A stretch of 64,000 bases of DNA from the NCBI GenBank assembly GCA_963725805.1, contig CAVSAF010000023.1, positions 88,201-152,200 on the forward strand, given 5' to 3'. How positions within the stretch are numbered: position 1 is the stretch's first letter; each line of letters begins with the position of its first letter. Under the pieces are notes generated by a model. That model made no database searches. It was given only the letters and a program-made list of their open reading frames with translations, and was not told where the DNA came from. Shown piece after piece: positions 1 to 64,000 of this stretch. Position numbers and translations under genes: made by a program. This DNA is from an uncultured Chloroflexia bacterium (GTDB lineage: Bacteria; Chloroflexota; Anaerolineae; Anaerolineales; Villigracilaceae).

Positions 1-1493
1 TGACCGTGCGTTATTTCAGTGTCGCCATGTCCCAAAGTCTGGTGGTTTGTTTGCTTGTATGGATATTATTCTTTACACTGGGACAGGGACGCCCGCGCTG
101 GCAAATTGTTGTCGGAGGGATGCTGACAGGCATTATGGTGATGACGCGTCAGAACATGGTGCCGGTTTTATTCATTCTTGCGGCATATATTTTCTGGCAG
201 CATGGTTGGAAGGTTGGAGCAATTCTGACAGCTGCTTGCATTCTTCCAATCTTGATCATGCACGTGATCTATTGGCCGGACATATTAAAAATGTGGGCGA
301 TTTACCTGCCAGTGCGATTGACGCCTTTTCTTGAACCATGGAGGCCGCCGGTTTTAATAGCAATTCAAAACCATCCGGATATATCTGCAATATGGCAGAG
401 TCTTCTGGACGGATTCCGTTATCATTTCGTGGCTCTGACCGGTGGGTTGCTGGCTCTATTTTTCTGGCCGGCTCGTAAAAACTGGAAAGACGGCAGCCAA
501 TTTCGCAATGTGGTCTTTCTGGCCACCTTGTTTGTAGTTCTTCTTGTACTCCATGCTTGGGCTGGACTTGGAAATACCGCCGCGAACAATAACAATGTGT
601 TTACGTTCAGCCCCTACCTGGCTTTCTTCGATTTCCTGGGTATCCTGGTCTTTATCAGCATCTTCAGTACTATTAAATATCGCCGCATTTCATTTGCAAA
701 AAGTGGCCTGGTTATTCTATTTTTAACGCTGCTCTCGGCTGGCATAGGAAGAGGGGATTTTGAGGTTATTGGCGATAAACTGGCGACCATCTCACTGCCA
801 CGCTTCCGTGACTTTTTCACAACGCTTCAATTCTTACCGGGCAAAGCTTACTTGTGGCAAATTCTCTTTAATAAATTTGGAATTGAATATGATACTTCCC
901 GCGTGCTCATACCAACAATCGTGGGGTTCCTGGCTGGCTTGTTGATAATTCTTCTCGGTTGGCTATTCTGGCTCTACCTGCGACGGAGATTCCCGCCACA
1001 GCTCACTTTTGCTTTGTTCATTGCCATGGGATTCCTGGTTACTGGTGTTATATTCACCCCTACCGTCATATTGGGAGGAGGTTTTCAGGAATGGAAATGC
1101 AACGGAAACACCCTGGAGGCCTATGAGAAGAGTGGTCATTACCTGGTTGAAGTAATTCCTCCGGGAAGCCGGGTGTTTTGGGGCGGGGGGAATGCTGCCG
1201 CGGCACTTTTGTACCTCCCGGAAATTCGGATATTTCCCCAGCAATTGGATTATCCCTATAATTTTTATCAAACCGGAAATTCTGACGAATTGGCCCGATA
1301 TGGATATTGGAATAAAGACCTGGCGCTACACTGGCAGGATGAAGCGGATGTGTTCATATTTCAAGAAATGGAATACACGCAAACATGGCAGGCGTACGTC
1401 AACACTGATGGTTTCACCGAGGCGCCTCAATTTACACAGGCACTTAATTGTGCCCCGGATACGTACCTGCGCGTATTTTTTCGGAAGCCTTAG
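1..1493 (+). CDS. Polytopic GT-C-like (ArnT/PMT_2-type) membrane glycosyltransferase candidate, 5'-truncated by the window edge; paralogue of 8555..10480
   Basis: The frame is open to the window edge (ORF track 6..1493 starts at an internal GTG). It has many hydrophobic helices. It aligns with the C-terminal ~495 aa of 8555..10480: TRQNMVPVLFILAAYIFWQHG vs TRQNMAPVLPVLLVYIFWQYG, GGGFQEWKCNGN vs GGGFNQWECSMN, PDTYLRVFFRKP vs PGTYLRIFIRKV. Confidence 0.6.
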   Translation, partial: TVRYFSVAMSQSLVVCLLVWILFFTLGQGRPRWQIVVGGMLTGIMVMTRQNMVPVLFILAAYIFWQHGWKVGAILTAACILPILIMHVIYWPDILKMWAIYLPVRLTPFLEPWRPPVLIAIQNHPDISAIWQSLLDGFRYHFVALTGGLLALFFWPARKNWKDGSQFRNVVFLATLFVVLLVLHAWAGLGNTAANNNNVFTFSPYLAFFDFLGILVFISIFSTIKYRRISFAKSGLVILFLTLLSAGIGRGDFEVIGDKLATISLPRFRDFFTTLQFLPGKAYLWQILFNKFGIEYDTSRVLIPTIVGFLAGLLIILLGWLFWLYLRRRFPPQLTFALFIAMGFLVTGVIFTPTVILGGGFQEWKCNGNTLEAYEKSGHYLVEVIPPGSRVFWGGGNAAAALLYLPEIRIFPQQLDYPYNFYQTGNSDELARYGYWNKDLALHWQDEADVFIFQEMEYTQTWQAYVNTDGFTEAPQFTQALNCAPDTYLRVFFRKP

Positions 1494-1499
1494 TTCGAC

Positions 1500-2732
1500 C
1501 TAGGTGACCCGAATGAACCAAAGTGTCCCAATAACATAGGAAATGATGGAGATCACGATAAGCAGGAGAATCAGCCATTTCGGCCATTTACGGAAACCGA
1601 TGGCAGTCAGCATCAAGAGCGGCATGGTAAAGTCCAGAGTGTAACGCGGTCCAAAGGTTTTCCATCCAGTCCCGATGTTCAAAAGGATTGGGATGGTAAC
1701 GGCTATCACGGTCAGCCATAATACGATGACCGAACTGCGCAGCTTGGGGATTAAAAGCGCCCAGAAACTGGCGAAGAAAAGCGGGCTAAGCAGGAATAGA
1801 CTTCCACCCATCAAGGTCATGTCAGATGCTGGAAATGGGTAGTAAATAAAGTTGTAGTAGAAATTCGTCAGCACATAATGTACATTGAAATGACCGTATT
1901 TCAGGAAATCCGGCTGGAAGAAATTTCCAAAGTCCTGGTAAGTGAGACCATATTCCAAAATGCTGCCAAAACGTAAATAGTTGTAGAGAAGGTTTAGAAG
2001 AACGCCAACCAGGATGGGTAGGGCAGCCACGAACAAATAGGAAATTATCTTCTTAATTTTTGCAGATTTGTGTGCCTGGATAAGGAACCAGGCGGGCCAT
2101 ATTCCAAGAAAAATCAGATGATTGCGAGTCAAGGTTGCGCATGCCAATGCCAGGCCGGTGAAGAAGAAGGCGGGATACCCTTTTAGCCGAACTGCAGCCA
2201 GGAAGGCCAGAATGCTGCACAGGAATGCGATCACCTGGCTGGTGAACCAGACGATGCCAAGGGAAGAAAGGAACAGGTGAACGGTTCCAAATGCAAAGAA
2301 AATGGTGAGAAGGCCGCGCTCACCGGCATCCACGGGGATCACGTTTTGTTTGTCGAGGACACGAAGAATATAAGCCACCAGCGCGACATTTAGCGCACCC
2401 AGGACCAGGGTGAAAAAAACATCACTGAATCCAACCCCAAAAATGGCAACAAATGGCATCATGAGAATGGCCGGGAAAGGGGGCCAGTACATGAAGTAAT
2501 GCCCGTTGAAAAGGGCTAGATCATGCAAGTTCGGCGGCACTACTCGTAAAGACAATTGTCCGTGTAAAAAAGCATCTGCCAGGTAATTAAAATAGGGGGA
2601 GCTGGATACACCGAATATAGGCCCACGCTTCGATGCAAACAGTGCATAAATACAGAAAGAAATTATTCCAGCAGAAATGGGTGATTCGAATAAATTCAGA
2701 AAGAACTTCCAGGCTCTGTCAAACCTATGCAT
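1500..2732 (-). CDS. Polytopic membrane protein, GT-C-like glycosyltransferase candidate
   Basis: 410-aa ORF and the only credible minus-strand gene. It is highly hydrophobic with many helices. The N-terminal loop YFNYLADAFLHGQLSL...FNGHYFMYWPPFPAIL resembles the first extracytoplasmic loop of ArnT/PMT_2-type enzymes. Confidence 0.5.
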   Translation of the reverse strand: MHRFDRAWKFFLNLFESPISAGIISFCIYALFASKRGPIFGVSSSPYFNYLADAFLHGQLSLRVVPPNLHDLALFNGHYFMYWPPFPAILMMPFVAIFGVGFSDVFFTLVLGALNVALVAYILRVLDKQNVIPVDAGERGLLTIFFAFGTVHLFLSSLGIVWFTSQVIAFLCSILAFLAAVRLKGYPAFFFTGLALACATLTRNHLIFLGIWPAWFLIQAHKSAKIKKIISYLFVAALPILVGVLLNLLYNYLRFGSILEYGLTYQDFGNFFQPDFLKYGHFNVHYVLTNFYYNFIYYPFPASDMTLMGGSLFLLSPLFFASFWALLIPKLRSSVIVLWLTVIAVTIPILLNIGTGWKTFGPRYTLDFTMPLLMLTAIGFRKWPKWLILLLIVISIISYVIGTLWFIRVT

Positions 2733-2839
2733 AACCCAGGCTCCTTATGTATATATGTTATGTGAGTATAATGGGTGTTCACACGGATTGGAAGGCCGAG
2801 GGCGCTGGCGTGCATGCAAATACCATCCGGGTATCCAAC

Positions 2840-4588
2840 ATGAAAACCTTTCGCTATTCCTCCTCTCAATCGCTCCACGATGTTCCAAGCAGCCAGGCCT
2901 CCCAAAAGAGCCGGCCTCTCTATGCGATTCGTTCCAACCCGCATGGGGTAAACAGGTGGGACTGGCTGTTCGTCTTGATTTTCCTGGCTTTCGCGGTCGT
3001 ATATTTCCTGGGACGTTTGCAAGGGAACTATCCGGTGGTCATCCTGACGGGCGATGGCGGAAATATTGCCAGTTATGCGGCTGCCCTTGATCACCCCGCC
3101 TGGTTTAAGTCCGACCCGGCCCTGGGCGCCTCAAATAATATCGGCATCTATGCCACCATCCATATTCCCCTGATCCGTGCCCTAAATCATCTGACCGGCG
3201 ACTACGGGCTGGCTTATGCCTGGCTGGTTCTTCCACAGACATTCCTGCAGCTGCTCGGCTTTTACATCCTGGGGCGCGTGCTCTTTAAGAACCGCTTCTG
3301 GGCTTTTTTGCTGGCCTTCCTGACCGCCATGACGGTCATCAATGTCGGCCTGGGTGAGATCTGGGGTGTCTGGCAGGATGCACTGCCGCGCGTCACCTTC
3401 CAGTCACTGCTGCCCTTCCTGCTTACGCTGACACTGGTCTGGAAAGACCGTCCCGGGCGCTGGCCCTGGCTGATGCTCTTTGCCGGTCTGCTGGTCTACG
3501 TCCACCCGATCAGCGCTCCGGCCTGGGGACTGGCCGTCTGGCTCAGCCTCTGGTTGTTGCTGCCCAAAGGTTGGTCCAGGAAACGACGAATCCTCACCAT
3601 GGTGGGACTGGGTGCCCTGTTCCTGGCAGTGCTCATACCTTTTACAATCAATTACCTGTCCTACCGTGGGCGCGACCAGGGTGCCGATTACAACACGGTT
3701 ATGGCAATTCTGCAAGCATTTTTGCCTGCCAACCTGCTCAATGTTCCGGCGGCGCTGGGGAGTTTTTTGTGGAATATGACCCGCAGCCTGCTCCTGCCAG
3801 TGGCATTGACCGGGATTGCGGCCACCTGGTTGCTGAAAAAGGACGACCGCACACCGGTCAAGATCGTTTTCCTGTGGATGGCAGGTATTTTCATCACCAG
3901 TGTCTTAATTCCATTTGCCGAGCAGTTGGTCGAGCAACGCTATCAAATCCTACCGCTCGAAACCGAACTGGTACGGTGTATCCGTTATTTCGTGCCCCTG
4001 CTCCTGCTGTTCTGGATTTGGCCTCTGGCGGAATGGACGCCGCGCCTCTCTACTCCGCTTGCCCGCCGGGCGGCCATAGCCCTGGGGATCGTGCTCTTGG
4101 GCTTTTGGAGTGCCACGAACCGTCCCGCCGTGCGGGATATTTACCAAACCTTCATCTGCTTCACGAAAGCGCGCCTGGTATGCGCGGCGCCAACTCCATT
4201 AAGTGAACTCATCCTTACCCTGCGTACCGGGACCCAGCCTGGCGAAGGAGTACTTTTTTTCAACCAGGATCCAGCCTACACATCCCAAACCCTGAGTGTT
4301 CGTTACGAGGCTTTGCGCCCGCTGGTTTACACGTCGCGTGATGGCGGTCTGCTGAGTTATGCCAACCGCTCTGCTCTCCCGGCCTGGATGGAGACTACCC
4401 GGCAGTGGGAAGCCTTGCGAGCCATGAATGATCCGCAGGAACGGCTGGTGGGATTAATTTCCATGGCAGGAACGCTCAAAGCTGATTACCTCATCATAGA
4501 TTTCAAAATTGCGCCAACATTTCTGGCTGGACTGCCGGTGAAGGTCTTGCTGCATAATGATGGATACACCCTGATTGAATTAAATTAG
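2840..4588 (+). CDS. Polytopic membrane protein with soluble C-terminal domain (GT-C-like or polymerase-like, function unknown)
   Basis: ORF track gives 2747..4588. I prefer the ATG at 2840 (MKTFRYSS) because the upstream part lies in the divergent intergenic region. More than 10 hydrophobic segments are followed by a ~150-aa hydrophilic tail. Confidence 0.45.
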   Translation: MKTFRYSSSQSLHDVPSSQASQKSRPLYAIRSNPHGVNRWDWLFVLIFLAFAVVYFLGRLQGNYPVVILTGDGGNIASYAAALDHPAWFKSDPALGASNNIGIYATIHIPLIRALNHLTGDYGLAYAWLVLPQTFLQLLGFYILGRVLFKNRFWAFLLAFLTAMTVINVGLGEIWGVWQDALPRVTFQSLLPFLLTLTLVWKDRPGRWPWLMLFAGLLVYVHPISAPAWGLAVWLSLWLLLPKGWSRKRRILTMVGLGALFLAVLIPFTINYLSYRGRDQGADYNTVMAILQAFLPANLLNVPAALGSFLWNMTRSLLLPVALTGIAATWLLKKDDRTPVKIVFLWMAGIFITSVLIPFAEQLVEQRYQILPLETELVRCIRYFVPLLLLFWIWPLAEWTPRLSTPLARRAAIALGIVLLGFWSATNRPAVRDIYQTFICFTKARLVCAAPTPLSELILTLRTGTQPGEGVLFFNQDPAYTSQTLSVRYEALRPLVYTSRDGGLLSYANRSALPAWMETTRQWEALRAMNDPQERLVGLISMAGTLKADYLIIDFKIAPTFLAGLPVKVLLHNDGYTLIELN

Positions 4589-4599
4589 CTTGATCGATC

Positions 4600-5703
4600 A
4601 TGAAAATAGTCTGTGTTTCTTTGTCGCATATCCCCTCTGATACAGCCAACAGCATCCAGGTGATGAAGGTCTGCCAGGCTTTTTCGCAAATGCAGCATGA
4701 AGTGATTCTGCTTGTCCCCGGCCTCCAACCTGAAGAGCTGGAGTCCGGTGCGCTGCAACGCCACTATGGTCTTCACACACTCTTCAAGATAGAATGGCTG
4801 GCCGCCCGTTCACGCCGGCTCTTCCCATGGACAGCCGTCAGGCATGCCCGCCGCCTTGGAGCGGATTTGTTGTACGTTTGGCCGCTCCAGGCCGCAGCGC
4901 TGGGCTTGCTGGTTGGTATTCCATCCATGCTGGAGTTACACGATTTTCCTGCCGGAAGGTTTGGACCGTTCTGGTTGCGTCTCTTCCTGTCTATCCCTGG
5001 CCGTAAACGTCTGCTACCGATCACCAACGCGCTGCGAGTTGCGTTGCACTTGCCAACTGCACAAACCGTCATTGTCCCCGACGGGGTGGACCTTGAGCGA
5101 TATGTCTCATTGCCGGATCCCCTATCCGCCCGTCATGAACTTGGCCTGCCTGATCTCCCCACTGTACTCTGCACAGGCCATCTTTATGAAGGTCGCGGGG
5201 TCGACTTGTTCCTGAGACTGGCGGATAAATTTCCACAGGCCAGTTTCGTCTGGGTGGGAGGGCGTTCTGCAGACGTGCAAATGTGGAAAGAACGCGCTTC
5301 CGTACAAGGCCTGACCAATGTCATCTTCACCGGCTTTGTTCCCAACGAGCGTATCCCGCTATACCAATCTGCTGCGGAAGTTTTGCTGATGCCCTACCAA
5401 CGGATTGTGGCTACCTCAAGCGGCGGGAATACTGCGGCGATATGCAGCCCAATGAAAATGTTTGAGTATATGGCTGCCGGAGGTGCCATCCTGACCAGCG
5501 ACCTGCCTGTCCTGCGCGAAGTATTGGATGAGAATGCCGCGGTATTCTGCCCGCCGGATGATGACGGAGTGTGGGAGTCTGCTCTTGGTGAGTTGCTGGT
5601 GGACAAAGAACGCAGGCAGGCTCTTGGTCAACGCGCACGCCAGCTTGTGGAACAATATACCTGGATCGAACGCGGCCGGCGTGCATTGGAAAACTTTTGG
5701 TAA
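4600..5703 (+). CDS. GT-B glycosyltransferase, family 1/GT4-like
   Basis: N-terminus MKIVCVSLSHIPSDTANSIQVMKVCQAF and C-terminal half ...LLMPYQ...SPMKMFEYMAAGGAILTSDLPVLREV are typical of the GT4 E-x7-E region. Confidence 0.75.
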   Translation: MKIVCVSLSHIPSDTANSIQVMKVCQAFSQMQHEVILLVPGLQPEELESGALQRHYGLHTLFKIEWLAARSRRLFPWTAVRHARRLGADLLYVWPLQAAALGLLVGIPSMLELHDFPAGRFGPFWLRLFLSIPGRKRLLPITNALRVALHLPTAQTVIVPDGVDLERYVSLPDPLSARHELGLPDLPTVLCTGHLYEGRGVDLFLRLADKFPQASFVWVGGRSADVQMWKERASVQGLTNVIFTGFVPNERIPLYQSAAEVLLMPYQRIVATSSGGNTAAICSPMKMFEYMAAGGAILTSDLPVLREVLDENAAVFCPPDDDGVWESALGELLVDKERRQALGQRARQLVEQYTWIERGRRALENFW

Positions 5704-5742
5704 GGTTCTTTGCTGCGATTATTATCCTTTACAGCCTGGAAA

Positions 5743-5770
5743 TTGAGAGGAATGAAAACCCCAGTATAAT
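5743..5770 (+). promoter_or_regulatory. Candidate sigma70-type promoter (TTGAGA-16 nt-TATAAT) upstream of the GT2 gene
   Basis: TTGAGA at 5743..5748 and TATAAT at 5765..5770 with a 16-nt spacer, inside the 147-bp AT-rich gap 5704..5850. Confidence 0.35.
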
Positions 5771-5850
5771 CAGGCAGAGCTTGTTTGGTTGAATTTGATC
5801 ATTATTCCAATAAAAGTGTAGGATAAGAACACCTCCCAATTCTGATAAAA

Positions 5851-6843
5851 ATGAATTCTTTTGTTGATCAATCCTTGCCTTCATTGGCAGTTGTCATTCC
5901 GGCATACCGCGTCGAACAAGAAATAGAAAGAGTTGTTCGTTCTATTCCTGTTTATGTACAGTATATTATTGTTGTTGATGATGCTTCCCCTGACCGGACA
6001 ACCGAGATTCTTAAGTCGCTGACGAGAGATGAACCGCGCCTCGTGCTTATTCGTCATGAGGTTAATCAAGGGGTTGGCGGCGCAGTGGTAAGCGGTTTTC
6101 GTAGAGCTCTTGAGCTGGGCGCGCAAATCGTGATAAAGATAGATGGCGATGGACAGATGGACCCTGCTTATATTATGGATTTGATCACCCCGCTCATGCT
6201 GGGTAAAGCGGATTATTCCAAAGGTAATCGCTTCCGCGACTTTGTCGCTTTACGCCATATGCCCATCATTCGTCGTTTTGGCAATATTATTCTGGGTTTT
6301 CTCACCAAAGTAGCCACTGGCTATTGGGGTATCTTCGACCCAACCAATGGTTACCTTGCCATTCGAACCGACATTCTGGCGCAGCTTCCGTTGGAGCGAA
6401 TCGCACGTGAGTATTATTTTGAAACCTCCATGTTGGCAGAACTATACCTTATCGATGCCTATGTTTTGGACATACCCATGCCAGCGCGCTATGGCGATCA
6501 GCCTTCCAGCCTGGTCATCCACCGGGTGTTGTTTGAGTTTCCTTTTCGGCTCTTGATCACTTTCTTAAGGCGAATGGCCTTGAGATATTTTCTTTACGAT
6601 TTCTCGCTGGTTTCAATTTATTTGCTGGGTGGAATTCCACTCTTTCTGTTTGGTCTGATCTTTGGCATTGTCAAATGGATCAAATATGCCACTTTAATGG
6701 TTCCAGCGCCAACGGGCACGGTTATTCTTCCGATGCTGTGTGTTATTCTCGGAATCCAATTTATTCTTTCAGCAATCCAAATCGACCTTCAATCCACTCC
6801 TCGTATTCCGCTTTCCCTGCCCTTGCAGAAAAACAATCTCTGA
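5851..6843 (+). CDS. GT2 polyprenyl-phosphate sugar synthase (GtrB/ArnC/DPM1-like) with C-terminal TM helices
   Basis: LAVVIPAYRVEQEI...IIVVDDASPDRT...IKIDGDGQMDP is the GT-A signature with DxD. Two C-terminal hydrophobic helices (LVSIYLLGGIPLFLFGLIFGIV, VILPMLCVILGIQFILSAI) match the GtrB/ArnC architecture. Confidence 0.7.
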   Translation: MNSFVDQSLPSLAVVIPAYRVEQEIERVVRSIPVYVQYIIVVDDASPDRTTEILKSLTRDEPRLVLIRHEVNQGVGGAVVSGFRRALELGAQIVIKIDGDGQMDPAYIMDLITPLMLGKADYSKGNRFRDFVALRHMPIIRRFGNIILGFLTKVATGYWGIFDPTNGYLAIRTDILAQLPLERIAREYYFETSMLAELYLIDAYVLDIPMPARYGDQPSSLVIHRVLFEFPFRLLITFLRRMALRYFLYDFSLVSIYLLGGIPLFLFGLIFGIVKWIKYATLMVPAPTGTVILPMLCVILGIQFILSAIQIDLQSTPRIPLSLPLQKNNL

Positions 6844-6971
6844 AAGCATCCTTTTCCATCATACAACCCCCACTTGACCATTGCCATAATCCAAATTTTC
6901 CGTTCCCATCCATGTTTTCATTAAATTGATCGCAACGTGTTGGGACGACTATCTCATGAACTGAACAATAA

Positions 6972-8558
6972 ATGAAAACCCTTCTGCGTGACCTGCGTTG
7001 GATCCTGCCTGCCAGTATTGGCCTGGGTCTGATTCTTTCCCTGCCCGGTCCGGGTATTTGGTGGATTGGATGGCTCGCTTACACCAGCCTGCTGTTTCTG
7101 GGCCTGTTGGCACTTTCGGCGTTATGGCGCTCGGCTGGTTCACCGCGAGCCTTGGGATGGATGTTGATATTGTCATTGGTTCTCCGCCTTGGGACAGGAA
7201 TTTTCTTCTCTTATGTGCTGCCTGTTTACGGAAATGTCAATGAGGTCCACCAGGGCGGCTACGTTTACCGGGATGCGTTCACTTACGATACCCAGGCCTG
7301 GAGTCTGGCTGCCTCGGGCGATCCGCTCTGGAAGGCTTTTGACCGATCCTATGGTATCGAAGAGCAGTATGGCGGGCTGACCTTCACTCTAAGCCTGGTT
7401 TATCGAGTGTTCAGCCCGGATGCGCACCGCCCCTGGCTGACCATTTTACTCTCCGCCTTGATGGGAGCACTCGGCGTGGGGCTGGCCTGGAAGGGAGCAC
7501 GGCAGGCCTGGGGGCAGGCTATGGCCCTGGCTCTGGGCTGGATCATGGCGCTCTACCCGGAAAGCCTGTTTTCAGGCGGTTCCCAGATCCGCGAACCGTT
7601 CCTGCTACTGTTCATTGCCATGCTCTTTTGGGCAATTACAACCTGGCTGGGAAACCGCCAACGCACAGCCTGGATCTGGCTTGCAGGAGGCACCCTTGGA
7701 TTGTTCCTGTTTTCGCCGGGTATTGCGGTAGCTGCTCTGGTTATTCTGGGTATCTGGGTCTGGCTGGCACGCAGGGAAGTTCATATCCGTTGGTGGTGGG
7801 TGGCGGGTGTGGCGGCAGTCATCCTGCTGGCAAGCTTTTTGTTCAGCCAGATTGTGGCTGGCACTCTCAAGGTCCAGGGGGGACCTCTGGCAAATCTGAT
7901 CAATTGGCTTAAATATTCAATGAATTTCGGCGCGTATGTCACAACGCTGAATTCCGGCTGGCTGCAAACGGTTTTTGAAACCTTGCCGAAATCATTGCAT
8001 CTCCCCTTTATCGTCGCATACGGGGTCGCACAACCGGTCCTTCCGGCTGCCGTTGCCGACCCGGCCGTATGGCCGGTGCGTTTGATTGGCATCTTGCGCG
8101 GCCTGGGGTGGTATGCATTACTGCCTCTCCTGGTCTACAGCCTGCGGCCAATCTGGAAGACGGAGGATAAACGCGAGCGGATGGCCTGGTTATGGCTATG
8201 GCTGGCAGTCTGGGTCTGGATTGTCGTGGCATCGGCGCGCGCCGGCGGCGACCAATGGGATAACCCGCGTTACCGGGTTATCCTGCTCATGTTCCAGGCG
8301 GTGCTGGCAGCTTACGCATTGATTTGGGCCCATCAGACCCGTGATCGCTGGCTGGGGCGCATCCTGGCCGTGGAGGGAGTCTTTCTGGTGCTGTTTGGTT
8401 ACTGGTATCTCAGTCGTTATTCCAGTGCGAATTTGAAAATCTTTAATATCTTCATTGTTTTTGCGGCCATCGCGGCCATCAGCCTGGCCATCCTTCTTGG
8501 CGGCTGGATCTGGGATCGGCGGCGTGTAAAAATGGAGATAAAGAAAGAAATGAGATGA
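6972..8558 (+). CDS. Polytopic membrane protein (GT-C-like or ligase/polymerase-like, function unknown)
   Basis: 528-aa ORF, W/L/G-rich with more than 10 hydrophobic helices. Its stop overlaps the next start (ATGA at 8555..8558). Confidence 0.4.
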   Translation: MKTLLRDLRWILPASIGLGLILSLPGPGIWWIGWLAYTSLLFLGLLALSALWRSAGSPRALGWMLILSLVLRLGTGIFFSYVLPVYGNVNEVHQGGYVYRDAFTYDTQAWSLAASGDPLWKAFDRSYGIEEQYGGLTFTLSLVYRVFSPDAHRPWLTILLSALMGALGVGLAWKGARQAWGQAMALALGWIMALYPESLFSGGSQIREPFLLLFIAMLFWAITTWLGNRQRTAWIWLAGGTLGLFLFSPGIAVAALVILGIWVWLARREVHIRWWWVAGVAAVILLASFLFSQIVAGTLKVQGGPLANLINWLKYSMNFGAYVTTLNSGWLQTVFETLPKSLHLPFIVAYGVAQPVLPAAVADPAVWPVRLIGILRGLGWYALLPLLVYSLRPIWKTEDKRERMAWLWLWLAVWVWIVVASARAGGDQWDNPRYRVILLMFQAVLAAYALIWAHQTRDRWLGRILAVEGVFLVLFGYWYLSRYSSANLKIFNIFIVFAAIAAISLAILLGGWIWDRRRVKMEIKKEMR

Positions 8559-10480
8559 CTTCCTTGTCAAAGCAGACGCTGGAGGGGCAAATAAAATCAT
8601 GGAGTTCAAAAGCTGTCATCGCACTAATATTCGCTTTGTTGGGCGCGGCGGTATACCTTGCGATTTCCATTCATTTTGCGAATACGCAGCGTTCGACCAT
8701 TGATGAAGGCCTTTATCTTTACAAAGGATACCTTTTTGCCAAGGGTGTCTACCATCCGTTCCAGGAATACGGTCTCCGGACGGAATACAGCCCCCTGTCA
8801 TATCTGATTCCAGGATATATCCAGCTGTGGTTTGGCCCCAGCCTGCTTACAGGACGGATTTTTGCCATTGTTGTCGGAGTCCTGGCCCTGTTGGGGTTAT
8901 GGGCTGCCGCCTGGAAACTGGCCGGAAGATGGTGGGCGGCCATGGCTGTTTGGGCAGTGGCGCTCAACCCGGCGATCATTCGTTTTTATAGTTTTGGCCT
9001 TTCACAAGGATTGGTGACCTGCCTGCTGATGTGGATGTTGGTCCTTGTGCTGGGAAAAAACCGGTCAGCCTGGCAGACCTCCTTGAGTGCGGTTTTGGCT
9101 GGGCTTATCCTGCTGACCCGCCAGAACATGGCCCCGGTCCTGCCGGTTCTTTTAGTTTACATCTTCTGGCAGTATGGCCGGAAGCAAGGTCTTATATCCA
9201 CACTGGCGGGTATAAGTGTTGTGATCGTGGTTAATGCAATTTTCTGGCCGGGAATTTTACTGGCTTGGGCTCCCTGGCTGCCGGCGAGTCTCACGCCATT
9301 CCTGAATAAGTGGCGGACGCCGCAGGGCGTCACGCCCGCTTTGGTTTTCTCGCCAAACGCGGTTACCCGGCTTTATACCCTGCTGGAGGGTCTTCGATTC
9401 CATTTTGTCTCCCTGGTGGGTTCCATGGTTGGACTCGTGCTCTGGCCTGCCCGGAAGGCTTGGAAAAGCGAGCAGCAGTTCAGATCCGGCGTATTCCTGG
9501 CTGTGCTTTTCTTCCTGCTTTTGGGATTGCATATCTGGGCTGGCCTGGGCTTGAGCGGGATCAATTACGGTAATGCCTACACAGTAAATCCCTATCTCGC
9601 ATTCTTTATATATATTGGTTTATTACTGGCAATTGCAGTGTTTACAAATCTTCAAAGGCATTTGTCTGTTGCGAGGCAAGTTGTTCTCAGTGCGATGATA
9701 CTCTTGATTTCCACCGGCGTTGGGTACGGAAGTTTTCTAAACATCGGCGATTTCTTATTGCATTTACGCGTTCCGCGCATCTGGAGTTTCCTCACAAGTG
9801 GGAAAATCCTTCCAGGTGTGCCAATTTGGGACACCCTCGCCAATAGATATGGCATTGCGTATAATACCTCCCTTCGGATGATTCCTTTGCTGGCTGGCTT
9901 GTTATGCGGCATCCTGGTTCTCTTGATCGGTCTCGCCATCCGAATGATCGTAAAGCATAAGAAAGTAACACCATTCTATTCCTTCGGAGTAATCACCGCA
10001 GTTGTTTTCTTGTTGGCCGGCATGATTCTCTCTCCCACGGCTGCGCTTGGCGGCGGCTTCAATCAATGGGAATGCAGTATGAATGTTATCAAGGCCTACG
10101 AGCAAACCGGCCAACTTCTTGCACGTAATCTCTCCACGGGCGATCGTGTTTATTGGGACGGCGGGAATTCTGTTGCAGTCCTGCTTTCGGTTCCAAACCT
10201 GCACATTTTTCCTCAACAAATGGATGACCAATGGAATTATTTTCATGGCGGCGTCAATAATGACCTTGCCCGCCTCGGCTTATGGAATGATGAGTTGGCA
10301 AACCTTTGGCGTGAAGAGGCTAATGTCTTCATCATTCAACAAGTCCATTTTTCGAGCTGGCAGACCTATTTGGACAACTCGAAGTTTATCGAACTTCCGA
10401 CTCCGAAAACCCCTTTGGATTGTGAACCGGGCACATACCTGAGGATATTCATCAGGAAAGTGAATGCCGCTGCAGGCTAG
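8555..10480 (+). CDS. Polytopic GT-C-like (ArnT/PMT_2-type) glycosyltransferase candidate, full-length paralogue of 1..1493
   Basis: 641 aa. N-terminal loop IDEGLYLYKGYLFAKGVYHPFQEYG is a D/E-x-x-Y type loop. It has multiple TM helices and a C-terminal soluble domain shared with the ORF at 1..1493. Confidence 0.6.
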   Translation: MTSLSKQTLEGQIKSWSSKAVIALIFALLGAAVYLAISIHFANTQRSTIDEGLYLYKGYLFAKGVYHPFQEYGLRTEYSPLSYLIPGYIQLWFGPSLLTGRIFAIVVGVLALLGLWAAAWKLAGRWWAAMAVWAVALNPAIIRFYSFGLSQGLVTCLLMWMLVLVLGKNRSAWQTSLSAVLAGLILLTRQNMAPVLPVLLVYIFWQYGRKQGLISTLAGISVVIVVNAIFWPGILLAWAPWLPASLTPFLNKWRTPQGVTPALVFSPNAVTRLYTLLEGLRFHFVSLVGSMVGLVLWPARKAWKSEQQFRSGVFLAVLFFLLLGLHIWAGLGLSGINYGNAYTVNPYLAFFIYIGLLLAIAVFTNLQRHLSVARQVVLSAMILLISTGVGYGSFLNIGDFLLHLRVPRIWSFLTSGKILPGVPIWDTLANRYGIAYNTSLRMIPLLAGLLCGILVLLIGLAIRMIVKHKKVTPFYSFGVITAVVFLLAGMILSPTAALGGGFNQWECSMNVIKAYEQTGQLLARNLSTGDRVYWDGGNSVAVLLSVPNLHIFPQQMDDQWNYFHGGVNNDLARLGLWNDELANLWREEANVFIIQQVHFSSWQTYLDNSKFIELPTPKTPLDCEPGTYLRIFIRKVNAAAG

Positions 10481-10494
10481 AGATACAGCACCAG

Positions 10495-12525
10495 ATGCAG
10501 GAAGAACTTGATCGTATGAAATCACTTTTATCATTTTGGCGGTCCCTGCTGGGAATAACCATAGCCATTTTTGTCATTGGCATGTGGCGAATATTCCTGG
10601 TATCAAGAGGCAGCATCGCGCTTTTTCATTCCAATTGGACAATTATTTGGGCGGTGCCATTCGGAGTCATCCTGTTTCTCTTCGGATACTCGTGGACAAA
10701 ACCCGGTGAAAGATGGCTTGGCTCGTTCCTGGCGAGAACCGACCGTCCTTTTGGATTTCTGGGTGTGCTTTGTGGCATTGCCTTTTTCGCTTCCCTTCCG
10801 GTCCTCTCCGTCTTGGTCTTTTACCCCGATTATGGTGCTCTTATTCAGCGTTTGAGCGAACCTCTTGGCGTAGCTCTTAAAAATTTTTCCACCGCCATCC
10901 GGTACATATCGGTGCGTATATTGTTATTCTGGGGATGTGTGCTTTTCGGGATGATCTGCTCCAGGATGGCCTGGAGGAAGTTGTCCTGGTTGACAGCGCT
11001 CACCCTATCCCTCCTGGCGAATGCCGGGGTATATTGCCTGGTCGTTATTTTCTCTGATGTGAATAATTATCCTTTCTCCCAGGGCTGGTCCGAGGTCAGC
11101 CGCTATTATGGCGCCTCACTCTTTTTTGCCAAACAGCTTTATGGTCAGAAATTCCCTCTGCCCGCCCTTCATCCAACCTGGCATCTCCTCTTAACTGTCC
11201 CATACTTCTTTGGCAACCTTCCCATTTGGATCCACCGTTTCTGGCAGGGATGTCTGCAATTATTGTTGATTCTTGCGACCGGGATTGTTTTCACCCGCCG
11301 ATTGCATACGCCCAGCCGTCTGGTTTTCTGGGGGGTGGTCCTCTGGGCATTCCTGTTCATGCGGCAGAGCATGGTCCTGTTCAGCCTGTTACCAGCAGCC
11401 ATCATTATCCTCGGATGGGTGGATCCTCGCAGATTCTGGCCAACCACGCTCCTGGTTCTACTTGCTTCCATTTGGGCCGGGTTGAGCAGAATCAACTGGT
11501 TCCCCATTCCCGGGATGCTGGCAGGGGTGATTTACCTGCTCGAAATCCCTTACAGGGATTCAAGGTCGTGGGTGCGATACCTCTGGAAACCAGCCACCTG
11601 GCTGCTTGCCGGGACCATCCTGGCATTCGGCGTCAATACCTTGTACAACGTTTTATCAGGTAATGCCGTTAGAGGGGGACAATTTGCATCCAGCCTGACT
11701 TCGGACCTGCTATGGTACCGCCTCCTGCCAAACGCCACTTATCCGCCAGGCATTCTCCTGGCAACGATCCTGGCATCCGCCCCGCTCCTGCTGATCATTC
11801 TCCTTGTTCTGCGCCGGTACCGGCAGACGTTACATCCCTTGCGACTGGCGGGCATATTTACCGCGATAGGACTCCTGCTGGTGGGGGGGCTGGTGGTCAG
11901 TATCAAGATCGGAGGCGGATCAGATTTACATAATCTGGATGCTTATTTTTTGATGCTCATGCTAAGTGGCGGATATATCTATTTTCGCCGCTGGGCACCG
12001 GAACTTCCGATGGATTTGCCAGCCTCGAGCGACCTCCCGGCACTGTTCCTGGTCATCATCCTTCCCATCTGGTTCATCCTCCAGACAGGCGGGGCATTAT
12101 TCACATGGGATCATGCCCTGGCGAACAAGATCGAGAACACCACTAAAGTCCGGGCGGAACAGGTTACCAAGGCAGGTGGCGAAGTCTTGTTCATTTCGCA
12201 GCGGCAATTACTGGCTCTGAAGACGGTGGATGTGCCACTCATCCCGGCTTTCGAACAGGATTACTTAATGGAAATGGCCATGTCTCACAACCAGGCTTAT
12301 CTTGGCCAATTCCAAAGTGATCTTCGCCAGCAGCGCTTCGCAATGATCGTGGCCGAACCCCAAGTTGATCATTTATACCAGCGCGACCGCGGCTTTGCGG
12401 AGGAGAACAACCTGTGGGTGCAGGATGTGTCCAGGCCACTTTTGTGTTACTATGAGTTGGCAAACCAGCCTGATTTGGAATTCGACGTGTCCGTATACAT
12501 TCCCAGAAGCCAGCCTTGCCAATAA
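10495..12525 (+). CDS. Polytopic membrane protein with ~130-aa C-terminal globular domain (function unknown)
   Basis: 676-aa ORF with about 14 hydrophobic segments and a hydrophilic tail (GGEVLFISQRQLLALKTVDVPLIPAFEQDYLMEMAMSHNQAY...). Confidence 0.4.
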   Translation: MQEELDRMKSLLSFWRSLLGITIAIFVIGMWRIFLVSRGSIALFHSNWTIIWAVPFGVILFLFGYSWTKPGERWLGSFLARTDRPFGFLGVLCGIAFFASLPVLSVLVFYPDYGALIQRLSEPLGVALKNFSTAIRYISVRILLFWGCVLFGMICSRMAWRKLSWLTALTLSLLANAGVYCLVVIFSDVNNYPFSQGWSEVSRYYGASLFFAKQLYGQKFPLPALHPTWHLLLTVPYFFGNLPIWIHRFWQGCLQLLLILATGIVFTRRLHTPSRLVFWGVVLWAFLFMRQSMVLFSLLPAAIIILGWVDPRRFWPTTLLVLLASIWAGLSRINWFPIPGMLAGVIYLLEIPYRDSRSWVRYLWKPATWLLAGTILAFGVNTLYNVLSGNAVRGGQFASSLTSDLLWYRLLPNATYPPGILLATILASAPLLLIILLVLRRYRQTLHPLRLAGIFTAIGLLLVGGLVVSIKIGGGSDLHNLDAYFLMLMLSGGYIYFRRWAPELPMDLPASSDLPALFLVIILPIWFILQTGGALFTWDHALANKIENTTKVRAEQVTKAGGEVLFISQRQLLALKTVDVPLIPAFEQDYLMEMAMSHNQAYLGQFQSDLRQQRFAMIVAEPQVDHLYQRDRGFAEENNLWVQDVSRPLLCYYELANQPDLEFDVSVYIPRSQPCQ

Positions 12526-12574
12526 ATGTGGCATGCTTTTTCAAGTCCACCCATAGCAATCCAGGATAGGAATT

Positions 12575-13795
12575 ATGGAGCCAACCGGGAAACTCAACGA
12601 TCAACCACACAGCACTTTCTGGGGAAAATTCAAAGAGCGTTGGCTCACTTTTATACACGGGATTCCATATGTGGATGTTCTTATCGTCGTCGTGGGGACG
12701 CTGCTGGCTTTGGCCCTGCGCTTTACCCTCCGGACATTTGAGACGCAGGATTTCACGTACTACTACCGCGGGTGGTATACGCTCATCAAGAACGAGGGTT
12801 TTACAGCACTGGGGAAAAACTTTTCGGATTACACTCCGCTGTCTTTGTATTTTTTGTATATTGTGTCCGTTCTCCTGCCAAAGGTATCGACAGTCACCGC
12901 GGTTAAACTGCCTTCCATCGCCTGCGACTTTATCATTGCCTGGTATGTATTCCGAATAGTGCGATTGAAATATGAGAAAGGCCCCTTTCCAATATTTGCC
13001 TTTCTTGCCATCCTGTTCGCCCCGACCGTCATTCTTAATAGTGCAGCCTGGACTCAGATTGAAAGCATTTATACGGCAGCCCTGGTTGCATTTCTCTATT
13101 ATTTATTGAAGAAACAGGGCTGGCGCGCTTGCATTGCTTATGGGATTGCTTTCTCCATCAAGCTTCAATCGATATACCTGGCCCCCTTATTGTTGGTTGT
13201 GCTGCTGAAGAAAGAGATTTCCTGGAAGCACCTCTTGGCCATTCCGGCTGTCTATCTCGTTTCAATCGTTCCAGCCTGGATAGCCGGCCGGCCCCTGGTG
13301 GAGCTGTTGACCATCTATGGCGGCCAGGTGAACGACTATGCCGGCCTGGTGAACAATGCCCCAAATATGTATACCTGGCTGCCGGCGGATATGAGCGCTC
13401 TATTGTACCCGGGCGGCGTTATCTTTGCGGTCAGTATTTGTCTCATTTACGCAGCAGTGGTTATCAAGAGTCGCGTCCGCCTGTCAAAACACTTGATTGT
13501 TCAACTGGCCTTGCTTTCCGCCCTGCTTGTGCCTTATTTTCTACCCAAGACCCATGACCGCTATTTTTACCCCGCCGACGTTCTTTCCATTGTGTATGGG
13601 TTTTTCTTCCCGGGCTATTTTTATATCCCGCTGGCTGCCAACCTGATCTCGTTTTTTATCTATGAGCCGTTCCTGTTTGGCACCAACATTTTCCCGCAAA
13701 CCGTTCTGGCCCTGGCCCTGCTGATTGTCATCATTATTTTAGTCCGCCACGTAATGCTGACCCTGTATAAACAGGGCACTGCTCCCTCGGAATAA
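12575..13795 (+). CDS. GT-C mannosyltransferase-like membrane protein (GT87 / PIG-V / DUF2029 type)
   Basis: 406 aa. Contains ...DFTYYYRGWYTLI..., KLPSIACDFIIAWYVFRIV and ...HDRYFYPADV. Size and helix layout match DUF2029/GPI-mannosyltransferase-2-like proteins. Confidence 0.5.
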   Translation: MEPTGKLNDQPHSTFWGKFKERWLTFIHGIPYVDVLIVVVGTLLALALRFTLRTFETQDFTYYYRGWYTLIKNEGFTALGKNFSDYTPLSLYFLYIVSVLLPKVSTVTAVKLPSIACDFIIAWYVFRIVRLKYEKGPFPIFAFLAILFAPTVILNSAAWTQIESIYTAALVAFLYYLLKKQGWRACIAYGIAFSIKLQSIYLAPLLLVVLLKKEISWKHLLAIPAVYLVSIVPAWIAGRPLVELLTIYGGQVNDYAGLVNNAPNMYTWLPADMSALLYPGGVIFAVSICLIYAAVVIKSRVRLSKHLIVQLALLSALLVPYFLPKTHDRYFYPADVLSIVYGFFFPGYFYIPLAANLISFFIYEPFLFGTNIFPQTVLALALLIVIIILVRHVMLTLYKQGTAPSE

Positions 13796-13842
13796 TTAGA
13801 GCTGCCAACAGAATCAAACCGGGTGGCGCCATGCAGCGCTCC

Positions 13843-13870
13843 TTGACGGATTCCCGTTTGCGTTTATAAT
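13843..13870 (+). promoter_or_regulatory. Near-consensus sigma70 promoter (TTGACG-16 nt-TATAAT) for the wHTH regulator and downstream operon
   Basis: TTGACG at 13843..13848 and TATAAT at 13865..13870 with a 16-nt spacer, 42 nt upstream of the ATG at 13912. Confidence 0.55.
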
Positions 13871-13884
13871 TCAGCAGCTGAATT
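13868..13884. promoter_or_regulatory. Perfect 8-1-8 palindrome AATTCAGC-A-GCTGAATT overlapping the -10 box; candidate operator
   Basis: Read directly: aattcagc (13868..13875), a (13876), gctgaatt (13877..13884). It overlaps the TATAAT at 13865..13870. Confidence 0.5.
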
Positions 13885-13911
13885 TTGCCCAAGGAAATGC
13901 CGTAAAATTAA

Positions 13912-14391
13912 ATGAATATCCCAACAGAAACGGCGCGCGAAATGGCGCTGCTCGAAAATATTGAAGGCGATCCAGATATAACCCAGGCCTCCCTCGCCAC
14001 CCGTCTCGGCGTGGCGGTTGGAACGGTGAACTGGCATCTTAAACGCTTGATCGATAAGGGCTATGTCAAGATCAAGCGCGCTGAGCGCAAGAAACTGCGC
14101 TATATTATCACGCCTGAAGGCATCGCCTTGCGCGCCCTCCTTACAGTGGATTATATTGAACAGCAGTTCCTGCTTTATCGGAACACGCGCCAGCGTGTAC
14201 GCGAGCATTTGCAGGAGATAAAAGCAGCCGGTTTTGAAAAAGTCTCCATTCGTGGCGAAGGTGATGTGGCTGATATTTGCCGGCTTTCCTGCCTGGAACA
14301 AGGTCTAACCTTCACTTCAGACGATAATGCACCAGTCCTTGAAATTGTTGGATTCAGGGTGCTTTTACACCTGAATGGCAGCCAGGATTAA
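13912..14391 (+). CDS. Winged-helix (MarR/wHTH-type) transcriptional regulator
   Basis: ITQASLATRLGVAVGTVNWHLKRLIDKGYVKIKRAERKKLRYIITPEG is a classic HTH plus wing. It is the only DNA-binding protein recognised in the window. Confidence 0.7.
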   Translation: MNIPTETAREMALLENIEGDPDITQASLATRLGVAVGTVNWHLKRLIDKGYVKIKRAERKKLRYIITPEGIALRALLTVDYIEQQFLLYRNTRQRVREHLQEIKAAGFEKVSIRGEGDVADICRLSCLEQGLTFTSDDNAPVLEIVGFRVLLHLNGSQD

Positions 14392-14442
14392 TGAGAAAGA
14401 TATCTTGATGATTGGAGGAATGGGCATCATTTCTTTGCCTGA

Positions 14443-15471
<1,029 letters not shown>

Positions 15472-15472
15472 G

Positions 15473-16357
15473 ATGGCTAGAACAGAGATGGCAAAATCCG
15501 AAATTGAACAAACCGATCCCGAAAAATGGGACATGGTCATCAGCCCAAAGCGCAACCTGTTTGACCTGCGCCTGCGGGAATTATGGCATTCGCGCGATCT
15601 GATCATGCTGTTTGTCCGGCGGGATTTCGTTTCCGTTTACAAACAGACCATTTTAGGCCCGCTCTGGTACCTGATCCAACCGCTGTTGACCACGATTGTA
15701 TTCACGGTTGTCTTTGGGAATATAGCCAAGCTGCCTACGGATGGGCTGCCGTCCTTCCTGTTCTACATGTCTGGAACGTTGATCTTTTCTTATTTTGCCA
15801 GCAGCCTTACCAAGACCTCCGAAACTTTTGTGAGCAATTCCAACCTGTTCGGCAAAGTCTATTTTCCTCGATTGACCGTTCCGGTGTCCATTTTATTCTC
15901 CAACCTGATCGCTTTTGTGATCCAATTCGGATTCTTCCTGGTATTCATGGCTTATTTTTTCTTGCGCGGAACGCCGTTGCACCCGAATTGGTGGATCCTT
16001 TTCACCCCGGTGCTGTTGCTGATGATGGCCGGCCTGGGCCTGGGATTTGGCATCATCGTGTCTTCACTAACGACCAAGTACCGTGACCTGCGTTTTCTGG
16101 TGCAGTTTGGGGTCCAGCTTCTGCAATACGTAACCCCGGTAATCTACCCGCTATCGGCCATGTCGCCCAAATACCAGGCGCTGATACGTTTGAACCCGCT
16201 CACATCTGTCGTCGAGGCTTTTCGCTATGCCTACCTCGGCTCCGGCTCCATAAACTTTATCCAACTCGGCTACAGTTTCGCCGTCATGCTGGTCGCGATC
16301 ACCATCGGTGCAGTGATCTTCAACCGTGTGGAAGCAACTTTCATGGATACGGTATGA
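15473..16357 (+). CDS. wzm: ABC-2 type polysaccharide export permease (Wzm/TagG-like), copy 1
   Basis: ELWHSRDLIMLFVRRDFVSVYKQTILGPLWYLIQPLL is the canonical ABC-2 N-terminal motif, followed by 6 TM helices. The start is set at ATG 15473 rather than ORF-track 15311, which overlaps fcl. Confidence 0.85.
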   Translation: MARTEMAKSEIEQTDPEKWDMVISPKRNLFDLRLRELWHSRDLIMLFVRRDFVSVYKQTILGPLWYLIQPLLTTIVFTVVFGNIAKLPTDGLPSFLFYMSGTLIFSYFASSLTKTSETFVSNSNLFGKVYFPRLTVPVSILFSNLIAFVIQFGFFLVFMAYFFLRGTPLHPNWWILFTPVLLLMMAGLGLGFGIIVSSLTTKYRDLRFLVQFGVQLLQYVTPVIYPLSAMSPKYQALIRLNPLTSVVEAFRYAYLGSGSINFIQLGYSFAVMLVAITIGAVIFNRVEATFMDTV

Positions 16358-17640
16358 GCACTACTGTCATCCAGGTGGAAAACCTGTCCAAGGCTTACCG
16401 GTTGGGCCAGATCAATTCCGGCACGCTCTCCGATGATATTAAAGTCTGGTGGGCCAAGGCACACGGCAAGCCCAATCCGCTGCTCAAGATAGGGCAGGAG
16501 AATCACTACAACCGGGAAGGCGAAACCCTTTGGGCGCTCAATGACGTCAGTTTTTCTGTTCGGCAGGGAAGTGTGCTGGGGATCATCGGGCGAAACGGGG
16601 CGGGAAAAAGCACCGTTCTTAAAATCCTCTCCCGCGTGACGGCGCCTACCAGTGGCCTGGTGAAAGTGAAAGGCCGGATTGCCAGCCTTCTGGAAGTGGG
16701 GACGGGATTCCACCCCGAATTGACCGGGCGTGAGAATATTTATTTGAACGGTGCCATCCTGGGTATGAAACGGTCGGAAATCGACCGCAAGTTCGATGAA
16801 ATCGTAGATTTTTCCGAAGTCGAGCAGTTCATCGACACTCCCGTGAAACGCTATTCTTCAGGGATGTACGTTCGCCTGGCTTTCGCGGTCGCGGCTCACC
16901 TCGAGCCTGAAATTCTGGTCGTGGATGAAGTGCTGGCAGTGGGAGATGCGGAATTCCAGCGGAAATCTCTCGGCAAAATGGGTGATGTGGCCCAGCAAGG
17001 TCGCACGGTCCTGTTTGTAAGTCACAATATGTCCGCAATCATGCGCCTGACCCAGGAGGCGATTGTGCTCGAGAAAGGTTGCCTGGCAATGCGGGCAGCC
17101 TCTCCTGAGGCAGTGGAATATTACCTCTCTGAAGGGGAGTCAAGGGCAGGGGAACGAATTTGGGATAGGGATGAAATTCCCTTGGATGCAGCACCTTTCC
17201 GACCGTCCGCCTTGCGCCTGCTTGATCAGAAAGGCCAGGTGGTGGAGACGGTTCGCTCGGTGGAACCATTTGCTGTGGAGATGGAATATTTCCTGGATGC
17301 TCCGCTGACGGGTTTGCGCATCGGCCTTTATCTTAATTCAACCCGGGGGGACCAGGTCCTGACCACTTTTGATACAGATGAAGGCGCCCGCTTTGAAAAA
17401 TACACCTCCCGCCCGGCTGGTCATTATGTCAGCCGCTGCGAATTCCCAAAGGATCTTTTGAATAACGGGCGGTATATTTTGGGCGTCAATGCCAGTTCCT
17501 ATCGCATCCGGCGTTACTTCATGGATGAGAAGGCCCTGGCTTTTAATGTGGATACTGCCGGGGCACCCGGGATGCAATGGTCCGAGCCGCGGCCCGGTGC
17601 ACTGCGTCCGCGCCTGGAATGGAAGATCGAGACGAAATGA
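16354..17640 (+). CDS. wzt: ABC exporter ATPase (Wzt/TagH-like) with C-terminal glycan-binding (Wzt_C-like) domain, copy 1
   Basis: Walker A GRNGAGKST, signature YSSGMYVRLAF and Walker B ILVVDEVL. A ~180-aa extra C-terminal domain (about 17104..17640) is beta-rich. The start has an ATGA overlap with wzm. Confidence 0.8.
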   Translation: MSTTVIQVENLSKAYRLGQINSGTLSDDIKVWWAKAHGKPNPLLKIGQENHYNREGETLWALNDVSFSVRQGSVLGIIGRNGAGKSTVLKILSRVTAPTSGLVKVKGRIASLLEVGTGFHPELTGRENIYLNGAILGMKRSEIDRKFDEIVDFSEVEQFIDTPVKRYSSGMYVRLAFAVAAHLEPEILVVDEVLAVGDAEFQRKSLGKMGDVAQQGRTVLFVSHNMSAIMRLTQEAIVLEKGCLAMRAASPEAVEYYLSEGESRAGERIWDRDEIPLDAAPFRPSALRLLDQKGQVVETVRSVEPFAVEMEYFLDAPLTGLRIGLYLNSTRGDQVLTTFDTDEGARFEKYTSRPAGHYVSRCEFPKDLLNNGRYILGVNASSYRIRRYFMDEKALAFNVDTAGAPGMQWSEPRPGALRPRLEWKIETK

Positions 17641-19229
17641 AACCGAAATCGCTCATCAAGAACGTGATGCGGGAGTTGCCATTCAGTGCGGATATCTACT
17701 GGTTATTGCGTGACCGCGATCATAAACCTCACAGCCGTTTTGATATGGAAGCCCTGGCAGGTGCGCTGCCAGAAATAATGGCACAGGCAAAGCCTTATAC
17801 AGAATCTGCTCCACAAGGCAGGAAGGTTTTTTTCTTTGCTTCCTGGCATTACTGGATCATGCACGCCGCCTTGAGCGGCCTCACTTTGCGTGGTCTGGGG
17901 CACGATGTAACCCTCGGTTACCTGCCATACGGTGATTATGACAAGCCAATCAGCCGTTTTGACTTGCGCCGGCAGGACTTGTACGCACACCAGATCTTGA
18001 AGAAGATGCAGCCCCTCTTGAAATCCATCTCTTTGCTGGATGTCAGACCAGCCGGTCAACTTCCGGAAGAACTGGCTGAAGCGCTGGAACAGCTCACGTT
18101 TATTGATACCCAATATATCAGGCAAAGGGAGGATGTAACCGGAACAGAACCGATCTATCTGCTTCGAAAGGAACGCAACCTTGAGGCCGCCCGCCGGGCT
18201 TTGGCTTATTTTGCGGAAAACCGCCCGGATGTGGTCATCATTCCGAATGGAATGATCCTGGAATACGGCGCCATTTACGAAACTGCCCGCCACCTCGGTA
18301 TCCCGACGGTCACTTATGAATTCGGGGAACAGGACCAGCGCATGTGGTTGGGCCAGAACCACCAGGTCATGTACTACGAATCTTTCAACGATCTGTGGAA
18401 GACCCGCCAAAACCGTAAATTGAATAAAGAACAACGCAACTGGTTGGAAGATTTCCTGCTTGGACGGCAGGGGCTTTCCAAGGGCGGGAAATTTGCCCAT
18501 TTATGGCAAAAGGCCGGCCGCGAGGGGGGTGCGAAAATTCGAGCTTCGCTTGGTCTGGATGACCGGCCGGTCGTGCTGTTACCAACCAACGTGCTGGGAG
18601 ATTCTGCCACACTTGGCCGGACAGTCTTCAGCCGGTCAATGACCGATTGGATTGAACAGGTAATCCCCTTTTTTGCGAACAGGTCCGAGGTCCAGTTGGT
18701 GGTGCGGATCCATCCCGCCGAATCCTGGACGGTCGGCCCATCGGTGGCGGAAATTATTTACAAGTTACTGCCAGAACTGCCCCCTCATATCCATCTGATC
18801 GGTCCCAAGGAGAAGGTCAACACCTACGACCTGATGGAAATGGCCGATCTGGCGTTGGTTTACACAACGACCGCCGGGGTGGAGATGGCGACACGCGGCA
18901 TCCCGTTGTTGGTGAGCGGGCGGGCTACCTACCGAAAACGGGGATTTACCCTTGATGCGGATAGCTGGGAGGAATATTTTCAGAAACTGGAACAAACATT
19001 GGCCAACCTGCCAGCCAATCGATTATCGCAAGAGCAAATTGACCAGGCCTGGAATTATGCCTATGCATATTTCCACGAGTTTACACGCCCTTTCCCATGG
19101 CACCTTGAGAAGATCATGGCTGATCTGGCCAAGCGCCCAATTTCTTATGTGCTCAGTCCGGAAGGCCGCCGGGAATATGAAACCACCTTCCAGGAATTGG
19201 CCGGGGCTCCAATTGATTGGCAGTCCTGA
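17637..19229 (+). CDS. KpsC/KpsS (Capsule_synth)-like GT-B protein; candidate CMP-ulosonic acid (beta-Kdo-type) transferase
   Basis: ...RPVVLLPTNVLGDSATL...FFANRSEVQLVVRIHPAE...TYDLMEMADLALVYTTTAGVEMATRGIPLLVSG echoes the LQVxxDSQ...LxxKxHPxD layout of Capsule_synth proteins. It is homologous to 38305..39942. ATGA overlap with the wzt stop. Confidence 0.45.
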   Translation: MKPKSLIKNVMRELPFSADIYWLLRDRDHKPHSRFDMEALAGALPEIMAQAKPYTESAPQGRKVFFFASWHYWIMHAALSGLTLRGLGHDVTLGYLPYGDYDKPISRFDLRRQDLYAHQILKKMQPLLKSISLLDVRPAGQLPEELAEALEQLTFIDTQYIRQREDVTGTEPIYLLRKERNLEAARRALAYFAENRPDVVIIPNGMILEYGAIYETARHLGIPTVTYEFGEQDQRMWLGQNHQVMYYESFNDLWKTRQNRKLNKEQRNWLEDFLLGRQGLSKGGKFAHLWQKAGREGGAKIRASLGLDDRPVVLLPTNVLGDSATLGRTVFSRSMTDWIEQVIPFFANRSEVQLVVRIHPAESWTVGPSVAEIIYKLLPELPPHIHLIGPKEKVNTYDLMEMADLALVYTTTAGVEMATRGIPLLVSGRATYRKRGFTLDADSWEEYFQKLEQTLANLPANRLSQEQIDQAWNYAYAYFHEFTRPFPWHLEKIMADLAKRPISYVLSPEGRREYETTFQELAGAPIDWQS

Positions 19230-19253
19230 ACAGAATTCAGACCAGGAATTCTT

Positions 19254-19943
19254 ATGATCAAATCATTTACCTTGAGTCTCAAACAGCGCTTTCCCGGACT
19301 GGCTGCATTCGCAGGGAAATTGCTGCGCGGTGAGGCCGGACAGGTACGCAAGACCATTCGCGGGCAGGGTAATGTATTTACCGCAGATGGCGCCAAGCTT
19401 TCGGGCGCGCATGTGGATATCATCGGTGACAACAACCTGATTGAGATTGGTTCAGGCAGCACCCTCACAAATGTCCATTTCCGCCTACGCGGCTCAGGTC
19501 ATAAAATCGAATTTGGCAGGAATTGCCGCGTCAGCCGTGGGGCAGTGCTCTGGTTTGAAGATCATGATGGAGTATTGCGGGTCGGTTCTGGCACCACGAT
19601 GGTTGAAGTCCACGTAGCAGTAACGGAGAATTCCAGCGTGAGTATCGGCGAGGATTGCATGCTGGCCAACGATATTGACATCCGCACTGGCGACAGCCAT
19701 TCTGTGATTGACACGCAGACCGGCGAACGGCTGAACTTTGCCGGGGACGTTGTCCTGGGCCGGCATGTCTGGATTGCCCCGCATACGGTTGTATTGAAAG
19801 GTGTAAATATTGGTGAAAATTCGATCATTGCAACGGGTGCGGTTGTCACCAAATCGTGTGGACCCGGCGTTATCGTTGGCGGAAATCCTGCCAGGGTGAT
19901 CAAGACAGGCGTTTCCTGGAAGCGGGAACGAATTTCAAGGTAG
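19254..19943 (+). CDS. Left-handed beta-helix (hexapeptide-repeat) O-acetyltransferase
   Basis: Imperfect hexapeptide repeats (IIGDNNLIEIGSGS..., VVLGRHVWIAPHTVVLKGVNIGENSIIATGAVVTKS...GVIVGGNPARVI). Confidence 0.75.
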   Translation: MIKSFTLSLKQRFPGLAAFAGKLLRGEAGQVRKTIRGQGNVFTADGAKLSGAHVDIIGDNNLIEIGSGSTLTNVHFRLRGSGHKIEFGRNCRVSRGAVLWFEDHDGVLRVGSGTTMVEVHVAVTENSSVSIGEDCMLANDIDIRTGDSHSVIDTQTGERLNFAGDVVLGRHVWIAPHTVVLKGVNIGENSIIATGAVVTKSCGPGVIVGGNPARVIKTGVSWKRERISR

Positions 19944-20021
19944 ACAAGCTCAATGGCAAAGAATCATTGGATGCCAGGCAAGAAATATTTTGTCATATCA
20001 ACGAATTAAGGAGATGAATCC

Positions 20022-21005
20022 ATGACTCAAACACGTGTCCTTGTTACTGGTGCAGGCGGCTTCATTGGCCACCACCTGGTGACGTTCCTGCGCGAAAAAG
20101 GCTACTGGGTGCGCGGCGTTGACATTAAGAAGCCTGAATTCAGCCAAATGGACGCGGATGAATTTGAATTGCTTGACCTGCGGCGTTGGGATAACTGCCT
20201 GCAGGCCACGCGCGGAATCGATGAAGTCTATGGCCTGGCTGCTGATATGGGTGGGATGGGCTTTATTTCCTCCCACCATTCGCAGATCCTGCACAACAAT
20301 TCCCTGATAAATATTCATACGCTCGAAGCCGCCCGCCTCAACGGCGTCAAGCGTTACTTCTATACCTCATCCGCCTGCGTGTATCCTGAATTCAAACAGA
20401 CTGAAACAAACGTGGTCCCGCTAAAGGAAGAGGACGCCTATCCTGCCATGCCGCAGGATGCCTATGGATGGGAAAAGCTGGTCATGGAAAGGCTGTGTAC
20501 ACATTACCGGGAAGATTACGGCCTGGAAACCCGCATCGTCCGTTTCCATAATATTTTCGGCGAAGAGGGCACCTGGGAGGGCGGGCGCGAAAAAGCGCCG
20601 GCAGCCATGTCCCGAAAAATCGCTTTTGCCAAGTTGACCGGCAATCACGAGATTGAAATGTGGGGCGACGGCGAACAGACGCGTTCCTTCTGCCACATCA
20701 ACGATTGCCTGGAGGGCATTTACCGCCTGATGCGCTCCGATTACAAGTCCCCCCTTAACCTCGGTTCCGACCGCATGGTGACTATCAACGAGTTGGCCCA
20801 TATCATTGCCGGGATTGCCGGTATCGAGATCACCATCAAGCACATCTCCGGGCCGATGGGCGTGCGCGGCCGCAATTCAGACAACACCCGCCTGCGTGAG
20901 GTGCTCCAATGGGAACCGCAGCTTACCCTGGAAGCGGGTCTCCAACGAACCTATCCATGGATAGAAAAGCAGGTGGCGCAGAAACTGGAGATGGAACACC
21001 AGTAG
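20022..21005 (+). CDS. gme: GDP-mannose 3,5-epimerase homologue (GDP-L-galactose/GDP-L-gulose forming)
   Basis: Near-collinear with plant GME: VTGAGGFIGHHL, LAADMGGMGFI, SSACVYPEFKQ (catalytic Cys), QDAYGWEKL (Tyr), RFHNIFGEEGTWEGGREKAPAAM (Lys). Confidence 0.8.
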   Translation: MTQTRVLVTGAGGFIGHHLVTFLREKGYWVRGVDIKKPEFSQMDADEFELLDLRRWDNCLQATRGIDEVYGLAADMGGMGFISSHHSQILHNNSLINIHTLEAARLNGVKRYFYTSSACVYPEFKQTETNVVPLKEEDAYPAMPQDAYGWEKLVMERLCTHYREDYGLETRIVRFHNIFGEEGTWEGGREKAPAAMSRKIAFAKLTGNHEIEMWGDGEQTRSFCHINDCLEGIYRLMRSDYKSPLNLGSDRMVTINELAHIIAGIAGIEITIKHISGPMGVRGRNSDNTRLREVLQWEPQLTLEAGLQRTYPWIEKQVAQKLEMEHQ

Positions 21006-21007
21006 TT

Positions 21008-21907
21008 ATGGCATTTTTAACCATCTTTACGGCACCCAAGCCATTCACCAACCCACATATCGCTGTCATTCAGCGCAATGCTGTCCAGGCATGGAAGTTG
21101 CTGCCGGATGTCGAGGTCATCTTGATAGGCGATGAAGCCGGTATCCCGGAAGCGGCCAGGGAATTTGGCATTAAAAATGTGCCGGAGGTGGAACGCGACG
21201 AAAAAGGCATTCCTCTGGTCAATTCGGTTTTGGAGATTGGACACAAATATAGTGACAGTCCTTTCTTGTGCTATGCCAATGCTGACATGATCCTGATGTC
21301 GGACCTGATACGGGCTGCAAGACAGGTCTCGGAACAGGCCAGCGACTTCCTGGTGGTTGGCCAGCGCTGGGACCTGGACCAGAAAGAGCCGCTTGATTTC
21401 AGCGGTGATTGGGAATCCCGCCTGCGGCTGGACGTGGCCCAGCGCGGCAAGTTTTATTCACCCTGGGGCATCGATTATTTCATCTTCCCGCGCCATCTCT
21501 ATACCGATGTACCCAATTTCACCATTGGTCGCCCGGCCTGGGATAACTGGATGGTTTACCGCGCTCACACGACCTTTGGTATGGCCATCGACGCATCCCG
21601 GGATGTCCTGGTTGTTCACCAGAACCATGATTACAGCCACCTGCCTGGCAATAAGCCTCCCTATGGCTCGGACGTGGCCAGGTCGAACCTGGCCAAGGCC
21701 GGCGGGCGGAAACGTGTCTACAACATCCTGGATACCGATCACGAACTCGTCGGCGGGCGCATCCGCAGGCCGCAGGTCAGGCTCGTGCGCCTGCTGCGCC
21801 TCTTGGAGCGGATGTTCATCAACGACGAGCAAAAAGGTTGGGGGTGGTTGATCTCCGTGAAGCTTCAGCAGATGCAGCGTCCGCTGGCGGTAAAACCGAG
21901 GAGATGA
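21008..21907 (+). CDS. Conserved hypothetical protein, possibly a GT-A-like glycosyltransferase
   Basis: Start ATG 21008 (MAFLTIFTAPKPF) is 3 nt after the gme stop; ORF-track 20909 overlaps gme. ...CYANADMILMSD...GIDYFIFPR... is suggestive of a GT-A fold, but I do not recognise the family. Confidence 0.3.
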   Translation: MAFLTIFTAPKPFTNPHIAVIQRNAVQAWKLLPDVEVILIGDEAGIPEAAREFGIKNVPEVERDEKGIPLVNSVLEIGHKYSDSPFLCYANADMILMSDLIRAARQVSEQASDFLVVGQRWDLDQKEPLDFSGDWESRLRLDVAQRGKFYSPWGIDYFIFPRHLYTDVPNFTIGRPAWDNWMVYRAHTTFGMAIDASRDVLVVHQNHDYSHLPGNKPPYGSDVARSNLAKAGGRKRVYNILDTDHELVGGRIRRPQVRLVRLLRLLERMFINDEQKGWGWLISVKLQQMQRPLAVKPRR

Positions 21908-21910
21908 GCC

Positions 21911-22867
21911 ATGCGCATAGGTCATAACCCTGCCAGGTTTGTTGAAAAGGTGGCTCAACCGGCCGAAATTACTGTGACGGTCGTGAACTGTATCCCATTT
22001 TTGAGTGGATATTACGAGCAGAGTCTGGAGGTATTAAAGGCTTGCCTAAACAGCATTCATGCAAACACCCCGGAACCGCATGATTTGATGGTGTTCGATA
22101 ACCATTCCTGCCGGGAAGTGCGGGATTACCTAAAAGAAGCTTATGAGCAGGGTATTATCCAGTACCTGTTGCTTTCGGACAAGAATATAGGCAAGATCGG
22201 GGCCTGGAATTTCATGTTCGGCGCGGCGCAAGGCAAGTATGTTATTTTTTCCGACGGCGATATCACCTTCCGGCCGGGCTGGCTTGGGGCCTCTCTTGAA
22301 CTATTCGAAACCTTTCCGAATGTCGGCATGGTGACCGCCCGACCATATCGGGCCTCCCAGAGATATTCCGAGGCTACATTTGAATGGGCGCAGCAGCAGG
22401 GTCCGGGTGTGCTTGAAGAGGGGATATTCCTGGATTGGGAGACCGTTTTCGAACATGCGAGCAGCATCGGTGTGACTGAAGCGAAAGCACGTGATGACTA
22501 TTCAAAAGGACGCGACTACCGTCTGACCTATCATGGCAAGACTGCCTTCATCGGTGCAAGCCACTTCCAGTTCATGGCCCCGCGCGACCTGCTGCGCAAA
22601 GTCATCCCGCTTCCGTCGGAACAGCCCATGCGTGGGGAGCGCGGCCTCGATATTGCAGTTAACAAGATGGGCTGCTTGCGCCTGACGACCGAAATGCCGC
22701 TGGTTTTGCACATGGGTAACCGTCTGCCAGAATCCACCCGGACTGCCGGGACAGGACCAAGGCAAAAAAACCTGCTCCAGCGAATCTTGTGGTTGCCGGG
22801 CATCCGTCACTTTTTGCTGTGGTTGAATAATCGAATTTTTCAACTGTACTTTTTCAATGTGGAGTAA
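21911..22867 (+). CDS. GT2-family glycosyltransferase (paralogue of 24720..25760)
   Basis: ITVTVVNCIPFLSGYYEQSLEVLKACLNSI...LMVFDNHSCREV...FSDGDITFRPGW. It shares end-to-end architecture with 24720..25760 (GIAVLSYIPSHEGYFAQSLEILK...LLVFDNGSSLEV...YADGDVLFRPGW). Confidence 0.65.
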   Translation: MRIGHNPARFVEKVAQPAEITVTVVNCIPFLSGYYEQSLEVLKACLNSIHANTPEPHDLMVFDNHSCREVRDYLKEAYEQGIIQYLLLSDKNIGKIGAWNFMFGAAQGKYVIFSDGDITFRPGWLGASLELFETFPNVGMVTARPYRASQRYSEATFEWAQQQGPGVLEEGIFLDWETVFEHASSIGVTEAKARDDYSKGRDYRLTYHGKTAFIGASHFQFMAPRDLLRKVIPLPSEQPMRGERGLDIAVNKMGCLRLTTEMPLVLHMGNRLPESTRTAGTGPRQKNLLQRILWLPGIRHFLLWLNNRIFQLYFFNVE

Positions 22868-22870
22868 GCC

Positions 22871-23752
22871 GTGACCGAAGCTGTACCCGCCTGTCCATTG
22901 TGCGCAGATGACCGCAGTAAATTCTTCGAACAAAGCGAATTCCGCGGTCAAAATGTGACCTACCGGATCTGTGAGAATTGTGGACTGGTTTACCAATCCC
23001 CGCGCATGACCCAGGCCGAATCTACCGCTTTTTATCCGCAGGAGTACCGCCTTCTCAACGAAGGCAGTGCCTTGCCAACCCAGCGTAATCTTGCCAACCA
23101 GCGCGGGCGTGCAGCCTCGCTCCTGGCATTTTCCAGGCCTTCTATGGGTGCGATCAGGCGCCATCTGGATATTGGCTGTTCAACGGGGTTGCTTTTGCAG
23201 ATTTTTCAGGAGACCTACCATTGCCAGTCAATCGGTATTGAACCGGGTGAAGCCCACCGCGACAATGCCCGTAAAGCTGGTTTGACCGTTTACGCTTCGC
23301 TGGATGAATTGGAACGAAACGAGACAGGCCTCTTTGATCTGATCAGCATGGCTCACGTTCTCGAACATTTACCTGATCCAGTCAGGTATCTGGCCCACTT
23401 GCGCGATAACCTTTTGGAGCCCACCGGATTGCTCTTGATCGAAGTTCCTAATCTTTATGCTCACGATTCTTTCGAACCAGCCCATTTGGTCGCTTACAGT
23501 GCTCATACTCTAAGGCAGATAATGGAAAAGACTGGCTTTGAGATCCTTCGACTGGAAGAGCATGGACGGCCGCGTTCGGCCTGGCTGCCGCTCTATATCA
23601 CCTTGCTGGCCCGTCCAGGGTCGGATCCAAAAGAGACATTCCGCCTGCGACCCGAAGGAAGCGTGAAATTTAAGCGCCGGGTTGGTATTTTTTCCCGGCA
23701 CGTCCTTGAACGGCTTTTTAATCGATGGATATGGGACGCGAATGGAGAATAA
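22871..23752 (+). CDS. Class I SAM-dependent methyltransferase with N-terminal Cys4 zinc ribbon
   Basis: GTG start. CPLC...(x22)...CENC is followed by the SAM motif HLDIGCSTGLLL and then DLISMAHVLEHLPDP. Confidence 0.75.
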   Translation: MTEAVPACPLCADDRSKFFEQSEFRGQNVTYRICENCGLVYQSPRMTQAESTAFYPQEYRLLNEGSALPTQRNLANQRGRAASLLAFSRPSMGAIRRHLDIGCSTGLLLQIFQETYHCQSIGIEPGEAHRDNARKAGLTVYASLDELERNETGLFDLISMAHVLEHLPDPVRYLAHLRDNLLEPTGLLLIEVPNLYAHDSFEPAHLVAYSAHTLRQIMEKTGFEILRLEEHGRPRSAWLPLYITLLARPGSDPKETFRLRPEGSVKFKRRVGIFSRHVLERLFNRWIWDANGE

Positions 23753-23816
23753 CTTACGATGCATCTTTCTGTTCTTCTTCATTTTTGTCTGCATGCCTCA
23801 GGCAGAGTCTGGATAG

Positions 23817-24659
23817 ATGAACAAGTATATCTATAGGCTCCAACATATGGCTGCTTCAGTCATTGGCAGTGTTTCCCACAAGCCAAGGATGGATGCTTGT
23901 TGGGCGAACAAGGAATTGAATGCCGGCGATCTTGTCACGCCAATGTTGTTGAGACGTTATGGATTTACACCTGTTTTTAGTTATCGTAATGAAGCTATAC
24001 TCTTCTCGTGTGGAAGCCTGTTGGACAAGGTCTCAGAGGATTTTACGGGCTTTGTGCTGGGCACAGGGCTGATGCGCGGCGATGTGTTCAAATCATTTCC
24101 TTATGCAAGGATTCTGGCAGTCAGAGGTGAATTGACCAGGAATAACATCGCTGCCCCAAAAGATACCATTCTGGGGGACCCGGGTCTTTTGGTCGCTAAT
24201 TACATGACAAAAAGACATCACAAGCGATATGTTCTTGGCTTGATTCCCCATTTTACTGACAGACAGGACCCACGTTTACGCCAACTGCTTGTCAGATACA
24301 AGAAAGAGATCATCTTCATTAACATCCAAACGAGTCCGATGGCCGTGCTCGAACTCATAGACCAATGCGAATATATCCTCTCCTCATCTTTACATGGCAT
24401 GGTTTTTGCGGATTCTCTGGGCGTACCCAATTTGTGGACGATACTATCTGACCGGGTGTCAGGAAAAGGTTTTAAGTTCCAGGATTACCTCTCCGCATTG
24501 AAATGGGAGCGAAACCCGGTTCCCGTCTCCGGGGATGAAAAATTATCGGGCCTTATTTCTCAAGCCAGTCTTTCGCCTTTATCAGCAATAGCAGAGACAC
24601 AGAACAACCTGGATGGCGCGTATCAAATATTGAAACAGGAATTTCAAACCCGGAGATGA
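23817..24659 (+). CDS. Polysaccharide pyruvyl transferase (CsaB/WcaK family)
   Basis: ...ILAVRGELTR...ILGDPGLLV...YILSSSLHGMVFADSLGVPN is characteristic of the PS_pyruv_trans family. Confidence 0.7.
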   Translation: MNKYIYRLQHMAASVIGSVSHKPRMDACWANKELNAGDLVTPMLLRRYGFTPVFSYRNEAILFSCGSLLDKVSEDFTGFVLGTGLMRGDVFKSFPYARILAVRGELTRNNIAAPKDTILGDPGLLVANYMTKRHHKRYVLGLIPHFTDRQDPRLRQLLVRYKKEIIFINIQTSPMAVLELIDQCEYILSSSLHGMVFADSLGVPNLWTILSDRVSGKGFKFQDYLSALKWERNPVPVSGDEKLSGLISQASLSPLSAIAETQNNLDGAYQILKQEFQTRR

Positions 24660-24719
24660 TCGGTTTTGGTCAGCCGTATGGATATCCGGGTATCAGCAGT
24701 GATTGGATGAAAAGATAAA

Positions 24720-25760
24720 ATGCGTCAAGGACAGAATCCTGCCAAAATGGGGCTCCCCGCTTACGATCCCAAGCGATTGGGTATTGCAGTGCTTTCTTAT
24801 ATTCCTTCCCATGAGGGGTACTTCGCTCAATCCCTGGAAATCCTCAAATTTCAAATTGCCAGTATTCATCGCACCACGCGGGAATTTGATTTATTGGTTT
24901 TTGATAACGGCTCTTCTCTCGAAGTACAGCAGGAACTGCAGAGTTTACAAAAGGAAGGTCTGATTCATTTTCTTATTCTCTCCAGGTTTAATCTTGGAAA
25001 AACCGGGGCTTTGAACTGGATTTTGGCCGGTTTACAGAACGAATTAATTGGTTATGCTGATGGAGACGTGCTTTTTCGACCCGGTTGGTTTGAAAAATCA
25101 TTGGAAATCCTGCAGGCGTTTCCAAGTGCAGGAATGATCTCGGCCCAACCTTGTTTCTTTGATCCCTTGCGCGGTAAAGGGCAGGCCCATTTGGCACTGA
25201 AAAAAAACGGTGATCATTTCAAAATAACCAATGAAACTCTCGATCCATCTGCCGTTGAAGAATATGGACATGGAATTGGTTTGTCGTCGAAGGAGATTGA
25301 GGATTTGAAGAAGACCTCCAACCAGGTCATTGAAGAACACAAATCGGGTGTAAGAGCGGTAATGGGTGCTTCCCATATGCAATTTCTCATGCCGAGGGAA
25401 GTTGCCAGGCGTGTCATTCCCCTGCCTGCCACGTTTGCTCTCAGCCCCAAGGAGGACACGGTTCTGAACACCAATATTGACCAGGCTGGTTTTCTCCATC
25501 TCTCCACGTTGAAGCCCTATGTCCATCATATGGGAAATCGTTTGGATCAAGCTTTCATGGAGGAGATCCAACAGATGGATTTATCATCCATCCTTGGGAA
25601 TCCGCTTGCCAGGCAAGTGGTAAATACTTCGATGGACATGGGAAAAAATCAGCGATCGGCGGTCCGATTTCTCAGCACTATGTCCAGGCTCCCCTTTATG
25701 AAAAAATTGTTGCGGCGCTTTTACAATCTATTGTTTTATTACTACTCCCAATTAAAATGA
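24720..25760 (+). CDS. GT2-family glycosyltransferase (paralogue of 21911..22867), AT-richer
   Basis: See 21911..22867. One hand-counted line (24841-24900) is about 38% GC. Confidence 0.65.
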   Translation: MRQGQNPAKMGLPAYDPKRLGIAVLSYIPSHEGYFAQSLEILKFQIASIHRTTREFDLLVFDNGSSLEVQQELQSLQKEGLIHFLILSRFNLGKTGALNWILAGLQNELIGYADGDVLFRPGWFEKSLEILQAFPSAGMISAQPCFFDPLRGKGQAHLALKKNGDHFKITNETLDPSAVEEYGHGIGLSSKEIEDLKKTSNQVIEEHKSGVRAVMGASHMQFLMPREVARRVIPLPATFALSPKEDTVLNTNIDQAGFLHLSTLKPYVHHMGNRLDQAFMEEIQQMDLSSILGNPLARQVVNTSMDMGKNQRSAVRFLSTMSRLPFMKKLLRRFYNLLFYYYSQLK

Positions 25761-27199
25761 ATAAACGCATTTTCATCATCGCCGACCACGGCCTGGCGCT
25801 GATCTACTTCCTTCAATCCGATGTCATCCCCACCCTGCTTAAAGCCGGCGTGGAAGTGATCATGTTTACGGATGATGATGCTCGCCAGGCCATCCAGGAA
25901 CGTTTCCAACAGCCCGGCCTGACTTTCGAGGGCCTGCGGCTGGACCAGTGCGAACGCTATTTCCAGTCGACGCAGCCGTTTCTGCAGCGCTGCCTGGTCA
26001 TGTTGCGCTGGGCGGGCGGTTCCAAACGCATCAATACCACCGCCATGGACGGCAATTACCATCTCCAGGCGATGAGTTTTACGGGGCGCGGCCGGTTTGC
26101 CCTGCCGTTCCTGCGCCTCTTGATCTGGCTGATGCGCCGTTCGCACCTCCTGCGCAACCTTGTCGTCCGTGCTCAGAATCGCTTCACTCCCAATATCTAT
26201 GCCGACCTTTTTGAGAAATACCAGCCTGAACTGGTCGTTGCCCGCACACCTGGATGGCGCATGGATCGCTACATCCTGCGCGAAGCTGCTTCCAAAGGAG
26301 TCCGGACAGTGGCAGCCATTGCCGGTTGGGATAACCCATCATCCTATAATCTTAGTGGCGCACCGATGGACCATATCACCTGCTGGTCTGAAATCCAGAA
26401 AGAAGAGCTGGTGCTGGGTTCGGACTGGGACCCGCAGCGGGTTAACATATCCGGCATTCCGGCATATGATGGTTACTTCCTGCGTTCCTGGTTGATCCCG
26501 CGCGACGAATACTTCCGCCAGCATGGTCTCGATCCGCAGCGTAAACTGCTTTCTTATGCTTGCAGCTTCGAGACCCTCCATCCCAACTTCCCGAACATGG
26601 CTGCCATCATCGAACTGGTCAATCATAACGAGTTGACCGAACCTTGCCAGTTGCTGATCCGTTTCCATCCCAATCACTTCATCAAAGGCTCGCGCTTCGA
26701 GGCGGAGCGGCTGCGTACGGTTGAATATGTGAAGGACATGCCGCTCGTCCACATCGTGGAACCGGTTTCTTTGGGCGGCGGGCTGGGACATTACTCGGGT
26801 GAAGATATGCCCGAAAAAGCCTCCATGATGGCTTACACGGATGTCTTCCTGACGGTCTATTCCACCATGGTGGTCGAGACAGCCATCCACGATAAACCCA
26901 TCATCAGCGTAACCATTGATACACCCGGCGGATGGAATATGAAGGATGTCTATTCCCTGCCCTTGACCGCCATTGGCGATTGGCCCACCCACCAGCGCTT
27001 TCGCCAGTCGGGAGCAGGGCGCGTGGCTGCCAATAAGGAGCAGGTGCGCCAACTGGTCAATCATTATCTCAAGGATCCGGCTGCCGATACCGAGAAACGC
27101 CGTAAGTTCATCCAGGATGAATGCACCTTTACGGATGGCAGCGCCGGAAGACGAACGGGTTTGTACCTGCTCAACCTGCTGGATGGTTCCAAACTATGA
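25757..27199 (+). CDS. GT-B-fold protein of unknown specificity, distantly similar to the KpsC/S-like proteins
   Basis: Rossmann-like N-terminus KRIFIIADHGLALIYF. ...LLSYACSFETLHPNF...CQLLIRFHPNHF...YTDVFLTVYSTMVVETAIHDKPIISV has the same HP-motif layout as 17637..19229 and 38305..39942. ATGA overlaps at both ends. Confidence 0.3.
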   Translation: MNKRIFIIADHGLALIYFLQSDVIPTLLKAGVEVIMFTDDDARQAIQERFQQPGLTFEGLRLDQCERYFQSTQPFLQRCLVMLRWAGGSKRINTTAMDGNYHLQAMSFTGRGRFALPFLRLLIWLMRRSHLLRNLVVRAQNRFTPNIYADLFEKYQPELVVARTPGWRMDRYILREAASKGVRTVAAIAGWDNPSSYNLSGAPMDHITCWSEIQKEELVLGSDWDPQRVNISGIPAYDGYFLRSWLIPRDEYFRQHGLDPQRKLLSYACSFETLHPNFPNMAAIIELVNHNELTEPCQLLIRFHPNHFIKGSRFEAERLRTVEYVKDMPLVHIVEPVSLGGGLGHYSGEDMPEKASMMAYTDVFLTVYSTMVVETAIHDKPIISVTIDTPGGWNMKDVYSLPLTAIGDWPTHQRFRQSGAGRVAANKEQVRQLVNHYLKDPAADTEKRRKFIQDECTFTDGSAGRRTGLYLLNLLDGSKL

Positions 27200-27951
27200 T
27201 AACTCCCCAGGTCCTCGCCTTGATTCCTGCACGCGGAGGCTCGAAGGGCATCCCTCGTAAGAACATTCGTGCCTTTGCCGGTCATCCTTTGATTGCTTAC
27301 AGTATTGCCGCGGCTTTGCAGGCAGAGACAGTCACACGTGTGGTGGTTTCCACTGATGATCCGGAAATTGCCGAAGTTGCCCGTGCCTGGGGGGCAGAGA
27401 TACCCTTTATGCGTCCGGCAGGGCTGGCTGCAGACCGAACCACGGATCTGCCGGTCTTCCAGCATGCCCTGACCAGGCTGGCGGAGCACGAAAACTATCA
27501 CCCGGAGATCGTCCTGCACTTGCACGCCACCAGTCCGGTCCGGCCGCCGGGCTTTGTCGATCAGGCGGTCCGCCTGCTGCAAGAACATCCGCAGGCTGAA
27601 TGTGTGCGCAGTGTGGTTGCGCCTGGACAGAACCCCTATAAAATGTGGCGGATCGATCCTCAGTCTGGACATATGCTCCCGCTGCTGACCATTCCGGGAA
27701 TAGCTGAGCCTTATAATACCCCCCGCCAGCAGCTCCCTGCGGTATATCTGCAGACAGGCCACGTGAATGCCATCCGCCCGGCAGCCATTCTGGCCGGTTC
27801 GATGACCGGCCAGGTGATCCTGCCAATCATCATAAATGCCAGGTATGAAGTGGACCTGGATACTCCGGCAGATTGGGAACGCGGTGAATGGCTGGTCACT
27901 AATAATCCCCTGAATATGGTTCATCCGAGGAGAAAAGATGAGCAAGCCTGA
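27196..27951 (+). CDS. Acylneuraminate (CMP-ulosonic acid) cytidylyltransferase-like, copy 1
   Basis: LALIPARGGSKGIPRKNIRAFAGHPLIAYSI is the CTP_transf_3/NeuA-KdsB P-loop. Start ATG 27196 overlaps the previous stop (ATGA). Confidence 0.8.
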   Translation: MITPQVLALIPARGGSKGIPRKNIRAFAGHPLIAYSIAAALQAETVTRVVVSTDDPEIAEVARAWGAEIPFMRPAGLAADRTTDLPVFQHALTRLAEHENYHPEIVLHLHATSPVRPPGFVDQAVRLLQEHPQAECVRSVVAPGQNPYKMWRIDPQSGHMLPLLTIPGIAEPYNTPRQQLPAVYLQTGHVNAIRPAAILAGSMTGQVILPIIINARYEVDLDTPADWERGEWLVTNNPLNMVHPRRKDEQA

Positions 27952-29188
27952 GGTACTCGCCCTGATTCCGGCGCGTGGTGGCTCGAAGGGGATTCCGCGC
28001 AAGAACATCCGTCCATTTGCAGGTCAGCCCCTGATCGCCTTCAGTATTGCCGCGGGATTGCAGGCTCATTCAGTGACACGCGTGATCGTTACGACGGATG
28101 ATCAGGAAATTGCCCGAGTGGCGCGTGACTGCGGCGCTGAGACGCCATTCCTGCGACCGCCCGGGCTTGCCCAGGACCGCACGCTCGACCTGCCGGTCTT
28201 CCAGCATGCCCTGAATTGGCTGGCTCAACACGAAGATTATCATCCTGAAGTCGTCGTACACCTGCGCCCGACCACTCCCATTCGTCCTCCGGACCTGGTG
28301 GATCGCGCAGTAGCCCTGCTGCTGGCCCATCCCGAAGCGGACTCCGTGCGCGGGATAACGCCTGCTCATCAAAACCCGTTCAAGATGTGGCTTATGGATG
28401 GGGATGACAGGCCTATACGTCCATTGACAACCGTCTCGGGGATCGACGAGCCGTATAACTCGCCCCGTCAGGTTTTACCAACGGCCTACACCCACACTGG
28501 CCTGATCGACATCATTCGCCCGGCGACCATTCTGGACCAAAATTCGATGAGTGGCAGGACAATTTTGCCAATCCTGTTCGATCCGGCTTACGATGCAGAC
28601 CTGGATACTCCTCAGGATTGGAAACGTGCCGAACAAAGAATCCTTCACGATCCGCTCAAGATGGTCTGGCCGGGGAAACCACCCCGTGGCATGCCTGAAA
28701 CCGTCCGCCTGCTGATCCTTGATTTTGATGGCGTCCTGACCGATAACCGCGTCTGGGTGGACCAGGATGGGCGTGAGATGGTCGCAGCCAACCGCAGTGA
28801 CAGTCTGGGCATCCGGCAGCTTCAACAGGCTGGAGTGGAAACGGTTGTGATTTCCTTGGAAACCAACCCGGTTGTTGCGGCGCGTTGCCGGAAGATGAAC
28901 GTCCCCTTCATCCAGGGGGAAAGTGACAAGGCGGCCGCATTGAACAGGCTTCTCAGCGAGCGCAATCTGGATGCCAGCCAGGCTGTGTATCTGGGGAACG
29001 ATGTCAACGACCTGCCGTGCTTCCCGTTGGTGGGCTGGGCGGTGGCAGTCGCCGATGCCATGCACGAGGTGGCACGCCAGGCCGATTTTGTCTTGACTCG
29101 ACCCGGAGGTCACGCGGCAGTGCGTGAGTTATGCGATATGCTTATGGAGAAGTTGTCAAACAAACCGGGCTCTCAACACAGGGCCTGA
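27938..29188 (+). CDS. Bifunctional NeuA-like cytidylyltransferase fused to KdsC-type HAD phosphatase, copy 2
   Basis: The N-terminal 250 aa are a tandem paralogue of 27196..27951 (LALIPARGGSKGIPRKNIRPFAGQPLIAFSI). The C-terminal domain (about 28700..29188) is LLILDFDGVLTDNRVWVDQDGREMVAANRSDSLGIRQL...YLGNDVNDL, carrying the DxD HAD motif I and the KdsC/Kdn-9-P phosphatase pattern. Confidence 0.8.
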   Translation: MSKPEVLALIPARGGSKGIPRKNIRPFAGQPLIAFSIAAGLQAHSVTRVIVTTDDQEIARVARDCGAETPFLRPPGLAQDRTLDLPVFQHALNWLAQHEDYHPEVVVHLRPTTPIRPPDLVDRAVALLLAHPEADSVRGITPAHQNPFKMWLMDGDDRPIRPLTTVSGIDEPYNSPRQVLPTAYTHTGLIDIIRPATILDQNSMSGRTILPILFDPAYDADLDTPQDWKRAEQRILHDPLKMVWPGKPPRGMPETVRLLILDFDGVLTDNRVWVDQDGREMVAANRSDSLGIRQLQQAGVETVVISLETNPVVAARCRKMNVPFIQGESDKAAALNRLLSERNLDASQAVYLGNDVNDLPCFPLVGWAVAVADAMHEVARQADFVLTRPGGHAAVRELCDMLMEKLSNKPGSQHRA

Positions 29189-29274
29189 CTTCTGAATTAC
29201 AATTGCGCCCGCTCATCGGTTTGGCAGGCGAATCTTTTTCGGGTGACTGTTGAGGATCATCATTTTGGAGGAAC

Positions 29275-30162
29275 ATGCTGTCAGAAATTAAGATCGGAAA
29301 TTCTTTGGTTGGTGAAGGAAATCCTTGTTATGTTATTGCCGAGATCGGCATCAACCACAACGGAAATATTGACCTCGCCAAAAAACTCATCGATGCGGCT
29401 GTGGCAGCCAGGTGCAATGCCGTCAAATTCCAGAAGCGCACAATTAATATTGTCTATTCTGCTGAGGAATTGGCGCGCCCGCGTGAAAGCCCCTTCGGTA
29501 CTACGAACGGGGATTTAAAGTACGGCCTGGAATTCGATCAGGAAGATTACGCCGAGATCGATCGTTATTGCCGGCAGAACAATATTGCCTGGCTGGCCTC
29601 CTGCTGGGATGAACGATCGGTTGATTTTATCGAGCAATTTAATGTGCCCTGCTACAAGGTCGCCTCGGCCTCCCTCACCGATGACGGCCTGCTGCGTCAC
29701 ACCCGCAGTAAAGGCCGCCCGATCCTGGTGTCCACTGGCATGAGTACGCTGGGGCAGATCGACCATGCTGTGGATGTGCTGGGAAAAGAACAGCTGGTGA
29801 TCATGCACACCACCAGCACTTACCCTGCCTACTATGAAGAATTGAATTTGCGCGTAATCCCCATGTTGAAACAGCGCTACGGCTTGCCAATCGGATATTC
29901 CGGACACGAAACCGGGCTTTCCACAACCATTGCTTCTGTAGCCATGGGCGCTTGCGTGGTGGAGCGCCATATCACTCTTGACCGCGCCATGTGGGGCTCC
30001 GACCAGGCTGCCTCCGTCGAGCCACAGGGTTTCACTCACCTGGTCCGTGATATCCGCCTGGTCGAGACGGCCATGGGCGACGGCGTCAAACGTGTGGTTG
30101 AACGCGAAGTGCCGATCATGCAGAAACTGCGCCGGGTCGATTCAAAGGGTAACGGCGCATAA
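29275..30162 (+). CDS. NeuB-family (PEP-condensing ulosonic acid synthase) protein lacking the SAF domain, copy a
   Basis: CYVIAEIGINHNGNIDLAKKLIDAAVAARCNAVKFQKR...YKVASASLTD...ILVSTGMST...YPAYYEELNL...GYSGHETG...VERHITLDR. It ends at 295 aa with no antifreeze-like SAF domain. Confidence 0.75.
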   Translation: MLSEIKIGNSLVGEGNPCYVIAEIGINHNGNIDLAKKLIDAAVAARCNAVKFQKRTINIVYSAEELARPRESPFGTTNGDLKYGLEFDQEDYAEIDRYCRQNNIAWLASCWDERSVDFIEQFNVPCYKVASASLTDDGLLRHTRSKGRPILVSTGMSTLGQIDHAVDVLGKEQLVIMHTTSTYPAYYEELNLRVIPMLKQRYGLPIGYSGHETGLSTTIASVAMGACVVERHITLDRAMWGSDQAASVEPQGFTHLVRDIRLVETAMGDGVKRVVEREVPIMQKLRRVDSKGNGA

Positions 30163-30292
30163 CCGGTTCAATTCGAGATGTCTCCAACGGGAAAGCGTTC
30201 CTTTCCGGCCTTGAATGCTTTCTGCCTTGGCAGCGGGGCATTCAAGACGAAACCCGCCCGCTAATTCATCTGCTGGATATATGCGGAGAAGA

Positions 30293-31138
30293 ATGACCCA
30301 TATTGGTATCATGCAAGGCCGCCTTGTTCCCCCAACGGATAACCGTATCCAGTGTTTTCCGCGTGAGCGCTGGGCGGATGAGTTTGCGCTTGCCAGCCAG
30401 GCTGGACTGGACTGCATCGAATGGATCTATGACCTGTATGGGGCCGACATCAACCCGCTTGCAACAGATACCGGCATTAAGAAAATCAAGGATCTTTCCC
30501 AGCAACATCAGGTCAAAATCCTTTCCATTTGTGCAGATTATTTTATGGACAGGCCACTTGTACGAGCCAGCCAGGCGGAACTGGATGACCGTCTCAATAC
30601 GTTCTACTGGTTATTGGAGCGCGGCCGCTTGATTGGCATCAACCGGATGGTGATACCCTTCGTGGATGCATCCCGCATCGACACCCAGGCTGAATTTGAC
30701 GGGGTGGTGCTTCTCCTGAAACGCATTCTCCGGAAGGTCGGGAAGACTGGAATTGAAATTCATCTGGAGACATCCCTGAATCCGCTTCGTTTTGCCGGGC
30801 TTCTGGTGCAAATACCTCATCCGTTGCTCAAGGCCAACTACGATTCCGGGAACAGTTCTTCCCTGGGGTATGACCCGCGCGAGGAATTTACTGCCTATGG
30901 GGACCGGGTGGGCAGCGTCCACATTAAGGACCGCCTCAAGGGTGCAAGCACGGTGCCGCTCGGGAAGGGCGACGCGGATTTCCCGGCCCTGGCAGAAAGC
31001 CTGAGGAAGGTTGCCTATGCTGGGGATTTCATTTTGCAGGTGGCACGCGGAACCAGCGGAGACGAAGTGGCTTGGGCCAGGCAGAACCGTAATTTTGTTT
31101 TGAAGCATTTTGTTCATAATGATGGTGTACAACTCTGA
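30293..31138 (+). CDS. Xylose-isomerase-like TIM-barrel sugar(-phosphate) isomerase/epimerase
   Basis: IGIMQGRLVPP...CFPRERWADEFALASQAGLDCIEW...VHIKDR...PLGKGDADF is AP_endonuc_2-like. The ATG at 30293 follows GGAG; alternative ATG at 30281 (ORF track 30215). Confidence 0.6.
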   Translation: MTHIGIMQGRLVPPTDNRIQCFPRERWADEFALASQAGLDCIEWIYDLYGADINPLATDTGIKKIKDLSQQHQVKILSICADYFMDRPLVRASQAELDDRLNTFYWLLERGRLIGINRMVIPFVDASRIDTQAEFDGVVLLLKRILRKVGKTGIEIHLETSLNPLRFAGLLVQIPHPLLKANYDSGNSSSLGYDPREEFTAYGDRVGSVHIKDRLKGASTVPLGKGDADFPALAESLRKVAYAGDFILQVARGTSGDEVAWARQNRNFVLKHFVHNDGVQL

Positions 31139-31150
31139 GGATAAAGAAAG

Positions 31151-32191
31151 ATGAAAATATTGATCATGGGTCTCGGCGGTATTGGACAGCGTCACCTGCG
31201 TAACCTGCGCAGGTTGCAGGGTGATGATCTGGAAATCATCGCATATGATCCCCGCCCCAATCCACCGGTTCTCACTGACCAGCTTAAAATTGAAGAGGGG
31301 CTGAGCCTGGAGAAAAAGTTCGGCCTGGCAATCTTCCCGGATGCCGAACAAGCTTTGGCCCAAAAACCACAGGCCGTCTTTGTGTGCAACCCCACCAGCC
31401 TGCATATCCCGGCGTCTATCCGGGCGGCTCAGCAAGGCTGCGCCTTGTTCATCGAGAAACCGCTCTCGCACAACCTGGAAAATGTGGACGAATTGATCAG
31501 CCTGGTGGAAAGCCGAGGCCTGACAGCCGCGGTTGGCTACCAGATGCGTTTCCACCCCTGCCTGCAGCGCCTGCATGCCCTGGTTCAGGAGAAAAAAGTC
31601 GGCCGGATTCTATCTGTTCGGGCGGTGGTTGGAGAGTACCTGCCTGGCTGGCACACCTACGAGGATTACCGTCAGAGTTATGCTTCGAGAACGGACCTGG
31701 GAGGAGGTGTGATCCTTACGCAAATCCACGAGCTGGATTATCTTTACTGGCTGTTTGGCCTGCCCCGGCGCATATTTGCGCTGGGCGGGCATCTGAGCAG
31801 CCTGGAAGTTGATGTGGAAGACACCGCCGATATTCTGATGGAGTGCATGCTGGATGGTCATCCGATTCCTGTCAGCCTGCATCAAGATTACATACAAAAT
31901 CCGCCCAGTCGTTCCTGTGAGATCGTCGGGGATGCCGGGAAGATCCTGGTTGATCTTCGTGCGTTGACGGTGGATGTTTTCGATGGCCGGGGTAATCGGA
32001 TCGAGACCACTTCTTACGAAGGATTCCAGCGCAACCAGTTATTCCTGGACGAATTGAAGTATTTTCTGGATGGCATGCAGGGAAAACCGACTCCGCTGGT
32101 CAATCTGCGAGACGGGGCGCAAAGCTTGCGCATGGCCCTCGCTGCGAAGGAATCCCTGGTCACCGAGAAGGTTGTTGAAATTGAAAGGTAA
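31151..32191 (+). CDS. Gfo/Idh/MocA-family NAD(P)-dependent oxidoreductase
   Basis: MKILIMGLGGIGQRHLRNL Rossmann N-terminus, ...VFVCNPTSLH...FIEKPL... Confidence 0.75.
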   Translation: MKILIMGLGGIGQRHLRNLRRLQGDDLEIIAYDPRPNPPVLTDQLKIEEGLSLEKKFGLAIFPDAEQALAQKPQAVFVCNPTSLHIPASIRAAQQGCALFIEKPLSHNLENVDELISLVESRGLTAAVGYQMRFHPCLQRLHALVQEKKVGRILSVRAVVGEYLPGWHTYEDYRQSYASRTDLGGGVILTQIHELDYLYWLFGLPRRIFALGGHLSSLEVDVEDTADILMECMLDGHPIPVSLHQDYIQNPPSRSCEIVGDAGKILVDLRALTVDVFDGRGNRIETTSYEGFQRNQLFLDELKYFLDGMQGKPTPLVNLRDGAQSLRMALAAKESLVTEKVVEIER

Positions 32192-32196
32192 GATAA

Positions 32197-33027
32197 ATGG
32201 AGAATACTAAGGACTTATTCAGTTTGGCCGGCCGGGTGGCGGTCATCACCGGCGGGACCGGGTTGCTGGGCCGGCAGCATGCAGAAGCCATCGCCCGGGC
32301 AGGTGGTATTCCTGTCCTGGCGGATATCCACATCAATGGGGTGGACCAGCACAGCCAGGATTGGAAAGAGCGCTTTGGCGGGCAAGCCTGTGCCATGCAG
32401 ACGGATATCACCGATTTGACGAGTGTCAAAAATCTGCTTGCCGCAGTACTGGATCGGTTCGGCCGGGTTGACATCCTGATAAACAATGCTGCCAACAATC
32501 CCAAGATGGAAAACAGGACGGATGTGGAATTCTCCCGCCTGGAATTCTTCCCGCTTGAACAGTGGGAGGCTGACCTGAATGTTGGCCTCAAGGGGGCCTT
32601 CCTATGCTCACAGGTAATTGGCAGTGAAATGGCCCGCCGCAAGCAGGGCGTGATCGTCAATGTGGCCTCCGACCTGGCGGTCATCGCCCCTGACCAGCGC
32701 CTTTATCGCAAACCAGGCCTGCCCGAGGACCGGCAGCCGGTCAAGCCAGTCACCTATTCGGTGGTGAAGACCGGTCTGATCGGCCTGACGCGTTATCTGG
32801 CCACCTATTGGGCTGATAGCGGCATCCGTGTCAATGCGATCTCCCCTGGCGGTGTGTACAATGAACAGCCGGGTGATTTTGTCGAGCGGCTTGCCAGGCT
32901 GATCCCCCTGGGCCGTATGGCCACTGCCAATGAATATCAGGCCGCCATCCTGTTCCTGTGTTCGGACGCCTCTTCCTACATGACAGGCGCCAATCTGGTG
33001 ATCGATGGCGGACGAAGCTGCTGGTAG
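32197..33027 (+). CDS. Short-chain dehydrogenase/reductase (SDR)
   Basis: VAVITGGTGLLGRQ, NNAANNP, YSVVKTG (YxxxK), ISPGGV. Confidence 0.8.
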   Translation: MENTKDLFSLAGRVAVITGGTGLLGRQHAEAIARAGGIPVLADIHINGVDQHSQDWKERFGGQACAMQTDITDLTSVKNLLAAVLDRFGRVDILINNAANNPKMENRTDVEFSRLEFFPLEQWEADLNVGLKGAFLCSQVIGSEMARRKQGVIVNVASDLAVIAPDQRLYRKPGLPEDRQPVKPVTYSVVKTGLIGLTRYLATYWADSGIRVNAISPGGVYNEQPGDFVERLARLIPLGRMATANEYQAAILFLCSDASSYMTGANLVIDGGRSCW

Positions 33028-33051
33028 GTTCTGATTTGGAGAAAGTGGATT

Positions 33052-33631
33052 GTGATTAGTCCTATGAAACTTGAAGAGGAATTGAAGATCCATACACGGA
33101 TCATGGAACAGACCGTTAAAGAGAGCTCACAGGTCATTCACGCGATTGCCGGATGCCTGGTGGAATGCTTTCGCAAAGGCAACAAAGTGATGGTCTGTGG
33201 CAACGGCGGCAGTGCGGCCGATTCTACAGCATATGGTGGCCGAATTTGTCAACCGCTTTCGCATGGACCGGGCTGCCTTGCCCGCCATTGCGCTGACGGT
33301 GGACACATCCACCCTGACAGCCATTGGGAACGATGCATCCTTCGAATTCACCTTCTCGCGCCAGGTGGAAGCCCTGGCCAGAGCCGGCGATGTTTTGATC
33401 GCGTTCAGCACGAGCGGTGGTTCGCCCAACGTTCTGAAGGCACTGGACGTGGCGCAGGCGCGTGAAGTCAAGATAATTGGCTTTACAGGCGAAAAAGGAA
33501 ATCCCACGATGACTATGAAATGTGATTTCTGCCTGGTCGTCCCCTCCGCAGATACGCCCCGGGTCCAGGAAGTTCACGAATTTGTCTGGCATGTCATCTG
33601 CGGTATGGTGGAACAGGCATTGTTCGAATAG
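33052..33631 (+). pseudogene. GmhA-like SIS-domain sugar-phosphate isomerase, interrupted by a +1 frame disruption near 33226
   Basis: Frame 1 reads ...KVMVCGNGGSAADS then nonsense (TAYGGRICQ...). Frame 2 continues QHMVAEFVNRFRMDRAALPAIALTVDTSTLTAIGNDASFEFTFSRQVEALARAGDVLIAFSTSGGSPNVLKAL...RVQEVHEF, collinear with E. coli GmhA ([21 protein letters not shown]...). Removing one base at GAT TCT [A] CAG CAT restores the frame. Confidence 0.75.
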
Positions 33632-33690
33632 GATTGATTCCGGCAAGATTGTGGCGGCAGGAAAGCCATTCCACATGCCGGAGGATCCAT

Positions 33691-35430
33691 ATGCGATCAT
33701 TCACTAGGAAGCTTCTGGGATTTGTGCGGCAACCGTCCTTGCTGGCGTTTGTCTATTTTGTTATTCTGAGCATCATCATGACCTATCCTCTGGTGGCCAG
33801 GATGGGCAGAGCTGCGGCAGGGGCAGGCGGGGATGGCAGTTATTTCATCTGGCTGGTGGGTTGGTACCAGAAGGCGCTCTTCCAGTTGAAGATCAGTCCG
33901 TTCTTTGCTCCTTATCTGAATTATCCGCAGGGTTGGAACCTGGCGACCACGGATATCACGCCGGCGATGGTGGGATTGGCATTGCCGGGGAGCCTGCTGT
34001 TTGGGCCGACCTGGGGGTACAACTTTGCGATGCTGCTCAGCTTTATTCTCTCAGGCTGGGGGATGTACCTGTGGGTGAGACACCTGACGGATGACAATTG
34101 GGCCGGACTGGTTGCCGGGACGGTCTTTGCCTTCCTGCCGTACCGCATGGCCCATTTTATTGTCGGGCACTTGAGTCTGGCGGGTACGCAGTGGTTCCCG
34201 TTCTATTTCTGGGGATTGTTCGACCTGCTGAAGCAGGAGAAGTTTTCGTGGAAGCCGGTTCTGATGGCGGGGATTGCGGCAGGGTTAATCGGTTTGACCA
34301 GCCCGTATTATGTTTACATGACCATACTGATTACGGTGGTCTTCCTGCTGGGTTTCGTGATCTTCAAGGGGTACAAGCGTTTGAGGCATGCGGTGTTCTG
34401 GGAGAGCCTGGTGGCATTTGGTCTGCTGGCGATGGTTCTGGTGGGGCTTTCGATGCTGCCCTATCTCCGCCTGAATGCCCAGGGAGGCCTGCAAGAGCGC
34501 TCTGTGGAATACATGAACCGTTACTCGGCCAGCCCGACGGACTTTGTGATCCCGTCGATCAAGCAGTTCTTGTGGGGGGGATGGATCGACAGAACCTTCA
34601 ACCCGGAAATATTCCAGGAAGCGACCCTGTATATCGGTGTGGTGGCTTTGGTGTTGGTGGTGATTGCCTGGATCAAACGGCGCCGGTTGCGGCACCCGGA
34701 ACTGTTGGGGATTGCCAGCCTGGTGGCGGTGGTTGCGTTCGTGCTGGCCCTGGGAATGCAGTTGCACTGGCTGGGGACCACCACTCTGCCGAAGGTTTTA
34801 CAATCCCTATTTCACCGAACAAATCTTCCTTATTTTTACCTGCCAGCCTACTACCTGAGCCGCTACTTGCCCTACTTTTCCAAGATGCGGGTAATGATGC
34901 GCTTTGGGTTGTTCACGCTGATCTTCACCAGCCTGATGGCCGGACTGGGGGCCTATGTGTTGACGAAAACGGCCTCTTCCAAAGCCAGGCGCTGGGTCGG
35001 GGTTGGCCTGCTGGTGCTCGTTTTTATCGACTTCTATCCGGGTGTGTTGAGTGATTTCAAAACGGTGCAGGCTCGCCCGGTGGATACCTGGCTGGCGGCC
35101 CAGCCCAACACAGGCGCAGTGGCACAGTTCCCCTTCGATGAGGAATCAAACCAGGGCCAGGTGTATGACACGCTGGTCCATCAAAAGCCCTTCCTGGGTG
35201 GCAATTTCAGTGCCAACTCGCCGGAACAGTACACCCGCATCCAGCCGGTCATGGACACATTCCCATCTCAGGAAAGCGTTGATTTGCTCAGGCAGTTGGG
35301 TGTGAGCTATGTGGTGGTGGATTCTTCCCGCTACCCGGATTTCACCAGTGTTGATGGAAAGATCCGGTCTTTGGGTCTGCCGCTCTTGCATGTCAGTCAA
35401 GCCGAGTATGTTTACGGATTAAGCAAATGA
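33691..35430 (+). CDS. Polytopic membrane protein, GT-C / YfhO-like candidate
   Basis: ATG 33691 is preceded by GGAGGA. N-terminus ...IIMTYPLVARMG...GDGSYFIWLVGWYQKALF... is followed by about 12 helices and a C-terminal soluble domain. Confidence 0.45.
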   Translation: MRSFTRKLLGFVRQPSLLAFVYFVILSIIMTYPLVARMGRAAAGAGGDGSYFIWLVGWYQKALFQLKISPFFAPYLNYPQGWNLATTDITPAMVGLALPGSLLFGPTWGYNFAMLLSFILSGWGMYLWVRHLTDDNWAGLVAGTVFAFLPYRMAHFIVGHLSLAGTQWFPFYFWGLFDLLKQEKFSWKPVLMAGIAAGLIGLTSPYYVYMTILITVVFLLGFVIFKGYKRLRHAVFWESLVAFGLLAMVLVGLSMLPYLRLNAQGGLQERSVEYMNRYSASPTDFVIPSIKQFLWGGWIDRTFNPEIFQEATLYIGVVALVLVVIAWIKRRRLRHPELLGIASLVAVVAFVLALGMQLHWLGTTTLPKVLQSLFHRTNLPYFYLPAYYLSRYLPYFSKMRVMMRFGLFTLIFTSLMAGLGAYVLTKTASSKARRWVGVGLLVLVFIDFYPGVLSDFKTVQARPVDTWLAAQPNTGAVAQFPFDEESNQGQVYDTLVHQKPFLGGNFSANSPEQYTRIQPVMDTFPSQESVDLLRQLGVSYVVVDSSRYPDFTSVDGKIRSLGLPLLHVSQAEYVYGLSK

Positions 35431-35514
35431 TTCACCTTTTTCAGGCAAGGAAACGGAATTGGCGCCAGGATACAATCGCATGTTTTCTGTTCTGTCTATA
35501 CTCAGGAGGTTTTT

Positions 35515-36393
35515 GTGGCTGAGATCAAGATTGGAGATCGCCTTGTTGGAGATGGTCACCCTACTTATATCATCGCCGAGATCGGCAACAATCACAACGG
35601 CGATTTGGATGTCTGCAAACAAATGATTGACGCGGCCGTCCACGCCGGAGTGGACGCGGTCAAATTCCAGAAGCGTACACCGGAAGTCTCCACCCCGCTT
35701 GGTCAACAGAACCAGATGCGCGAGACCCCCTGGGGATATATCACCTACCTGGAATACCGTTACAAGGTTGAATTTGGCCAGGAACAATATCGTGAGATTG
35801 ACCGGTATTGTAAACAAAAGGGGATCACTTGGTTCACATCTGTTTGGGACGAACAAGCCGTGGATTTTATGGAGCAGTTCAACACCCCGATATACAAGAT
35901 CCCATCGGCTTCCCTGACTGACCATGACCTGCTCCGTCATGTTCGAAAAACAGGCCGCCCTCTGGTGATTTCCACCGGCATGTCCACCATGGAACAGATC
36001 CGGGCGTCAGTCAAGGTTGTCGGGACCGGGGACTTGGTCATCATGCACTGTACCAGTACTTATCCTTGCGAGCCTGAAGAACTCAACCTGCGCATGATCC
36101 GGACCCTGCAAAACGAATTTCCCTGCCCGGTCGGTTATTCCGGCCATGAGGTCGGTCTTGTTCCGCCACAGGTTGCAGTGGCTTTGGGCGCCTGCATCAT
36201 TGAAAGGCACCTGACCCTTGATCGGGCCATGTGGGGTTCCGATCAGGCCGCTTCGGTGGAACCAAGCGGCTTCGAGCGCCTGGTCAAATATGTGCGTACT
36301 GCAGAAGCCTCGCTGGGCGACGGCGTCAAGCGTGTCTACGAAAGCGAGAAGAGCACATTGAAGAAGCTGCGTAGAGTTGTAACGGAAGATTAG
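35515..36393 (+). CDS. NeuB-family synthase lacking the SAF domain, copy b
   Basis: GTG start after AGGAGG. TYIIAEIGNNHNGDLDVCKQMIDAAVHAGVDAVKFQKR...GYSGHEVG...IERHLTLDRAMWGSDQAASVEP. I estimate about 55% identity to copy a by eye. 292 aa. Confidence 0.75.
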   Translation: MAEIKIGDRLVGDGHPTYIIAEIGNNHNGDLDVCKQMIDAAVHAGVDAVKFQKRTPEVSTPLGQQNQMRETPWGYITYLEYRYKVEFGQEQYREIDRYCKQKGITWFTSVWDEQAVDFMEQFNTPIYKIPSASLTDHDLLRHVRKTGRPLVISTGMSTMEQIRASVKVVGTGDLVIMHCTSTYPCEPEELNLRMIRTLQNEFPCPVGYSGHEVGLVPPQVAVALGACIIERHLTLDRAMWGSDQAASVEPSGFERLVKYVRTAEASLGDGVKRVYESEKSTLKKLRRVVTED

Positions 36394-36414
36394 CACAGAA
36401 AATTAAGAGGTTCT

Positions 36415-38304
36415 ATGCCTGAGATCAAAATCGGTAATCGTTTAATAGGAGACGGCCATCCCACCTATATCATTGCAGAGATTGGCGTTAACCATAATGG
36501 TATTCCCCAACTGGCATTTGAGTTGATCGATATTGCCGTGGATGCGGGTGCGGATGCTGTAAAATTCCAGAAACGCAATTTAAAGACCCTTTATCCTCAA
36601 AAATACCTGGATAATGTCAATGCGGGCGAGAAGAGTCTGCGTTATCTGCTCCCTATCCTGCAGCAGGTGGAGTTGCCGGAAAGTACATATCACGAGATCG
36701 CCGCGTACTGCAAGAAAAAGGGCATAACTTTCTTGTGCTCGCCCTTTGATAAAGAAAGCGCCGACTTTTTGGAAACCCTCGGCGTACCGGCTTTCAAGGT
36801 GGCTTCTGCGGACTTGACGAACCTGCCCCTGCTTGACCACCTGGTCAAGAAAAAGAAACCCCTTATCCTGTCAACCGGCATGTCCCGTCCCGACGAGGTT
36901 GATTTTACGGTTGGATATCTGAAAGAGCGCCAGGCGCAGTTTGCTCTGTTGCACTGCAACAGCACCTATCCGGCTGCTTTTGAAGATATTAATCTGCGCT
37001 ACATGGATCAATTGCGTAAATACGCTGTGCCGGTGGGATATTCTGGTCACGAACGCGGCATTGCGGTTTCCACTGTTGCGGCCGCGCTGGGCGCCAATAT
37101 CATCGAACGGCATATCACCCTTGACCGCGCCATGGACGGTCCTGACCATGCTGCCAGCCTGGAGCCACAGGGATTCAAGAAAATGGTCAGGGATATCCAC
37201 CTTGTTTCTTTGGCGCTGGGAACCGGAGAAGAGAAATTTTTCTCGCGCGGCGAGATCCTTAATCGGGAGACCCTGGCAAAGAGTCTCGTTGCGACCCGGA
37301 ATATCGAACCAGGCGAGGTTATTACGGTTGAGATGGTATCTGTAAAAGGTCCAGGCCTGGGTCTTTCCCCGCAGCGCTACCCGGAATTACTTGGCAAGCG
37401 CGCAGCCCGGGCCATTGAAGCCGACGAGCCCTTCCTGGAGAGCGATCTCGGAATTCAACATGAATTGGACATGGAGCATATATTGCCCATGCAGTGGGGT
37501 TTTACCGTGCGCTTCCGCGATTACGAAGACTTGATGGTTTATAACCCCCGCTTCCTGGAATTTCATTTTACCGATGCCGACCTGAATGATGAATATCCAG
37601 GCGTTGATTACGATATGCCGCTGGTTGTGCACGCCCCGGAGTTTTGGGAGCGCACGCTGGTGGACCTGTGCGCCCGGGATAAAAAACGGCGCGTCGATTC
37701 CGTCGCCCTGATCCAGAAATCCATCGACCGGACGCGTGCCATGGCGAAGCACTTTAAAGGCATACCCAAGGTGGTCGTCCATTCCGGGGGCATGACCATA
37801 GACCAGCCCATTCAGGATAATCGGCCCCTGTACGAGAACCTCGGTCGCTCGGTTGAGCAGATTGATTCTGAAGGCGTGGAGATCTTACTTGAGAACCTGC
37901 CGCCTCATCCCTGGTACTTTGGCGGCCAGTGGGTCACGAACGCTTTCATGGATGCCAATGAAATCCGTGAATTCATTGTCCCGCGCAAGCTGAACATCTG
38001 TTTCGATACCAGCCATTCGAAACTTTATTGCAATTGGGCTCACCTGGATTTTTACGAGCAAGTGAAGATCCTCCTGCCCTTTACCCACCATTTGCACATC
38101 TCTGACGGCTCCGGTTTGGATGGGGAAGGTTTGCAAATTGGCGAAGGTAATATTGACTGGGTGCATTTCTTCCGAGTCACAAAGGATTACCACGGCACCA
38201 TGGTTCCCGAAATCTGGCGGGGTCACCAGCATGCCGGGCAGGGCTTCATCCAGGCCATCCAGCGTCTCTCGGAGGCGTTTTTCAAGGCCCAGGAAGAAAA
38301 ATGA
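36415..38304 (+). CDS. Three-domain fusion: NeuB-like synthase + SAF domain + xylose-isomerase-like TIM barrel
   Basis: aa 1-285: TYIIAEIGVNHNGIPQLAFELIDIAVDAGADAVKFQKR...GYSGHERG...IERHITLDRAMDGPDHAASLEP. SAF-like segment: LVATRNIEPGEVITVEMVSVKGPGLGLSP. From aa ~355: ...LVVHAP...VVVHSGG...ILLENLP...HHLHISDGSGLDGEGLQIGEGNIDW, an AP_endonuc_2-type TIM barrel. Confidence 0.7.
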   Translation: MPEIKIGNRLIGDGHPTYIIAEIGVNHNGIPQLAFELIDIAVDAGADAVKFQKRNLKTLYPQKYLDNVNAGEKSLRYLLPILQQVELPESTYHEIAAYCKKKGITFLCSPFDKESADFLETLGVPAFKVASADLTNLPLLDHLVKKKKPLILSTGMSRPDEVDFTVGYLKERQAQFALLHCNSTYPAAFEDINLRYMDQLRKYAVPVGYSGHERGIAVSTVAAALGANIIERHITLDRAMDGPDHAASLEPQGFKKMVRDIHLVSLALGTGEEKFFSRGEILNRETLAKSLVATRNIEPGEVITVEMVSVKGPGLGLSPQRYPELLGKRAARAIEADEPFLESDLGIQHELDMEHILPMQWGFTVRFRDYEDLMVYNPRFLEFHFTDADLNDEYPGVDYDMPLVVHAPEFWERTLVDLCARDKKRRVDSVALIQKSIDRTRAMAKHFKGIPKVVVHSGGMTIDQPIQDNRPLYENLGRSVEQIDSEGVEILLENLPPHPWYFGGQWVTNAFMDANEIREFIVPRKLNICFDTSHSKLYCNWAHLDFYEQVKILLPFTHHLHISDGSGLDGEGLQIGEGNIDWVHFFRVTKDYHGTMVPEIWRGHQHAGQGFIQAIQRLSEAFFKAQEEK

Positions 38305-39942
38305 ATGAATGCTGAGTCAAAAGTGAGTTTGCCTGGTTTCGTGCAGCCGATTCTTCGACGCCTCCAGACGGCTTCAAAGAGCCTGATGAATGACTGGCAG
38401 GTCATCCGCATGGCACGGCAGGTGGCAAGTCATGCCAGGGGAAACCGGGAAAGGCTGCCGGTGGTATTTTTTAATGCATCCACGCGTATCCGCGGAAACA
38501 GCCAGAACGCGGCTTTTTCATTGCTGGCATCCTGGGTGGTGCGGCTGGCTGGAGTAAGGGTCGTCCATTTTATCTGCTGGGCTGGGATGAGTCGTTGCGT
38601 TCTGGGTACGGATCAGGATGACCCTGAAAAGGCCATGCCGTGTTCAATGTGCATTCGCCAGTCAAAGGTGAACACCACCGCTGCGGAGGTGCGCCCGTTT
38701 TCCTATCAACAGGATAACCAACTGGCTGCGGCCCTGCAGTCCCTGAGTTTGAATGAACTCCTGCAGTACGAACACCCCTTTCCGGATTCTGCCGGGTCCA
38801 TCCCGCTGGGCAGGCTGGTCATGCCTTCCTTGCGGTGGAGATTGCGTCTCCAGACCCTGACCGATGACCAGGCGACCCGCTTCATCTGCCGCGAGTTCAT
38901 GCTCTCAGCCTGGAATGTGGCTCGTAAATTCAGTTACTTGTTGGAAAATGTCAAACCTCAGGCTGCCGTCCTGTTCAATGGGATGCATTTCCCTGAAGCC
39001 ACCGCAGCCTGGCTGTGCCGCCAGCGCGGTGTGCGCGTTATCACCCACGAGTCGGGCTTCCAGCCATTCAGCGGATATTTCGTGGAAGGCGACGTCACTG
39101 CTTATCCCATCACGATCCCTGACGTGGACCTCACCCCGGAACAGAACACCCGCCTGGACGTGGACCTGCAGAAACGCACGCAGGGAGACTTCAGCATGGC
39201 TGGTATTCAGTTCTGGAAGGCGATGCACAGTCTGCCGGATGAGCTTGTGCGAAAAGCTGCCGGGTTCAAGCAGGTGGCGGCGGTCTTCACCAACGTCATC
39301 TTTGATACCACCCAGTTGCACGCCAACGTGATCTTCAAAGACATGTTCACCTGGCTGGATGCCCTGCTGGAGGTTTTTAAGGCTCACCCGGAGACGCTCT
39401 TCGTGGTGCGCGCCCATCCCGACGAGGCCCGCCCGGGCAAACGCAGTCGCGAGTCTGTCGAGATGTGGTTTCAGCAGAAGGCCGCCTTCCTCCCCAATGC
39501 GGCCTTTATCCCGCCTCAGGAGCGCATCAGTTCGTATGAACTGATCAGGCTGTCCAAATTCGTGCTGACGTATAACTCGCAGATCGGACTGGAGTCTTTG
39601 TTGATGGGTATTCCTGCCTTGGGCGCGGGCCAGGCCCCATTCGTGGGATACGGAACGGTCTATTTCGAACGGGATCGGGAAGCTTATCTACGCAGGTTGG
39701 AATCCTTTTTATCGGCAACCCGGCTGGAGGTCCCGCAGGAGGCAGTCAGGCGAACCCGGCGCTTCATGTACTATCGTTATTATCGCTTTTCCCTGCCGTT
39801 TGGCGAATATATTGAGTCCACTGCCCCGACTGGATATGTGCGCCTGAAAAAATTTTCCCGGCGCTCTTTGGAGAAATCGCCCACCGCCCGTGCCTTGCAG
39901 AACGGCATTCTGCAAGATGGAAATTTCCTTCTGATGGAATGA
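38305..39942 (+). CDS. KpsC/KpsS (Capsule_synth)-like GT-B protein with a Cys4 insert; candidate ulosonic acid transferase
   Basis: Homologous to 17637..19229 (VAAVFTNVIFDTTQL...ETLFVVRAHPDE...SYELIRLSKFVLTYNSQIGLESLLMGIPALGAG). It has a unique C-x6-C-x14-C-x2-C at aa 91-116 (38575..38652). Confidence 0.45.
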   Translation: MNAESKVSLPGFVQPILRRLQTASKSLMNDWQVIRMARQVASHARGNRERLPVVFFNASTRIRGNSQNAAFSLLASWVVRLAGVRVVHFICWAGMSRCVLGTDQDDPEKAMPCSMCIRQSKVNTTAAEVRPFSYQQDNQLAAALQSLSLNELLQYEHPFPDSAGSIPLGRLVMPSLRWRLRLQTLTDDQATRFICREFMLSAWNVARKFSYLLENVKPQAAVLFNGMHFPEATAAWLCRQRGVRVITHESGFQPFSGYFVEGDVTAYPITIPDVDLTPEQNTRLDVDLQKRTQGDFSMAGIQFWKAMHSLPDELVRKAAGFKQVAAVFTNVIFDTTQLHANVIFKDMFTWLDALLEVFKAHPETLFVVRAHPDEARPGKRSRESVEMWFQQKAAFLPNAAFIPPQERISSYELIRLSKFVLTYNSQIGLESLLMGIPALGAGQAPFVGYGTVYFERDREAYLRRLESFLSATRLEVPQEAVRRTRRFMYYRYYRFSLPFGEYIESTAPTGYVRLKKFSRRSLEKSPTARALQNGILQDGNFLLME

Positions 39943-40024
39943 CTTGCATGGAAACCACTGGGCGTTTTTTTGATTGGAAGCATTCATAATAGCGTGACAT
40001 CATGATTTACAGAGGACCTTTGCG

Positions 40025-41723
40025 TTGAAACGGAATCCAGCCATGTTCCTGTTTGCTATCGTCCTCAGCTTCCTTTACGGTGTGATTGCCGTCAGCCAAA
40101 TTCTGGGGATCCTGGGGATCTATAAAGCCTTCCTTGTCATACCCCTGGCGCTGCTCCTGGGAGGCACGGTCTTCTACCTTTTTATACGGATCGGCAAGCC
40201 ATTCAACGATTCTTTTATCAAACCCTCCAAACTTCCAAGAAACCTTTGGTTGCCTTTGGCGTTTCTGGCCAGTGGATTGGCCTTGTATATCTTGTTGGTC
40301 TTCTTTCCCCTGGCGCATTGGCCATATTCACCCATTTCCAATGTGCTGCCTTGGGATGCCGGCCTGTACCATTTCCCAAAAGCTGCGGAGATGATATCCA
40401 CCGGGTCCGCCTGGGACCTTAGTATTTCTTATGGGGAATATCCTTTTGGCTACGAGTCTCTGGTTGCATTCGCACTTTCCCTCAACCACCCCGGCTTCTT
40501 GATCGGGTCTGTCCATGCTTTGCTATCCTTATTCCTCCTGCTTTCCATGGCGCTTTTGGTTGTGCGCTATACCCGGTTGCCCCTGGCTCCCGTTATCCTC
40601 TTGATCAGCCTTCTTTTCCTGGGATATCAATTGGCCCGGGGATTTGACAGCAATATCTGGTGGATCTTTTGGTCGCAAATCACTTTAATAGGGAAAAATG
40701 ACCTATTCCTGGGCGCTTCGCTCCTGGCAGTCCTTTTATTCACCCCGTTCTCCCGGGAAGGTCCATTCTTTCCATTTGGACTTGCACTGGCGAGTGCCCT
40801 GGCCATCAGCGTCAAGCCGAATGCGGCTCTGGTGATTTTGTTCGCCTGGCTGATAATGTTTTTCTTTATCTGGCGGTCAGGCCAGTTTGGCAGGTACCGT
40901 TGGCAGCTTATCGGCAGTGCAATTGCCATTTTGCCGGGGGCATTGTGGATTTATAGGAACCTGGTTTTACAGGGAGTCCTTTTCAGCCAGGCTTCCCTGG
41001 TCGCCTCAAAATGGAGCATTGCCAGCAACCTGACCAATCCGTTTTTTTATCATTACATTCCTAGAAACCTTTACTATGTTTTGGGCATCATTGCCGTCTC
41101 TGTTGTAGTCTCAATATTCCGACCGGCTCTGCGGTTTTATTGCCTGGCTGCTCTTGTGCTGTTGGTCACTTTTGCATTTACTCCTGCCTCGGCTTTCTTC
41201 CGCGATACCGGGGTGCCTGCCCAAATCGCCTGGCGGTTTGCGATTGCATTGCTGGCCTATCTTTTCGTGCTCCTCCTGGCGCTTTTTGAGCCAATCATCA
41301 TTCCGGTATATGCCTGGATTTCCAGGAAGGTGGTCCTATCCATCCTTCTTGCAGTCGGGGTGCTTGCCTTCGGCGGGTGGGGGGTATGGTCGCAGAGAGA
41401 TCTATTGAGTACCCATGCTCGGAATGCGATCGTTCTGCACGACCAATTTCTGCACACCTGTCGGCGTGGATGGTTATTACAGTGCCTACGATTATGTCCA
41501 GAAAAATGTTCATAACTCGGTGGTCATTACTGAAAATGGTTTACCGTACTACCTGTATGACGCAGGATTTACCAATACTGTCACCCGCTCCCGTCCGGCT
41601 GACTATGTTGTCTACCTTAAAGACCCGGGTGGTTATCCTGGTGCGCTTGACCAGCCGGATTGGTCGGCGGTTTGGCAATTGGTCTATAAAGACTCACAAG
41701 GTAGAGTCTATCAACGAAAATGA
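40025..41723 (+). pseudogene. Polytopic GT-C-like membrane protein whose C-terminal soluble domain is in the +1 frame (disruption between 41409 and 41515)
   Basis: ORF 40025..41515 ends in an implausible Cys/Arg-rich tail (LHTCRRGWLLQCLRLCPEKCS). The overlapping +1 frame, open from 41409, reads a well-formed domain PVGVDGYYSAYDYVQKNVHNSVVITENGLPYYLYDAGFTNTV...WQLVYKDSQGRVYQRK ending at 41723. Confidence 0.6.
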
Positions 41724-41794
41724 AATCCGGAGCGTGCTTGATGGGCAGTGCCAAGGTCTCGCCCTCAGGGTCGATTCGGTATAATGAGTGATCT

Positions 41795-42463
41795 ATGACA
41801 AAACTCGCAGCCCTTGTTCCAATGCGCCACCATTCGCAGCGGGTTCCCGGCAAGAACTTCCGCTCGCTGGCGGGTAAGCCACTCTACCAGCACATTATCG
41901 AGACTCTGCTGTCAGTTCCGGAGATTTCCACCGTCGTTGTGGATACTGATTCTGACCCGATTATGGACGGTCTTGGGCGGGATTTTCCCCAGGTGATTAT
42001 TCTGCCACGCCCGGAGAATCTTAGAGCAGACGCCATCTCCATGAATGAGATCCTTCTCTACGATACCTCCCGGGTCGAAGCTGATTTTTACCTCCAAACC
42101 CACAGCACCAATCCGCTGCTGCGCCCGGAGACCATCTCGAAAGCCGCCCAGACTTTTCTGGCCAATTATCCTGTGTATGACTCGCTCTTCTCGGTGACGC
42201 GGCTTCATACCCGTTTATATGACCAGGCCGGAAATGCCCTCAACCACGATCCCAACGTCCTGCTCCAGACTCAGGACCTGCCGCCGGTCTTTGAAGAGAA
42301 CTCCTGCATCTATATTTTTACCCGCGAAAACCTGGAAAGACGCCGCAACCGTCTGGGTGAGCACCCGTTCATGTACGAAATGGACCCTGGCGAAGCCTGG
42401 GATATTGACGAAGAGTTGGATTTTGCCATCACCGGCTTTCTGATGCAGCACCGTATGAAATGA
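41795..42463 (+). CDS. NeuA/KdsB-family cytidylyltransferase, copy 3 (divergent)
   Basis: AALVPMRHHSQRVPGKNFRSLAGKPLYQHII...VVVDTDSD is a CTP_transf_3-type P-loop with His/Gln substitutions relative to copies 1 and 2. Confidence 0.7.
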   Translation: MTKLAALVPMRHHSQRVPGKNFRSLAGKPLYQHIIETLLSVPEISTVVVDTDSDPIMDGLGRDFPQVIILPRPENLRADAISMNEILLYDTSRVEADFYLQTHSTNPLLRPETISKAAQTFLANYPVYDSLFSVTRLHTRLYDQAGNALNHDPNVLLQTQDLPPVFEENSCIYIFTRENLERRRNRLGEHPFMYEMDPGEAWDIDEELDFAITGFLMQHRMK

Positions 42464-42513
42464 ATTCATCCCACAAGAGATTAATAATATCCTCTTGAAT
42501 TGAGATCATCTTG

Positions 42514-44046
42514 ATGAAAAAACTGTTCAAGGCTTTTAACATTCCCTGGTATTTTGTATTTTTTGCTGCTTACCCGGTCCTGGCACTGCTCTCTCATAAC
42601 ATTTCGCAGGTCCGCTATACCGCCGGTATTCGGCCGCTGATCGTTTCGGTGGCAGCCGCCTTGTTGCTTTTCCTGCTTTTCCGGCTGCTCTATCGGAACT
42701 GGCACCGGGCGGCTTTCGCCACAAGCGCGATTTCGGTGCTGTTTTACACCTACGGTCACGTTTTTGACCTGCTACAAAACAACAAATGGAAAATCCCGCT
42801 TCCTGCCTGGCTGGGTGGATTGTGGCTTGTCCTCACGATCCTGGCATTGATCTGGGCAGGGCGACCTTCGAGCCACTTCCAGAATGCCGCGCTGACGCTG
42901 AATATCATCTCGCTTGGCCTGGTGTTGTTCGCGGCCGGTCAGGTGGTCAGGCGATCGATTCCGCCGGTTGCGCAGGCAGCTCAACCGGTTGACCCAAACG
43001 CCCCGATCCAGGCGCTTCAGGTCCCCAACGGGCAGATTCCGCCGGATATTTACTATTTCATCCTTGATTCGTATGGCCGGTCTGATCTTTTGAAGAACAA
43101 TTTTCAATATGACAATAGCGCATTTATATCAGACCTGGAGAAGATGGGGTTCTACATAGCGGAATGCAGCCAAAGCAATTATCCTCGCACGGATATCTCG
43201 CTGGGGTCTTCATTAAATTTGGATTATCTTCAAAACCTGAACGACAAGTTCACTCCCAAAAATGAGGATCGCACGCAGCTATGGGAGTCCATTCTCCATA
43301 GTACCGTTCGTTACGAGTTGGAGAGCGCTGGTTATCGAACGGTTGCATTTGCCAGCGGCTTTGCTTTTACAGAAATTACAACAGCCGATATGTATCTTTC
43401 ACCCTCGCCGGTATGGTCAGCGATGACTGAGTTCGAAACCTTGCTCCTTCGTACCACCCCGGCACGCCATCTGGAGGATCTTGGCCTGGTCGATCTTGGT
43501 CAGATTGACGGCCAGCGCTACCGGGACCGCACCCGGCTGGTATTGGGCAGCATGGGCAGGCTGGCGCACATGCCTGGTCCCAAGTTCGTTTTCATTCATC
43601 TTATTCAACCCCACCCTCTTTTTGTATTTGGGCCGGATGGGTCGCCCACCAATCCCGCTCCTTTCATGGATGCCAACGGTATTTACTCGCAGGAGAACTA
43701 TTCCAAAGGATATCGTAATCAGGTGGAGTTTATTTCCAGCCAATTGGAAAAAGCTATAACGACCCTTCAGGCTGGTTCCGCCACGCCGCCCATAATCATC
43801 CTCCAGGGCGACCATGGCCCCTGGCTTCAGACGGGCAGCGACGAATTTAAAATCCTTAACGCGTACTACCTGCCCGGCCATAATAACCTGCTCTATCCGA
43901 CCATTTCGCCAGTCAATACTTTCCGTCTGATATTTGACACTTATTTGGGAGCAGATTATCCTTTATTGGAAGATCTAAGTTACTCATCGCCCGTTCCGTT
44001 CGTTTTCAATTTCTCTCCAGCCCCGAATCCCTGTTCAGATCATTAG
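42514..44046 (+). CDS. Membrane-anchored sulfatase/alkaline-phosphatase superfamily transferase (LtaS / phospho-headgroup transferase-like), copy 1
   Basis: About 5 N-terminal TM helices, then IYYFILDSYGRSD (metal/nucleophile region) ...FVFIHLIQPHPLFVF...IIILQGDHGPW. ATG 42514 (ORF track TTG 42511). Confidence 0.6.
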   Translation: MKKLFKAFNIPWYFVFFAAYPVLALLSHNISQVRYTAGIRPLIVSVAAALLLFLLFRLLYRNWHRAAFATSAISVLFYTYGHVFDLLQNNKWKIPLPAWLGGLWLVLTILALIWAGRPSSHFQNAALTLNIISLGLVLFAAGQVVRRSIPPVAQAAQPVDPNAPIQALQVPNGQIPPDIYYFILDSYGRSDLLKNNFQYDNSAFISDLEKMGFYIAECSQSNYPRTDISLGSSLNLDYLQNLNDKFTPKNEDRTQLWESILHSTVRYELESAGYRTVAFASGFAFTEITTADMYLSPSPVWSAMTEFETLLLRTTPARHLEDLGLVDLGQIDGQRYRDRTRLVLGSMGRLAHMPGPKFVFIHLIQPHPLFVFGPDGSPTNPAPFMDANGIYSQENYSKGYRNQVEFISSQLEKAITTLQAGSATPPIIILQGDHGPWLQTGSDEFKILNAYYLPGHNNLLYPTISPVNTFRLIFDTYLGADYPLLEDLSYSSPVPFVFNFSPAPNPCSDH

Positions 44047-44053
44047 CCTTCCT

Positions 44054-45010
44054 ATGCCAACCATTCTTTTTTCTGCCCCTTACATGCTCTCTTCCCTTGA
44101 CCGATTCCGCCCGGTGTTCGATCAATATGGGTTGGATCTGATTACGCCGGAGGTCCACGAACGGCTTGAAGAAGCCGACCTGCTGAAATATGCCGGTCAG
44201 TTTGATGGAGCCATTTGCGGCGACGATCGATACACCTCCCGCGTGCTCGAGAAATGTACCCCGCGCTTGAAAGTCATCTCCAAGTGGGGTACTGGCATCG
44301 ATTCGATCGACGCAGTTGCCTGCACTCGCCTGGGCATAAAACTCTGCCGCACAATCAATGCCTTTACCTTGCCCGTGGCTGATACGGTGATGGGATACCT
44401 GCTGGCTTTCACCCGCCGCCAGCCATGGATGGACAAAGCCATGAAAGCCGGCGTATGGGATAAAATTCCCGGCCGCGCCTTGCATGAGTGCACGCTGGGG
44501 GTTATCGGAATCGGTAATATCGGTAAGGCTCTGACCCGTCGGGCGCGTGCCTTTGGAATGACCATCTATGGAAACGATATTGTTGAGATTGATCATGTTT
44601 TTATCGCCGAGACCGGCATCCAGATGGTCACTCTCGAGGCGCTTCTCTCAGCTTCTGACTTTGTTTCTGTTAATTGTGATTTGAATCCGACCAGTCACCA
44701 TCTCATTAACGCCCGTACATTGAGTTTGATGCGCAAGCATGCGGTGCTTATTAACACCGCACGTGGTCCCATCGTGGAGGAGACCGCTCTGGTGGCGGCG
44801 TTGAATGCGGGTACAATTGGCGGCGCTGCCCTGGATGTGTTCGAAGTCGAGCCGCTGCCAGATGCCAGTCCTCTCAAGCGGATGGACAACGTCCTGCTTG
44901 CCCCGCACAATGCCAATTCCAGCCCGGCAGCCTGGGAAAGGGTCCACTGGAATACGATCAAGAATCTGGTGGAAGGGCTGGGAATTCCATATCCGGGAAT
45001 GGATTCTTAA
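44054..45010 (+). CDS. D-isomer-specific 2-hydroxyacid dehydrogenase (PGDH/glycerate dehydrogenase-like)
   Basis: GVIGIGNIGKALTRRARAFGM NAD-binding motif, ...LINTARGPIVEE...LDVFEVEPLP...LLAPHNA. Confidence 0.8.
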   Translation: MPTILFSAPYMLSSLDRFRPVFDQYGLDLITPEVHERLEEADLLKYAGQFDGAICGDDRYTSRVLEKCTPRLKVISKWGTGIDSIDAVACTRLGIKLCRTINAFTLPVADTVMGYLLAFTRRQPWMDKAMKAGVWDKIPGRALHECTLGVIGIGNIGKALTRRARAFGMTIYGNDIVEIDHVFIAETGIQMVTLEALLSASDFVSVNCDLNPTSHHLINARTLSLMRKHAVLINTARGPIVEETALVAALNAGTIGGAALDVFEVEPLPDASPLKRMDNVLLAPHNANSSPAAWERVHWNTIKNLVEGLGIPYPGMDS

Positions 45011-45066
45011 CCTGATTCACGTGAGGCAAATTTGACACAAGGTACACCGTTGTTGGAAGCGATTGA

Positions 45067-46647
45067 ATGAAAGCTTTTCTTAAAGGGTTTCCCTGGTACT
45101 ATGTTTTAATCAGTATTTTCCCTCTACTGTTTTTGTGGAGGCTAAACGTTTTTGAGATTTCTACTTCTGTAGTTTTGCGTCCTTTCCTGGTCACTTTGTT
45201 GGGATCAGCGCTCATCATTGGTATTCTCTTTATAGTTGTTCGAAATGTGGGGAGAGCCGCGTTGATAGGGAGTTTGATTCTGGTGGCTTTCTTTTCATAC
45301 GGTCACGTTTACTATGAAGCCCGTACTTCGCCGGCGTTGAGGATTTTCAGCCATCACAGCACTTTAATTCCCATTTATCTGGTTGTCTTCGGCCTTGGTA
45401 TTTGGGGAATAATGCGAATCAAAAAATATGAGAAGGTGAGCCGTTATCTAAATATAGTGAGTCTGGTACTGGTTGTAATCCAGGTTGCTCAATTGAGCTA
45501 TTCATATATGGGAGCGTTTTATGGAGCTCACCGTCCGGTGACATTGCAGTCTGGCCTGACAGTTACGACTGCCCGCAGGGATTTGCCGGATATATATCTT
45601 ATTGTCTTGGATGGATATGCACGCGCAGATGCAATGCAGCAGGATTTGGGGTTTGACAACACACAATTTATTGAACAGTTGAAACAGATGGGGTTTTATG
45701 TGGCACGCTGCAGCCGCCCCAATTATCGATTCACTTTGGGCTCCATCGCCTCAACATTGAACATGAAATATATCCCCGGGGCGTATGCAGAAGATTTTTA
45801 TGGAAGTACTTTTTGGAGCAATATCAAGAACAATGAGGTGCGTCGTCAATTGGAAAGCGTTGGTTATAAAACTGTGTCTTTCCTGGGAGATGACCCAAGG
45901 GTTGCTTTTGATGATGCAAATATCCTTTTTGCAGTGGACCGTCCGGCAATGGATTTTGGATACTTATATTCATTTGAGGCCATGTACGTTAAAAGTACCG
46001 CGGCGATTATTCTGACAGATCTGGAATCCAAATTGAAGATATCTCAAAACTTTGACCGGAATTCCTCCAGTCAGCAAACCACCTCGGTGGATTTTTCCGG
46101 TATGGGTCCAGCCAACAGCGATCTTATCAGGGAGCATGTTACTGCGCAGTTGTTTTTTCTTGATAAACTACCTACGGTTCCTTCCATTGAAGGACAAAAA
46201 TTTACCTACGTTCATATCACCATGCCGCATTTTCCGTATGTCTTCAATCCAGACGGCAGGATGTTGACTGATCCCGGTTATTATGGTGGAGATCGCGGAG
46301 ATGCGGTGAACGCTGAATATCAAAAACAAGGCTATATTGATCAGGTGAAATATATTAACAAGCGAATTATCCCCATCCTGCAGACGATAATCCATGCATC
46401 AAAGACACCTCCCATTATCGTTCTTATGGGTGACCATGGTTTGAGAGGTAACAACCGCTTTGCAAATTTGAATGCCTATTATTTACCGAAAGGATATAAG
46501 GATTTGTACGAATCCATCACTCCTGTCAATTCATTCCGCATAATCCTTAATGAATACTTTGGTGCCAATTACCCCTTGTTGCCCGACGTAACATACGAAG
46601 CTGATGCTTTGATCGTCAATGAGACATATCCGGGCTGTACGCCATAA
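45067..46647 (+). CDS. Membrane-anchored sulfatase-superfamily transferase (LtaS-like), copy 2, AT-rich
   Basis: Same architecture as 42514..44046 (IYLIVLDGYARADAM...FTYVHITMPHFPYVF...IIVLMGDHGLRG...NAYYLP...ITPVNSFRIILNEYFGANYPLL). The hand-counted line 45121-45180 is 38% GC, against 57% for 44101-44160. Confidence 0.6.
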   Translation: MKAFLKGFPWYYVLISIFPLLFLWRLNVFEISTSVVLRPFLVTLLGSALIIGILFIVVRNVGRAALIGSLILVAFFSYGHVYYEARTSPALRIFSHHSTLIPIYLVVFGLGIWGIMRIKKYEKVSRYLNIVSLVLVVIQVAQLSYSYMGAFYGAHRPVTLQSGLTVTTARRDLPDIYLIVLDGYARADAMQQDLGFDNTQFIEQLKQMGFYVARCSRPNYRFTLGSIASTLNMKYIPGAYAEDFYGSTFWSNIKNNEVRRQLESVGYKTVSFLGDDPRVAFDDANILFAVDRPAMDFGYLYSFEAMYVKSTAAIILTDLESKLKISQNFDRNSSSQQTTSVDFSGMGPANSDLIREHVTAQLFFLDKLPTVPSIEGQKFTYVHITMPHFPYVFNPDGRMLTDPGYYGGDRGDAVNAEYQKQGYIDQVKYINKRIIPILQTIIHASKTPPIIVLMGDHGLRGNNRFANLNAYYLPKGYKDLYESITPVNSFRIILNEYFGANYPLLPDVTYEADALIVNETYPGCTP

Positions 46648-46716
46648 ACATAAAAGAGATGATCATATCTGAATGCCGTGAAAGCCAGGTCGTTGGAGAA
46701 GATTCCCGATTTTGTC

Positions 46717-46746
46717 TTGAAGGAGGGCACACTTTGGGTGTATAAC
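46717..46746 (+). promoter_or_regulatory. Candidate promoter TTGAAG-18 nt-TATAAC
   Basis: TTGAAG at 46717..46722 and TATAAC at 46741..46746, in the 128-bp gap before the SDR gene. Confidence 0.25.
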
Positions 46747-46775
46747 CAGGATGCGAATCCCACAGAGTGTGATCA

Positions 46776-47570
46776 ATGGAAAGCATGAACGGAGGTCGTG
46801 AAATGGTAGATCAACCTGCCAGGACTGTTCTCGTCACGGGCGCAGGCCGTGGAATTGGCCGCGCGACATTATTCCTCTTTGCTGAAAAAGGCTGGAAAGT
46901 CATCGGCCTGGATAGGAATCCCTTCCAGGGAGATTTTCCCGCCGGCGGGCTCTTCATACAATGTGAAGTCGCCCGGCCCGAATCCATGCAGCCGCTCTTC
47001 CAGCAGGTACAGGCTTTTACAACGACCCTGGACGCACTCGTGAACAATGCAGCCATCCAGGTGGCCAAACCTCTTGTCGATACTACTGTCGAAGAATGGG
47101 ATTTTGTCATTGCCAATAATCTACGTCCGGCCTTCCTGCTTGCCAGGCTGGCCTTCCCACTTTTCAAAGCGGCGGGTGGTGGAGCGATTGTCAACGTTTC
47201 TTCTGTCCATGCTGTGCAGACTTCGACGAATATTGCTGCCTATGCTGCCAGTAAGGGCGGTCTGCTGGCCTTGACGCGCGCCATCGCCATCGAGTTTGCC
47301 AGCGATAACATCCGGGTGAATGCTGTCCTCCCCGGGGCGGTGGATACACCCATGCTGCGCGCCGGGTTGGAGCGCGGCCACCTTGCCGGGGAGGATGTCT
47401 ATACCCGGTTGGATAACCTGGCCCGCAAGACTGTCAACGGGCGTATCGGCAAGCCGGAGGAAATAGCCCATGCGATCTATTTCCTGGCGGATAATACGCA
47501 ATCCTCCTTCATGACTGGTCAGGCCATAATTGTGGACGGCGGCGCGACAGCCAGGCTGAGCACCGAGTAA
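46776..47570 (+). CDS. Short-chain dehydrogenase/reductase (SDR)
   Basis: VLVTGAGRGIGRA, NNAAI, SSVHAV...YAASKGG (YxxxK), LPGAVDTPM. Alternative start ATG 46803. Confidence 0.8.
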   Translation: MESMNGGREMVDQPARTVLVTGAGRGIGRATLFLFAEKGWKVIGLDRNPFQGDFPAGGLFIQCEVARPESMQPLFQQVQAFTTTLDALVNNAAIQVAKPLVDTTVEEWDFVIANNLRPAFLLARLAFPLFKAAGGGAIVNVSSVHAVQTSTNIAAYAASKGGLLALTRAIAIEFASDNIRVNAVLPGAVDTPMLRAGLERGHLAGEDVYTRLDNLARKTVNGRIGKPEEIAHAIYFLADNTQSSFMTGQAIIVDGGATARLSTE

Positions 47571-47583
47571 TAGAGTAATCAAC

Positions 47584-48396
47584 ATGGGCGTAAAACAAAC
47601 CTTGAAGCAAATCATCCCGACCTCAGGTTGGACCGTTCTGCACAAGACCTACAGCGGGCTGATACATCTGCCTGACCTGCCTTCCGCATACTTGCACCCC
47701 TGGCGCAGAGCCAGCATGGTTAGATTGGCCGGTTTAAAAAATGCTCACAAGGGCCAGCGTGCTTTTATTATTGGCAACGGTCCCAGCCTTAAGCAGACTG
47801 ATTTGAACAAGCTTAGAGGTGAATTCACTTTCGGCCTGAACCGGATTTACCTTATGTTCCCCGAGCTTGGTTTCCATACCACGTATTTTGTCTCGGTCAA
47901 TGACCTGGTTATCCAGCAATGTGTCAATGACATTTCTGCCCTACCTATGCCGAAGTTTCTCTCCTGGCGCTCGCACCGGTTCTTCCCAGCAGGTCCACTC
48001 CCGGCCACGTTTCTTTACACTACGTACGATAACCCCGCCTTCGCCCGCGATGTCCGTCACCGGGTTTGGGAAAGCGCCACGGTAACGTATGTGGCGCTAC
48101 AATTGGCCTTCCATATGGGCTTTGAGCAGGTTATCCTGGTTGGCGTGGACCACAAAACGAATGTGCCCGGTAAAGCCAATGCCACAATTGTCTCGCAAGG
48201 CGATGACCCTAATCACTTCAACCCGGCTTATTTTGGCAAAGGCTTCCGTTGGCAACTTCCCGATTTTGAAACCTCCGAAATCGGATACCAGCTGGCCCGT
48301 CAGACCTATGAGGCCAACGGACGGCAGGTTCTGGATGCCACGATCGGCGGCAGGTTGACCGTCTTTCCCAAAGCTGATTACCTATCGCTGTTCTGA
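47584..48396 (+). CDS. DUF115 / GT42 (CstII, Maf)-like protein; candidate nonulosonic/ulosonic acid transferase
   Basis: RAFIIGNGPSLKQTDLNKLRGEFTFGLNRIY parallels CstII's IIAGNGPSLKEIDYSRLPNDFDVFRCNQFY. The later ...VTYVALQLAFHMGFEQVILVGVDH parallels ...YMCAVAIALGYKEIYLSGIDFY. Confidence 0.55.
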   Translation: MGVKQTLKQIIPTSGWTVLHKTYSGLIHLPDLPSAYLHPWRRASMVRLAGLKNAHKGQRAFIIGNGPSLKQTDLNKLRGEFTFGLNRIYLMFPELGFHTTYFVSVNDLVIQQCVNDISALPMPKFLSWRSHRFFPAGPLPATFLYTTYDNPAFARDVRHRVWESATVTYVALQLAFHMGFEQVILVGVDHKTNVPGKANATIVSQGDDPNHFNPAYFGKGFRWQLPDFETSEIGYQLARQTYEANGRQVLDATIGGRLTVFPKADYLSLF

Positions 48397-48398
48397 TC

Positions 48399-49346
48399 AT
48401 GGCTGCACTGCCGCTCGTTACGATTGTTACTCCATCCTATAACCAGGCGCGTTTTCTGGAAGCGACCTTGCGCTCGGTGTTGGAACAGGATTATCCAAGC
48501 ATTGAATATCTGGTTGTGGACGGCGCATCCACTGACGGAAGTGTGGAGATCATCCGTCGTTATGCCAACCGCCTGACCTGGTGGGTCTCCGAAAAGGACT
48601 CTGGTCAGCCGGAAGCGGTCAACAAGGGCTTGCAGCGGGCACGTGGTGAATTCGTTGGCTGGCTCAATTCTGATGATATCTACCTCCCGGGTGCACTGTC
48701 CGCAGCCGTAAAGACTTTCCAGTCTCACCCGGAGGCGGGCCTGGTCTATGGCGACGCCCTGGCGATCGACACGGACGGCAAGCCGTTCAACGTGATGCGC
48801 GCCCGCCAGTACACGCTGGCGGATTTGATGGCTTTCAATATTATTTGCCAGCCGGCGGCCTTCATGCGGCGGTCAGTCCTGGTTGAAGTGGGGTATCTCA
48901 ATCCAGCCTACCACCTGCTTATGGACAACCTCCTATGGATGAACATGGCACAGAAGGCTCCCATCCTGTACGCACCACAAACCTGGGCAGCCGCCCGCTA
49001 CCACGACCAGGCCAAGAACCGCACGCGCGGCGCAGCCTATGGACGGGAGGCCAGGGTATTGATTGCCGATTTGCAATCCCGATCGGAATTTTCCGATCTC
49101 ATCCGGTCGGATGAGAAGCGCATCCTCGCCGGGGTGGAACGCTTCGATGCCTTTTATCTCACTGATGCAGGTCATCCGTGGGAGGCGTTGCGTTCTTATG
49201 GGCGGGCCTTTCGTCTTCATCCTGCGACATCCGCCCAGGATTGGAAGCATATTCTTCTGGCATTTTTATCCCTGCTTGGGCTGGGGAAGATCCGCCAGTG
49301 GTACGATCGACTGCGCACCCGCCGCCTGAATTTAGGACAAAGATGA
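48399..49346 (+). CDS. GT2-family glycosyltransferase (paralogue of 52389..53171)
   Basis: LVTIVTPSYNQARFLEATLRSVLEQDYPSIEYLVVDGASTDGSVEIIRRYANRLTWWVSEKDSGQPEAVNKG...WLNSDD. Confidence 0.8.
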   Translation: MAALPLVTIVTPSYNQARFLEATLRSVLEQDYPSIEYLVVDGASTDGSVEIIRRYANRLTWWVSEKDSGQPEAVNKGLQRARGEFVGWLNSDDIYLPGALSAAVKTFQSHPEAGLVYGDALAIDTDGKPFNVMRARQYTLADLMAFNIICQPAAFMRRSVLVEVGYLNPAYHLLMDNLLWMNMAQKAPILYAPQTWAAARYHDQAKNRTRGAAYGREARVLIADLQSRSEFSDLIRSDEKRILAGVERFDAFYLTDAGHPWEALRSYGRAFRLHPATSAQDWKHILLAFLSLLGLGKIRQWYDRLRTRRLNLGQR

Positions 49347-50863
49347 AATTCCTGGTAAAAAGACCTTTTTTTGAACAACCCTGGGTGTGGAAAACCTTAC
49401 TGGCGGCAATTCTGCTGGGCAGCTTCGCTCTGCGCATGATCAACCTGAAAAATCCACCATTGGATTTCGCCGGCACCCGCCAGTTGTTTTCCGCCCTGAA
49501 AGCCCGCGGCATTTATTACCAGTACATGAGCAATGTTCCGGAAGCCACCCGGCAACTGGCGATCAACCTGGGTAATCTGGCGAATATCGAACCGCCTGTG
49601 CTGGATAATCTCGTTGCGCAAACTTACCGGGTAACCGGCGAGCATTTATGGATTGCCCGCATCTATTCTGCCTTCTTTTGGGTGATTGCCGGGTTGGCGC
49701 TTTTCCTGCTCATTCGGGAATTTGCCTCCACCAGCGCGGCCATGATCGGGACGATCTTTTACCTTTTTGTACCTTTCGGGGTGATTGCCAGCCGGGCTTT
49801 CATGCCAGATCCCTTGATGGTGTGCCTGATTATCTTCTCGCTGTGGGCGCTTTTCCGCTGGCAGGTTACCGCCAGTTGGAAATGGGCAATTGCATTTGGC
49901 ATCTTTGCAGGTTTGGCTTTGTTTGTCAAGAACCTGTCGGTATTTATTATCCTGGGGGGATTTGCCGGGGTCATCCTTGGGGCAAGAGGCTTGAAAAGAT
50001 CCATCCGCGACCCGCAGGTCTGGACGATGGCTGGGCTGATGATCCTGCCGGTGGGTATTTATACAATATATGGGATACTGAAACTGAATATGGCGGGACA
50101 ATTTGCCTTGCGTTTCTTCCCAAATATGTGGGTCGACCCGGCATTCTATTTTCGTTGGGCTTTTACAGTAAATGCCAACATCGGCTGGACGGCAGTCCTC
50201 GTGGCTGCCCTGAGCATTTTCCTGGCCGATTCGAAGCGTGAGCGGCCTCTTTTGATCGGATTATGGGTTGGCTATTTCCTTTTTGGGATGGTCTTTTCGT
50301 ACCATTTTTATTCACATGATTATTACCAGTTGCCTTTTATCCCCGTGGTTGCCATCTCGATGGCTCCAGGCTTGCGGCTGTTCTTTGAGCGCTTTTTCAA
50401 AATAAGTCCGGGCATCTTTCCCCGGCTGGTCTTGACTGCGGTGGTGCTGGTCGGGATGGCAATCCCGTCCTGGTACTCCCGCGATCTGATCATGGGTTCT
50501 GATTATTCCAATGAGCCCGGTTTCTGGGCCGGGATCGGTGATAAACTCGGCCATGCTGGCGGCGTGATTGGTCTGACCCAGGATTATGGCTACCGCCTGG
50601 CCTACTGGGGCTGGCAGGGCTCAACTGCCTGGCTTACCAGCGCTGATATCGACCTGCGCTACCTGGCTGGGCAGAACGTGAATCTTTTGCAAACCTTCCA
50701 GCAGGATACCGCCGGTTATAAGTACTTCCTTGTCACCATGTTCGGGGAGCTGGACAAGGAACCGGTCATAAAGGATTTGCTGTACAAGAATTATCCGATC
50801 TATGTCCAGACGGATGAATATATCATATTCGATCTCCAGCATCCTCTTTCGACCCATCCATAA
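49343..50863 (+). CDS. GT-C-like (ArnT/GT39-83 type) membrane glycosyltransferase candidate
   Basis: ATG 49343 overlaps the GT2 stop (ATGA); ORF-track 49178 overlaps the GT2. ...RMINLKNPPLDF...IARIYSAFFWVIAGLALFLLIREF...FVPFGVIASRAFMPDPLMV... Confidence 0.55.
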   Translation: MKFLVKRPFFEQPWVWKTLLAAILLGSFALRMINLKNPPLDFAGTRQLFSALKARGIYYQYMSNVPEATRQLAINLGNLANIEPPVLDNLVAQTYRVTGEHLWIARIYSAFFWVIAGLALFLLIREFASTSAAMIGTIFYLFVPFGVIASRAFMPDPLMVCLIIFSLWALFRWQVTASWKWAIAFGIFAGLALFVKNLSVFIILGGFAGVILGARGLKRSIRDPQVWTMAGLMILPVGIYTIYGILKLNMAGQFALRFFPNMWVDPAFYFRWAFTVNANIGWTAVLVAALSIFLADSKRERPLLIGLWVGYFLFGMVFSYHFYSHDYYQLPFIPVVAISMAPGLRLFFERFFKISPGIFPRLVLTAVVLVGMAIPSWYSRDLIMGSDYSNEPGFWAGIGDKLGHAGGVIGLTQDYGYRLAYWGWQGSTAWLTSADIDLRYLAGQNVNLLQTFQQDTAGYKYFLVTMFGELDKEPVIKDLLYKNYPIYVQTDEYIIFDLQHPLSTHP

Positions 50864-50878
50864 GGATAATGGCCAAGA

Positions 50879-52385
50879 ATGGACAGTGTTAGGGAACACA
50901 AATTATTTGCTAGACCTTGGCTGATGACAGTTCTGCTGGTAGTGCTTTTTGTTGCCGCCCTCGGCATCCGGCTGTATGATCTGACCGACCTGCCGAATGA
51001 TTTCTATATGACACGCCAGTATCGTTCGCTGCTGATTGCCCGCGGTATGTATTATCAACATCTGACCACCATCCCGGATTGGCAGCGCAGCATGGCAGTC
51101 TCCCAGTGGAAAGCGGAAGGGCTGATTGAGCCTCCCATCATGGAAGGCATCGTCGCACTGACTTATAACCTGACCGGCGTGCAAACCTGGATGGGCCGCG
51201 TTGTATGCTTCCCTTTTCTGGCTGGCTGGCGGCTTCGCCATCTGGCTTCTGGCAAAAGAGATGTCCATGCGGGCCGGCGGCATCATCGCCCTGGCTTATT
51301 TTTTGTTCGTTCCATTTGGGGTGACAGTCAGCCGGGCTTTTCTGCCCGATCCATTGATGGTGGCGATGATCGCCTGGTCGCTTTGGGCGCTCTATCGTTG
51401 GGAGAAGTATCGGACCTGGAAAATGGCCATCCTGGCCGGCGTGTTGACCGGTTTGACGATTCTTGTTAAATCGGTGGCAGTTTTTCCGCTGTTGGGCGCA
51501 GCCGCCGGATTGGTGATCAGTCGGGTCTCCTGGAAGCGCATTTTTGCCGATAAACAAACCTGGCTCGTGGTTGGCATTACGATTGTCCCGACCATTATCT
51601 ACTATGTATATGGGATCATTACCAGTAACCTGGGCAGCCAATTTGGGCTGCGCTTCTTTCCCTCATATTGGATGGATCCATCTTTCTACGGTCGCTGGAT
51701 TTTTATGGCAGCTGGTTTCGCCGGGTTTGCGGCCATGTTCGCCGCGTTGATCGGTATCCTGTTATATCCCACCAATCGCCAGCGTTTCATCGCCATCGGC
51801 CTGTGGGTTGGATACATTGCTTACGGTTTCACTTTCCCTTATCACTTCATCACCCATGATTATTATCACCTGCCGATTCTCCTGGTGGTGGCCTTCGGCC
51901 TGGTCCCGGTGGCAGATTTCCTGGTGCGAGGCCTGTTGGAGCAGAAAGGCTGGGTTTGGCGGGCCGGATTCGTCGGAGTTTTGTTGCTCGGTGTAGCTAT
52001 GCAAATGTGGGGAGAGCGCAATACCATGGCAGTGGCTAATTATCGGGATGACATCCCTTATTATCAGAATCTTGGGAATTTGATCGGACATGATAAAAAA
52101 ATAATCGAAGTTTCTGGCGATTATGGTTACAGGCTGGCTTATTGGGGCTGGATAAGCGGGGAATATTGGCCAAGTAACATGGATACCAACCTGCGTTCCC
52201 TGGCTGGGCAGGCTGCCCCGGTATTCTCGTCCGAGTTTTCCCGCTATACAGCCGGCATGGATGAATTTGTCATCACGTCCCTTGGTGAACTCGATGCGCA
52301 GCCTCAACTGCGTGATTACCTGGCTGATGGTTATCCAATTTTTGCTAAGGGTGAAGGTTACCTGATCTACAATCTCAAGCCGTGA
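50879..52385 (+). pseudogene. Paralogue of 49343..50863, split by a +1 frame disruption at ~51200
   Basis: ORF 50879..51469 matches the paralogue only up to ...LTGVQTWMGRV. ORF 51201..52385 resumes at YASLFWLAGGFAIWLLAKEMS...FVPFGVTVSRAFLPDPLMV, exactly where the paralogue has IYSAFFWVIAGLALFLLIREFAS. The junction is GGC CGC GTT [G] TAT GCT. Confidence 0.7.
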
Positions 52386-52388
52386 CCT

Positions 52389-53171
52389 ATGTCTGACACA
52401 AATTTGCCTCTCGTCTCGATTATCACACCGTCCTTTAACCAGGCGCATTTCCTGGAAAGCACCATATGCTCGGTCTTGGATCAGGATTATCCCAACATTG
52501 AATACATCATTGTGGACGGCGGGTCCAACGATGGTAGTGTGGAAATCATCCGGCGTTACTCGGATCGGTTGGCCTGGTGGGTTTCGGAAAAAGACCGCGG
52601 CCAGACCGATGCCATCAACAAAGGCTTCGCCCACGCAAAAGGCGCAATCCTGGCCTGGCTTAACTCCGACGATACTTACGAAAAAAACGCCGTGAGGGAG
52701 GCGGTCGCGTTTTTACTCGACCACCCCGAGGTTGGCCTGGTGTATGGTAATGCCAATTTTATAGATGAGGCCGGCCAAATGATCGGTCATTTTCCTGCTG
52801 CCCAGACCAGTTACAGGCGTTTAAGACGCGGCTATGTCCACATCCCTCAGCAGTCCTCCTTCTGGCGTGCGGACTTATGGCGCAAGGTTGGTCCGCTCGA
52901 CCCTTCGTTTTATTTTGCAATGGATTACGATTTGTGGGTCCGGCTGGCAGCTTTGGCTCCCGTACAATATTTACCACGGCTCTGGGCAAATTTTCGCCTT
53001 CACACTCGCGGAAAAACGATCACCGCAGATGATCGCTGCTGGCCGGAAATGCTCAAGGTACATTATCGTGATGGTGGCTCATGGTTCGGGGTATTGCCAG
53101 CCAAGTACCTCCTTCGCAAGGCGGTTGGACCGCTGCTCAGTGCGCGCCGCCGCGCAAAATTATCAGGATAG
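52389..53171 (+). CDS. GT2-family glycosyltransferase (paralogue of 48399..49346)
   Basis: LVSIITPSFNQAHFLESTICSVLDQDYPNIEYIIVDGGSNDGSVEIIRRYSDRLAWWVSEKDRGQTDAINKG...WLNSDD. Confidence 0.8.
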   Translation: MSDTNLPLVSIITPSFNQAHFLESTICSVLDQDYPNIEYIIVDGGSNDGSVEIIRRYSDRLAWWVSEKDRGQTDAINKGFAHAKGAILAWLNSDDTYEKNAVREAVAFLLDHPEVGLVYGNANFIDEAGQMIGHFPAAQTSYRRLRRGYVHIPQQSSFWRADLWRKVGPLDPSFYFAMDYDLWVRLAALAPVQYLPRLWANFRLHTRGKTITADDRCWPEMLKVHYRDGGSWFGVLPAKYLLRKAVGPLLSARRRAKLSG

Positions 53172-53313
53172 ATGATCTTTCACGAACTGAACCAGTGAAT
53201 CTATCGCCTGCTGTGATTGGCACCAGCCTTGGCGCGTTCCATTTTCCTGCTGGTCGCCCTGTCTGTGTTCCATGGTAAAATCCTCCCGTCTTTCAGCAAA
53301 TCTATAGGTAATC

Positions 53314-54132
53314 ATGCAATCAACCCCGATTTATGATTCAGCCCAATTAATTCCGCACGCCCTCCAGGAACTGAAGGAAGCATTGAATTACCGTCACCTG
53401 CTTTTCCAACTGGTGCGACGTGATATTGTTGCTCGCTATAAACGCTCCTTCCTTGGCGTGGCCTGGACCATGCTCAGCCCACTGGGTATCATGCTGGTTC
53501 TCAGCTTCGTCTTTTCTCAACTGTTTGGCCAGATCCGCGCATACCCTGCCTACATATTATGTGGCCTGATGGCCTGGAATTTCTTTTCCCAGAGCACCAT
53601 GATGGCAATAAGCAGCCTGGTTTGGGGAGGCGGATTGCTGCAACGCATTTATATCCCGCGTGCTGCTTTTGGCATCTCCGCGATTGGATCGGGCATGGTT
53701 AACCTGATCTTATCCTTTGTACCACTCATTATTGTGATGGCCATCACAGGGGTATCGCTCCGGATCACAGTAGCTTTCCTGCCAGTTTCTCTACTATTAC
53801 TGGCCTGTTTCACCCTCGGCCTGGGCCTGACGATTTCGACACTGGCAGTCTATTTCCCTGATGTGGCCGAGATGTACCAGATCATCCTGACTGCCTGGAT
53901 GTACCTGACTCCGATCATTTATCCGGAGACGATCTTTCCGGCCAAATACGCATTGATCTTGCATCTAAATCCCTTATATTACCTGGTCAAACTCTGGCGC
54001 CTGCCATTGTATGATGGGCGTTGGCCCACTTGGGGTGAGATCTGGCCGGCCATGGTGATAGCTTTCGGGATGTTGTTGGTGGGATGGCTCATCTTTACCT
54101 CAAAATCCGATGAATTTGCCTATCGTGTCTGA
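53314..54132 (+). CDS. wzm: ABC-2 type polysaccharide export permease (Wzm-like), copy 2
   Basis: YRHLLFQLVRRDIVARYKRSFLGVAWTMLSPL motif plus 6 TM helices. Confidence 0.85.
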   Translation: MQSTPIYDSAQLIPHALQELKEALNYRHLLFQLVRRDIVARYKRSFLGVAWTMLSPLGIMLVLSFVFSQLFGQIRAYPAYILCGLMAWNFFSQSTMMAISSLVWGGGLLQRIYIPRAAFGISAIGSGMVNLILSFVPLIIVMAITGVSLRITVAFLPVSLLLLACFTLGLGLTISTLAVYFPDVAEMYQIILTAWMYLTPIIYPETIFPAKYALILHLNPLYYLVKLWRLPLYDGRWPTWGEIWPAMVIAFGMLLVGWLIFTSKSDEFAYRV

Positions 54133-54904
54133 GTCGCTTAGGATAATTGCTGAGGATTCTGTGACTAATCTTGTGGAGGCTGTTCATCTCGAGGCTGTTT
54201 CAGTACGCTACCGTGTGCCCAGCGAACGTGTTGGCAGCTTTAAAGAATATTTTATCCGCCGGCTGAAAGGCCAGGTCCAAATGCGTACGTTCTGGGCACT
54301 ACAGGATGTCAGCTTTGAGGTTAACCGGGGCGAGGTGTTCGGACTGGTAGGGGTTAACGGAGCCGGCAAGAGCACACTTCTCAAGGTGGTGGCACGCGTC
54401 CTGCGTCCCACCCGGGGCCGGGTGGTGGTTAGAGGCAGGGTGGCACCTCTGCTGGAGCTGGGCGCTGGTTTCCACCCGGAACTGACTGGTGAAGAGAATA
54501 TCTACCTGAACGGTGCCTTGCTGGGTTTCAGTCGCCATGAAATGCAGGAAAAATATGACCAGATCGTGGATTTCTCCGAACTGGGTGAGTTCATCAATGC
54601 TCCCATCCGGACCTATTCCTCTGGTATGTACGCTCGCCTGGGCTTTTCAGTCGCCACTGCCAGCGAGCCGGATGTCTTGATCGTGGACGAAGTTCTATCC
54701 GTCGGGGACGAGGCCTTCCAGAAGAAATGTGAGGCGCGTATCAATGCCTTTCGCCAACGCGGCGCAGCCATTTTGTTGGTCTCTCACACCATGGCCACGA
54801 TCGAGGAAATGTGCCAGCGGGCTGCCTGGCTGGATCATGGGACCTTAAAGGCCATTGGAGAGCCTACCCAGGTCATCCAGGCTTATCGGGAAAGGGGAAG
54901 TTGA
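54110..54904 (+). CDS. wzt: ABC exporter ATPase (Wzt-like), copy 2, no C-terminal binding domain
   Basis: Walker A GVNGAGKST, signature YSSGMYARLGF, Walker B VLIVDEVL. It ends about 20 aa after the H-loop (264 aa). The exact start is uncertain (23-nt overlap with wzm). Confidence 0.8.
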   Translation: MNLPIVSESLRIIAEDSVTNLVEAVHLEAVSVRYRVPSERVGSFKEYFIRRLKGQVQMRTFWALQDVSFEVNRGEVFGLVGVNGAGKSTLLKVVARVLRPTRGRVVVRGRVAPLLELGAGFHPELTGEENIYLNGALLGFSRHEMQEKYDQIVDFSELGEFINAPIRTYSSGMYARLGFSVATASEPDVLIVDEVLSVGDEAFQKKCEARINAFRQRGAAILLVSHTMATIEEMCQRAAWLDHGTLKAIGEPTQVIQAYRERGS

Positions 54905-54908
54905 ACTT

Positions 54909-55457
54909 ATGGTGTTCGAAAAGACCGACATACCTGATGTATTGATAATTCAACCCAAGGTCTTTGGTGATAAGCGGGGTTTCAACCTGGAAACTTTTCG
55001 CTCGGACATCTTTGCCAGATCAGGCATACCCGGACCTTTCGTTCAGGACAATCATTCCGGTTCCCAGCAAGGTATTTTACGTGGGCTGCACTACCAGATT
55101 CGCCAAAGTCAGGGAAAACTGGTCCGTGCTGTTGTAGGGGTGATCTTTGATGTCGCAGTGGACCTGCGGCGAAGCTCGCCGACTTTCGGCCGCTGGGTGG
55201 GGGTACTTCTTTCCGCAGAAAACAAGCTGCAGGTGTGGATACCGATGGGTTTTGCACATGGGTTTTATGTTTTAAGTGATTGGGCGGAAGTGATCTATAA
55301 AACCACGGATTATTATGCCCCTGAATGGGAACGCTCGCTGAAATGGAACGATCCAACCTTGGGGATAAAATGGCCGCTGCTGCATGGAAGGGAACCGGTT
55401 CTCTCGGAAAGAGATTCACATGGGAAATTATTATCCGAGGCGGAACTCTTCGATTAG
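54909..55457 (+). CDS. rmlC: dTDP-4-dehydrorhamnose 3,5-epimerase
   Basis: IPDVLIIQPKVFGDKRGFNLETF...QDNHSGSQQGILRGLHYQ...GKLVRAVVGVIFDVAVDLR...GFAHGF. Confidence 0.9.
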   Translation: MVFEKTDIPDVLIIQPKVFGDKRGFNLETFRSDIFARSGIPGPFVQDNHSGSQQGILRGLHYQIRQSQGKLVRAVVGVIFDVAVDLRRSSPTFGRWVGVLLSAENKLQVWIPMGFAHGFYVLSDWAEVIYKTTDYYAPEWERSLKWNDPTLGIKWPLLHGREPVLSERDSHGKLLSEAELFD

Positions 55458-55467
55458 GAGTTGCACA

Positions 55468-56556
55468 ATGAGGACCATTCTGGTTACCGGCGGCGCAGGG
55501 TTTATTGGCTCAAATTTCGTTCGTTACGTTTTAAGGACCCAGCCCGATTCTTTCGTTGTCAATCTGGATCTGCTGACCTATGCCGGCAGCCTGGAAAACC
55601 TGAAGGATTTGCCCTCATCTGAACGCTACGAATTTATTAAGGGTGACATTTGCGATCAATCCCTGGCAGAGGACATCCTTCGGCGCAATGCGGTGGATAC
55701 CATTGTACATTTTGCCGCAGAAACACATGTTGACCGGTCCATCATTGGCCCCGCTGCATTTGTGCGGACCAACATCTTTGGTACTTTTTCCCTTCTGGAA
55801 GCAGCCCGCAAGGTCTGGTTGGATGAAAACGAGGCAGATGGTAAAACTGTCCGCTTTCATCATGTGTCCACAGATGAAGTCTTTGGTTCGTTGACCGCGG
55901 ACGCACCTGCTTTCGAGGAGACTACTCCTTATTCCCCGAATTCACCTTATGCGGCTTCTAAAGCCAGTAGTGATCATCTGGTTCGCGCTTATTTGCATAC
56001 TTATGGCTTGCCCATCACGCTCACCAACTGCTCGAATAATTATGGGCCATACCAGTTCCCTGAAAAGCTTATTCCATTGGTCACTTTCAATGCATTGGAG
56101 GGAAAACCCTTGCCCATCTATGGCGACGGGAAACAGATTCGTGACTGGCTGTATGTGGAGGATCATTGCGAGGCCATCTGGCAGGTTCTGGAACATGGGC
56201 AGATTGGCGAGAGCTACAATATTGGTGGGAACAACCAACCCACAAATCTGGAAATTGTGGATACCATCTGTGAGATTCTGGACGAGTTGAAGCCTGGATC
56301 GCCCTATCACCCCCATGCCGGTTTGAAGAAATTTGTGAACGACCGGCCGGGACATGATCGGCGTTATGGCATGAATATTAATAAAATCAAGCGGGAATTG
56401 GGCTGGCATCCGAAATATACTTTGAGGGAAGGCCTCTTGAAAACAATTGCTTGGTATCTGGAGCATGATGATTGGATCAAGACCATACGTAAGCAAAAAG
56501 AATACCAGTCGTGGCTTGACCAGAACTATGCTGAACGTGTGGAGGGCCAGAAATGA
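55468..56556 (+). CDS. rmlB: dTDP-glucose 4,6-dehydratase
   Basis: [14 protein letters not shown]...[11 protein letters not shown]...[19 protein letters not shown]...[20 protein letters not shown] 55468 follows AGGAG. Confidence 0.9.
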
Positions 56557-57428
56557 AAGGAATCATCCTGGCGGGAGGCAAAGGAACACGTTTGCACCCA
56601 CTTACCCTGGCAGTGAGCAAGCAGCTCCTCCCGGTGTACGATAAACCTTTGATTTATTATCCGCTTTCAATGCTGATGCTTGCAGGAATTCGTGAAGTTC
56701 TGGTCATCAGCACCCCGGATGATCTGCCGCTTTTCAGACATTTATTGGGCAGTGGCCAGCAGTGGGGGATGCAGTTCAGTTATGCTGAACAAGCCGAGCC
56801 GCGCGGCTTGGCAGATGCTTTTATCGTCGGAGAGCAGTTTGTGGGTGAAAATCCGGCCTGCCTGATCCTGGGAGATAATATCTTCTTCGGCCACGGGCTG
56901 GCTGATCAAATGCAAGCGGCTGCAGCATTAAAAATGGGTGCACTGGTGTTCGCCTATCCGGTGCGCGACCCCCAGCGTTATGGCGTGATTGAATTCGATG
57001 ATCGCGGGCGTGCGATCAGCATTGAAGAAAAGCCAGCCAGGCCGCGCTCGAATTTCGCTGTTCCGGGGTTGTATTTCTACGATCATCGCGTGGTGTCCTT
57101 TGCCAGGGCACTCAAGCCCTCCGCACGCGGCGAGATCGAGATCACGGATTTGAACAAGATCTATCTTGAAATGGGCCAATTGCAGGTTCAACAACTGGGA
57201 CGCGGCATTGCCTGGTTGGATGCAGGCACGCATGAATCACTCTTGCAGGCGGCTAATTTTATCCAGACCGTGCAGGAAAGGCAGGGAATTATGATTTCCT
57301 GCCCGGAGGAGATTGCCTATCGAAAGGGTTTCATCTCCCGGGAAGCGTTAATCGCGATAGCTGGTTCGTACAAGCATAATGGCTATGGCGATTACCTGTT
57401 CCGGTTGATTGAGATGGAAGTTTCATGA
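56553..57428 (+). CDS. rmlA: Glucose-1-phosphate thymidylyltransferase
   Basis: [39 protein letters not shown]...RGLADAF...LGDNIF...YGVIEFD. Confidence 0.9.
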
Positions 57429-58285
57429 GACTGCTCCTTTTGGGCAACACCGGCCAGCTCGGTTGGGAATTACAGCGCACCTTGCAGCCACTTGGGGTTG
57501 TAGGCGCGTGCGATTACCCCGAGATTGATCTGGCAGATTCAGCCAGCATCCGGGAAACAGTACGTGGATGTCGCCCGGACGTGATTGTCAATGCCGCCGC
57601 TTATACCGCCGTGGATAAAGCCGAGAGTGAACCGGAACTCGCTGAAGCCATTAATAATTTCGGGCCGGGCCTGCTGGCAGAAGAAGCCCGTAATCTGAAT
57701 GCCATCCTTGTTCATTACTCTACTGACTATGTTTTCGATGGCGATAAAGGCATCCCCTATCAAGAGGCCGATCCTCCCCATCCAATCAATGTATATGGCG
57801 CGAGCAAACTGGCCGGGGAGCAGGCCATCCAATCAGTGGGCGGGGATTACCTGATATTTCGCACGGCCTGGGTCTACAGCCTTCGCCGGGACAGTTTCGT
57901 TTCAAAGGTATTGGGCTGGGCTCGAAATAACGAAACCCTGCGAATAGTGGATGATCAAGTCAGCAATCCCACCTGGGCGCGCATGCTGGCCGAGGTGACT
58001 GCACAGGTTCTAGCCCGGGGCATGGATTATATGCGGGAGCGGGCTGGTCTGTACCACCTGGCTGGAGATGGTTACACAAGCAGATACGCCTGGGCAAAAG
58101 AAATTCTCAGCCTTGATCCCAAAAAGCAGGAGCACAAAATGATACAATTGCTTCCCGCAAAGAGCGCTGATTTTCCCACCCCGGCGCAACGCCCACTTTT
58201 CTCGGCTTTGGAATGTGGAAAGTTCACCGCCTCATTTGGATTATGTTTGCCTGCATGGGCAAAGGCGCTCAGTTTGGCTATGTAA
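57425..58285 (+). CDS. rmlD: dTDP-4-dehydrorhamnose reductase
   Basis: [13 protein letters not shown]...[12 protein letters not shown]...STDYVFDG...YGASKLAGE...RTAWVY. Confidence 0.88.
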
Positions 58286-58465
58286 TAAACTTGATTCTGC
58301 AATATCGAACAGAATTATGCTCTCTTAGTTAATGGTTTGTTTACAGAGCTTGTTAAAGAGATTTGCAGAGCCCAGGTGATTATTGAAGCCATTCGATATT
58401 GTGGAAATAAAAGAATCTGAACTTGCGGCTTGGCATTCTCTGGTCGCAAATAGAGATTATGTAAT

Positions 58466-61400
58466 ATGAATAATAAACATAAAACGCTGGCACAACTATA
58501 TTCAGAACATAAGGGTAAAGTATCTGACAAGTGGACACGTTACTTCTCGGAGTATGATACCCTTTTTGAGGAATTTCGTGACAGATCTGTTCGAATGCTG
58601 GAAATTGGTGTTCAAAATGGTGGAGGATTGGAGATCTGGGCACGTTATTTTAGGAATGGGTTGAAATTTATCGGCTGCGACATCGATCCAAACTGTGCCG
58701 CTCTTCGTTTTGATGATCCGCGCATCGAATTGGTGATAGGGGATGCCAACGACGATTCAACTCAAAAAGAGATTCTGTCTCACAGCCCGGAGTTGGACAT
58801 AGTGATCGATGATGGGTCACACTGGTCGGGCGATATAGTCCGTTCCTTTCTGAGATACTTTTCCAATTTGGTGGATGGCGGTGTGTATGTGGTGGAAGAT
58901 CTGCACACCAGTTACTGGAAGGAATATGAGGGAGGCCTGTTTGACCCATTTTCCTCCATCACTTTCTTCAAGCGACTGATAGATATTGTTAACTCCGAGC
59001 ATTGGGGGGTTGAGCGACCGCCTGCAGACATTTTGGCGGGCTTCCAGGAAAAGTATGGCGTGAGAGTCACTGCAGAAATATTGCAGCATATACACTCCAT
59101 TAAATTTACCAACTCGTTGTGTGTCATCATGAAATCCCGGTCGTCCGATAATAAACTGGGGAGGCGTTTTGTTGTTGGCGATGTTGCGGCTGTTAAATCC
59201 GATTTGAAGCAATATGATGAGAGTTTCATTGTGCCTTTGCCGCAAAATCAAAATCCCTGGTCCGTGCGAATTCGTCCGCCTGATGAAGAACTTCCCGAGC
59301 GCGAGCAGGAGGTGATGGCGCTGACAGAACAAATGGAAGCGAAAGAACAGGCTCTCCAGGCCATGGCAGAACAGGTGACGGAAAAGGAGCGGTCCATGCA
59401 GGGGCTCTCAGCGCAGCTGGCAGAGAAGGAGCAGGCCGTTCACATGCTCTCAGCGCAGCTGGCAGAGATTAATAATAGCAGGGCATGGAAGATCGCGTTA
59501 TTGTTACGCCGAATCCGCATCTTGTTTGCTCCTCCCAATAGCCGTCGCGCAAGGGTGTTACGGCGAATGATCAATGCGATATTTTCCCCATTTATCAAAA
59601 TCAGAAGAAACCTGAAATCCAAAAGAGAATCCGCCTTAATCAAGTCATCAGGTTTATTTGATGAAACATGGTATTTAGCCCAAAATCCTGACGTCGCCCT
59701 GGCAAAGGAGAATCCACTTCTTCATTATCTTCACAATGGTGGTTTCGAAGGTCGCGACCCCAGCCCAGGTTTTTCCAGCCAGAGATATCTGGACAATAAT
59801 CCGGATGTGCGGGCCGCAGGAATCAACCCGCTGGTGCATTACTTACGATTTGGTAAGAAAGAAGAACGATCGCCATTTCGCGACCAGATAATAAACACCC
59901 ATTTACAGAACAAAACCTCTGAAGAGAGCAAATTTTCACATTCTTTGCGGATGTTTCGAAGATATTTACTGCAACAACATCCACGTTTTTTTCATTTTTT
60001 GCGTAACATAATACCTCCTGCGATCCGTCTGAAAATTACTAAATATTTGGTTGGCGATGAGGACAATACCATTAGAGCACCATTATCTCGTGGAAGCTCT
60101 AAATTGTTGGAGAACCCCTTGGTACATGAAGAAAACGTTAAGGAATATGAAACTCTGTTACGAAGGATTCAAGAGATTTCCCAACTGAATACGAAAGAGG
60201 TTTCTATTAAAGCTCCCAGGCTAATCTCGTTGAGAGAGGACCACTTAGCTCTGATGCAAGCTGCTCAAACCATCAAATTACCATCAAGCCAGACGCCGAA
60301 AGTATCTGTCGTGATCCCGGTTCATAATAACGCGAAGCTTTTATTGGAGTGTTTAAGCTCCCTGCAAAATGACGTAACATTGAATGATTTTGAAATTTGT
60401 GTGGTGGACGATTCTTCTGATGGTGAGAATCGGGAAATTATTGAAAACATAACCGGAATCAAGCAGGTTCACAATCAAGAACGCATAGGTTTTGGGCGTT
60501 CATGTAATATCGGTGCTCAAATATCCGAAGGAGAGTTTCTCCTATTCTTAAATGACGATGCACAAATGATGGAAGGTGCAATCAATTCCTTGTTGCACAC
60601 CTTTGAAACACATTCAGAGACAGGAGCTGCGGGACCGAAGATGTTATATCCGTCCGGCCTTCTACAGGAAGCCGGCTGCGCAATAAATATCGATGGGACG
60701 GTCACCATGATCGGGCATGGGGATGATCCGGTATTGCAACGATACAATTACTTGCGAGAAGTAGATTATGTCTCGGGTGTTTGCTTAATGGTGAGGAAGG
60801 ATCATTTTAATGCAGTGGGGGGTTTTGAGGAGGCTTACACCCCTGCATATTATGAAGACGTCGATTTGTGCTTGAAATTACGGGAAAAGGGACTAAAGAT
60901 CTTTTATAACCCCGACTCCGTTGTCGTGCATCATCTAAGTGCTACTACTTCTGGATTATACGGTCAAAAAACCAAATTGGACCTTGTGGCTCGTAATCGA
61001 CAGAAGCTGCTGGAACGCTGGCAACCAAAAATTGATGAACTGAATCAAATACGATTGATTGCATTTTACTTGCCCCAGTTTCATCCCATCCCAGAAAATG
61101 ATATATGGTGGGGGAAAGGGTTTACTGAGTGGCAAAATGTTGTTAGTGCTCATCCTTTTTTTGGTGGACATTATCAACCTCACTTGCCAGCAGATTTGGG
61201 TTTCTATGATTTGCGGGTACCCGAGGTCATGGAACAACAGGCAGAGTTGGCGAAACGGTATGGTATTTATGGGTTTTGTTACCATTATTACTGGTTTAAT
61301 GGTAAACGCCTTTTAGAGATGCCCTTGGAGAGAATGCTTGAGACCGGACGTCCCGATTTCCCCTTTTGCTTATGCTGGGCCAATGAGAATTGGTCGCGCA

Positions 61401-62110
61401 AGTGGGATGGCGGCGAGAAAGACATCTTGATTGCGCAAAAGCATTCTGATGAAGATGATTTGTCCGTTATCCTGGATTTGATCAGGTATTTTAAGCATCC
61501 CAATTATATAAGGGTGGATGGGAAACCCATGTTTTTGGTGTATCAGGTTAATTTATTCCCTGACTTTAAAAGGACAGCCCGGATTTGGCGCGAAGAGTGC
61601 CGTAGACAACGAATTGGTGAAATCCATTTGGTGATGGCTGAGACTTTTTCGCTGTCGTTGGAGCAATCAGATCCCAAAGAGTTTGGTATGGATGCGGCAG
61701 TACAATTTCCTCCCCATGGATATTGGGAGCCCATAGGCCCTGCAAATATGGCCTCTGACTTTAGAGGCCAAGTATTGGATTATAAAAACACAGCATTACA
61801 TTTCATCAAGAAAAAATTTCCGGGTTTTGTTTATTACCAGACTGTAATGCCATCCTGGGATAATACCGCGCGAATGAAAAACAGGGCTGTTATTTTTGCC
61901 AACTCCTCGCCAGGAACTTACCAGGCCTGGCTGGAGGAAGCCATTCGGAATACGCGCGAACAATATTCAGGTGATCATCGTATCGTCTTTATTAATGCCT
62001 GGAATGAGTGGGCGGAAGGAAATCACCTTGAACCAGACCAGCGTTATGGACACGATTTTTTGCAGGCAACGCGTAATGCTGTGGAATATTGGTTGATAGG
62101 AACAGGATAA
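58466..62110 (+). CDS. Multidomain SAM-methyltransferase / coiled coil / NPDV-repeat / GT2 / WbsX-like protein; candidate chain-terminating and chain-extending enzyme (WsaE/WbdD-like logic)
   Basis: aa 1-225: CmcI-type MTase (MLEIGVQNGGGLEIW...GCDIDP...VIDDGSH...VVEDL). aa ~275-340: heptad-rich EQMEAKEQALQAMAEQVTEKERSMQGLSAQLAEKEQAVHMLSAQLAE. aa 398-470: two ~37-aa YLxxNPDV...NPLxHYL repeats. aa 612-835: GT2 (VSVVIPVHNN...VVDDSSDG...FLNDD). aa 862-1214: WbsX-type (IAFYLPQFHPIPENDIWWGKGFTEWQNV). Confidence 0.7.
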   Translation: MNNKHKTLAQLYSEHKGKVSDKWTRYFSEYDTLFEEFRDRSVRMLEIGVQNGGGLEIWARYFRNGLKFIGCDIDPNCAALRFDDPRIELVIGDANDDSTQKEILSHSPELDIVIDDGSHWSGDIVRSFLRYFSNLVDGGVYVVEDLHTSYWKEYEGGLFDPFSSITFFKRLIDIVNSEHWGVERPPADILAGFQEKYGVRVTAEILQHIHSIKFTNSLCVIMKSRSSDNKLGRRFVVGDVAAVKSDLKQYDESFIVPLPQNQNPWSVRIRPPDEELPEREQEVMALTEQMEAKEQALQAMAEQVTEKERSMQGLSAQLAEKEQAVHMLSAQLAEINNSRAWKIALLLRRIRILFAPPNSRRARVLRRMINAIFSPFIKIRRNLKSKRESALIKSSGLFDETWYLAQNPDVALAKENPLLHYLHNGGFEGRDPSPGFSSQRYLDNNPDVRAAGINPLVHYLRFGKKEERSPFRDQIINTHLQNKTSEESKFSHSLRMFRRYLLQQHPRFFHFLRNIIPPAIRLKITKYLVGDEDNTIRAPLSRGSSKLLENPLVHEENVKEYETLLRRIQEISQLNTKEVSIKAPRLISLREDHLALMQAAQTIKLPSSQTPKVSVVIPVHNNAKLLLECLSSLQNDVTLNDFEICVVDDSSDGENREIIENITGIKQVHNQERIGFGRSCNIGAQISEGEFLLFLNDDAQMMEGAINSLLHTFETHSETGAAGPKMLYPSGLLQEAGCAINIDGTVTMIGHGDDPVLQRYNYLREVDYVSGVCLMVRKDHFNAVGGFEEAYTPAYYEDVDLCLKLREKGLKIFYNPDSVVVHHLSATTSGLYGQKTKLDLVARNRQKLLERWQPKIDELNQIRLIAFYLPQFHPIPENDIWWGKGFTEWQNVVSAHPFFGGHYQPHLPADLGFYDLRVPEVMEQQAELAKRYGIYGFCYHYYWFNGKRLLEMPLERMLETGRPDFPFCLCWANENWSRKWDGGEKDILIAQKHSDEDDLSVILDLIRYFKHPNYIRVDGKPMFLVYQVNLFPDFKRTARIWREECRRQRIGEIHLVMAETFSLSLEQSDPKEFGMDAAVQFPPHGYWEPIGPANMASDFRGQVLDYKNTALHFIKKKFPGFVYYQTVMPSWDNTARMKNRAVIFANSSPGTYQAWLEEAIRNTREQYSGDHRIVFINAWNEWAEGNHLEPDQRYGHDFLQATRNAVEYWLIGTG
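59404..59468 (+). repeat. Perfect 23-bp direct repeat (gctctcagcgcagctggcagaga) at 59404..59426 and 59446..59468, offset 42 bp
   Basis: Read directly from the sequence. It encodes LSAQLAE twice, 14 codons (two heptads) apart, inside the coiled-coil segment. Confidence 0.9.
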
Positions 62111-62120
62111 TCAAAAGAAA

Positions 62121-63263
62121 ATGACAACCAATTCCTTGGACAATCCCGTGATTGTTGGCAAGCCTTTTGCACCCACGGGAAGAGGTGTTACAGCTCTGAG
62201 CCATTTTAGGGCTCTTCGCCAGGCGGGTGTTTCGACCTCGGTCTGTGACGTGGGTTCAAGACAGGAGATAAATCAGCCCAGGCCTGGCATTGCAAATGAG
62301 CTGGGAAAATTTCTTATAAACAAACCCGGCCGTTCGATCAATATTTATCATTTAAATGCGGATGAGATAGAGCACGCACAGGCAGTATTGAAGCATTCTT
62401 TGCCGGACGGCGCCTACAATATAATCTACCCATTCTGGGAGTTAAGTAAGTATCCCCAAAAGTATCTGGATTCCTTGGCGGTTTTTGATGAAGTCTGGGC
62501 ACCGTCGAAGTTTATTGAAGATGCCCTCCGTGATGGAATCTCCAAACCGATCTATCACATGCCCTTGCCAGTGGAAATCAGCCTATCCTCTTTTCTCGGG
62601 AGAAGTTATTTTGGCATCCCGGATAGCTCATATGTCCTCCTTTTTTTCTTCGATTTCCGATCCTATCTTGAACGGAAGAATCCGCAGGCCCTGCTTCAGG
62701 TTGTTGAGAAAGTTTTATCCTCACGGCCGTACGGAGATATTCGCATAGTTCTTAAAGTGCATGGTATCGACGTCTCTCCAAAAACAGCCGGCGATTATAG
62801 GGATTTCCTTGATCAAATCCGCGAGAGAAATATTAAGGATCGGGTGATTGTTCTAGAGAAAGTTTATTCAGATAATGAAATGAGAAATTTGGTCCGTTGC
62901 TGCGATTGTTTTGTTTCTCTTCATCGCTCTGAAGGCTTTGGGCTCGGCATGGCCGAGGCGATGTACCTGGGGAAACCCGTCGTTGCAACCGCATATTCTG
63001 GTAACATGGATTTTATGAACGAAAACATATCCTGTCTGGTTGATTATAGACTTATTCCAGTTGAGGAAGGACAATATCCATTTCCGGATGGACAGGTTTG
63101 GGCGGACCCGGATCTGGATCAGGCTGCATATTTCGTACAGAAGCTTTTCGATGACCGTAATTATGGGAGAGAGATTGGTCAACTCGCTAGTCGCCATATC
63201 CGTACCAATTTCAGTTATTTATCGATGGGTTTACGCTATAAATGGCGGCTTGACCAGTTATAA
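62121..63263 (+). CDS. GT-B glycosyltransferase, family 1/GT4-like
   Basis: ...CFVSLHRSEGFGLGMAEAMYLGKPVVATAYSGNMDFM is the GT4 E-x7-E region. Confidence 0.7.
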   Translation: MTTNSLDNPVIVGKPFAPTGRGVTALSHFRALRQAGVSTSVCDVGSRQEINQPRPGIANELGKFLINKPGRSINIYHLNADEIEHAQAVLKHSLPDGAYNIIYPFWELSKYPQKYLDSLAVFDEVWAPSKFIEDALRDGISKPIYHMPLPVEISLSSFLGRSYFGIPDSSYVLLFFFDFRSYLERKNPQALLQVVEKVLSSRPYGDIRIVLKVHGIDVSPKTAGDYRDFLDQIRERNIKDRVIVLEKVYSDNEMRNLVRCCDCFVSLHRSEGFGLGMAEAMYLGKPVVATAYSGNMDFMNENISCLVDYRLIPVEEGQYPFPDGQVWADPDLDQAAYFVQKLFDDRNYGREIGQLASRHIRTNFSYLSMGLRYKWRLDQL

Positions 63264-63358
63264 TTTGCTATGCTTAACAATTGCTTTCATCATCATGTTA
63301 GGAAACTTTATTGCCACAATCGGTATCCCGAAAGAGTAACGGCAAAATCCTGCAAGGT

Positions 63359-63378
63359 AAATAATCGAGAGATTATTT
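63359..63378. repeat. 8-4-8 perfect inverted repeat AAATAATC-GAGA-GATTATTT in a 272-bp AT-rich intergenic region
   Basis: Read directly: 63359..63366 and 63371..63378 are reverse complements. Confidence 0.8.
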
Positions 63379-63535
63379 CAGGAGTCTTGCAAAGTGCAGT
63401 AATTTATGCTCAACAATTAAAATTAGCCCCTGGATTTCGGGGAAAATAAAGGGCATATCTGCATCAACACTGGAATGATTCTTATCCAAAAGTAAGCGTA
63501 TTATTTAGGTCATAAAGCCAAGGATCTTTCGTTTT

Positions 63536-64000
63536 ATGTTAAAAAATAAGTCATCTTTCTTATTATCAAATATTGGTTCATTTTTATTTCTTTTCTTGTT
63601 TATTGCTTTGGCATTATGCCTGGTTTTTTCAAAAGGTGTGTGTTGTGCTGACGATGCTTATTATGCAATGACTGCCAAGAACCTTGCCAATGGATTAGGG
63701 TATGCTAATTCTTTACCGCAAGATCAAGCTCGGTTTACCCTGCAACCATTTGATGCTTGGTCCGGAGTAGGCCCTACAATTATCCTTCCGGCTGCTCTTT
63801 TTATAAAGGTTTTTGGCAATACCTATTGGGCACCAGGTTTGGCGAGTGTTTTTCTTTGGTCTTTGTTGCTCGTTCTTATAGGATTTTACATAAGAAAAAA
63901 AGAGCATGGGTTTGGATTTATCTTTTTCACTTTATCTTTTTTATTTCTCAGTTATTCTTTAATGACATGGCATTTTGAGCAGTGGTATGCACTGCTTGGT
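63536..64000 (+). CDS. GT-C (ArnT/GT39-83-like) membrane glycosyltransferase, 3'-truncated by the window edge
   Basis: Not in the ORF track because no stop is reached. My translation from ATG 63536 is MLKNKSSFLLSNIGSFLFLFLFIALALCLVFSKGVCCADDAYYAMTAKNLANGLGYANS...PTIILPAALFIKVFGNTYWAPGLASVFLWSLLLVLIGFY. The DDAYY loop after TM1 is the ArnT/PMT-type catalytic-loop signature. Confidence 0.55.
   Translation, partial: MLKNKSSFLLSNIGSFLFLFLFIALALCLVFSKGVCCADDAYYAMTAKNLANGLGYANSLPQDQARFTLQPFDAWSGVGPTIILPAALFIKVFGNTYWAPGLASVFLWSLLLVLIGFYIRKKEHGFGFIFFTLSFLFLSYSLMTWHFEQWYALLG

Follow-up and report, generated by a model that had tools for sequence, protein, structure and literature searches.

A 64-kb surface-sugar island from an uncultured member of the Anaerolineales (Chloroflexota), analysed here over its whole length and referred to as the window, encodes twelve large polytopic proteins (M1-M12), and at least nine of these have evidence of being GT-C enzymes. 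GT-C enzymes add sugars outside the cell and use lipid-linked donors. We consider it slightly better than an even chance (probability approximately 0.55) that the window encodes a scaled-up, multi-component extracytoplasmic glycosylation system that is mycobacterial in its logic, with one donor serving many GT-C enzymes. The window is part of a larger cell-envelope glycan island; within it, we infer the donors, the acceptors and the tie of the array to ABC-exported polymers.

The polytopic proteins of the array

Open reading frames and hydropathy identified a large multi-helix protein at all 12 positions where the first-pass annotation had placed one; two of these proteins are cut by the ends of the window (M1 at its start and M12 at its end) and two (M9 and M11) carry frameshifts. 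The loop motifs reported previously were also found (IDEGLYLY in M5 and DDAYY in M12), but the array, which had been described as co-directional, is not fully so, because M2 is on the minus strand. Of the twelve proteins, initially described as GT-C-like, nine (M1, M3, M4, M5, M6, M7, M8, M10, and M11) have evidence of being GT-C enzymes, with weak evidence for M2 and M12 and none for M9; not one of the twelve was classified as a transporter or as a Wzy- or WaaL-type protein, and family profile searches found no Wzy_C or O-antigen-ligase family protein anywhere in the window. M7, M10, and M11 passed a Pfam gathering score in the profile check, and several array members come from families without a Pfam or NCBIfam model.

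Five of the proteins (M1, M4, M5, M10, and M11) show a relationship to the ArnT/PMT-type family PMT_2. M10 (49343..50863, plus strand; Pfam PMT_2 3.8e-16, 60.2 bits) and its paralog M11 (50879..52385, plus strand; 2e-11) both scored above the cut-off; the frameshift in M11 lies near 51,200, and its two ORF pieces are colinear with M10 at 34% and 41% identity. M5 (8555..10480, plus strand) matched PMT_2 at 8.2e-5 and 23.3 bits, under the 26.1 cut-off, and has its IDEGLYLY motif after TM1. Its paralog M1 (1..1493, plus strand; ORF 6..1493) is represented by the C-terminal 495 aa of a protein of approximately 628 aa, which share 43% identity with residues 142-635 of M5; the M1 ortholog in the relative L004 is full length (628 aa) and carries PF13231 (PMT_2). 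M4 (6972..8558, plus strand), a PMT_2-like protein with 12 TM helices, overlaps the start of M5 by 4 nt and, like M5, belongs to the conserved core described below, being found in L001, L002, L003, L004, and L011. M4 itself had no direct family match in the profile search; among the matches listed, PF13231 occurs in about one in six M4 orthologs, some of them named GT39 or ArnT-like, and D101 and D106 are invariant.

With regard to the other families, M7 (12575..13795, plus strand) is of the GT87/PIG-U type, with a PIG-U score of 27.1 bits that passes the 24.5 cut-off, a GT87 score of 23.8 that is just under 25, and a weak MptA_B_family match in its ortholog in L011. The YfhO-like M8 (33691..35430, plus strand) had no direct family match in the profile search; D48 is invariant, its family comprises 9139 representatives, and 42 aligned relatives included six matches to YfhO, five to PTPS_related, and one each to PMT_2, DUF6044, DUF6311, and GT-C_AftD. 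M8 also aligned colinearly with the M10/M11 profile (hhalign, P 2e-5). M2 (1500..2732, minus strand), a 410-aa polytopic protein with about 8 TM helices, is a possible GT-C enzyme on weak evidence; it had no Pfam or PDB match, and its sole match was to the NCBIfam model LA_3751/LA_3752 putative glycosyltransferase (E 8.5e-6, residues 75-402), far under the cut-off. M12 (63536..64000, plus strand) is an N-terminal fragment of 154 aa with the DDAYY loop motif and had no Pfam or NCBIfam match; it is only suspected to be a GT-C enzyme. Finally, M9 (40025..41723, plus strand; approximately 565 aa, about 11 TM helices, frameshift near 41,450) is unclassified, with no Pfam or PDB match even when a 7-sequence profile was used. 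In the M9 orthologs of approximately 570 aa, one loop (WDAGLYHFPKAAEM...YGEYPFGYES) is conserved and the C-terminal domain is soluble; the neighbours of M9 in relatives include a Capsule_synth-like glycosyltransferase (L005-L008) and a cytidylyltransferase (L005, L006, and L008).

M3 (2840..4588, plus strand), which comes from an unannotated family and had no match in Pfam or NCBIfam, and M6 (10495..12525, plus strand), which belongs to a large unannotated family and likewise matched no family model, were assessed through AlphaFold2 models and Foldseek. For M3 (pLDDT 86.1, pTM 0.87), the best matches were DPY19, in first place, ArnT, ALG3, AftD, and Pmt1/2, with probabilities of 0.94-1.0, and the next match after these GT-C enzymes had a probability of 0.41 or less. 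For M6 (pLDDT 87.7, pTM 0.89), the top seven matches were all GT-C enzymes, i.e., AftA (two chains), ArnT, PimE (two entries), and PglB (two entries), followed by probabilities of 0.09 or less. In the structure-model check that had been proposed for the array, all high-probability matches were solved GT-C enzymes, at modest TM-scores of 0.39-0.47, and M3 and M6 probably adopt the GT-C fold, as their confident models match almost only solved enzymes of this kind. Among 1315 M6 homologs, the 120 listed are all without a Pfam domain and are unnamed or termed "hypothetical".

Candidate donor synthase, exporters, and flippase

The candidate for a polyprenyl-phosphate-sugar synthase is a GT2 protein (5851..6843, plus strand; Pfam GT2 8e-22) with predicted TM helices at approximately 221, 256, and 291. 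Its best PDB match is the Pyrococcus dolichol-phosphate mannose synthase 5mlz (8e-13), and AglJ, in first place, PpgS, and Dol-P hexose transferase are its best NCBIfam matches, all under their cut-offs; the protein thus has the sequence features of such a synthase. Within the window, the claim of a single DPMS/GtrB-like synthase was confirmed, as C-terminal TM helices occur in no other GT2; the remaining GT2 domains lack TM helices, and the three that were tested (against PDB or NCBIfam) match cytoplasmic chain-building GT2s. A cytoplasmic GT4 (GT-B) glycosyltransferase (4600..5703, plus strand; Pfam Glycos_transf_1), also part of the conserved core, has weak NCBIfam matches to glycolipid-anchor glycosyltransferases and is kept at approximately 70% in L001, L002, and L011.

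The identity of these matches allows for the PMT_2-type members to be protein glycosyltransferases, like actinobacterial Pmt and eukaryotic PMT and DPY19, that target secreted, S-layer, or appendage proteins; the PMT_2/PMT matches, the first rank for M3 of DPY19, a protein C-mannosyltransferase, and the first rank for the synthase of AglJ, of an S-layer N-glycosylation pathway, all agree with this. We nevertheless regard protein targets as very improbable, as the genes lie within a polysaccharide locus (Wzm/Wzt, rmlABCD, NeuB, KpsC/S-like, and TagF-like), as the bacterial PMT_2 proteins GacL, GtlB, CsdD, and GtsC, from such loci, act on wall polymers (PMC8035078), and as no gene for a candidate target protein was found in the window.

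Both ABC-2 systems named in the first-pass annotation are present. System 1 (15473..17640, plus strand; ABC2_membrane, ABC_tran, and Wzt_C) consists of a Wzm permease and a Wzt ATPase with a carbohydrate-binding domain at its C-terminus, and system 2 (53314..54904, plus strand; ABC2_membrane and ABC_tran) likewise of Wzm and Wzt; the NCBIfam best match of the system 1 permease is the galactan exporter Wzm/RfbD, and the system 2 permease also best matches a galactan exporter permease. In L001, L002, and L004, the Wzm/Wzt genes of system 1 are located a few genes downstream of M5. A Wzx/MOP flippase gene heads the array in relatives; it lies just upstream of the equivalent of the window start in the closest relative, and an upstream Wzx gene is found in L004 and L011. 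In L001, Wzx and M3 form a single protein of 1037 aa, and 64 of the best 120 M3 homologs have the size of this Wzx::M3 fusion (approximately 1035 aa). The link to a Wzx flippase was absent from the first-pass annotation, and a full-text literature search found no description of a flippase::GT-C fusion of this type.

Fusion to Wzx in about half of these M3 homologs raises the possibility that part of the array, above all M3 and M4/M5, uses Wzx-flipped polyprenyl-diphosphate-linked oligosaccharides and acts as polymerase, ligase, or oligosaccharyltransferase, in the role otherwise filled by Wzy, WaaL, or PglB. The lack of any Wzy_C or O-antigen-ligase protein in the window and the presence of PglB among the structural matches of M6 point the same way, as does L002, which has Wzx, GT4, M4, and M5 yet no GtrB-like GT2 in its array; the core GT-C enzymes may hence draw on a donor synthesised elsewhere or on a Pren-PP-glycan flipped by Wzx. 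We still judge this use of oligosaccharides to be unlikely, if less so than protein targets: the high-probability matches of M3 are all users of Pren-P-monosaccharides, with PglB, WaaL, and SEDS not among the top matches listed; M1, M4, M5, M10, and M11 have their PMT_2 relationship; a GtrB-like GT2 adjoins M3 in L001 and L011 and is one gene away from it in the window; and GacK provides a precedent for a Wzx-type flippase of a Pren-P-sugar (PMC8035078).

Conservation of the array in relatives

The comparative-genomics check proposed previously supported conservation for a small core only, i.e., Ugd, Wzx, (M3, GT2), GT4, M4, and M5, then Wzm/Wzt, with the rest of the array being variable. L001 lacks M1, M2, M6, and M7, L011 has three extra array members, and one M6 homolog stands alone in a housekeeping context; the variable content and the lone M6 homolog argue against one obligatory line, where the first-pass annotation had suggested a glycan-elaboration line. 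The synthase GT2 is not a fixed partner, since its identity between relatives is only 25-29% and its position shifts.

Such variability is also what would be expected if there were no integrated machine, but rather a hypervariable surface-glycan locus in which independent small modules and paralogs have accumulated through duplication and horizontal transfer, with some members in decay. Apart from the differences in array content, the replacement of GT2 by so divergent a version, and the isolated M6 homolog, this alternative draws on pairs of recent paralogs (M1/M5, M10/M11, and the two GT2 genes at 48399 and 52389), on the frameshifts in two of the 12 proteins, and on a GC content down to 0.43 at 60-64 kb. 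However, a core of Ugd, Wzx, GT4, M4, and M5 located beside Wzm/Wzt is retained over an identity range from 91% to approximately 55%, the close packing of the genes and the overlap of stop with start codons are suggestive of co-transcription, and a third frameshift, this one affecting a GmhA-like gene of housekeeping type, speaks for assembly errors over gene decay. We thus consider a locus of independent modules quite improbable.

Known systems and the proposed pathway

Multi-component transmembrane glycosylation systems, including GtrA/GtrB/Gtr*, CsbB/GtcA/YfhO, GacI/J/K/L, and Citrobacter youngae ORF12-15 (GT136), resemble the preferred single-donor system in that the Pren-P-sugar is produced by a membrane-anchored GT2, moved by a flippase, and transferred outside by a GT-C enzyme; in that GacK and the ORF13/14 MATE protein are Wzx/MOP-type flippases; and in that ABC-transporter-dependent polymers are among their substrates (PMC8035078, PMC11127046). 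Wzx-type GacK works with the GT-C enzyme GacL, flippases are common to several GT-C enzymes (PMC8035078), and ABC-transporter-dependent O-antigens are modified by GT-C enzymes using a MATE flippase (PMC11127046). Among the characterised Firmicute systems tabulated in PMC8035078, most have a single GT-A for each GT-C enzyme, whereas the window has at least nine GT-C genes per synthase in one locus, several from families without a Pfam/NCBIfam model, lacks a GtrA-type protein, and has relatives in which the flippase is fused to M3.

The ArnT pathway (Ugd, ArnA-D, ArnE/F, and ArnT) shares Ugd, which heads the array in relatives and is followed by the flippase, as well as an ArnC-like GT2 with C-terminal TM helices and ArnT-like (PMT_2/GT83-type) GT-C enzymes in relatives, and ArnT is among the top structural matches for both M3 and M6. 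It differs in having one GT-C enzyme rather than many and in ArnA, ArnB, and ArnD, for which no homologs were identified; lipid A is not an expected acceptor since Chloroflexota are reported to be without an LPS pathway (PMC13319060). Wzx/Wzy-dependent polymerisation likewise has Wzx beside or fused to a polytopic protein with a periplasmic domain, but no array member matches Wzy_C or O-antigen-ligase models, and the M3 and M6 models resemble ArnT-, DPY19-, AftA-, and PglB-type GT-C enzymes instead of WaaL/SEDS.

The first-pass analogy to mycobacterial arabinan and mannan assembly proved apt. In mycobacterial and corynebacterial arabinogalactan and LM/LAM assembly (AftA-D, EmbA-C, PimE, and MptA-C), many GT-C enzymes, distinguished by linkage or acceptor, draw on a single lipid-phosphate sugar donor (DPA or PPM); this mostly removes the apparent paradox of one synthase and many GT-C enzymes; use of DPA by several of them has been described (PMC11127046). 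Further similarities are cytoplasmic priming by GT4 enzymes, export of galactan by Wzm/Wzt, matching both window permeases, and the ranking of AftA, AftD, and PimE among the best structural matches of M3/M6. The window differs in that its resemblance to Emb, Aft, and Mpt is limited to the fold and weak family matches, with no orthology at the sequence level; in that DPPR synthase and DprE genes are absent; in that the donor synthase is DPMS/AglJ/PpgS-like; and in that the host is from a different phylum with an uncharacterised envelope.

In the single-donor system that we favour, cytoplasmic GT-A and GT-B enzymes would assemble either glycans linked to polyprenyl or a glycolipid primer, and these would be exported via both Wzm/Wzt systems and Wzx. 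GT2 (5851..6843) would load a single sugar onto polyprenyl phosphate, and a Wzx-type flippase would take this donor outward, as proposed for GacK. Each GT-C paralog would then transfer the same sugar, or sugars from donors made elsewhere in the genome, on the outer face, with the paralogs differing in the position or acceptor served; the acceptors may be the polymers that leave through the two ABC systems, the basis for which is the conserved adjacency of M4-M5 to Wzm/Wzt. Such a system would represent a mycobacterial-like logic of cell-wall assembly in an unstudied lineage.

Polytopic membrane proteins of the island

The first-pass annotation, made from the sequence alone, had placed twelve large polytopic proteins in the window, and hydropathy profiles combined with translation recovered one at each of the positions named: M1 (6..1493), M2 (1500..2732), M3 (2840..4588), M4 (6972..8558), M5 (8555..10480), M6 (10495..12525), M7 (12575..13795), M8 (33691..35430), M9 (40025..41723), M10 (49343..50863), M11 (50879..52385), and M12 (63536..end). 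The accompanying claim of a co-directional cluster holds in that plus-strand genes run almost without break across the window, but M2 is encoded on the minus strand. M1 and M12 were found in place, but only as fragments cut by the window ends; M1 consists of the C-terminal 495 aa, the rest being lost at the window start, and M12 is an N-terminal fragment of 154 aa. M1 shares 43% identity with its paralog M5 over M5 residues 142-635, and the closest relative found (locus L004) has an M1 ortholog of 628 aa. M9 and M11 were also present, but each can be read through only with a frameshift (one-base corrections near 41,450 and 51,200, respectively), and a third shift (~33,222) interrupts the gene for a GmhA-like SIS isomerase (33064..33628; SIS_2 8e-30 after merging frames). 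As 64 kb contain three indels and a gene of housekeeping type is among those hit, errors in the assembly seem likelier than pseudogenes. The window's proteins have their best relatives in MAGs whose labels read Anaerolineales, Chloroflexota or "uncultured Chloroflexia"; an exact-sequence look-up with one of these proteins returned no record. GC content is about 50% in the window, falling from 0.50-0.55 elsewhere to 0.43 at 60001..64000; this segment, which spans the end of a gene for a 1214-aa protein, a GT4, and M12, may have been recently acquired.

Hydropathy gave 7-12 TM helices for most of the twelve proteins, in line with the core of some 7-13 helices expected of the GT-C superfamily, and, by crude count, only 4 for M3; M12 is seen only as a fragment. 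The acidic motifs reported earlier, IDEGLYLY in M5 and DDAYY in M12, are both present. Near the N-terminus, in loops presumed to be extracytoplasmic, lie IDEGLY in M5, DDAYY in M12, and the invariant acidic residues D72 and D92 of M3, D101 and D106 of M4, D48 of M8, and D111 and E122 of M9; no invariant acidic residue was found in the corresponding loop of M6.

Evidence for GT-C folds

The proposal that all twelve proteins are GT-C-like found support for nine (M1, M3 to M8, M10, and M11); M2 gave a weak match, and M9 and M12 fall outside this count. None of the twelve was classified as a transporter or a Wzy/WaaL-type protein, so that the outcome which would have spoken against the proposal did not arise, and models for transporters, Wzy_C, O-antigen ligase, EpsG, and acyltransferases in Pfam and NCBIfam returned no match among them at E up to 10. 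An "OafA/YrhL acylase" label that JGI attaches to some M4 orthologs was set aside, as no Pfam match backs it.

Matches to PMT_2 (PF13231; ArnT/PMT-like, CAZy GT39/GT83-type) carry part of this evidence. M10 (60.2 bits) and M11 (44.8 bits) pass its gathering cut-off of 26.1 bits in a Pfam scan, M5 stays below it (23.3 bits, 8e-5), and the full-length M1 ortholog in L004 has PMT_2 as an unmarked precomputed match. M4 itself has no direct match, while about one sixth of the listed members among its 1496 homologs carry a precomputed PMT_2 match and some of those listed are named GT39 or ArnT-like. Of the models for PimE- and Mpt-type GT-Cs, M7 passes PIG-U (27.1 bits versus a cut-off of 24.5) and narrowly misses GT87 (23.8 versus 25), and its ortholog in L011, another relative, weakly matches MptA_B_family. 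No PMT_2 match was obtained for M2, M3, M6, M8, M9 or M12; the single NCBIfam match of M2, full-length but weak, is to the putative glycosyltransferase LA_3751/LA_3752 (8.5e-6), and M1, M3, M4, M6, M8, M9, and M12 have no direct Pfam or NCBIfam match even at E up to 10. With regard to M8, neither YfhO (PF09586) nor any other Pfam or NCBIfam model matched the protein itself; within its family of 9139 representatives, 42 aligned members yielded YfhO in six (best 6e-8), PTPS_related in five, and PMT_2, DUF6044, DUF6311, and GT-C_AftD in one each, the main families among these presumably belonging to Pfam's GT-C clan. By sequence, M8 thus appears to be a relative of YfhO, short of demonstrated membership.

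Comparisons among the proteins were less telling. All-against-all local hhalign gave weak colinear signals, the best between M8 and M10 (P 2e-5, the M8 profile being colinear with that of M10/M11) and between M6 and M10 (P 3e-4), which we read as support for, rather than proof of, GT-C kinship; alignment of the M4 profile with M10 or M5 as single sequences was uninformative. Searches of the PDB, by profile for the families of M4, M8, and M9 and by single sequence for M2 and M7, yielded nothing usable; sequence alone falls short of the solved GT-C structures. The soluble C-terminal domains of M3 (~444-580) and M8 (~454-576) resemble each other (hhalign P 5.8e-5) and could represent a common extracytoplasmic acceptor-binding module.

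Predicted structures extended the GT-C assignment to two families that profile searches had missed, since the top matches of the AlphaFold models compared, those of M3 and M6, are all GT-C enzymes. Both AF2 models have about 13-16 membrane-region helices followed by a C-terminal alpha/beta domain. M6 has 1315 homologs, of which all 120 listed are free of Pfam domains and are unnamed or "hypothetical"; its model, built from a 52-sequence alignment (pLDDT 87.7, pTM 0.89), has as its top seven Foldseek matches in the PDB AftA (two chains; E 7.9e-5, probability 1.0), ArnT, and two entries each of PimE and PglB, beyond which the probability drops below 0.1. For M3, with 182 homologs and no family match, the model (pLDDT 86.1, pTM 0.87) is closest to DPY19 (E 6e-7), ArnT, ALG3, AftD, and Pmt1/Pmt2, at probabilities of 0.94-1.0. 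TM-scores against solved GT-C enzymes are modest (0.39-0.47), which we think is to be expected when membrane proteins of several domains are only distantly related; the stronger argument for the predicted fold is exclusivity, as GT-C matches of the two models have probabilities of 0.77-1.0 versus at most 0.41 for any non-GT-C match. WaaL is not among the top matches listed for either model.

The remaining proteins are less clear. For M12 the DDAYY motif is the single indication of GT-C character. M9 has seven orthologs of ~570 aa, which share a soluble C-terminal domain and an invariant loop (WDAGLYHFPKAAEM...YGEYPFGYES); neither these orthologs nor their profile match Pfam or the PDB. The proteins at 42511..44046 and 45067..46647 are polytopic as well, but they are sulfatase-superfamily paralogs and no candidates for GT-C.

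Candidate donor synthase, flippase, and gene order in relatives

That the window holds a single candidate polyprenyl-phosphate (Pren-P) sugar synthase was upheld. The GT2 protein at 5851..6843 has both a DPMS-type GT2 domain and a C-terminal membrane anchor of two to three TM helices; its best PDB match is the Pyrococcus dolichol-phosphate mannose synthase (5mlz, 8e-13), and its NCBIfam matches, all under equivalog cut-offs, are AglJ (1.4e-17), the mycobacterial polyprenyl-phospho-GalNAc synthase PpgS (3e-14), and a haloarchaeal dolichyl-phosphate hexose transferase. No TM helices were seen in the window's remaining GT2 domains (21911, 24720, 48399, 52389, and within 58466..62110), and the three compared (48399, 52389, and 58466..62110) resemble cytoplasmic chain-building GT2s. 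The GT2s that flank M10 and M11 (48399..49346 and 52389..53171) were rejected as Pren-P-sugar synthases, since they lack TM helices and best match chondroitin-synthase-type GT2s.

A synthase of this kind, a flippase, and GT-C enzymes would together fit a multi-component transmembrane glycosylation scheme. In such systems the Wzx-type flippase GacK works with the PMT_2-type GT-C GacL, and several GT-C enzymes can have one flippase or synthase in common (PMC8035078); a GT-C that is paired with a MATE flippase is also known to modify polymers dependent on ABC transporters (PMC11127046). We thus do not regard the ratio of many GT-Cs to one synthase as paradoxical. Inside the window, no flippase gene was found and no GtrA-like ORF was seen, gaps included; the only sizeable gap (33027..33691), considered as a site for a GtrA-like flippase, holds the frameshifted GmhA-like gene. 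A Wzx (Polysacc_synt) gene lies directly upstream in the syntenic loci L004 and L011. In L004, an ENA contig in which M3 and M4 have 91-94% amino-acid identity to the window's proteins, Ugd and Wzx immediately precede the stretch that matches the window.

Gene order in relatives showed the array to be conserved in a small core, while M1, M2, M6, M7, and others vary. L011 (M4 76% identity) has the order Ugd, Wzx, M3, GT2, GT4, M4, M5, M6, three polytopic proteins (two of them PMT_2), and M7, and its GT2 (309 aa) has C-terminal TM helices and only 29% identity to 5851..6843. L001 has Ugd, a Wzx::M3 fusion, GT2, GT4, M4, M5, MarR, an epimerase, and the ABC exporter genes Wzm and Wzt, and L002 has Ugd, Wzx, GT4, M4, M5, and another protein that matches PMT_2 weakly. 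The conserved core is therefore Ugd, Wzx, GT4, M4, and M5, adjoining Wzm/Wzt, with M3 and GT2 frequent in the arrays. One rival reading takes the array to be merely an accreted set of independent modules, an interpretation on which both the variable genes and this core bear. Another takes M3, M4, and M5 to be polymerases, ligases or oligosaccharyltransferases acting on Pren-PP-linked glycans; the main observation in its favor is the absence of a local GT2 from the L002 array, which has no M3 either.

The fusion in L001 (3197..6310, 1037 aa) joins an N-terminal Wzx/Polysacc_synt portion of ~460 aa to a C-terminal M3-type portion of ~550 aa, and among M3 homologs (P0248-P0348) proteins of fusion size account for 64 of the best 120 of 182. 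In the window and in L004, Wzx and M3 are encoded separately, and M1 and M2 come between the two. Full-text literature searches found no description of a Wzx::GT-C fusion, which is absence of evidence only. In L013, an M6 homolog (10001..11971, 42% identity) stands alone among housekeeping genes (nadA and a glycerol-kinase-like gene, with dnaA nearby); the M6 family is thus not confined to glycan islands.

Possible products and implications for the Chloroflexota envelope

Both ABC systems noted earlier were confirmed to be Wzm/Wzt exporters, of which one carries a carbohydrate-binding Wzt_C domain. The island further encodes rmlABCD, methyl-, pyruvyl-, and acetyl-transferases, two GT4s, two KpsC/S-like (Capsule_synth) proteins, and one TagF-like protein. 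Three NeuB-type ulosonic-acid synthases (29275..30162, 35515..36393, and 36415..38304; one fused to SAF and a xylose-isomerase-like TIM-barrel), three CMP-sugar-type cytidylyltransferases (27121..29188 and 41795..42463), and three weak matches to the BFO_1060 glycosyltransferase family (17577..19229, 38305..39942, and 25757..27199; two also match Capsule_synth and one Glyphos_transf) suggest that the products contain ulosonic or nonulosonic acid sugars of more than one kind. The sulfatase-superfamily paralogs (42511..44046 and 45067..46647; 31% identity, 4-5 N-terminal TM helices, Sulfatase 1.5e-5), whose sulfatase-superfamily domain is the outer domain and whose architecture we take to be LtaS/EptA-like, may add phospho-substituents outside the cell. 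In L008, a further relative, these proteins are present in up to five tandem copies (7..1180, 8420..9943, 10960..12519, 13075..14634, and 15698..16474), of which the two at the ends of the locus are partial. The 1214-aa protein (58466..62110) consists of an N-terminal methyltransferase-like region, a coiled coil (~270-340), GT2, and WbsX, an arrangement that recalls the coiled-coil proteins which regulate chain length or terminate chains in ABC-transporter-dependent O-antigen pathways. An MptE-like (DUF115) protein (47584..48396) lies between an SDR gene and the block of GT2, M10, and M11; DUF115 is presumably also found in Maf-type putative nonulosonic-acid transferases.

No WecA/MraY-type or WbaP-type phosphoglycosyltransferase, LCP ligase or Wzy/WaaL family protein was detected in the window, so that priming and anchoring have to be encoded elsewhere or fall to unrecognised proteins. 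Protein glycosylation by the array is a further rival reading. In Ugd, GT4, flippase, Pren-P-sugar synthase, and Mpt/PimE-like GT-Cs, the set of genes also resembles LM-type lipoglycan assembly on a glycolipid primer, a comparison from gene content that is speculative.

The most far-reaching reading, to which we give a probability of roughly one in four, is that a mycobacterium-like GT-C battery assembles, for the most part outside the membrane, a major glycan or lipoglycan of the Anaerolineales envelope. The battery would have at least two to three families new to Pfam, NCBIfam, and CAZy (M3, M6, and perhaps M9) and a single-polypeptide Wzx::GT-C "flip-and-transfer" head that would couple translocation of a lipid-linked sugar directly to its transfer. 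Extracytoplasmic GT-C glycosylation from Pren-P-sugars is established as a principle, and what the findings contribute is its extension, with new members, and not a new concept. What is new is the scale, with at least nine GT-C genes within one island; the Wzx::GT-C fusion; two large families (M3 and M6), unseen by Pfam and NCBIfam, that are predicted to fold as GT-C; and one unclassified family (M9).

The abundant and largely uncultured Chloroflexota have a multilayered envelope that is built without LPS and BAM pathways, and a polysaccharide or protein make-up of its layers has only been suggested (PMC13319060); in CAZyme surveys of sponge-associated Chloroflexi genomes, ArnT-like GT83 is among the top three GT families by abundance, with no function assigned (PMC6306507). 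The locus described here provides a concrete genomic setting for that abundance, namely an ordered, partly conserved array beside exporters, a synthase, and a flippase, and it offers the M6 (>1300 homologs) and M3 families as specific testable objects. A natural flippase-GT-C fusion could also help to examine the coupling between the flipping of lipid-linked sugars and their transfer. If the far-reaching reading is true, such a GT-C assembly line could be the source of the extra layers, so far unexplained, in the envelope of Chloroflexota.

Follow-up and report, generated by a model that had tools for sequence, protein, structure and literature searches.

A predicted KpsC/KpsS-superfamily glycosyltransferase is coupled to a glycan-binding Wzt in a conserved Anaerolineales export locus

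The window (the whole 64,000-nucleotide stretch analysed) derives from an Anaerolineales (Chloroflexota) bacterium, and the features described here lie on the + strand. This region is best explained as the export part of an envelope-glycan locus conserved in Anaerolineales, composed of a MarR-family regulator, the permease Wzm, a Wzt ATPase with a carbohydrate-binding domain (CBD), and CSL1, a predicted CMP-nonulosonate transferase of the KpsC/KpsS superfamily. The coupling of CSL1 to the CBD-bearing Wzt is deeply conserved. The best explanation of the system as a whole, held tentatively and at a little less than an even chance, is that CSL1 adds a nonulosonic acid at the non-reducing end of a glycan and that the Wzt CBD reads this end and licenses export. 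LPS genes are reported absent from the phylum Chloroflexota (PMC13319060), which makes the product an envelope glycan rather than an O antigen. The O-antigen framing of the first-pass annotation, modelled on E. coli O9a and Klebsiella O12, was rejected on this ground.

The export module is headed by the MarR-family regulator (13912..14391; Pfam HTH_24/MarR), which precedes Wzm in almost every orthologous locus. It is followed by an SDR epimerase/reductase that resembles GDP-L-fucose synthase (14449..15471; Pfam Epimerase); the gene is conserved in the loci, and its product scores 296 bits against NCBIfam GDPFucSynFcl, under the 500-bit cut-off. Wzm (15473..16357; Pfam ABC2_membrane, 70 bits) is the ABC-2 permease. 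Its true ATG, read from the sequence, stands directly after the TAA of the upstream gene, and its stop overlaps the wzt start in an ATGA. Wzt (16354-17640, 428 aa) is composed of an ABC ATPase domain and a C-terminal beta-sandwich. The nucleotide-binding domain (NBD; 16354..17118; Pfam ABC_tran, aa 62-193) matches Aquifex aeolicus Wzt (6amx/8dku) by phmmer with an E-value of 6e-63 over aa 56-255.

The CBD (17152..17637) matches Wzt_C (PF14524) at aa 287-400 with 33.2 bits against a cut-off of 30.4, and the AF2 model of aa 253-428 is an all-beta sandwich (pLDDT 86.7). The 16 best PDB matches of this model in Foldseek are all Wzt CBDs (6o14, 8dky, 2r5o and 5hno), and therefore the glycan-binding domain that had been placed at about 17104-17640 is correctly bounded. 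The idea that this region is a beta-sandwich CBD thus came through the structural check, which found a Wzt-type sandwich. With only 212 homologues, this CBD belongs to a narrow subfamily. Its nearest structure is the A. aeolicus CBD (E 1e-7, TM 0.74), and the Kdo-cap binder 5hno ranks below it (E 1e-5, TM 0.57-0.65). Of the solved structures, A. aeolicus WzmWzt is nearest to the NBD as well as to the CBD, although the two CBDs share only 16-18% sequence identity. We know of no Capsule_synth-type gene coupled to the A. aeolicus exporter. The window also encodes a second Wzm/Wzt pair (53314..54904; Pfam ABC2_membrane, ABC_tran only). Its Wzt (54110-54904, 264 aa) has no C-domain and no adjacent CSL gene, leaving the first Wzt as the sole CBD-bearing one in the window, as had been claimed. 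This internal contrast was counted in favor of a cap.

The wzt stop, TGA at 17638-17640, overlaps the in-frame ATG of CSL1 at 17637, and this ATGA (17637..17640), read from the sequence as translational coupling, agrees with the overlap first described. A start for CSL1 at 17577 is possible by ORF but was rejected; the orthologues begin at the ATGA. The 4-bp overlap (ATGA or GTGA) is retained in 39 of 44 non-redundant orthologous loci, and the ATGA also occurs in the distant loci L050 and L056. The order Wzm-Wzt(CBD)-CSL1 was found in all 45 GTDB loci recovered (45/45), spanning 40-86% identity. Pairwise identities of the CBD co-vary with those of CSL1 (rho 0.73) more than do those of the NBD (0.50) or Wzm (0.26), which could reflect simple physical linkage.

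CSL1 (17637..19229) is a 530-aa protein. Only its aa 300-446 match Capsule_synth (PF05159), at 26.9 bits (cut-off 20), and the best global structural match of its AF2 model (pLDDT 85.5) is KpsC-N (TM 0.55-0.58). By Foldseek E-value, generic GT-B folds score better than KpsC. Profile searches returned no match to CSL1 among PDB sequences and no detectable sequence match to WbbB. By the profile match and the model, CSL1 is a divergent enzyme of the KpsC/KpsS (Capsule_synth) superfamily; the proposed similarity to the KpsC, KpsS and WbbB families was searched for and, with PF05159 passed, superfamily membership stands.

Three motifs accompany this fold, each read from the translation. Y227-E228 (18315..18320, in TYEFGE) forms a 'YE' at the end of the N-domain beta-strand 224-228 of the model and is the candidate general base; E228 is invariant among CSL1 orthologues, and 92% of the wider family have E or D at this position. 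A YE-motif base is known from KrkA and KpsS1 (PMC12887879). N318-V-L-G-D322 (18588..18602) is an NxxxD variant of the QxxxD nucleophile motif. It does not vary among the orthologues; of 92 family sequences, 92% have the N and 97% the D. R357-I-H359-P360 (18705..18716) is the (K/R)xHP CMP-binding motif (R 97%, H 100%, P 99% across the family). D322 and KpsC D160 both fall at about position 157 of the PF05159 profile, and H359 and KpsC H194 both at about position 194. Over the 92 diverse family sequences, N318, D322, R357, H359, P360, E362 and E416 are 92-100% conserved. The earlier description of a KpsC/KpsS-like transferase is supported by the Pfam score, the fold and the Asp/His register of CSL1. 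The motif differs from QxxxD: where GT99/107/140 enzymes bind the Kdo carboxylate with Gln, CSL1 has Asn. This replacement and the better generic GT-B E-values were counted against a cap. By analogy with the motif roles described for KpsC (PMC10148158 and PMC12887879), R357-x-H359-P360 and E416 would bind the CMP-sugar, Asp322 would take the sugar and Glu228 would activate the acceptor hydroxyl, in a presumed retaining mechanism. CSL1 is probably a transferase of an acidic nine-carbon sugar.

Besides A. aeolicus WzmWzt, three known systems bear comparison. KpsC/KpsS (GT107) of group 2 capsules share with CSL1 the Capsule_synth Pfam match, the KpsC-N fold, the D160/H194 columns and linkage to an ABC-2 exporter. 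Unlike KpsC, CSL1 is a single module with added helical regions at both termini and Asn for Gln, and its candidate base is the YE glutamate rather than the Glu66 position; moreover, the exporter has a CBD, whereas KpsT has none, and the locus has no Kdo genes. WbbB (GT99) and its Wzt-CBD in Klebsiella pneumoniae O12/Raoultella terrigena likewise pair an ABC-2 exporter ATPase bearing a C-terminal beta-sandwich CBD with a CMP-ulosonic-acid transferase that belongs to the same superfamily and is encoded in the exporter's cluster; 5hno/5hnp are among the structural matches of the CBD, and the Asp and HP catalytic elements recur in CSL1. However, CSL1 has NxxxD for QxxxD and neither the coiled coil nor the additional GT modules of WbbB, the host is LPS-less, the donor is probably a NeuB-derived nonulosonate instead of Kdo, and the cap role is putative. 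By description and gene context, the closest functional precedent would be KpsS1 (GT118) of Acinetobacter baumannii capsules, a KpsS-related retaining Pse transferase with a YE glutamate (PMC12887879), and the WbbB precedent proposed at first holds only in part. KpsS1 acts in Wzx/Wzy capsule synthesis, whereas CSL1 is tied to an exporter whose Wzt has a CBD.

Three NeuB and three CTP_transf_3 genes (Pfam) lie in the window, which makes the earlier claim that the locus produces CMP-activated ulosonic acids reasonable. A TagF/BFO_1060-like transferase with an RFHP motif (25757..27199; Pfam Glyphos_transf, weak) is a second candidate ulosonic-acid transferase. It scores 47 bits against NF046086, and its IRFHP aligns by hhalign with the VRIHP of alignment A1. 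In the orthologous loci its gene is always upstream of a CTP/CTP-HAD/NeuB block, here the accessory block at 27121..30162 encoding a CMP-sugar synthetase, a CMP-synthetase::KdsC-like phosphatase fusion and a NeuB-type synthase (Pfam; in NCBIfam PseF-like, KdsC/KDN-9-P phosphatase-like and NeuB). CSL2 (38305..39942; Pfam Capsule_synth, 26.8 bits) is a paralogue of CSL1 (25% identity over 339 aa, E 6e-21) that shares TNVxxD and VRxHPxE with it and starts 1 nt past a NeuB-fusion gene. Both candidates are directly beside NeuB/CTP genes, and CSL1 is 8 kb from the nearest; their closer position was counted against a cap. Within the 10 kb of flank covered per locus, all in MAGs, about 11 of the ~30 orthologous loci with full flanks had no NeuB/CTP_transf_3, also counted against a cap. 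In L004, L023, L024 and L030, the NeuB-less cluster visibly ends at Rrf2/Pst genes.

The CSL1 family is large and uncharacterised, with 3130 clusters at E<=1e-10 and 5563 50%-identity clusters. Six of seven distant relatives sampled lie within NeuB/CTP_transf_3 clusters, and two divergent orthologues, L036 and L043, have genes for a dehydratase, a reductase, NeuB and CTP_transf_3 downstream of CSL1 and lack a further candidate transferase. In three of the seven distant relatives (L050, L052 and L056), CSL again comes directly after a Wzt(CBD). A methyltransferase is adjacent or fused to CSL in five; in P0244 the two are fused, which ties both activities to one substrate end. This terminator-like pairing was counted in favor of a cap. 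Family members also occur in NeuB clusters of Pse/Leg type. One of these adjoins a Wzx flippase; such a position implies use within the chain and was counted against a cap. Together, this gene context supports a CMP-ulosonic (nonulosonic) acid donor.

Downstream of CSL1 is a variable 'modifier' slot, occupied here by a hexapeptide O-acetyltransferase (19254..19943; Pfam Hexapep; NCBIfam maltose/WbbJ-type) and elsewhere by a Methyltransf_11/25 gene or left empty. The most conserved core gene encodes an SDR epimerase/reductase (20022..21005; Pfam Epimerase; 72-91% identity, mostly 84-91%). The 299-aa protein in the next conserved core position (21008..21907), of unknown family, had no match in Pfam, NCBIfam or PDB, and its H204-Q-x-H-D-Y-x-H211 is invariant in alignment A4. 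The core continues with a conserved GT2 glycosyltransferase (21911..22867; Pfam Glycos_transf_2) and a SAM methyltransferase (22871..23752; Pfam Methyltransf_23, 76 bits) found in most orthologous loci, a rival source of a terminal cap. Gmd is present in most loci, and an Fcl/Rmd-like reductase, GT4s and one or two methyltransferases belong to the core, a gene set that resembles methyl-capped 6-deoxyhexan systems (PMC9445017).

This resemblance bears on the foremost alternative, a rather unlikely one, in which CSL1, as a CMP-nonulosonate transferase, adds its sugar within the chain or on a side branch, the CBD reads a methylated (or acetylated) neutral-sugar cap and the wzt-CSL1 linkage is operon economy only. 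A. baumannii KpsS1 and E. coli KrkA are models of such decoration, and the family member beside Wzx in a Pse cluster favors it. The closest CBD structure, 6o14/8dky, binds 3-O-methyl-mannose (PMC9445017), and the conserved methyltransferases, that at 22871 and a second adjoining CSL1 in several loci, could supply a methyl cap; both observations were counted against a ulosonic-acid cap. Methyltransferases and GDP-mannose-derived deoxyhexose genes (Gmd and a reductase) lie in the core, as in the methyl-cap A. aeolicus case. However, orthologues from 40% to 95% identity retain the ATGA that couples CSL1 to a CBD-bearing Wzt, and distant lineages show it again; CSL is fused to a methyltransferase in P0244, and CSL1 co-varies more closely with the CBD than with Wzm or the NBD.

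It is improbable that CSL1 of the main Anaerolineales clade is a divergent GT-B enzyme using another nucleotide-sugar or a phospho-donor, its Capsule_synth likeness being one of fold and nucleotide pocket. The third of loci with no NeuB/CMP-synthetase within 10 kb, four of them clusters that end without one, the Gln-to-Asn change at the carboxylate-binding position, the PF05159 match confined to the C-terminal half, the generic GT-B proteins at the top by Foldseek E-value and the lack of a PDB sequence match in profile searches favor it. Yet the RxHP, Asp and Glu residues are 97-100% conserved in KpsC register, the divergent orthologues, the paralogue and six of seven distant relatives sit in NeuB/CTP_transf_3 clusters, and the flanks covered only 10 kb of MAGs. 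Slightly more improbable still is action at the reducing end, where CSL1 would, like KpsS/KpsC, build a short ulosonic-acid primer or linker on lipid as a transporter handle and the Wzt coupling would assemble a biosynthesis-export complex: CSL1 is encoded by an invariant core gene and resembles, by Pfam and structure, the enzymes priming ABC-exported capsules (PMC12887879), and none of the window ORFs scanned matched PF00953 or PF02397, the initiating phosphoglycosyltransferase families, but KpsMT-type ATPases lack the CBD that Wzt has here, characterised CBDs read the non-reducing cap (PMC9445017), CSL1 is a single catalytic module against the dual module of KpsC, and the initiating enzyme may be encoded elsewhere. 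The wecA gene of E. coli is a case of this.

The preferred reading remains the ulosonic-acid cap. The checkpoint proposed by the first-pass annotation is supported in part: it is favored by the CBD, the KpsC-like enzyme, the conserved coupling and the NeuB context, and is weakened by the methyl-sugar binder as the CBD's best structural match. CSL1 would most likely add an acidic residue at the non-reducing end of a lipid-linked glycan, with a NeuB-derived nonulosonic acid the most likely donor and Kdo an unlikely one. The neighbouring modifier would then decorate this residue, by an acetyltransferase here and by a methyltransferase, sometimes fused, elsewhere. The Wzt CBD may recognise the modified end and license export via Wzm/Wzt; work on the polymer outside the membrane would fall to GT-C enzymes. 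The locus suggests, short of proof, a checkpoint at which the chain end is tagged before export and which operates without lipopolysaccharide.

The window is a glycan locus with nearly all of its genes on the + strand. A MarR regulator (13912-14391, +) and an SDR epimerase/reductase (14449-15471, +) precede the export genes. Wzm, whose start codon was read from the sequence, is encoded at 15473-16357 (+; ABC2_membrane in Pfam), Wzt at 16354-17640 (+; ABC_tran and Wzt_C) and CSL1, a 530-amino-acid Capsule_synth-like protein, at 17637-19229 (+; Capsule_synth). The Wzm/Wzt and Wzt/CSL1 junctions are both ATGA overlaps. Downstream of CSL1 are, in order, a hexapeptide O-acetyltransferase, a second SDR, a 299-amino-acid protein, a GT2 and a methyltransferase. 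The window also encodes three NeuB and three CTP_transf_3 proteins, and one of the latter is a fusion with a KdsC/KDN-9-P-phosphatase-like HAD domain. Sequence reading and Pfam bear out in every particular the layout given in the first-pass annotation, including the ORFs, the ATGA overlap of Wzt with CSL1, Wzt_C and Capsule_synth. Its claim that 16354-17640 encodes the only Wzt with a C-terminal domain also holds, as the other Wzt of the window is 264 amino acids long and lacks one.

The 299-amino-acid protein (21008-21907) is found in nearly every orthologous locus at 41-83% identity and matches nothing in Pfam, NCBIfam or the PDB. An H204-Q-x-H-D-Y-x-H211 motif is invariant in its alignment, and an N-terminal beta-strand/'NAD' sequence pattern suggests that it could be a novel GT-A-like enzyme. 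In most orthologous loci, MarR and the Fcl-like reductase are separated by a GDP-mannose 4,6-dehydratase gene (Pfam E 1e-132), for example at 5784-6797 in L003, 5786-6808 in L005 and 5771-6793 in L024. The window has no such dehydratase in the corresponding slot, 14391-14449. GT-C-like membrane proteins are encoded at 8555, 49178 and 51201 (PMT_2-like) and at 12575 (GT87/PIG-U-like), which suggests that glycan processing or ligation may take place outside the cytoplasm.

All named homologues, and each of the 45 loci found in GTDB genomes, belong to Anaerolineales/Chloroflexota MAGs. One of these loci, L034, comes from a MAG assigned to Anaerolinea thermophila. By tblastn synteny, the order MarR, epimerase, Wzm, Wzt and CSL1 occurs in every locus with upstream DNA, and Wzt always has both an ATPase domain (NBD) and a C-terminal carbohydrate-binding domain (CBD). 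After CSL1 come, in some loci, an acetyltransferase or methyltransferase, and then the SDR (72-91% identical across loci, mostly 84-91%), the 299-amino-acid protein, the GT2 and the methyltransferase. Of 44 non-redundant loci, 39 keep the 4-bp overlap between the wzt stop and the CSL1 start; among the others, some seem to carry frameshifts from assembly.

Compared with window positions 15473-17118, loci L001-L049 from other genomes fall into two deep allele classes, both for Wzm (71-86% or 32-38% identity) and for the NBD (84-90% or 67-75%). Membership of a class does not follow CSL1 identity, and the transporter "engine" therefore appears to have been swapped by recombination, with the CBD and CSL1 staying together. 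In pairwise-identity matrices, Wzm correlates with the NBD (rho 0.75) and the CBD with CSL1 (rho 0.73); the values are 0.50 for the NBD with CSL1 and 0.26 for Wzm with CSL1. The pattern fits a CBD-CSL1 module, and physical linkage and one divergent clade add to the signal. Judged by eye from the identities, CBD sequence type has no clear correlation with the modifier gene beside CSL1 (acetyltransferase, methyltransferase or none). Sulfotransferase gene pairs are present in divergent loci (L043, 18438-20485; L050, 8377-10118, directly 3' of the CSL gene), and genes for APS kinase and sulfatase occur in some other loci, so certain lineages may sulfate the glycan.

By its sequence, Wzt 16354-17640 is placed among the Wzt-type exporter ATPases, the O-antigen/teichoic-acid export family. 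Its NBD matches ABC_tran at 76.8 bits, A. aeolicus Wzt (6amx) at E 5.7e-63 and TarH/TagH at E 1e-46 to 1e-48, and the overlapping upstream gene encodes the ABC2_membrane protein. Residues 287-400 match PF14524 (Wzt_C) at 33.2 bits, above the gathering score of 30.4. The CBD has 212 homologues; PF14524 is assigned to all but one of the 120 listed, and identity among those listed is at least 57%. At the sequence level the domain is isolated. A search of PDB sequences with the CBD family profile returned nothing meaningful; its link to solved Wzt CBDs is made by fold comparison. The AF2 model of the CBD is an all-beta sandwich (pLDDT 86.7), and Foldseek ranks 1-16 in the PDB are all Wzt CBDs (6o14, 8dky, 8dl0, 8dne, 8dku, 2r5o, 7k2t, 5hno and 5hnp). 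The Wzt C-terminal region is thus modelled as the beta-sandwich carbohydrate-binding module that had been predicted for it. Its closest match is the A. aeolicus domain (6o14/8dky; E 1e-7, TM 0.74), whose cap is 3-O-methyl-mannose, followed by E. coli O9a (2r5o; E 3e-6) and the Kdo-cap domain of O12 (5hno/5hnp; E 1e-5, TM 0.57-0.65). This ranking of a predicted fold leans, if anything, to a methyl-cap binder and does not set the identity of the ligand.

CSL1 residues 300-446 match PF05159 (Capsule_synth) at 26.9 bits against a cut-off of 20, over profile positions 135-280 of 310 only, and PF05159 is precomputed for most CSL1 orthologues. Neither phmmer nor a 37-sequence profile found anything meaningful among PDB sequences, so the similarity of CSL1 to solved KpsC structures is one of fold alone. 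The AF2 model (pLDDT 85.5, pTM 0.86) has two Rossmann domains with helical additions. In Foldseek, generic GT-B proteins have the best E-values (2e-8) but TM scores of 0.2-0.39 and rmsd of 12-17 A. The best TM scores belong to KpsC-N (8fux, 6mgc and 8fuw; 0.55-0.58 by target, rmsd ~8 A, E 1e-6), and WbbB is absent from the top 50 matches.

The retaining Kdo transferases of families GT99, GT107 and GT140 possess a QxxxD motif, a (K/R)xHP motif and a general-base Glu (PMC10148158, PMC12887879). The Asp of QxxxD is the nucleophile, its Gln binds the Kdo carboxylate, and (K/R)xHP binds CMP (PMC10148158, PMC12887879). CSL1 has N318-V-L-G-D322, R357-I-H359-P360 and Y227-E228, all invariant among orthologues; the Gln of QxxxD is replaced by Asn (N318) and the Asp is retained. 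In the model, Y227-E228 lies at the end of the N-domain beta-strand 224-228. Its Glu is a candidate general base, and it would parallel the YE base known in KrkA and in the pseudaminic-acid transferase KpsS1 (PMC12887879). The register was checked with a KpsC-N fragment carrying D160 and K-V-H194-P, scored against PF05159. The sequence used was a 73-76-amino-acid fragment (two were recovered by a search with the published 45-amino-acid peptide), and it covers profile positions 142-204. D322 of CSL1 and D160 of KpsC share position ~157, and H359 and H194 share position ~194, these positions being approximate because an indel-free alignment is assumed. The nucleophile and the CMP motif of CSL1 are therefore in the KpsC register.

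WbbB (GT99) is a multi-module terminator with a coiled coil, whereas CSL1 consists of one module and has no long coiled coil. Because the Gln of QxxxD is lost and there is no WbbB-like architecture, CSL1 strictly falls outside GT107 and GT99; it most likely works like the enzymes of these families. The beta-Kdo-transferase layout first ascribed to CSL1 survives in the PF05159 match, the RxHP motif and the Asp register, but not in the Gln or the WbbB architecture. As to the expected structural likeness to KpsC and WbbB, KpsC-N superposes best but ranks behind generic GT-B proteins by E-value, and WbbB does not appear among the matches. CSL1 is probably a CMP-ulosonic/nonulosonic-acid transferase of the KpsC/KpsS superfamily.

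The family of CSL1 is large. When 1.84 billion cluster representatives were scanned in full with HMMER, 5563 clusters matched at E<=1e-3, of which 3130 reach E<=1e-10 and 708 reach E<=1e-30. In 85 of 102 full-length representatives, [T/P]-N-x-x-x-D lies ~37 residues ahead of (K/R)xHP. Over a 92-sequence alignment, N318 is conserved in 92%, D322 and R357 in 97% each, H359 in 100%, P360 in 99%, E362 in 98% and E416 in 97%, and position 228 is Glu or Asp in 92%. The CSL1 motifs are also present in CSL2, the window paralogue (38305-39942; 25% identity over 339 amino acids, E 6e-21). Source annotations give no function for CSL proteins, which are nearly always named "hypothetical protein" and once carry a generic Pfam label. 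Membership of CSL1 in the BFO_1060 glycosyltransferase family was rejected, as its NF046086 score of 29.3 bits lies under the cut-off of 200; any relationship would be a distant one. Some family members are fusions. P0244 (L050, 5706-8387; 893 amino acids) has a C-terminal Methyltransf_11/25 domain and overlaps the stop codon of a CBD-bearing Wzt, and P0306, P0308 and P0386 have N- or C-terminal TPR repeats.

Gene neighbourhood points to a NeuB-derived acid, rather than Kdo, as the donor of CSL1. L036 (50% identity) and L043 (40%) are the orthologous loci that diverge most; in both, CSL1 is followed by a Polysacc_synt_2 dehydratase, an RmlD-like reductase, NeuB+SAF, a GT4 and CTP_transf_3, with a methyltransferase between CSL1 and this set in L036; neither set contains another candidate transferase. 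The contigs of seven distant CSL representatives were examined: six have the CSL gene in a NeuB/CTP_transf_3 cluster, two of these clusters are clearly Pse-type, and in one the CSL gene adjoins a Wzx flippase. In the window, CSL2 starts one base 3' of the NeuB-fusion gene. Against such a donor, or at least unexplained by it, tblastn detects no NeuB or CTP_transf_3 within the full 10-kb flanks of 11 loci. Pfam matches to 76 unassigned ORFs of these loci include GT4, GT2, Gmd, epimerases and methyltransferases, the 25 families listed contain no NeuB, CTP_transf_3 or KdsA-type member, and Rrf2/Pst genes mark the cluster end in four of the loci. Scans of the window and of these 11 loci detected no KdsA-type gene.

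The NeuB paralogues of the window are encoded at 29275, 35515 and 36415, the last as a fusion with SAF and a xylose-isomerase-like TIM barrel. The region 27121-42463 also contains the three CMP-synthetases, with the HAD fusion at 27938, and GFO/SDR oxidoreductases. This gene content would correspond to two or three separate ulosonic-acid pathways. No aminotransferase gene turned up in the region, a hint that the acids may be deaminated (Kdn-like) or unusual in some other way.

Other transferases may act on these acids. A TagF/BFO_1060-like protein (25757-27199; NF046086 47 bits, weak Glyphos_transf match, IRFHP motif) lies directly 5' of the CTP/CTP-HAD/NeuB block in many loci and is a candidate for a second, unrelated ulosonic-acid transferase. 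Though an RxHP-like motif is common to both, it was rejected as a member of the CSL1 family (hhalign probability 4%). CSL2 serves the second NeuB block. With these two proteins at the NeuB blocks, CSL1 is therefore neither the sole nor the nearest candidate ulosonic-acid transferase. An MptE-like protein (PF01973; 47584-48396) has a faint match to the Kdo III transferase WaaZ (21 bits). PF01973 takes in Maf-type nonulosonate transferases, and this protein is therefore a possible fourth ulosonic-acid transferase.

A second ABC-dependent system occupies 53314-63263. Its Wzm/Wzt pair (53314-54904), with the 264-amino-acid ATPase that lacks a C-terminal domain, is followed by rmlC, rmlB, rmlA, rmlD, a 1214-amino-acid protein (58466-62110) and a GT4. 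The 1214-amino-acid protein has a WbsX module (453 bits), a GT2 module, a weak N-terminal methyltransferase match and a probable coiled coil at residues ~270-340, a layout like that of multi-module polymerase-terminators of the WbdD/WbbB type.

Cap-dependent Wzm/Wzt export has been studied in LPS O-antigen systems, and the caps cited from them are methyl, methyl-phosphate and beta-Kdo. Here, the Wzt CBD would read the CSL1 product, once modified, as a terminal signal. An exporter-read end has indirect support from the invariant coupling of CSL1 to a CBD-bearing Wzt. The coupling recurs in distant lineages, each time with a CBD on Wzt. In L050, Wzt overlaps a CSL::methyltransferase fusion; in L052 the order is Wzt, methyltransferase, CSL; and in L056 Wzt overlaps CSL, which in turn overlaps a methyltransferase. 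The CBD-less Wzt of the window has no CSL partner, and the co-variation of the CBD with CSL1 adds further indirect support. A methyltransferase is fused or adjacent to CSL in five of seven distant relatives, a pairing that resembles bifunctional chain terminators. The cap may therefore be a modified acidic residue (methylated; here acetylated), which partly reconciles the ideas of a methyl cap and an ulosonic cap. The full model, in which the modified CSL1 product is the terminal signal, is finely balanced, with doubt slightly the heavier.

A serious alternative is that the CBD reads a methyl cap and CSL1 works in-chain. The core is similar to the A. aeolicus systems for methyl-capped deoxyhexans (PMC9445017), the nearest CBD structure is the A. 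aeolicus domain, and the Wzx-adjacent case points clearly to in-chain work by some CSL family members. CSL1 may also be a KpsS/KpsC-like primer enzyme, a priming role being possible because no initiating phosphoglycosyltransferase (WecA/MraY-type or WbaP-type) was seen among the scanned ORFs of window positions 1-64000. Genes for LPS biosynthesis and BAM are reportedly missing from Chloroflexota (PMC13319060), so the product is not an O antigen and Kdo is unlikely as the donor; given the host phylum and the lack of Kdo genes, the literal O-antigen/Kdo reading was rejected.

The proposed cap-and-export checkpoint with a novel ulosonic acid is therefore supported in part: the KpsC/KpsS superfamily and the conserved coupling stand, and the Kdo/O-antigen reading and a strict GT107/GT99 assignment fall. 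A bolder and somewhat more tentative reading is that the NxxxD/RxHP proteins are a new CMP-nonulosonate glycosyltransferase family, separate from GT99, GT107, GT118 and GT140, with a sublineage wired to CBD-bearing Wzt as a nonulosonic-cap checkpoint. The cap would be a nonulosonic acid, methylated or acetylated, and would sit on an envelope polysaccharide other than LPS that is conserved across Anaerolineales. A likeness to KpsS1 (GT118) has indirect support in the YE motif and in the NeuB/Pse-type surroundings of CSL family genes. If this reading is true, the checkpoint would be the first of its kind outside LPS O-antigen biology.

At the heart of the locus, which is shared throughout an order of Chloroflexota that is abundant and poorly cultured, a CBD-bearing Wzt is genetically coupled to a KpsC-like enzyme. 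The module is conserved at phylum scale, in organisms reported to lack LPS and whose outer envelope layers are chemically undefined. The analysis also brings up a large uncharacterised enzyme family of thousands of clusters, with an NxxxD variant motif and a consistent association with NeuB and CMP-synthetases. If the model is true, it would give a testable handle on Chloroflexota envelope glycans, new nonulosonic-acid transferases for glycoengineering, and a natural test of the reach of the double-displacement mechanism of Kdo transferases.

Follow-up and report, generated by a model that had tools for sequence, protein, structure and literature searches.

A GDP-mannose 3,5-epimerase family gene in an ABC-transporter-dependent polysaccharide locus of a Chloroflexota bacterium

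The stretch of Chloroflexota DNA analysed here, 64,000 nucleotides long and called the window below, carries a gene of the GDP-mannose 3,5-epimerase family (GM35E or GME; class CEP1 / NS-SDR) within a polysaccharide export locus. We put the probability at about 0.8 that this gene encodes an active extended-SDR GM35E, which would supply GDP-L-galactose (GDP-L-Gal) and some GDP-L-gulose (GDP-L-Gul) as donor for an exported cell-surface glycan. The reading frame is intact and runs uninterrupted through 327 codons behind a Shine-Dalgarno-like site. Its base composition is not foreign, as a GC content of 0.546 is unremarkable beside the 0.46-0.58 found across the surrounding 24 kb.

20008..20013, + strand: Shine-Dalgarno-like AAGGAG, 8 nt upstream of the GME ATG
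20022..21005, + strand: GDP-mannose 3,5-epimerase (GM35E/GME) gene, 327 aa, assigned by ORF, structure-sequence search and BLASTP

The gene is a member of the GM35E family. When the protein was searched against the sequences of all PDB chains, plant GMEs came top, with 405 bits for 8sg0 and 397 bits for Arabidopsis 2c59. All other solved SDRs stayed at or below 103 bits, the runner-up family being a generic SDR (8rdg, 103 bits), with Fcl at 97 bits and the best GalE-annotated chain at 91 bits; chance could not produce such a match. Residues 4-320 aligned to the plant crystal-structure sequences with two small indels, and BLASTP against the poplar (Populus) GME, taken from the representative library, gave 55% identity over 321 residues. 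These alignments bear out the claim of an earlier note that the protein is collinear with plant GME, and the scores place it with the GM35Es instead of with the GalE or CDP-tyvelose-epimerase type of SDR that the note had named as the alternative. In line with an extended-SDR Rossmann fold, Pfam Epimerase covers residues 6-239 at 155 bits, while Pfam and NCBIfam contain no GM35E-specific HMM and otherwise returned only sub-threshold Fcl and GalE matches. This lack of a specific model explains why NCBI names the close homologues generically (NAD-dependent epimerase/dehydratase family protein). JGI calls them GDP-D-mannose 3',5'-epimerase, and proteins 96% identical to the window GME already carry the JGI name.

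The residues that define a GM35E, given by a 2022 review in the numbering of the Arabidopsis enzyme (At), are the [ST]xnYx3K triad S143/Y174/K178, the pair C145/K217, R306, R243 and N203 (PMC8787198). The Cys-Lys acid/base pair is diagnostic in that GMER has His in place of the Lys and GalE has neither residue (PMC8787198). At R306 acidifies the catalytic Cys and is replaced by Lys in GMER (PMC8787198, PMC6678494), R243 binds the diphosphate, and N203 is conserved (PMC8787198). We read the corresponding window residues off an alignment to 2c59 (chain index minus 2), taking the signature set from PMC8787198 and the role of Arg306 also from PMC6678494. All eight residues are kept, as S117, C119, Y148, K152, N177 (At N203), K191, R221 (At R243, the diphosphate Arg) and R284, so that the protein agrees with the GM35E definition at every point that a sequence can test. 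Among 23 diverse family members that we aligned, S117, C119, Y148 and R284 were invariant, and N177, K152, K191 and R221 were at least 90% conserved. When the Fcl encoded in the window was aligned with GME, it showed His at the Lys191 position, the residue that PMC8787198 predicts for GMER. The catalytic Cys, Tyr and Lys contexts noticed earlier were found at aa 116-126, 146-153 (DAYGWEKL) and 187-196, and the acidifying Arg, diphosphate Arg, triad Ser and conserved Asn are kept in addition. Together these results support the identification of the protein as a collinear GME orthologue with the expected catalytic Cys, Tyr and Lys.

20049..20069, + strand: GAGGFIG, NAD-binding GxxGxxG (motif as defined in PMC6678494), aa 10-16
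20367..20399, + strand: SSACVYPEFKQ, aa 116-126, with triad Ser117 (At S143) and catalytic acid/base Cys119 (At C145)
20463..20477, + strand: YGWEK, with Tyr148 and Lys152 (At Y174, K178)
20580..20609, + strand: GGREKAPAAM, aa 187-196, with catalytic base Lys191 (At K217)
20859..20885, + strand: GVRGRNSDN, with Cys-acidifying Arg284 (At R306)

The plant and Methylacidiphilum enzymes, about 50% identical to each other, both catalyse the GM35E reaction (PMC6678494), and the steps are established at the level of the family (PMC6678494, PMC8787198). By homology with the Arabidopsis enzyme, the window protein would hold NAD+ tightly bound and use Tyr148, Lys152 and Ser117 to oxidise C4 of GDP-D-mannose. 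Inversion at C5 and C3, by deprotonation and reprotonation, would fall to Cys119 and Lys191 as acid and base, with Arg284 lowering the pKa of Cys119. Re-reduction of the C4 keto group would give GDP-L-galactose and some GDP-L-gulose, and an irreversible glycosyltransferase step would pull the unfavourable equilibrium towards product.

There are several known enzymes with which the window GME can be compared. Arabidopsis AtGM35E/GME (2C59, 2C54, 2C5A, 2C5E) and plant 8SG0 have the same fold and catalytic-core length, and share almost identical boxes: ADMGGMGF, SSAC(V/I)YPEFKQ, PQDAYG(W/L)EKL, GGREKAPAA, QTRSF and GVRGRNSDN. The window protein differs in lacking the plant N-terminal extension of about 25 residues, in having a canonical GxxGxxG where Arabidopsis has GxxGxxA, and in a 4-residue insertion after K199; it is encoded in a polysaccharide locus, whereas plant GME belongs to ascorbate metabolism. 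The GM35E of Methylacidiphilum fumariolicum SolV (I0K0X9; Gevaert et al. 2019, PMC6678494) is likewise bacterial and stand-alone, with about 320-330 aa and the Cys/Lys/Arg set. It too adjoins glycosyltransferase and methyltransferase genes, and its proposed role is in envelope glycan synthesis (PMC6678494). It comes from Verrucomicrobiota and not Chloroflexota, and the export system at the window GME depends on an ABC transporter. The M. fumariolicum enzyme is 50.5% identical to the Arabidopsis enzyme (PMC6678494) and the window GME is 55% identical to poplar GME, figures that refer to different plant references. Fcl/GMER, including the copy at 14449-15471, shares with GME the extended-SDR type, a GDP-hexose substrate, the chemistry of 3,5-epimerisation and a catalytic Cys. 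It differs from GME in its His base instead of Lys, its 4-keto-6-deoxy substrate and its net reduction at the end, and is only about 30% identical (97 bits). Finally, BlmG of the bleomycin pathway and the A201A-pathway GM35E of actinomycetes, likened here by description, are bacterial homologues supplying L-gulose or L-galactose; they sit in secondary-metabolite clusters, in contrast to the window GME, which has no such cluster around it.

The family, its mechanism and its occurrence in bacteria are already published, and the window gene opens no new question about them. The window GME belongs to a lineage that is abundant in soil and sludge, and its identity to a plant enzyme exceeds the value published for the only bacterial GM35E yet characterised; this gives it modest value as a biocatalyst candidate. 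It is also modestly useful as a marker from which L-galactose could be predicted in the surface glycans of Chloroflexota.

The surroundings of the gene point to the use of its product. From 13912 to beyond 33000 all genes lie on the + strand, in the order MarR-fcl-wzm-wzt(Wzt_C)-KpsC-like-AcT-GME-299aa-GT2-MeT-pyruvyl transferase-GT2. A 480-aa transferase, two CMP-ulosonate cytidylyltransferase-like genes, a NeuB-like synthase and further genes follow the second GT2.

13912..14391, + strand: EPS-associated regulator of the MarR family, with which the one-strand row begins
14449..15471, + strand: GDP-L-fucose synthase of the Fcl/GMER type (Cys/His pair), carrying an N-terminal insertion
15311..16357, + strand: Wzm-type ABC permease, given as its longest ORF, with the true start probably further downstream
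16354..17640, + strand: Wzt ABC ATPase with a C-terminal Wzt_C glycan-binding domain
17577..19229, + strand: KpsC/KpsS-like (Capsule_synth) transferase, 550 aa
19254..19943, + strand: hexapeptide O-acetyltransferase, between the KpsC-like gene and GME
21008..21907, + strand: 299-aa GT-A-fold protein of an unnamed family, candidate glycosyltransferase, starting 2 nt past the GME stop
21911..22867, + strand: GT2 glycosyltransferase
22871..23752, + strand: SAM methyltransferase
53314..54904, + strand: second Wzm/Wzt pair (separate export module)
54855..58285, + strand: rmlC, rmlB, rmlA and rmlD (dTDP-L-rhamnose), all above curated cut-offs

A Wzm-like permease (63 bits) and a Wzt-like ATPase (174-188 bits) carrying Wzt_C (33 bits, cut-off 30.4), beside GT2 and KpsC-like genes, make this an ABC-transporter-dependent (Wzm/Wzt) polysaccharide locus. 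The strongest promoter match is upstream of the MarR-type regulator. Around GME and between the genes of the row we found no convincing promoter or terminator, and terminator-like sites were only as frequent as expected by chance. GME is probably co-transcribed with the Wzm/Wzt(CBM) locus. As it is co-directional with that locus, its product would be a glycosyl donor for the glycan exported there.

This setting also argues against the role of the plant enzyme, as the first committed step of a plant-like ascorbate (Smirnoff-Wheeler) pathway. Orthology to the plant enzyme is the sole support for such a role, which is barely conceivable for a gene embedded in a glycan export locus, in a genome (79% complete) where no lactone oxidase or dehydrogenase with an ALO domain (PF04030) was found.

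The earlier note had grouped GME with fcl and rmlCBAD into one locus with an unusually rich supply of L-sugars. The fcl gene is real. The rmlCBAD genes lie directly behind the second Wzm/Wzt pair, 34 kb from GME, and therefore most likely serve another polymer. L-Fucose and L-rhamnose are in any case commonplace, and gmd, on which Fcl depends, is absent from the 64-kb window and present on contigs 16 and 10; it is L-galactose or L-gulose that would be unusual. ManC-type genes, which make the GME substrate GDP-mannose, occur elsewhere in the genome.

Most plausibly, GME would add L-galactose (6-hydroxy-L-fucose) as an extra or alternative residue beside the GDP-L-fucose supplied by Fcl. Fucosyltransferases are reported in the literature to accept GDP-L-Gal, and this, together with a GME-NodZ-like fusion (P0150), lends indirect support to partners of the fucosyltransferase type. 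In the literature we found no report of an L-galactose-containing glycan for this lineage. The same enzyme could instead feed GDP-L-gulose, the C5 epimer, to a gulosyltransferase that draws it off, as proposed for BlmG and Thermoplasma lipids. Characterised GM35Es do release both products, at about 80:15:5 Man:L-Gal:L-Gul (PMC6678494), and L-gulose is used by bacteria and archaea (PMC6678494, PMC8787198). We regard this as unlikely: L-Gal is the major product of every characterised GM35E, the locus carries Fcl and nothing gulose-specific, fucosyltransferases are known to accept GDP-L-Gal, and the GME-NodZ-like fusion exists elsewhere.

Supply of GDP-L-Gal by GME would be an addition to a locus that exists without it. 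Each of the seven relatives of the order that we compared yielded the Wzm/Wzt skeleton, and the gene order fcl-wzm-wzt-KpsC-like-GME-299aa-GT2-MeT is kept in five syntenic Chloroflexota MAGs. Three relatives without GME have the same skeleton, with a variable block of 6-9 kb at the site of the sugar-supply genes, and GME is therefore an added sugar-supply gene. Fcl was present in 52 of 61 sampled genomes of the order. GME is thus accessory, present in a minority of the relatives sampled, within a widely kept locus supplied with GDP-L-fucose. The hexapeptide O-acetyltransferase is absent at this position in all five syntenic MAGs and appears to be a mobile decoration gene. In genome G175 a 52% identical O-acetyltransferase copy is found elsewhere in the locus.

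The 299-aa protein encoded directly after GME is a candidate user of GDP-L-Gal. It has 5080 homologues, annotated as hypothetical everywhere, and nearly all of the best 120 are exactly 299 aa long, which places the true start of the gene at 21008. Neither Pfam nor NCBIfam gave a family match. A language-model search found its nearest clusters to be "glycosyltransferase family 2-like", and its AlphaFold model, of mediocre quality (pLDDT 62.7, with residues 11-100 at 75-91), weakly matches GT-A-fold transferases and nucleotidyltransferases, in keeping with a generic GT-A fold only. Many of its close homologues are on the same contigs as GME homologues. The idea of a dedicated GME partner is weakened by its distribution in three families of the order, where it occurred in 24/24, 9/9 and 1/1 sampled genomes (34 in total), most of them without GME; being present with or without GME, the family does not depend on it. 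A narrower proposal is that, in a Chloroflexota sublineage, GME was recruited into the widely conserved, fucose-using wall-polysaccharide locus directly upstream of the 299-aa gene, and that one sub-clade of the 299-aa family (at least 72% identical, repeatedly on GME contigs) is a GDP-L-galactose-dependent transferase. This is speculative, with perhaps an outside chance of being correct. If true, it would mean a prokaryotic L-galactosyltransferase of an uncharacterised family, and wall glycans bearing L-Gal in a phylum whose envelope is little studied.

The resemblance to plant GME does not reflect a special relationship. A quick ML tree of 112 rows, for which Fcl served as the root and whose deep nodes are weakly supported, places a clade of poplar and Trichomonas apart from the window GME. 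We therefore rejected a sister relation to plant GME, or an origin by gene transfer, with the caveat that the deep nodes are poorly supported; by its placement, the window protein is not specifically plant-like by descent. Its high identity to plant GME arises because branches are short on both sides.

The genome to which the window belongs, a 3.77-Mb bin that is 79% complete, encodes three distinct GME-family members. Paralogue A is the window copy. All three keep the Cys/Lys/Arg set. They fall into three separate clades of the tree, so that the window copy did not arise by recent duplication.

Contig 16, L002:1489-2460, - strand: paralogue B, 323 aa, 51% identical to the window copy
Contig 11, L003:1190-2245, + strand, and contig 19, L004:1471-2526, - strand: paralogue C, 351 aa, 49% identical to the window copy

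Paralogue B is two genes from gmd (contig 16, 505710-506666). Near it are a Wzt-like ATPase fragment and a gene combining CoA_binding_3 with a DegT aminotransferase. The region is another glycan locus, equipped with a GME-type enzyme of its own. Paralogue C lies outside any glycan-export cluster, in a row of genes for a sugar-binding protein, GME-C, a family-less 272-aa protein, a 292-aa double cytidylyltransferase-like protein (RfaE domain II-like, 78 bits), ManC (334 bits) and an RbsD-like pyranase. This row may represent an undescribed GDP-sugar side pathway. The locus, about 5 kb long, is seen twice near the ends of contigs 11 and 19 (L003, L004, L012, L014, L015) with about 99.7% protein identity, and the contig 11 copy has its ManC match divided between two frames (3943-4311 and 4313-4996). 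The doubling probably stems from strain-level redundancy within the bin or from faulty assembly.

It is possible that the three divergent genes serve three different GDP-sugar pathways. Three clades leave room for sub-functionalisation, and with it for a GM35E-fold enzyme whose substrate has shifted, such as a GDP-heptose or GDP-6-deoxyhexose 3,5-epimerase. For the window copy such a shift is quite improbable: it is the closest of the three to plant GME (55%), every box motif is nearly identical, and no heptose or 6-deoxy supply genes adjoin it. If any copy has changed substrate, paralogue C is the likelier candidate.

Rarity of GME in bacteria, also claimed in the earlier note, holds when genomes are counted and fails for the family as a whole. 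A family member (E <= 1e-70) was present in 30 of 401 sampled genomes of the phylum and in 4 of 24 in the window's own family, only 2 of these having a 90% orthologue. The family itself is large and extends across many bacterial phyla and some archaea, and work published in 2019 had already characterised a GM35E from a bacterium (PMC6678494). When one genome was scanned for each prokaryotic species, there were at least 571 confirmed relatives, of which the best 80 are 57-88% identical to the window GME and come from Chloroflexota, Acidobacteriota, Planctomycetota, Gemmatimonadota, Actinomycetota, Bacteroidota, Myxococcota, Pseudomonadota, Cyanobacteria, Patescibacteria, and Methanoregula and Micrarchaeota bins. 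An exhaustive search of representatives gave 1158 clusters (50% identity level) at E <= 1e-30, and the best 150 of these all scored above 258 bits. In metagenomes, a word-indexed search returned more than 8000 close homologues; the best 120 clusters are 85-96% identical, many of them from Anaerolineales or Chloroflexota bins.

More than 100 clusters at 85-96% identity indicate that GME is under strong purifying selection. The gene's patchy distribution is the one observation that would fit a decayed or inactive relic, a very improbable reading given the intact ORF with its Shine-Dalgarno site, the retention of all catalytic residues and the many independent contigs with 85-96% identical copies. 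The window GME is also 70-79% identical to copies in Acidobacteriota (Pyrinomonadaceae), Planctomycetota, Rhodothermales, "delta proteobacterium" bins and one Methanoregula bin. Such identity across phyla is far above the expectation for vertical descent, and points to strong constraint, horizontal transfer, or both.

In other phyla, GME is again found among genes for polysaccharide synthesis. Its neighbours at 80 loci included Wzz/tyrosine kinase (19), WecG/TagA (19), GT4 (17), Bac_transf (15 + 7) and Wza (8), and carbamoyltransferase and UDP-glucose/GDP-mannose dehydrogenase genes were also recurrent. A general linkage of GME to gmd, fcl and manC was rejected: within 6 kb, the same 80 loci had fcl 6 times, gmd 4 times and manC not at all.

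Several natural partners are fused to the GME domain (P0134, P0163, P0150, P0140, P0132, P0151). They comprise a UDP-glucose/GDP-mannose dehydrogenase, a NodZ-type fucosyltransferase (P0150), SAM and FkbM methyltransferases and a NUDIX hydrolase. The dehydrogenase fusion hints that some of these proteins may make a GDP-L-hexuronate. Ten further family representatives (P0138, P0147, P0180, P0186, P0205, P0211, P0228, P0233, P0235, P0252) are 645-760 aa long and match the query in two stretches, with the split near residues 117, 145 or 180. In P0138 a LAGLIDADG domain lies between the two GME halves. This arrangement suggests that the split representatives may contain inteins at conserved active-site positions.
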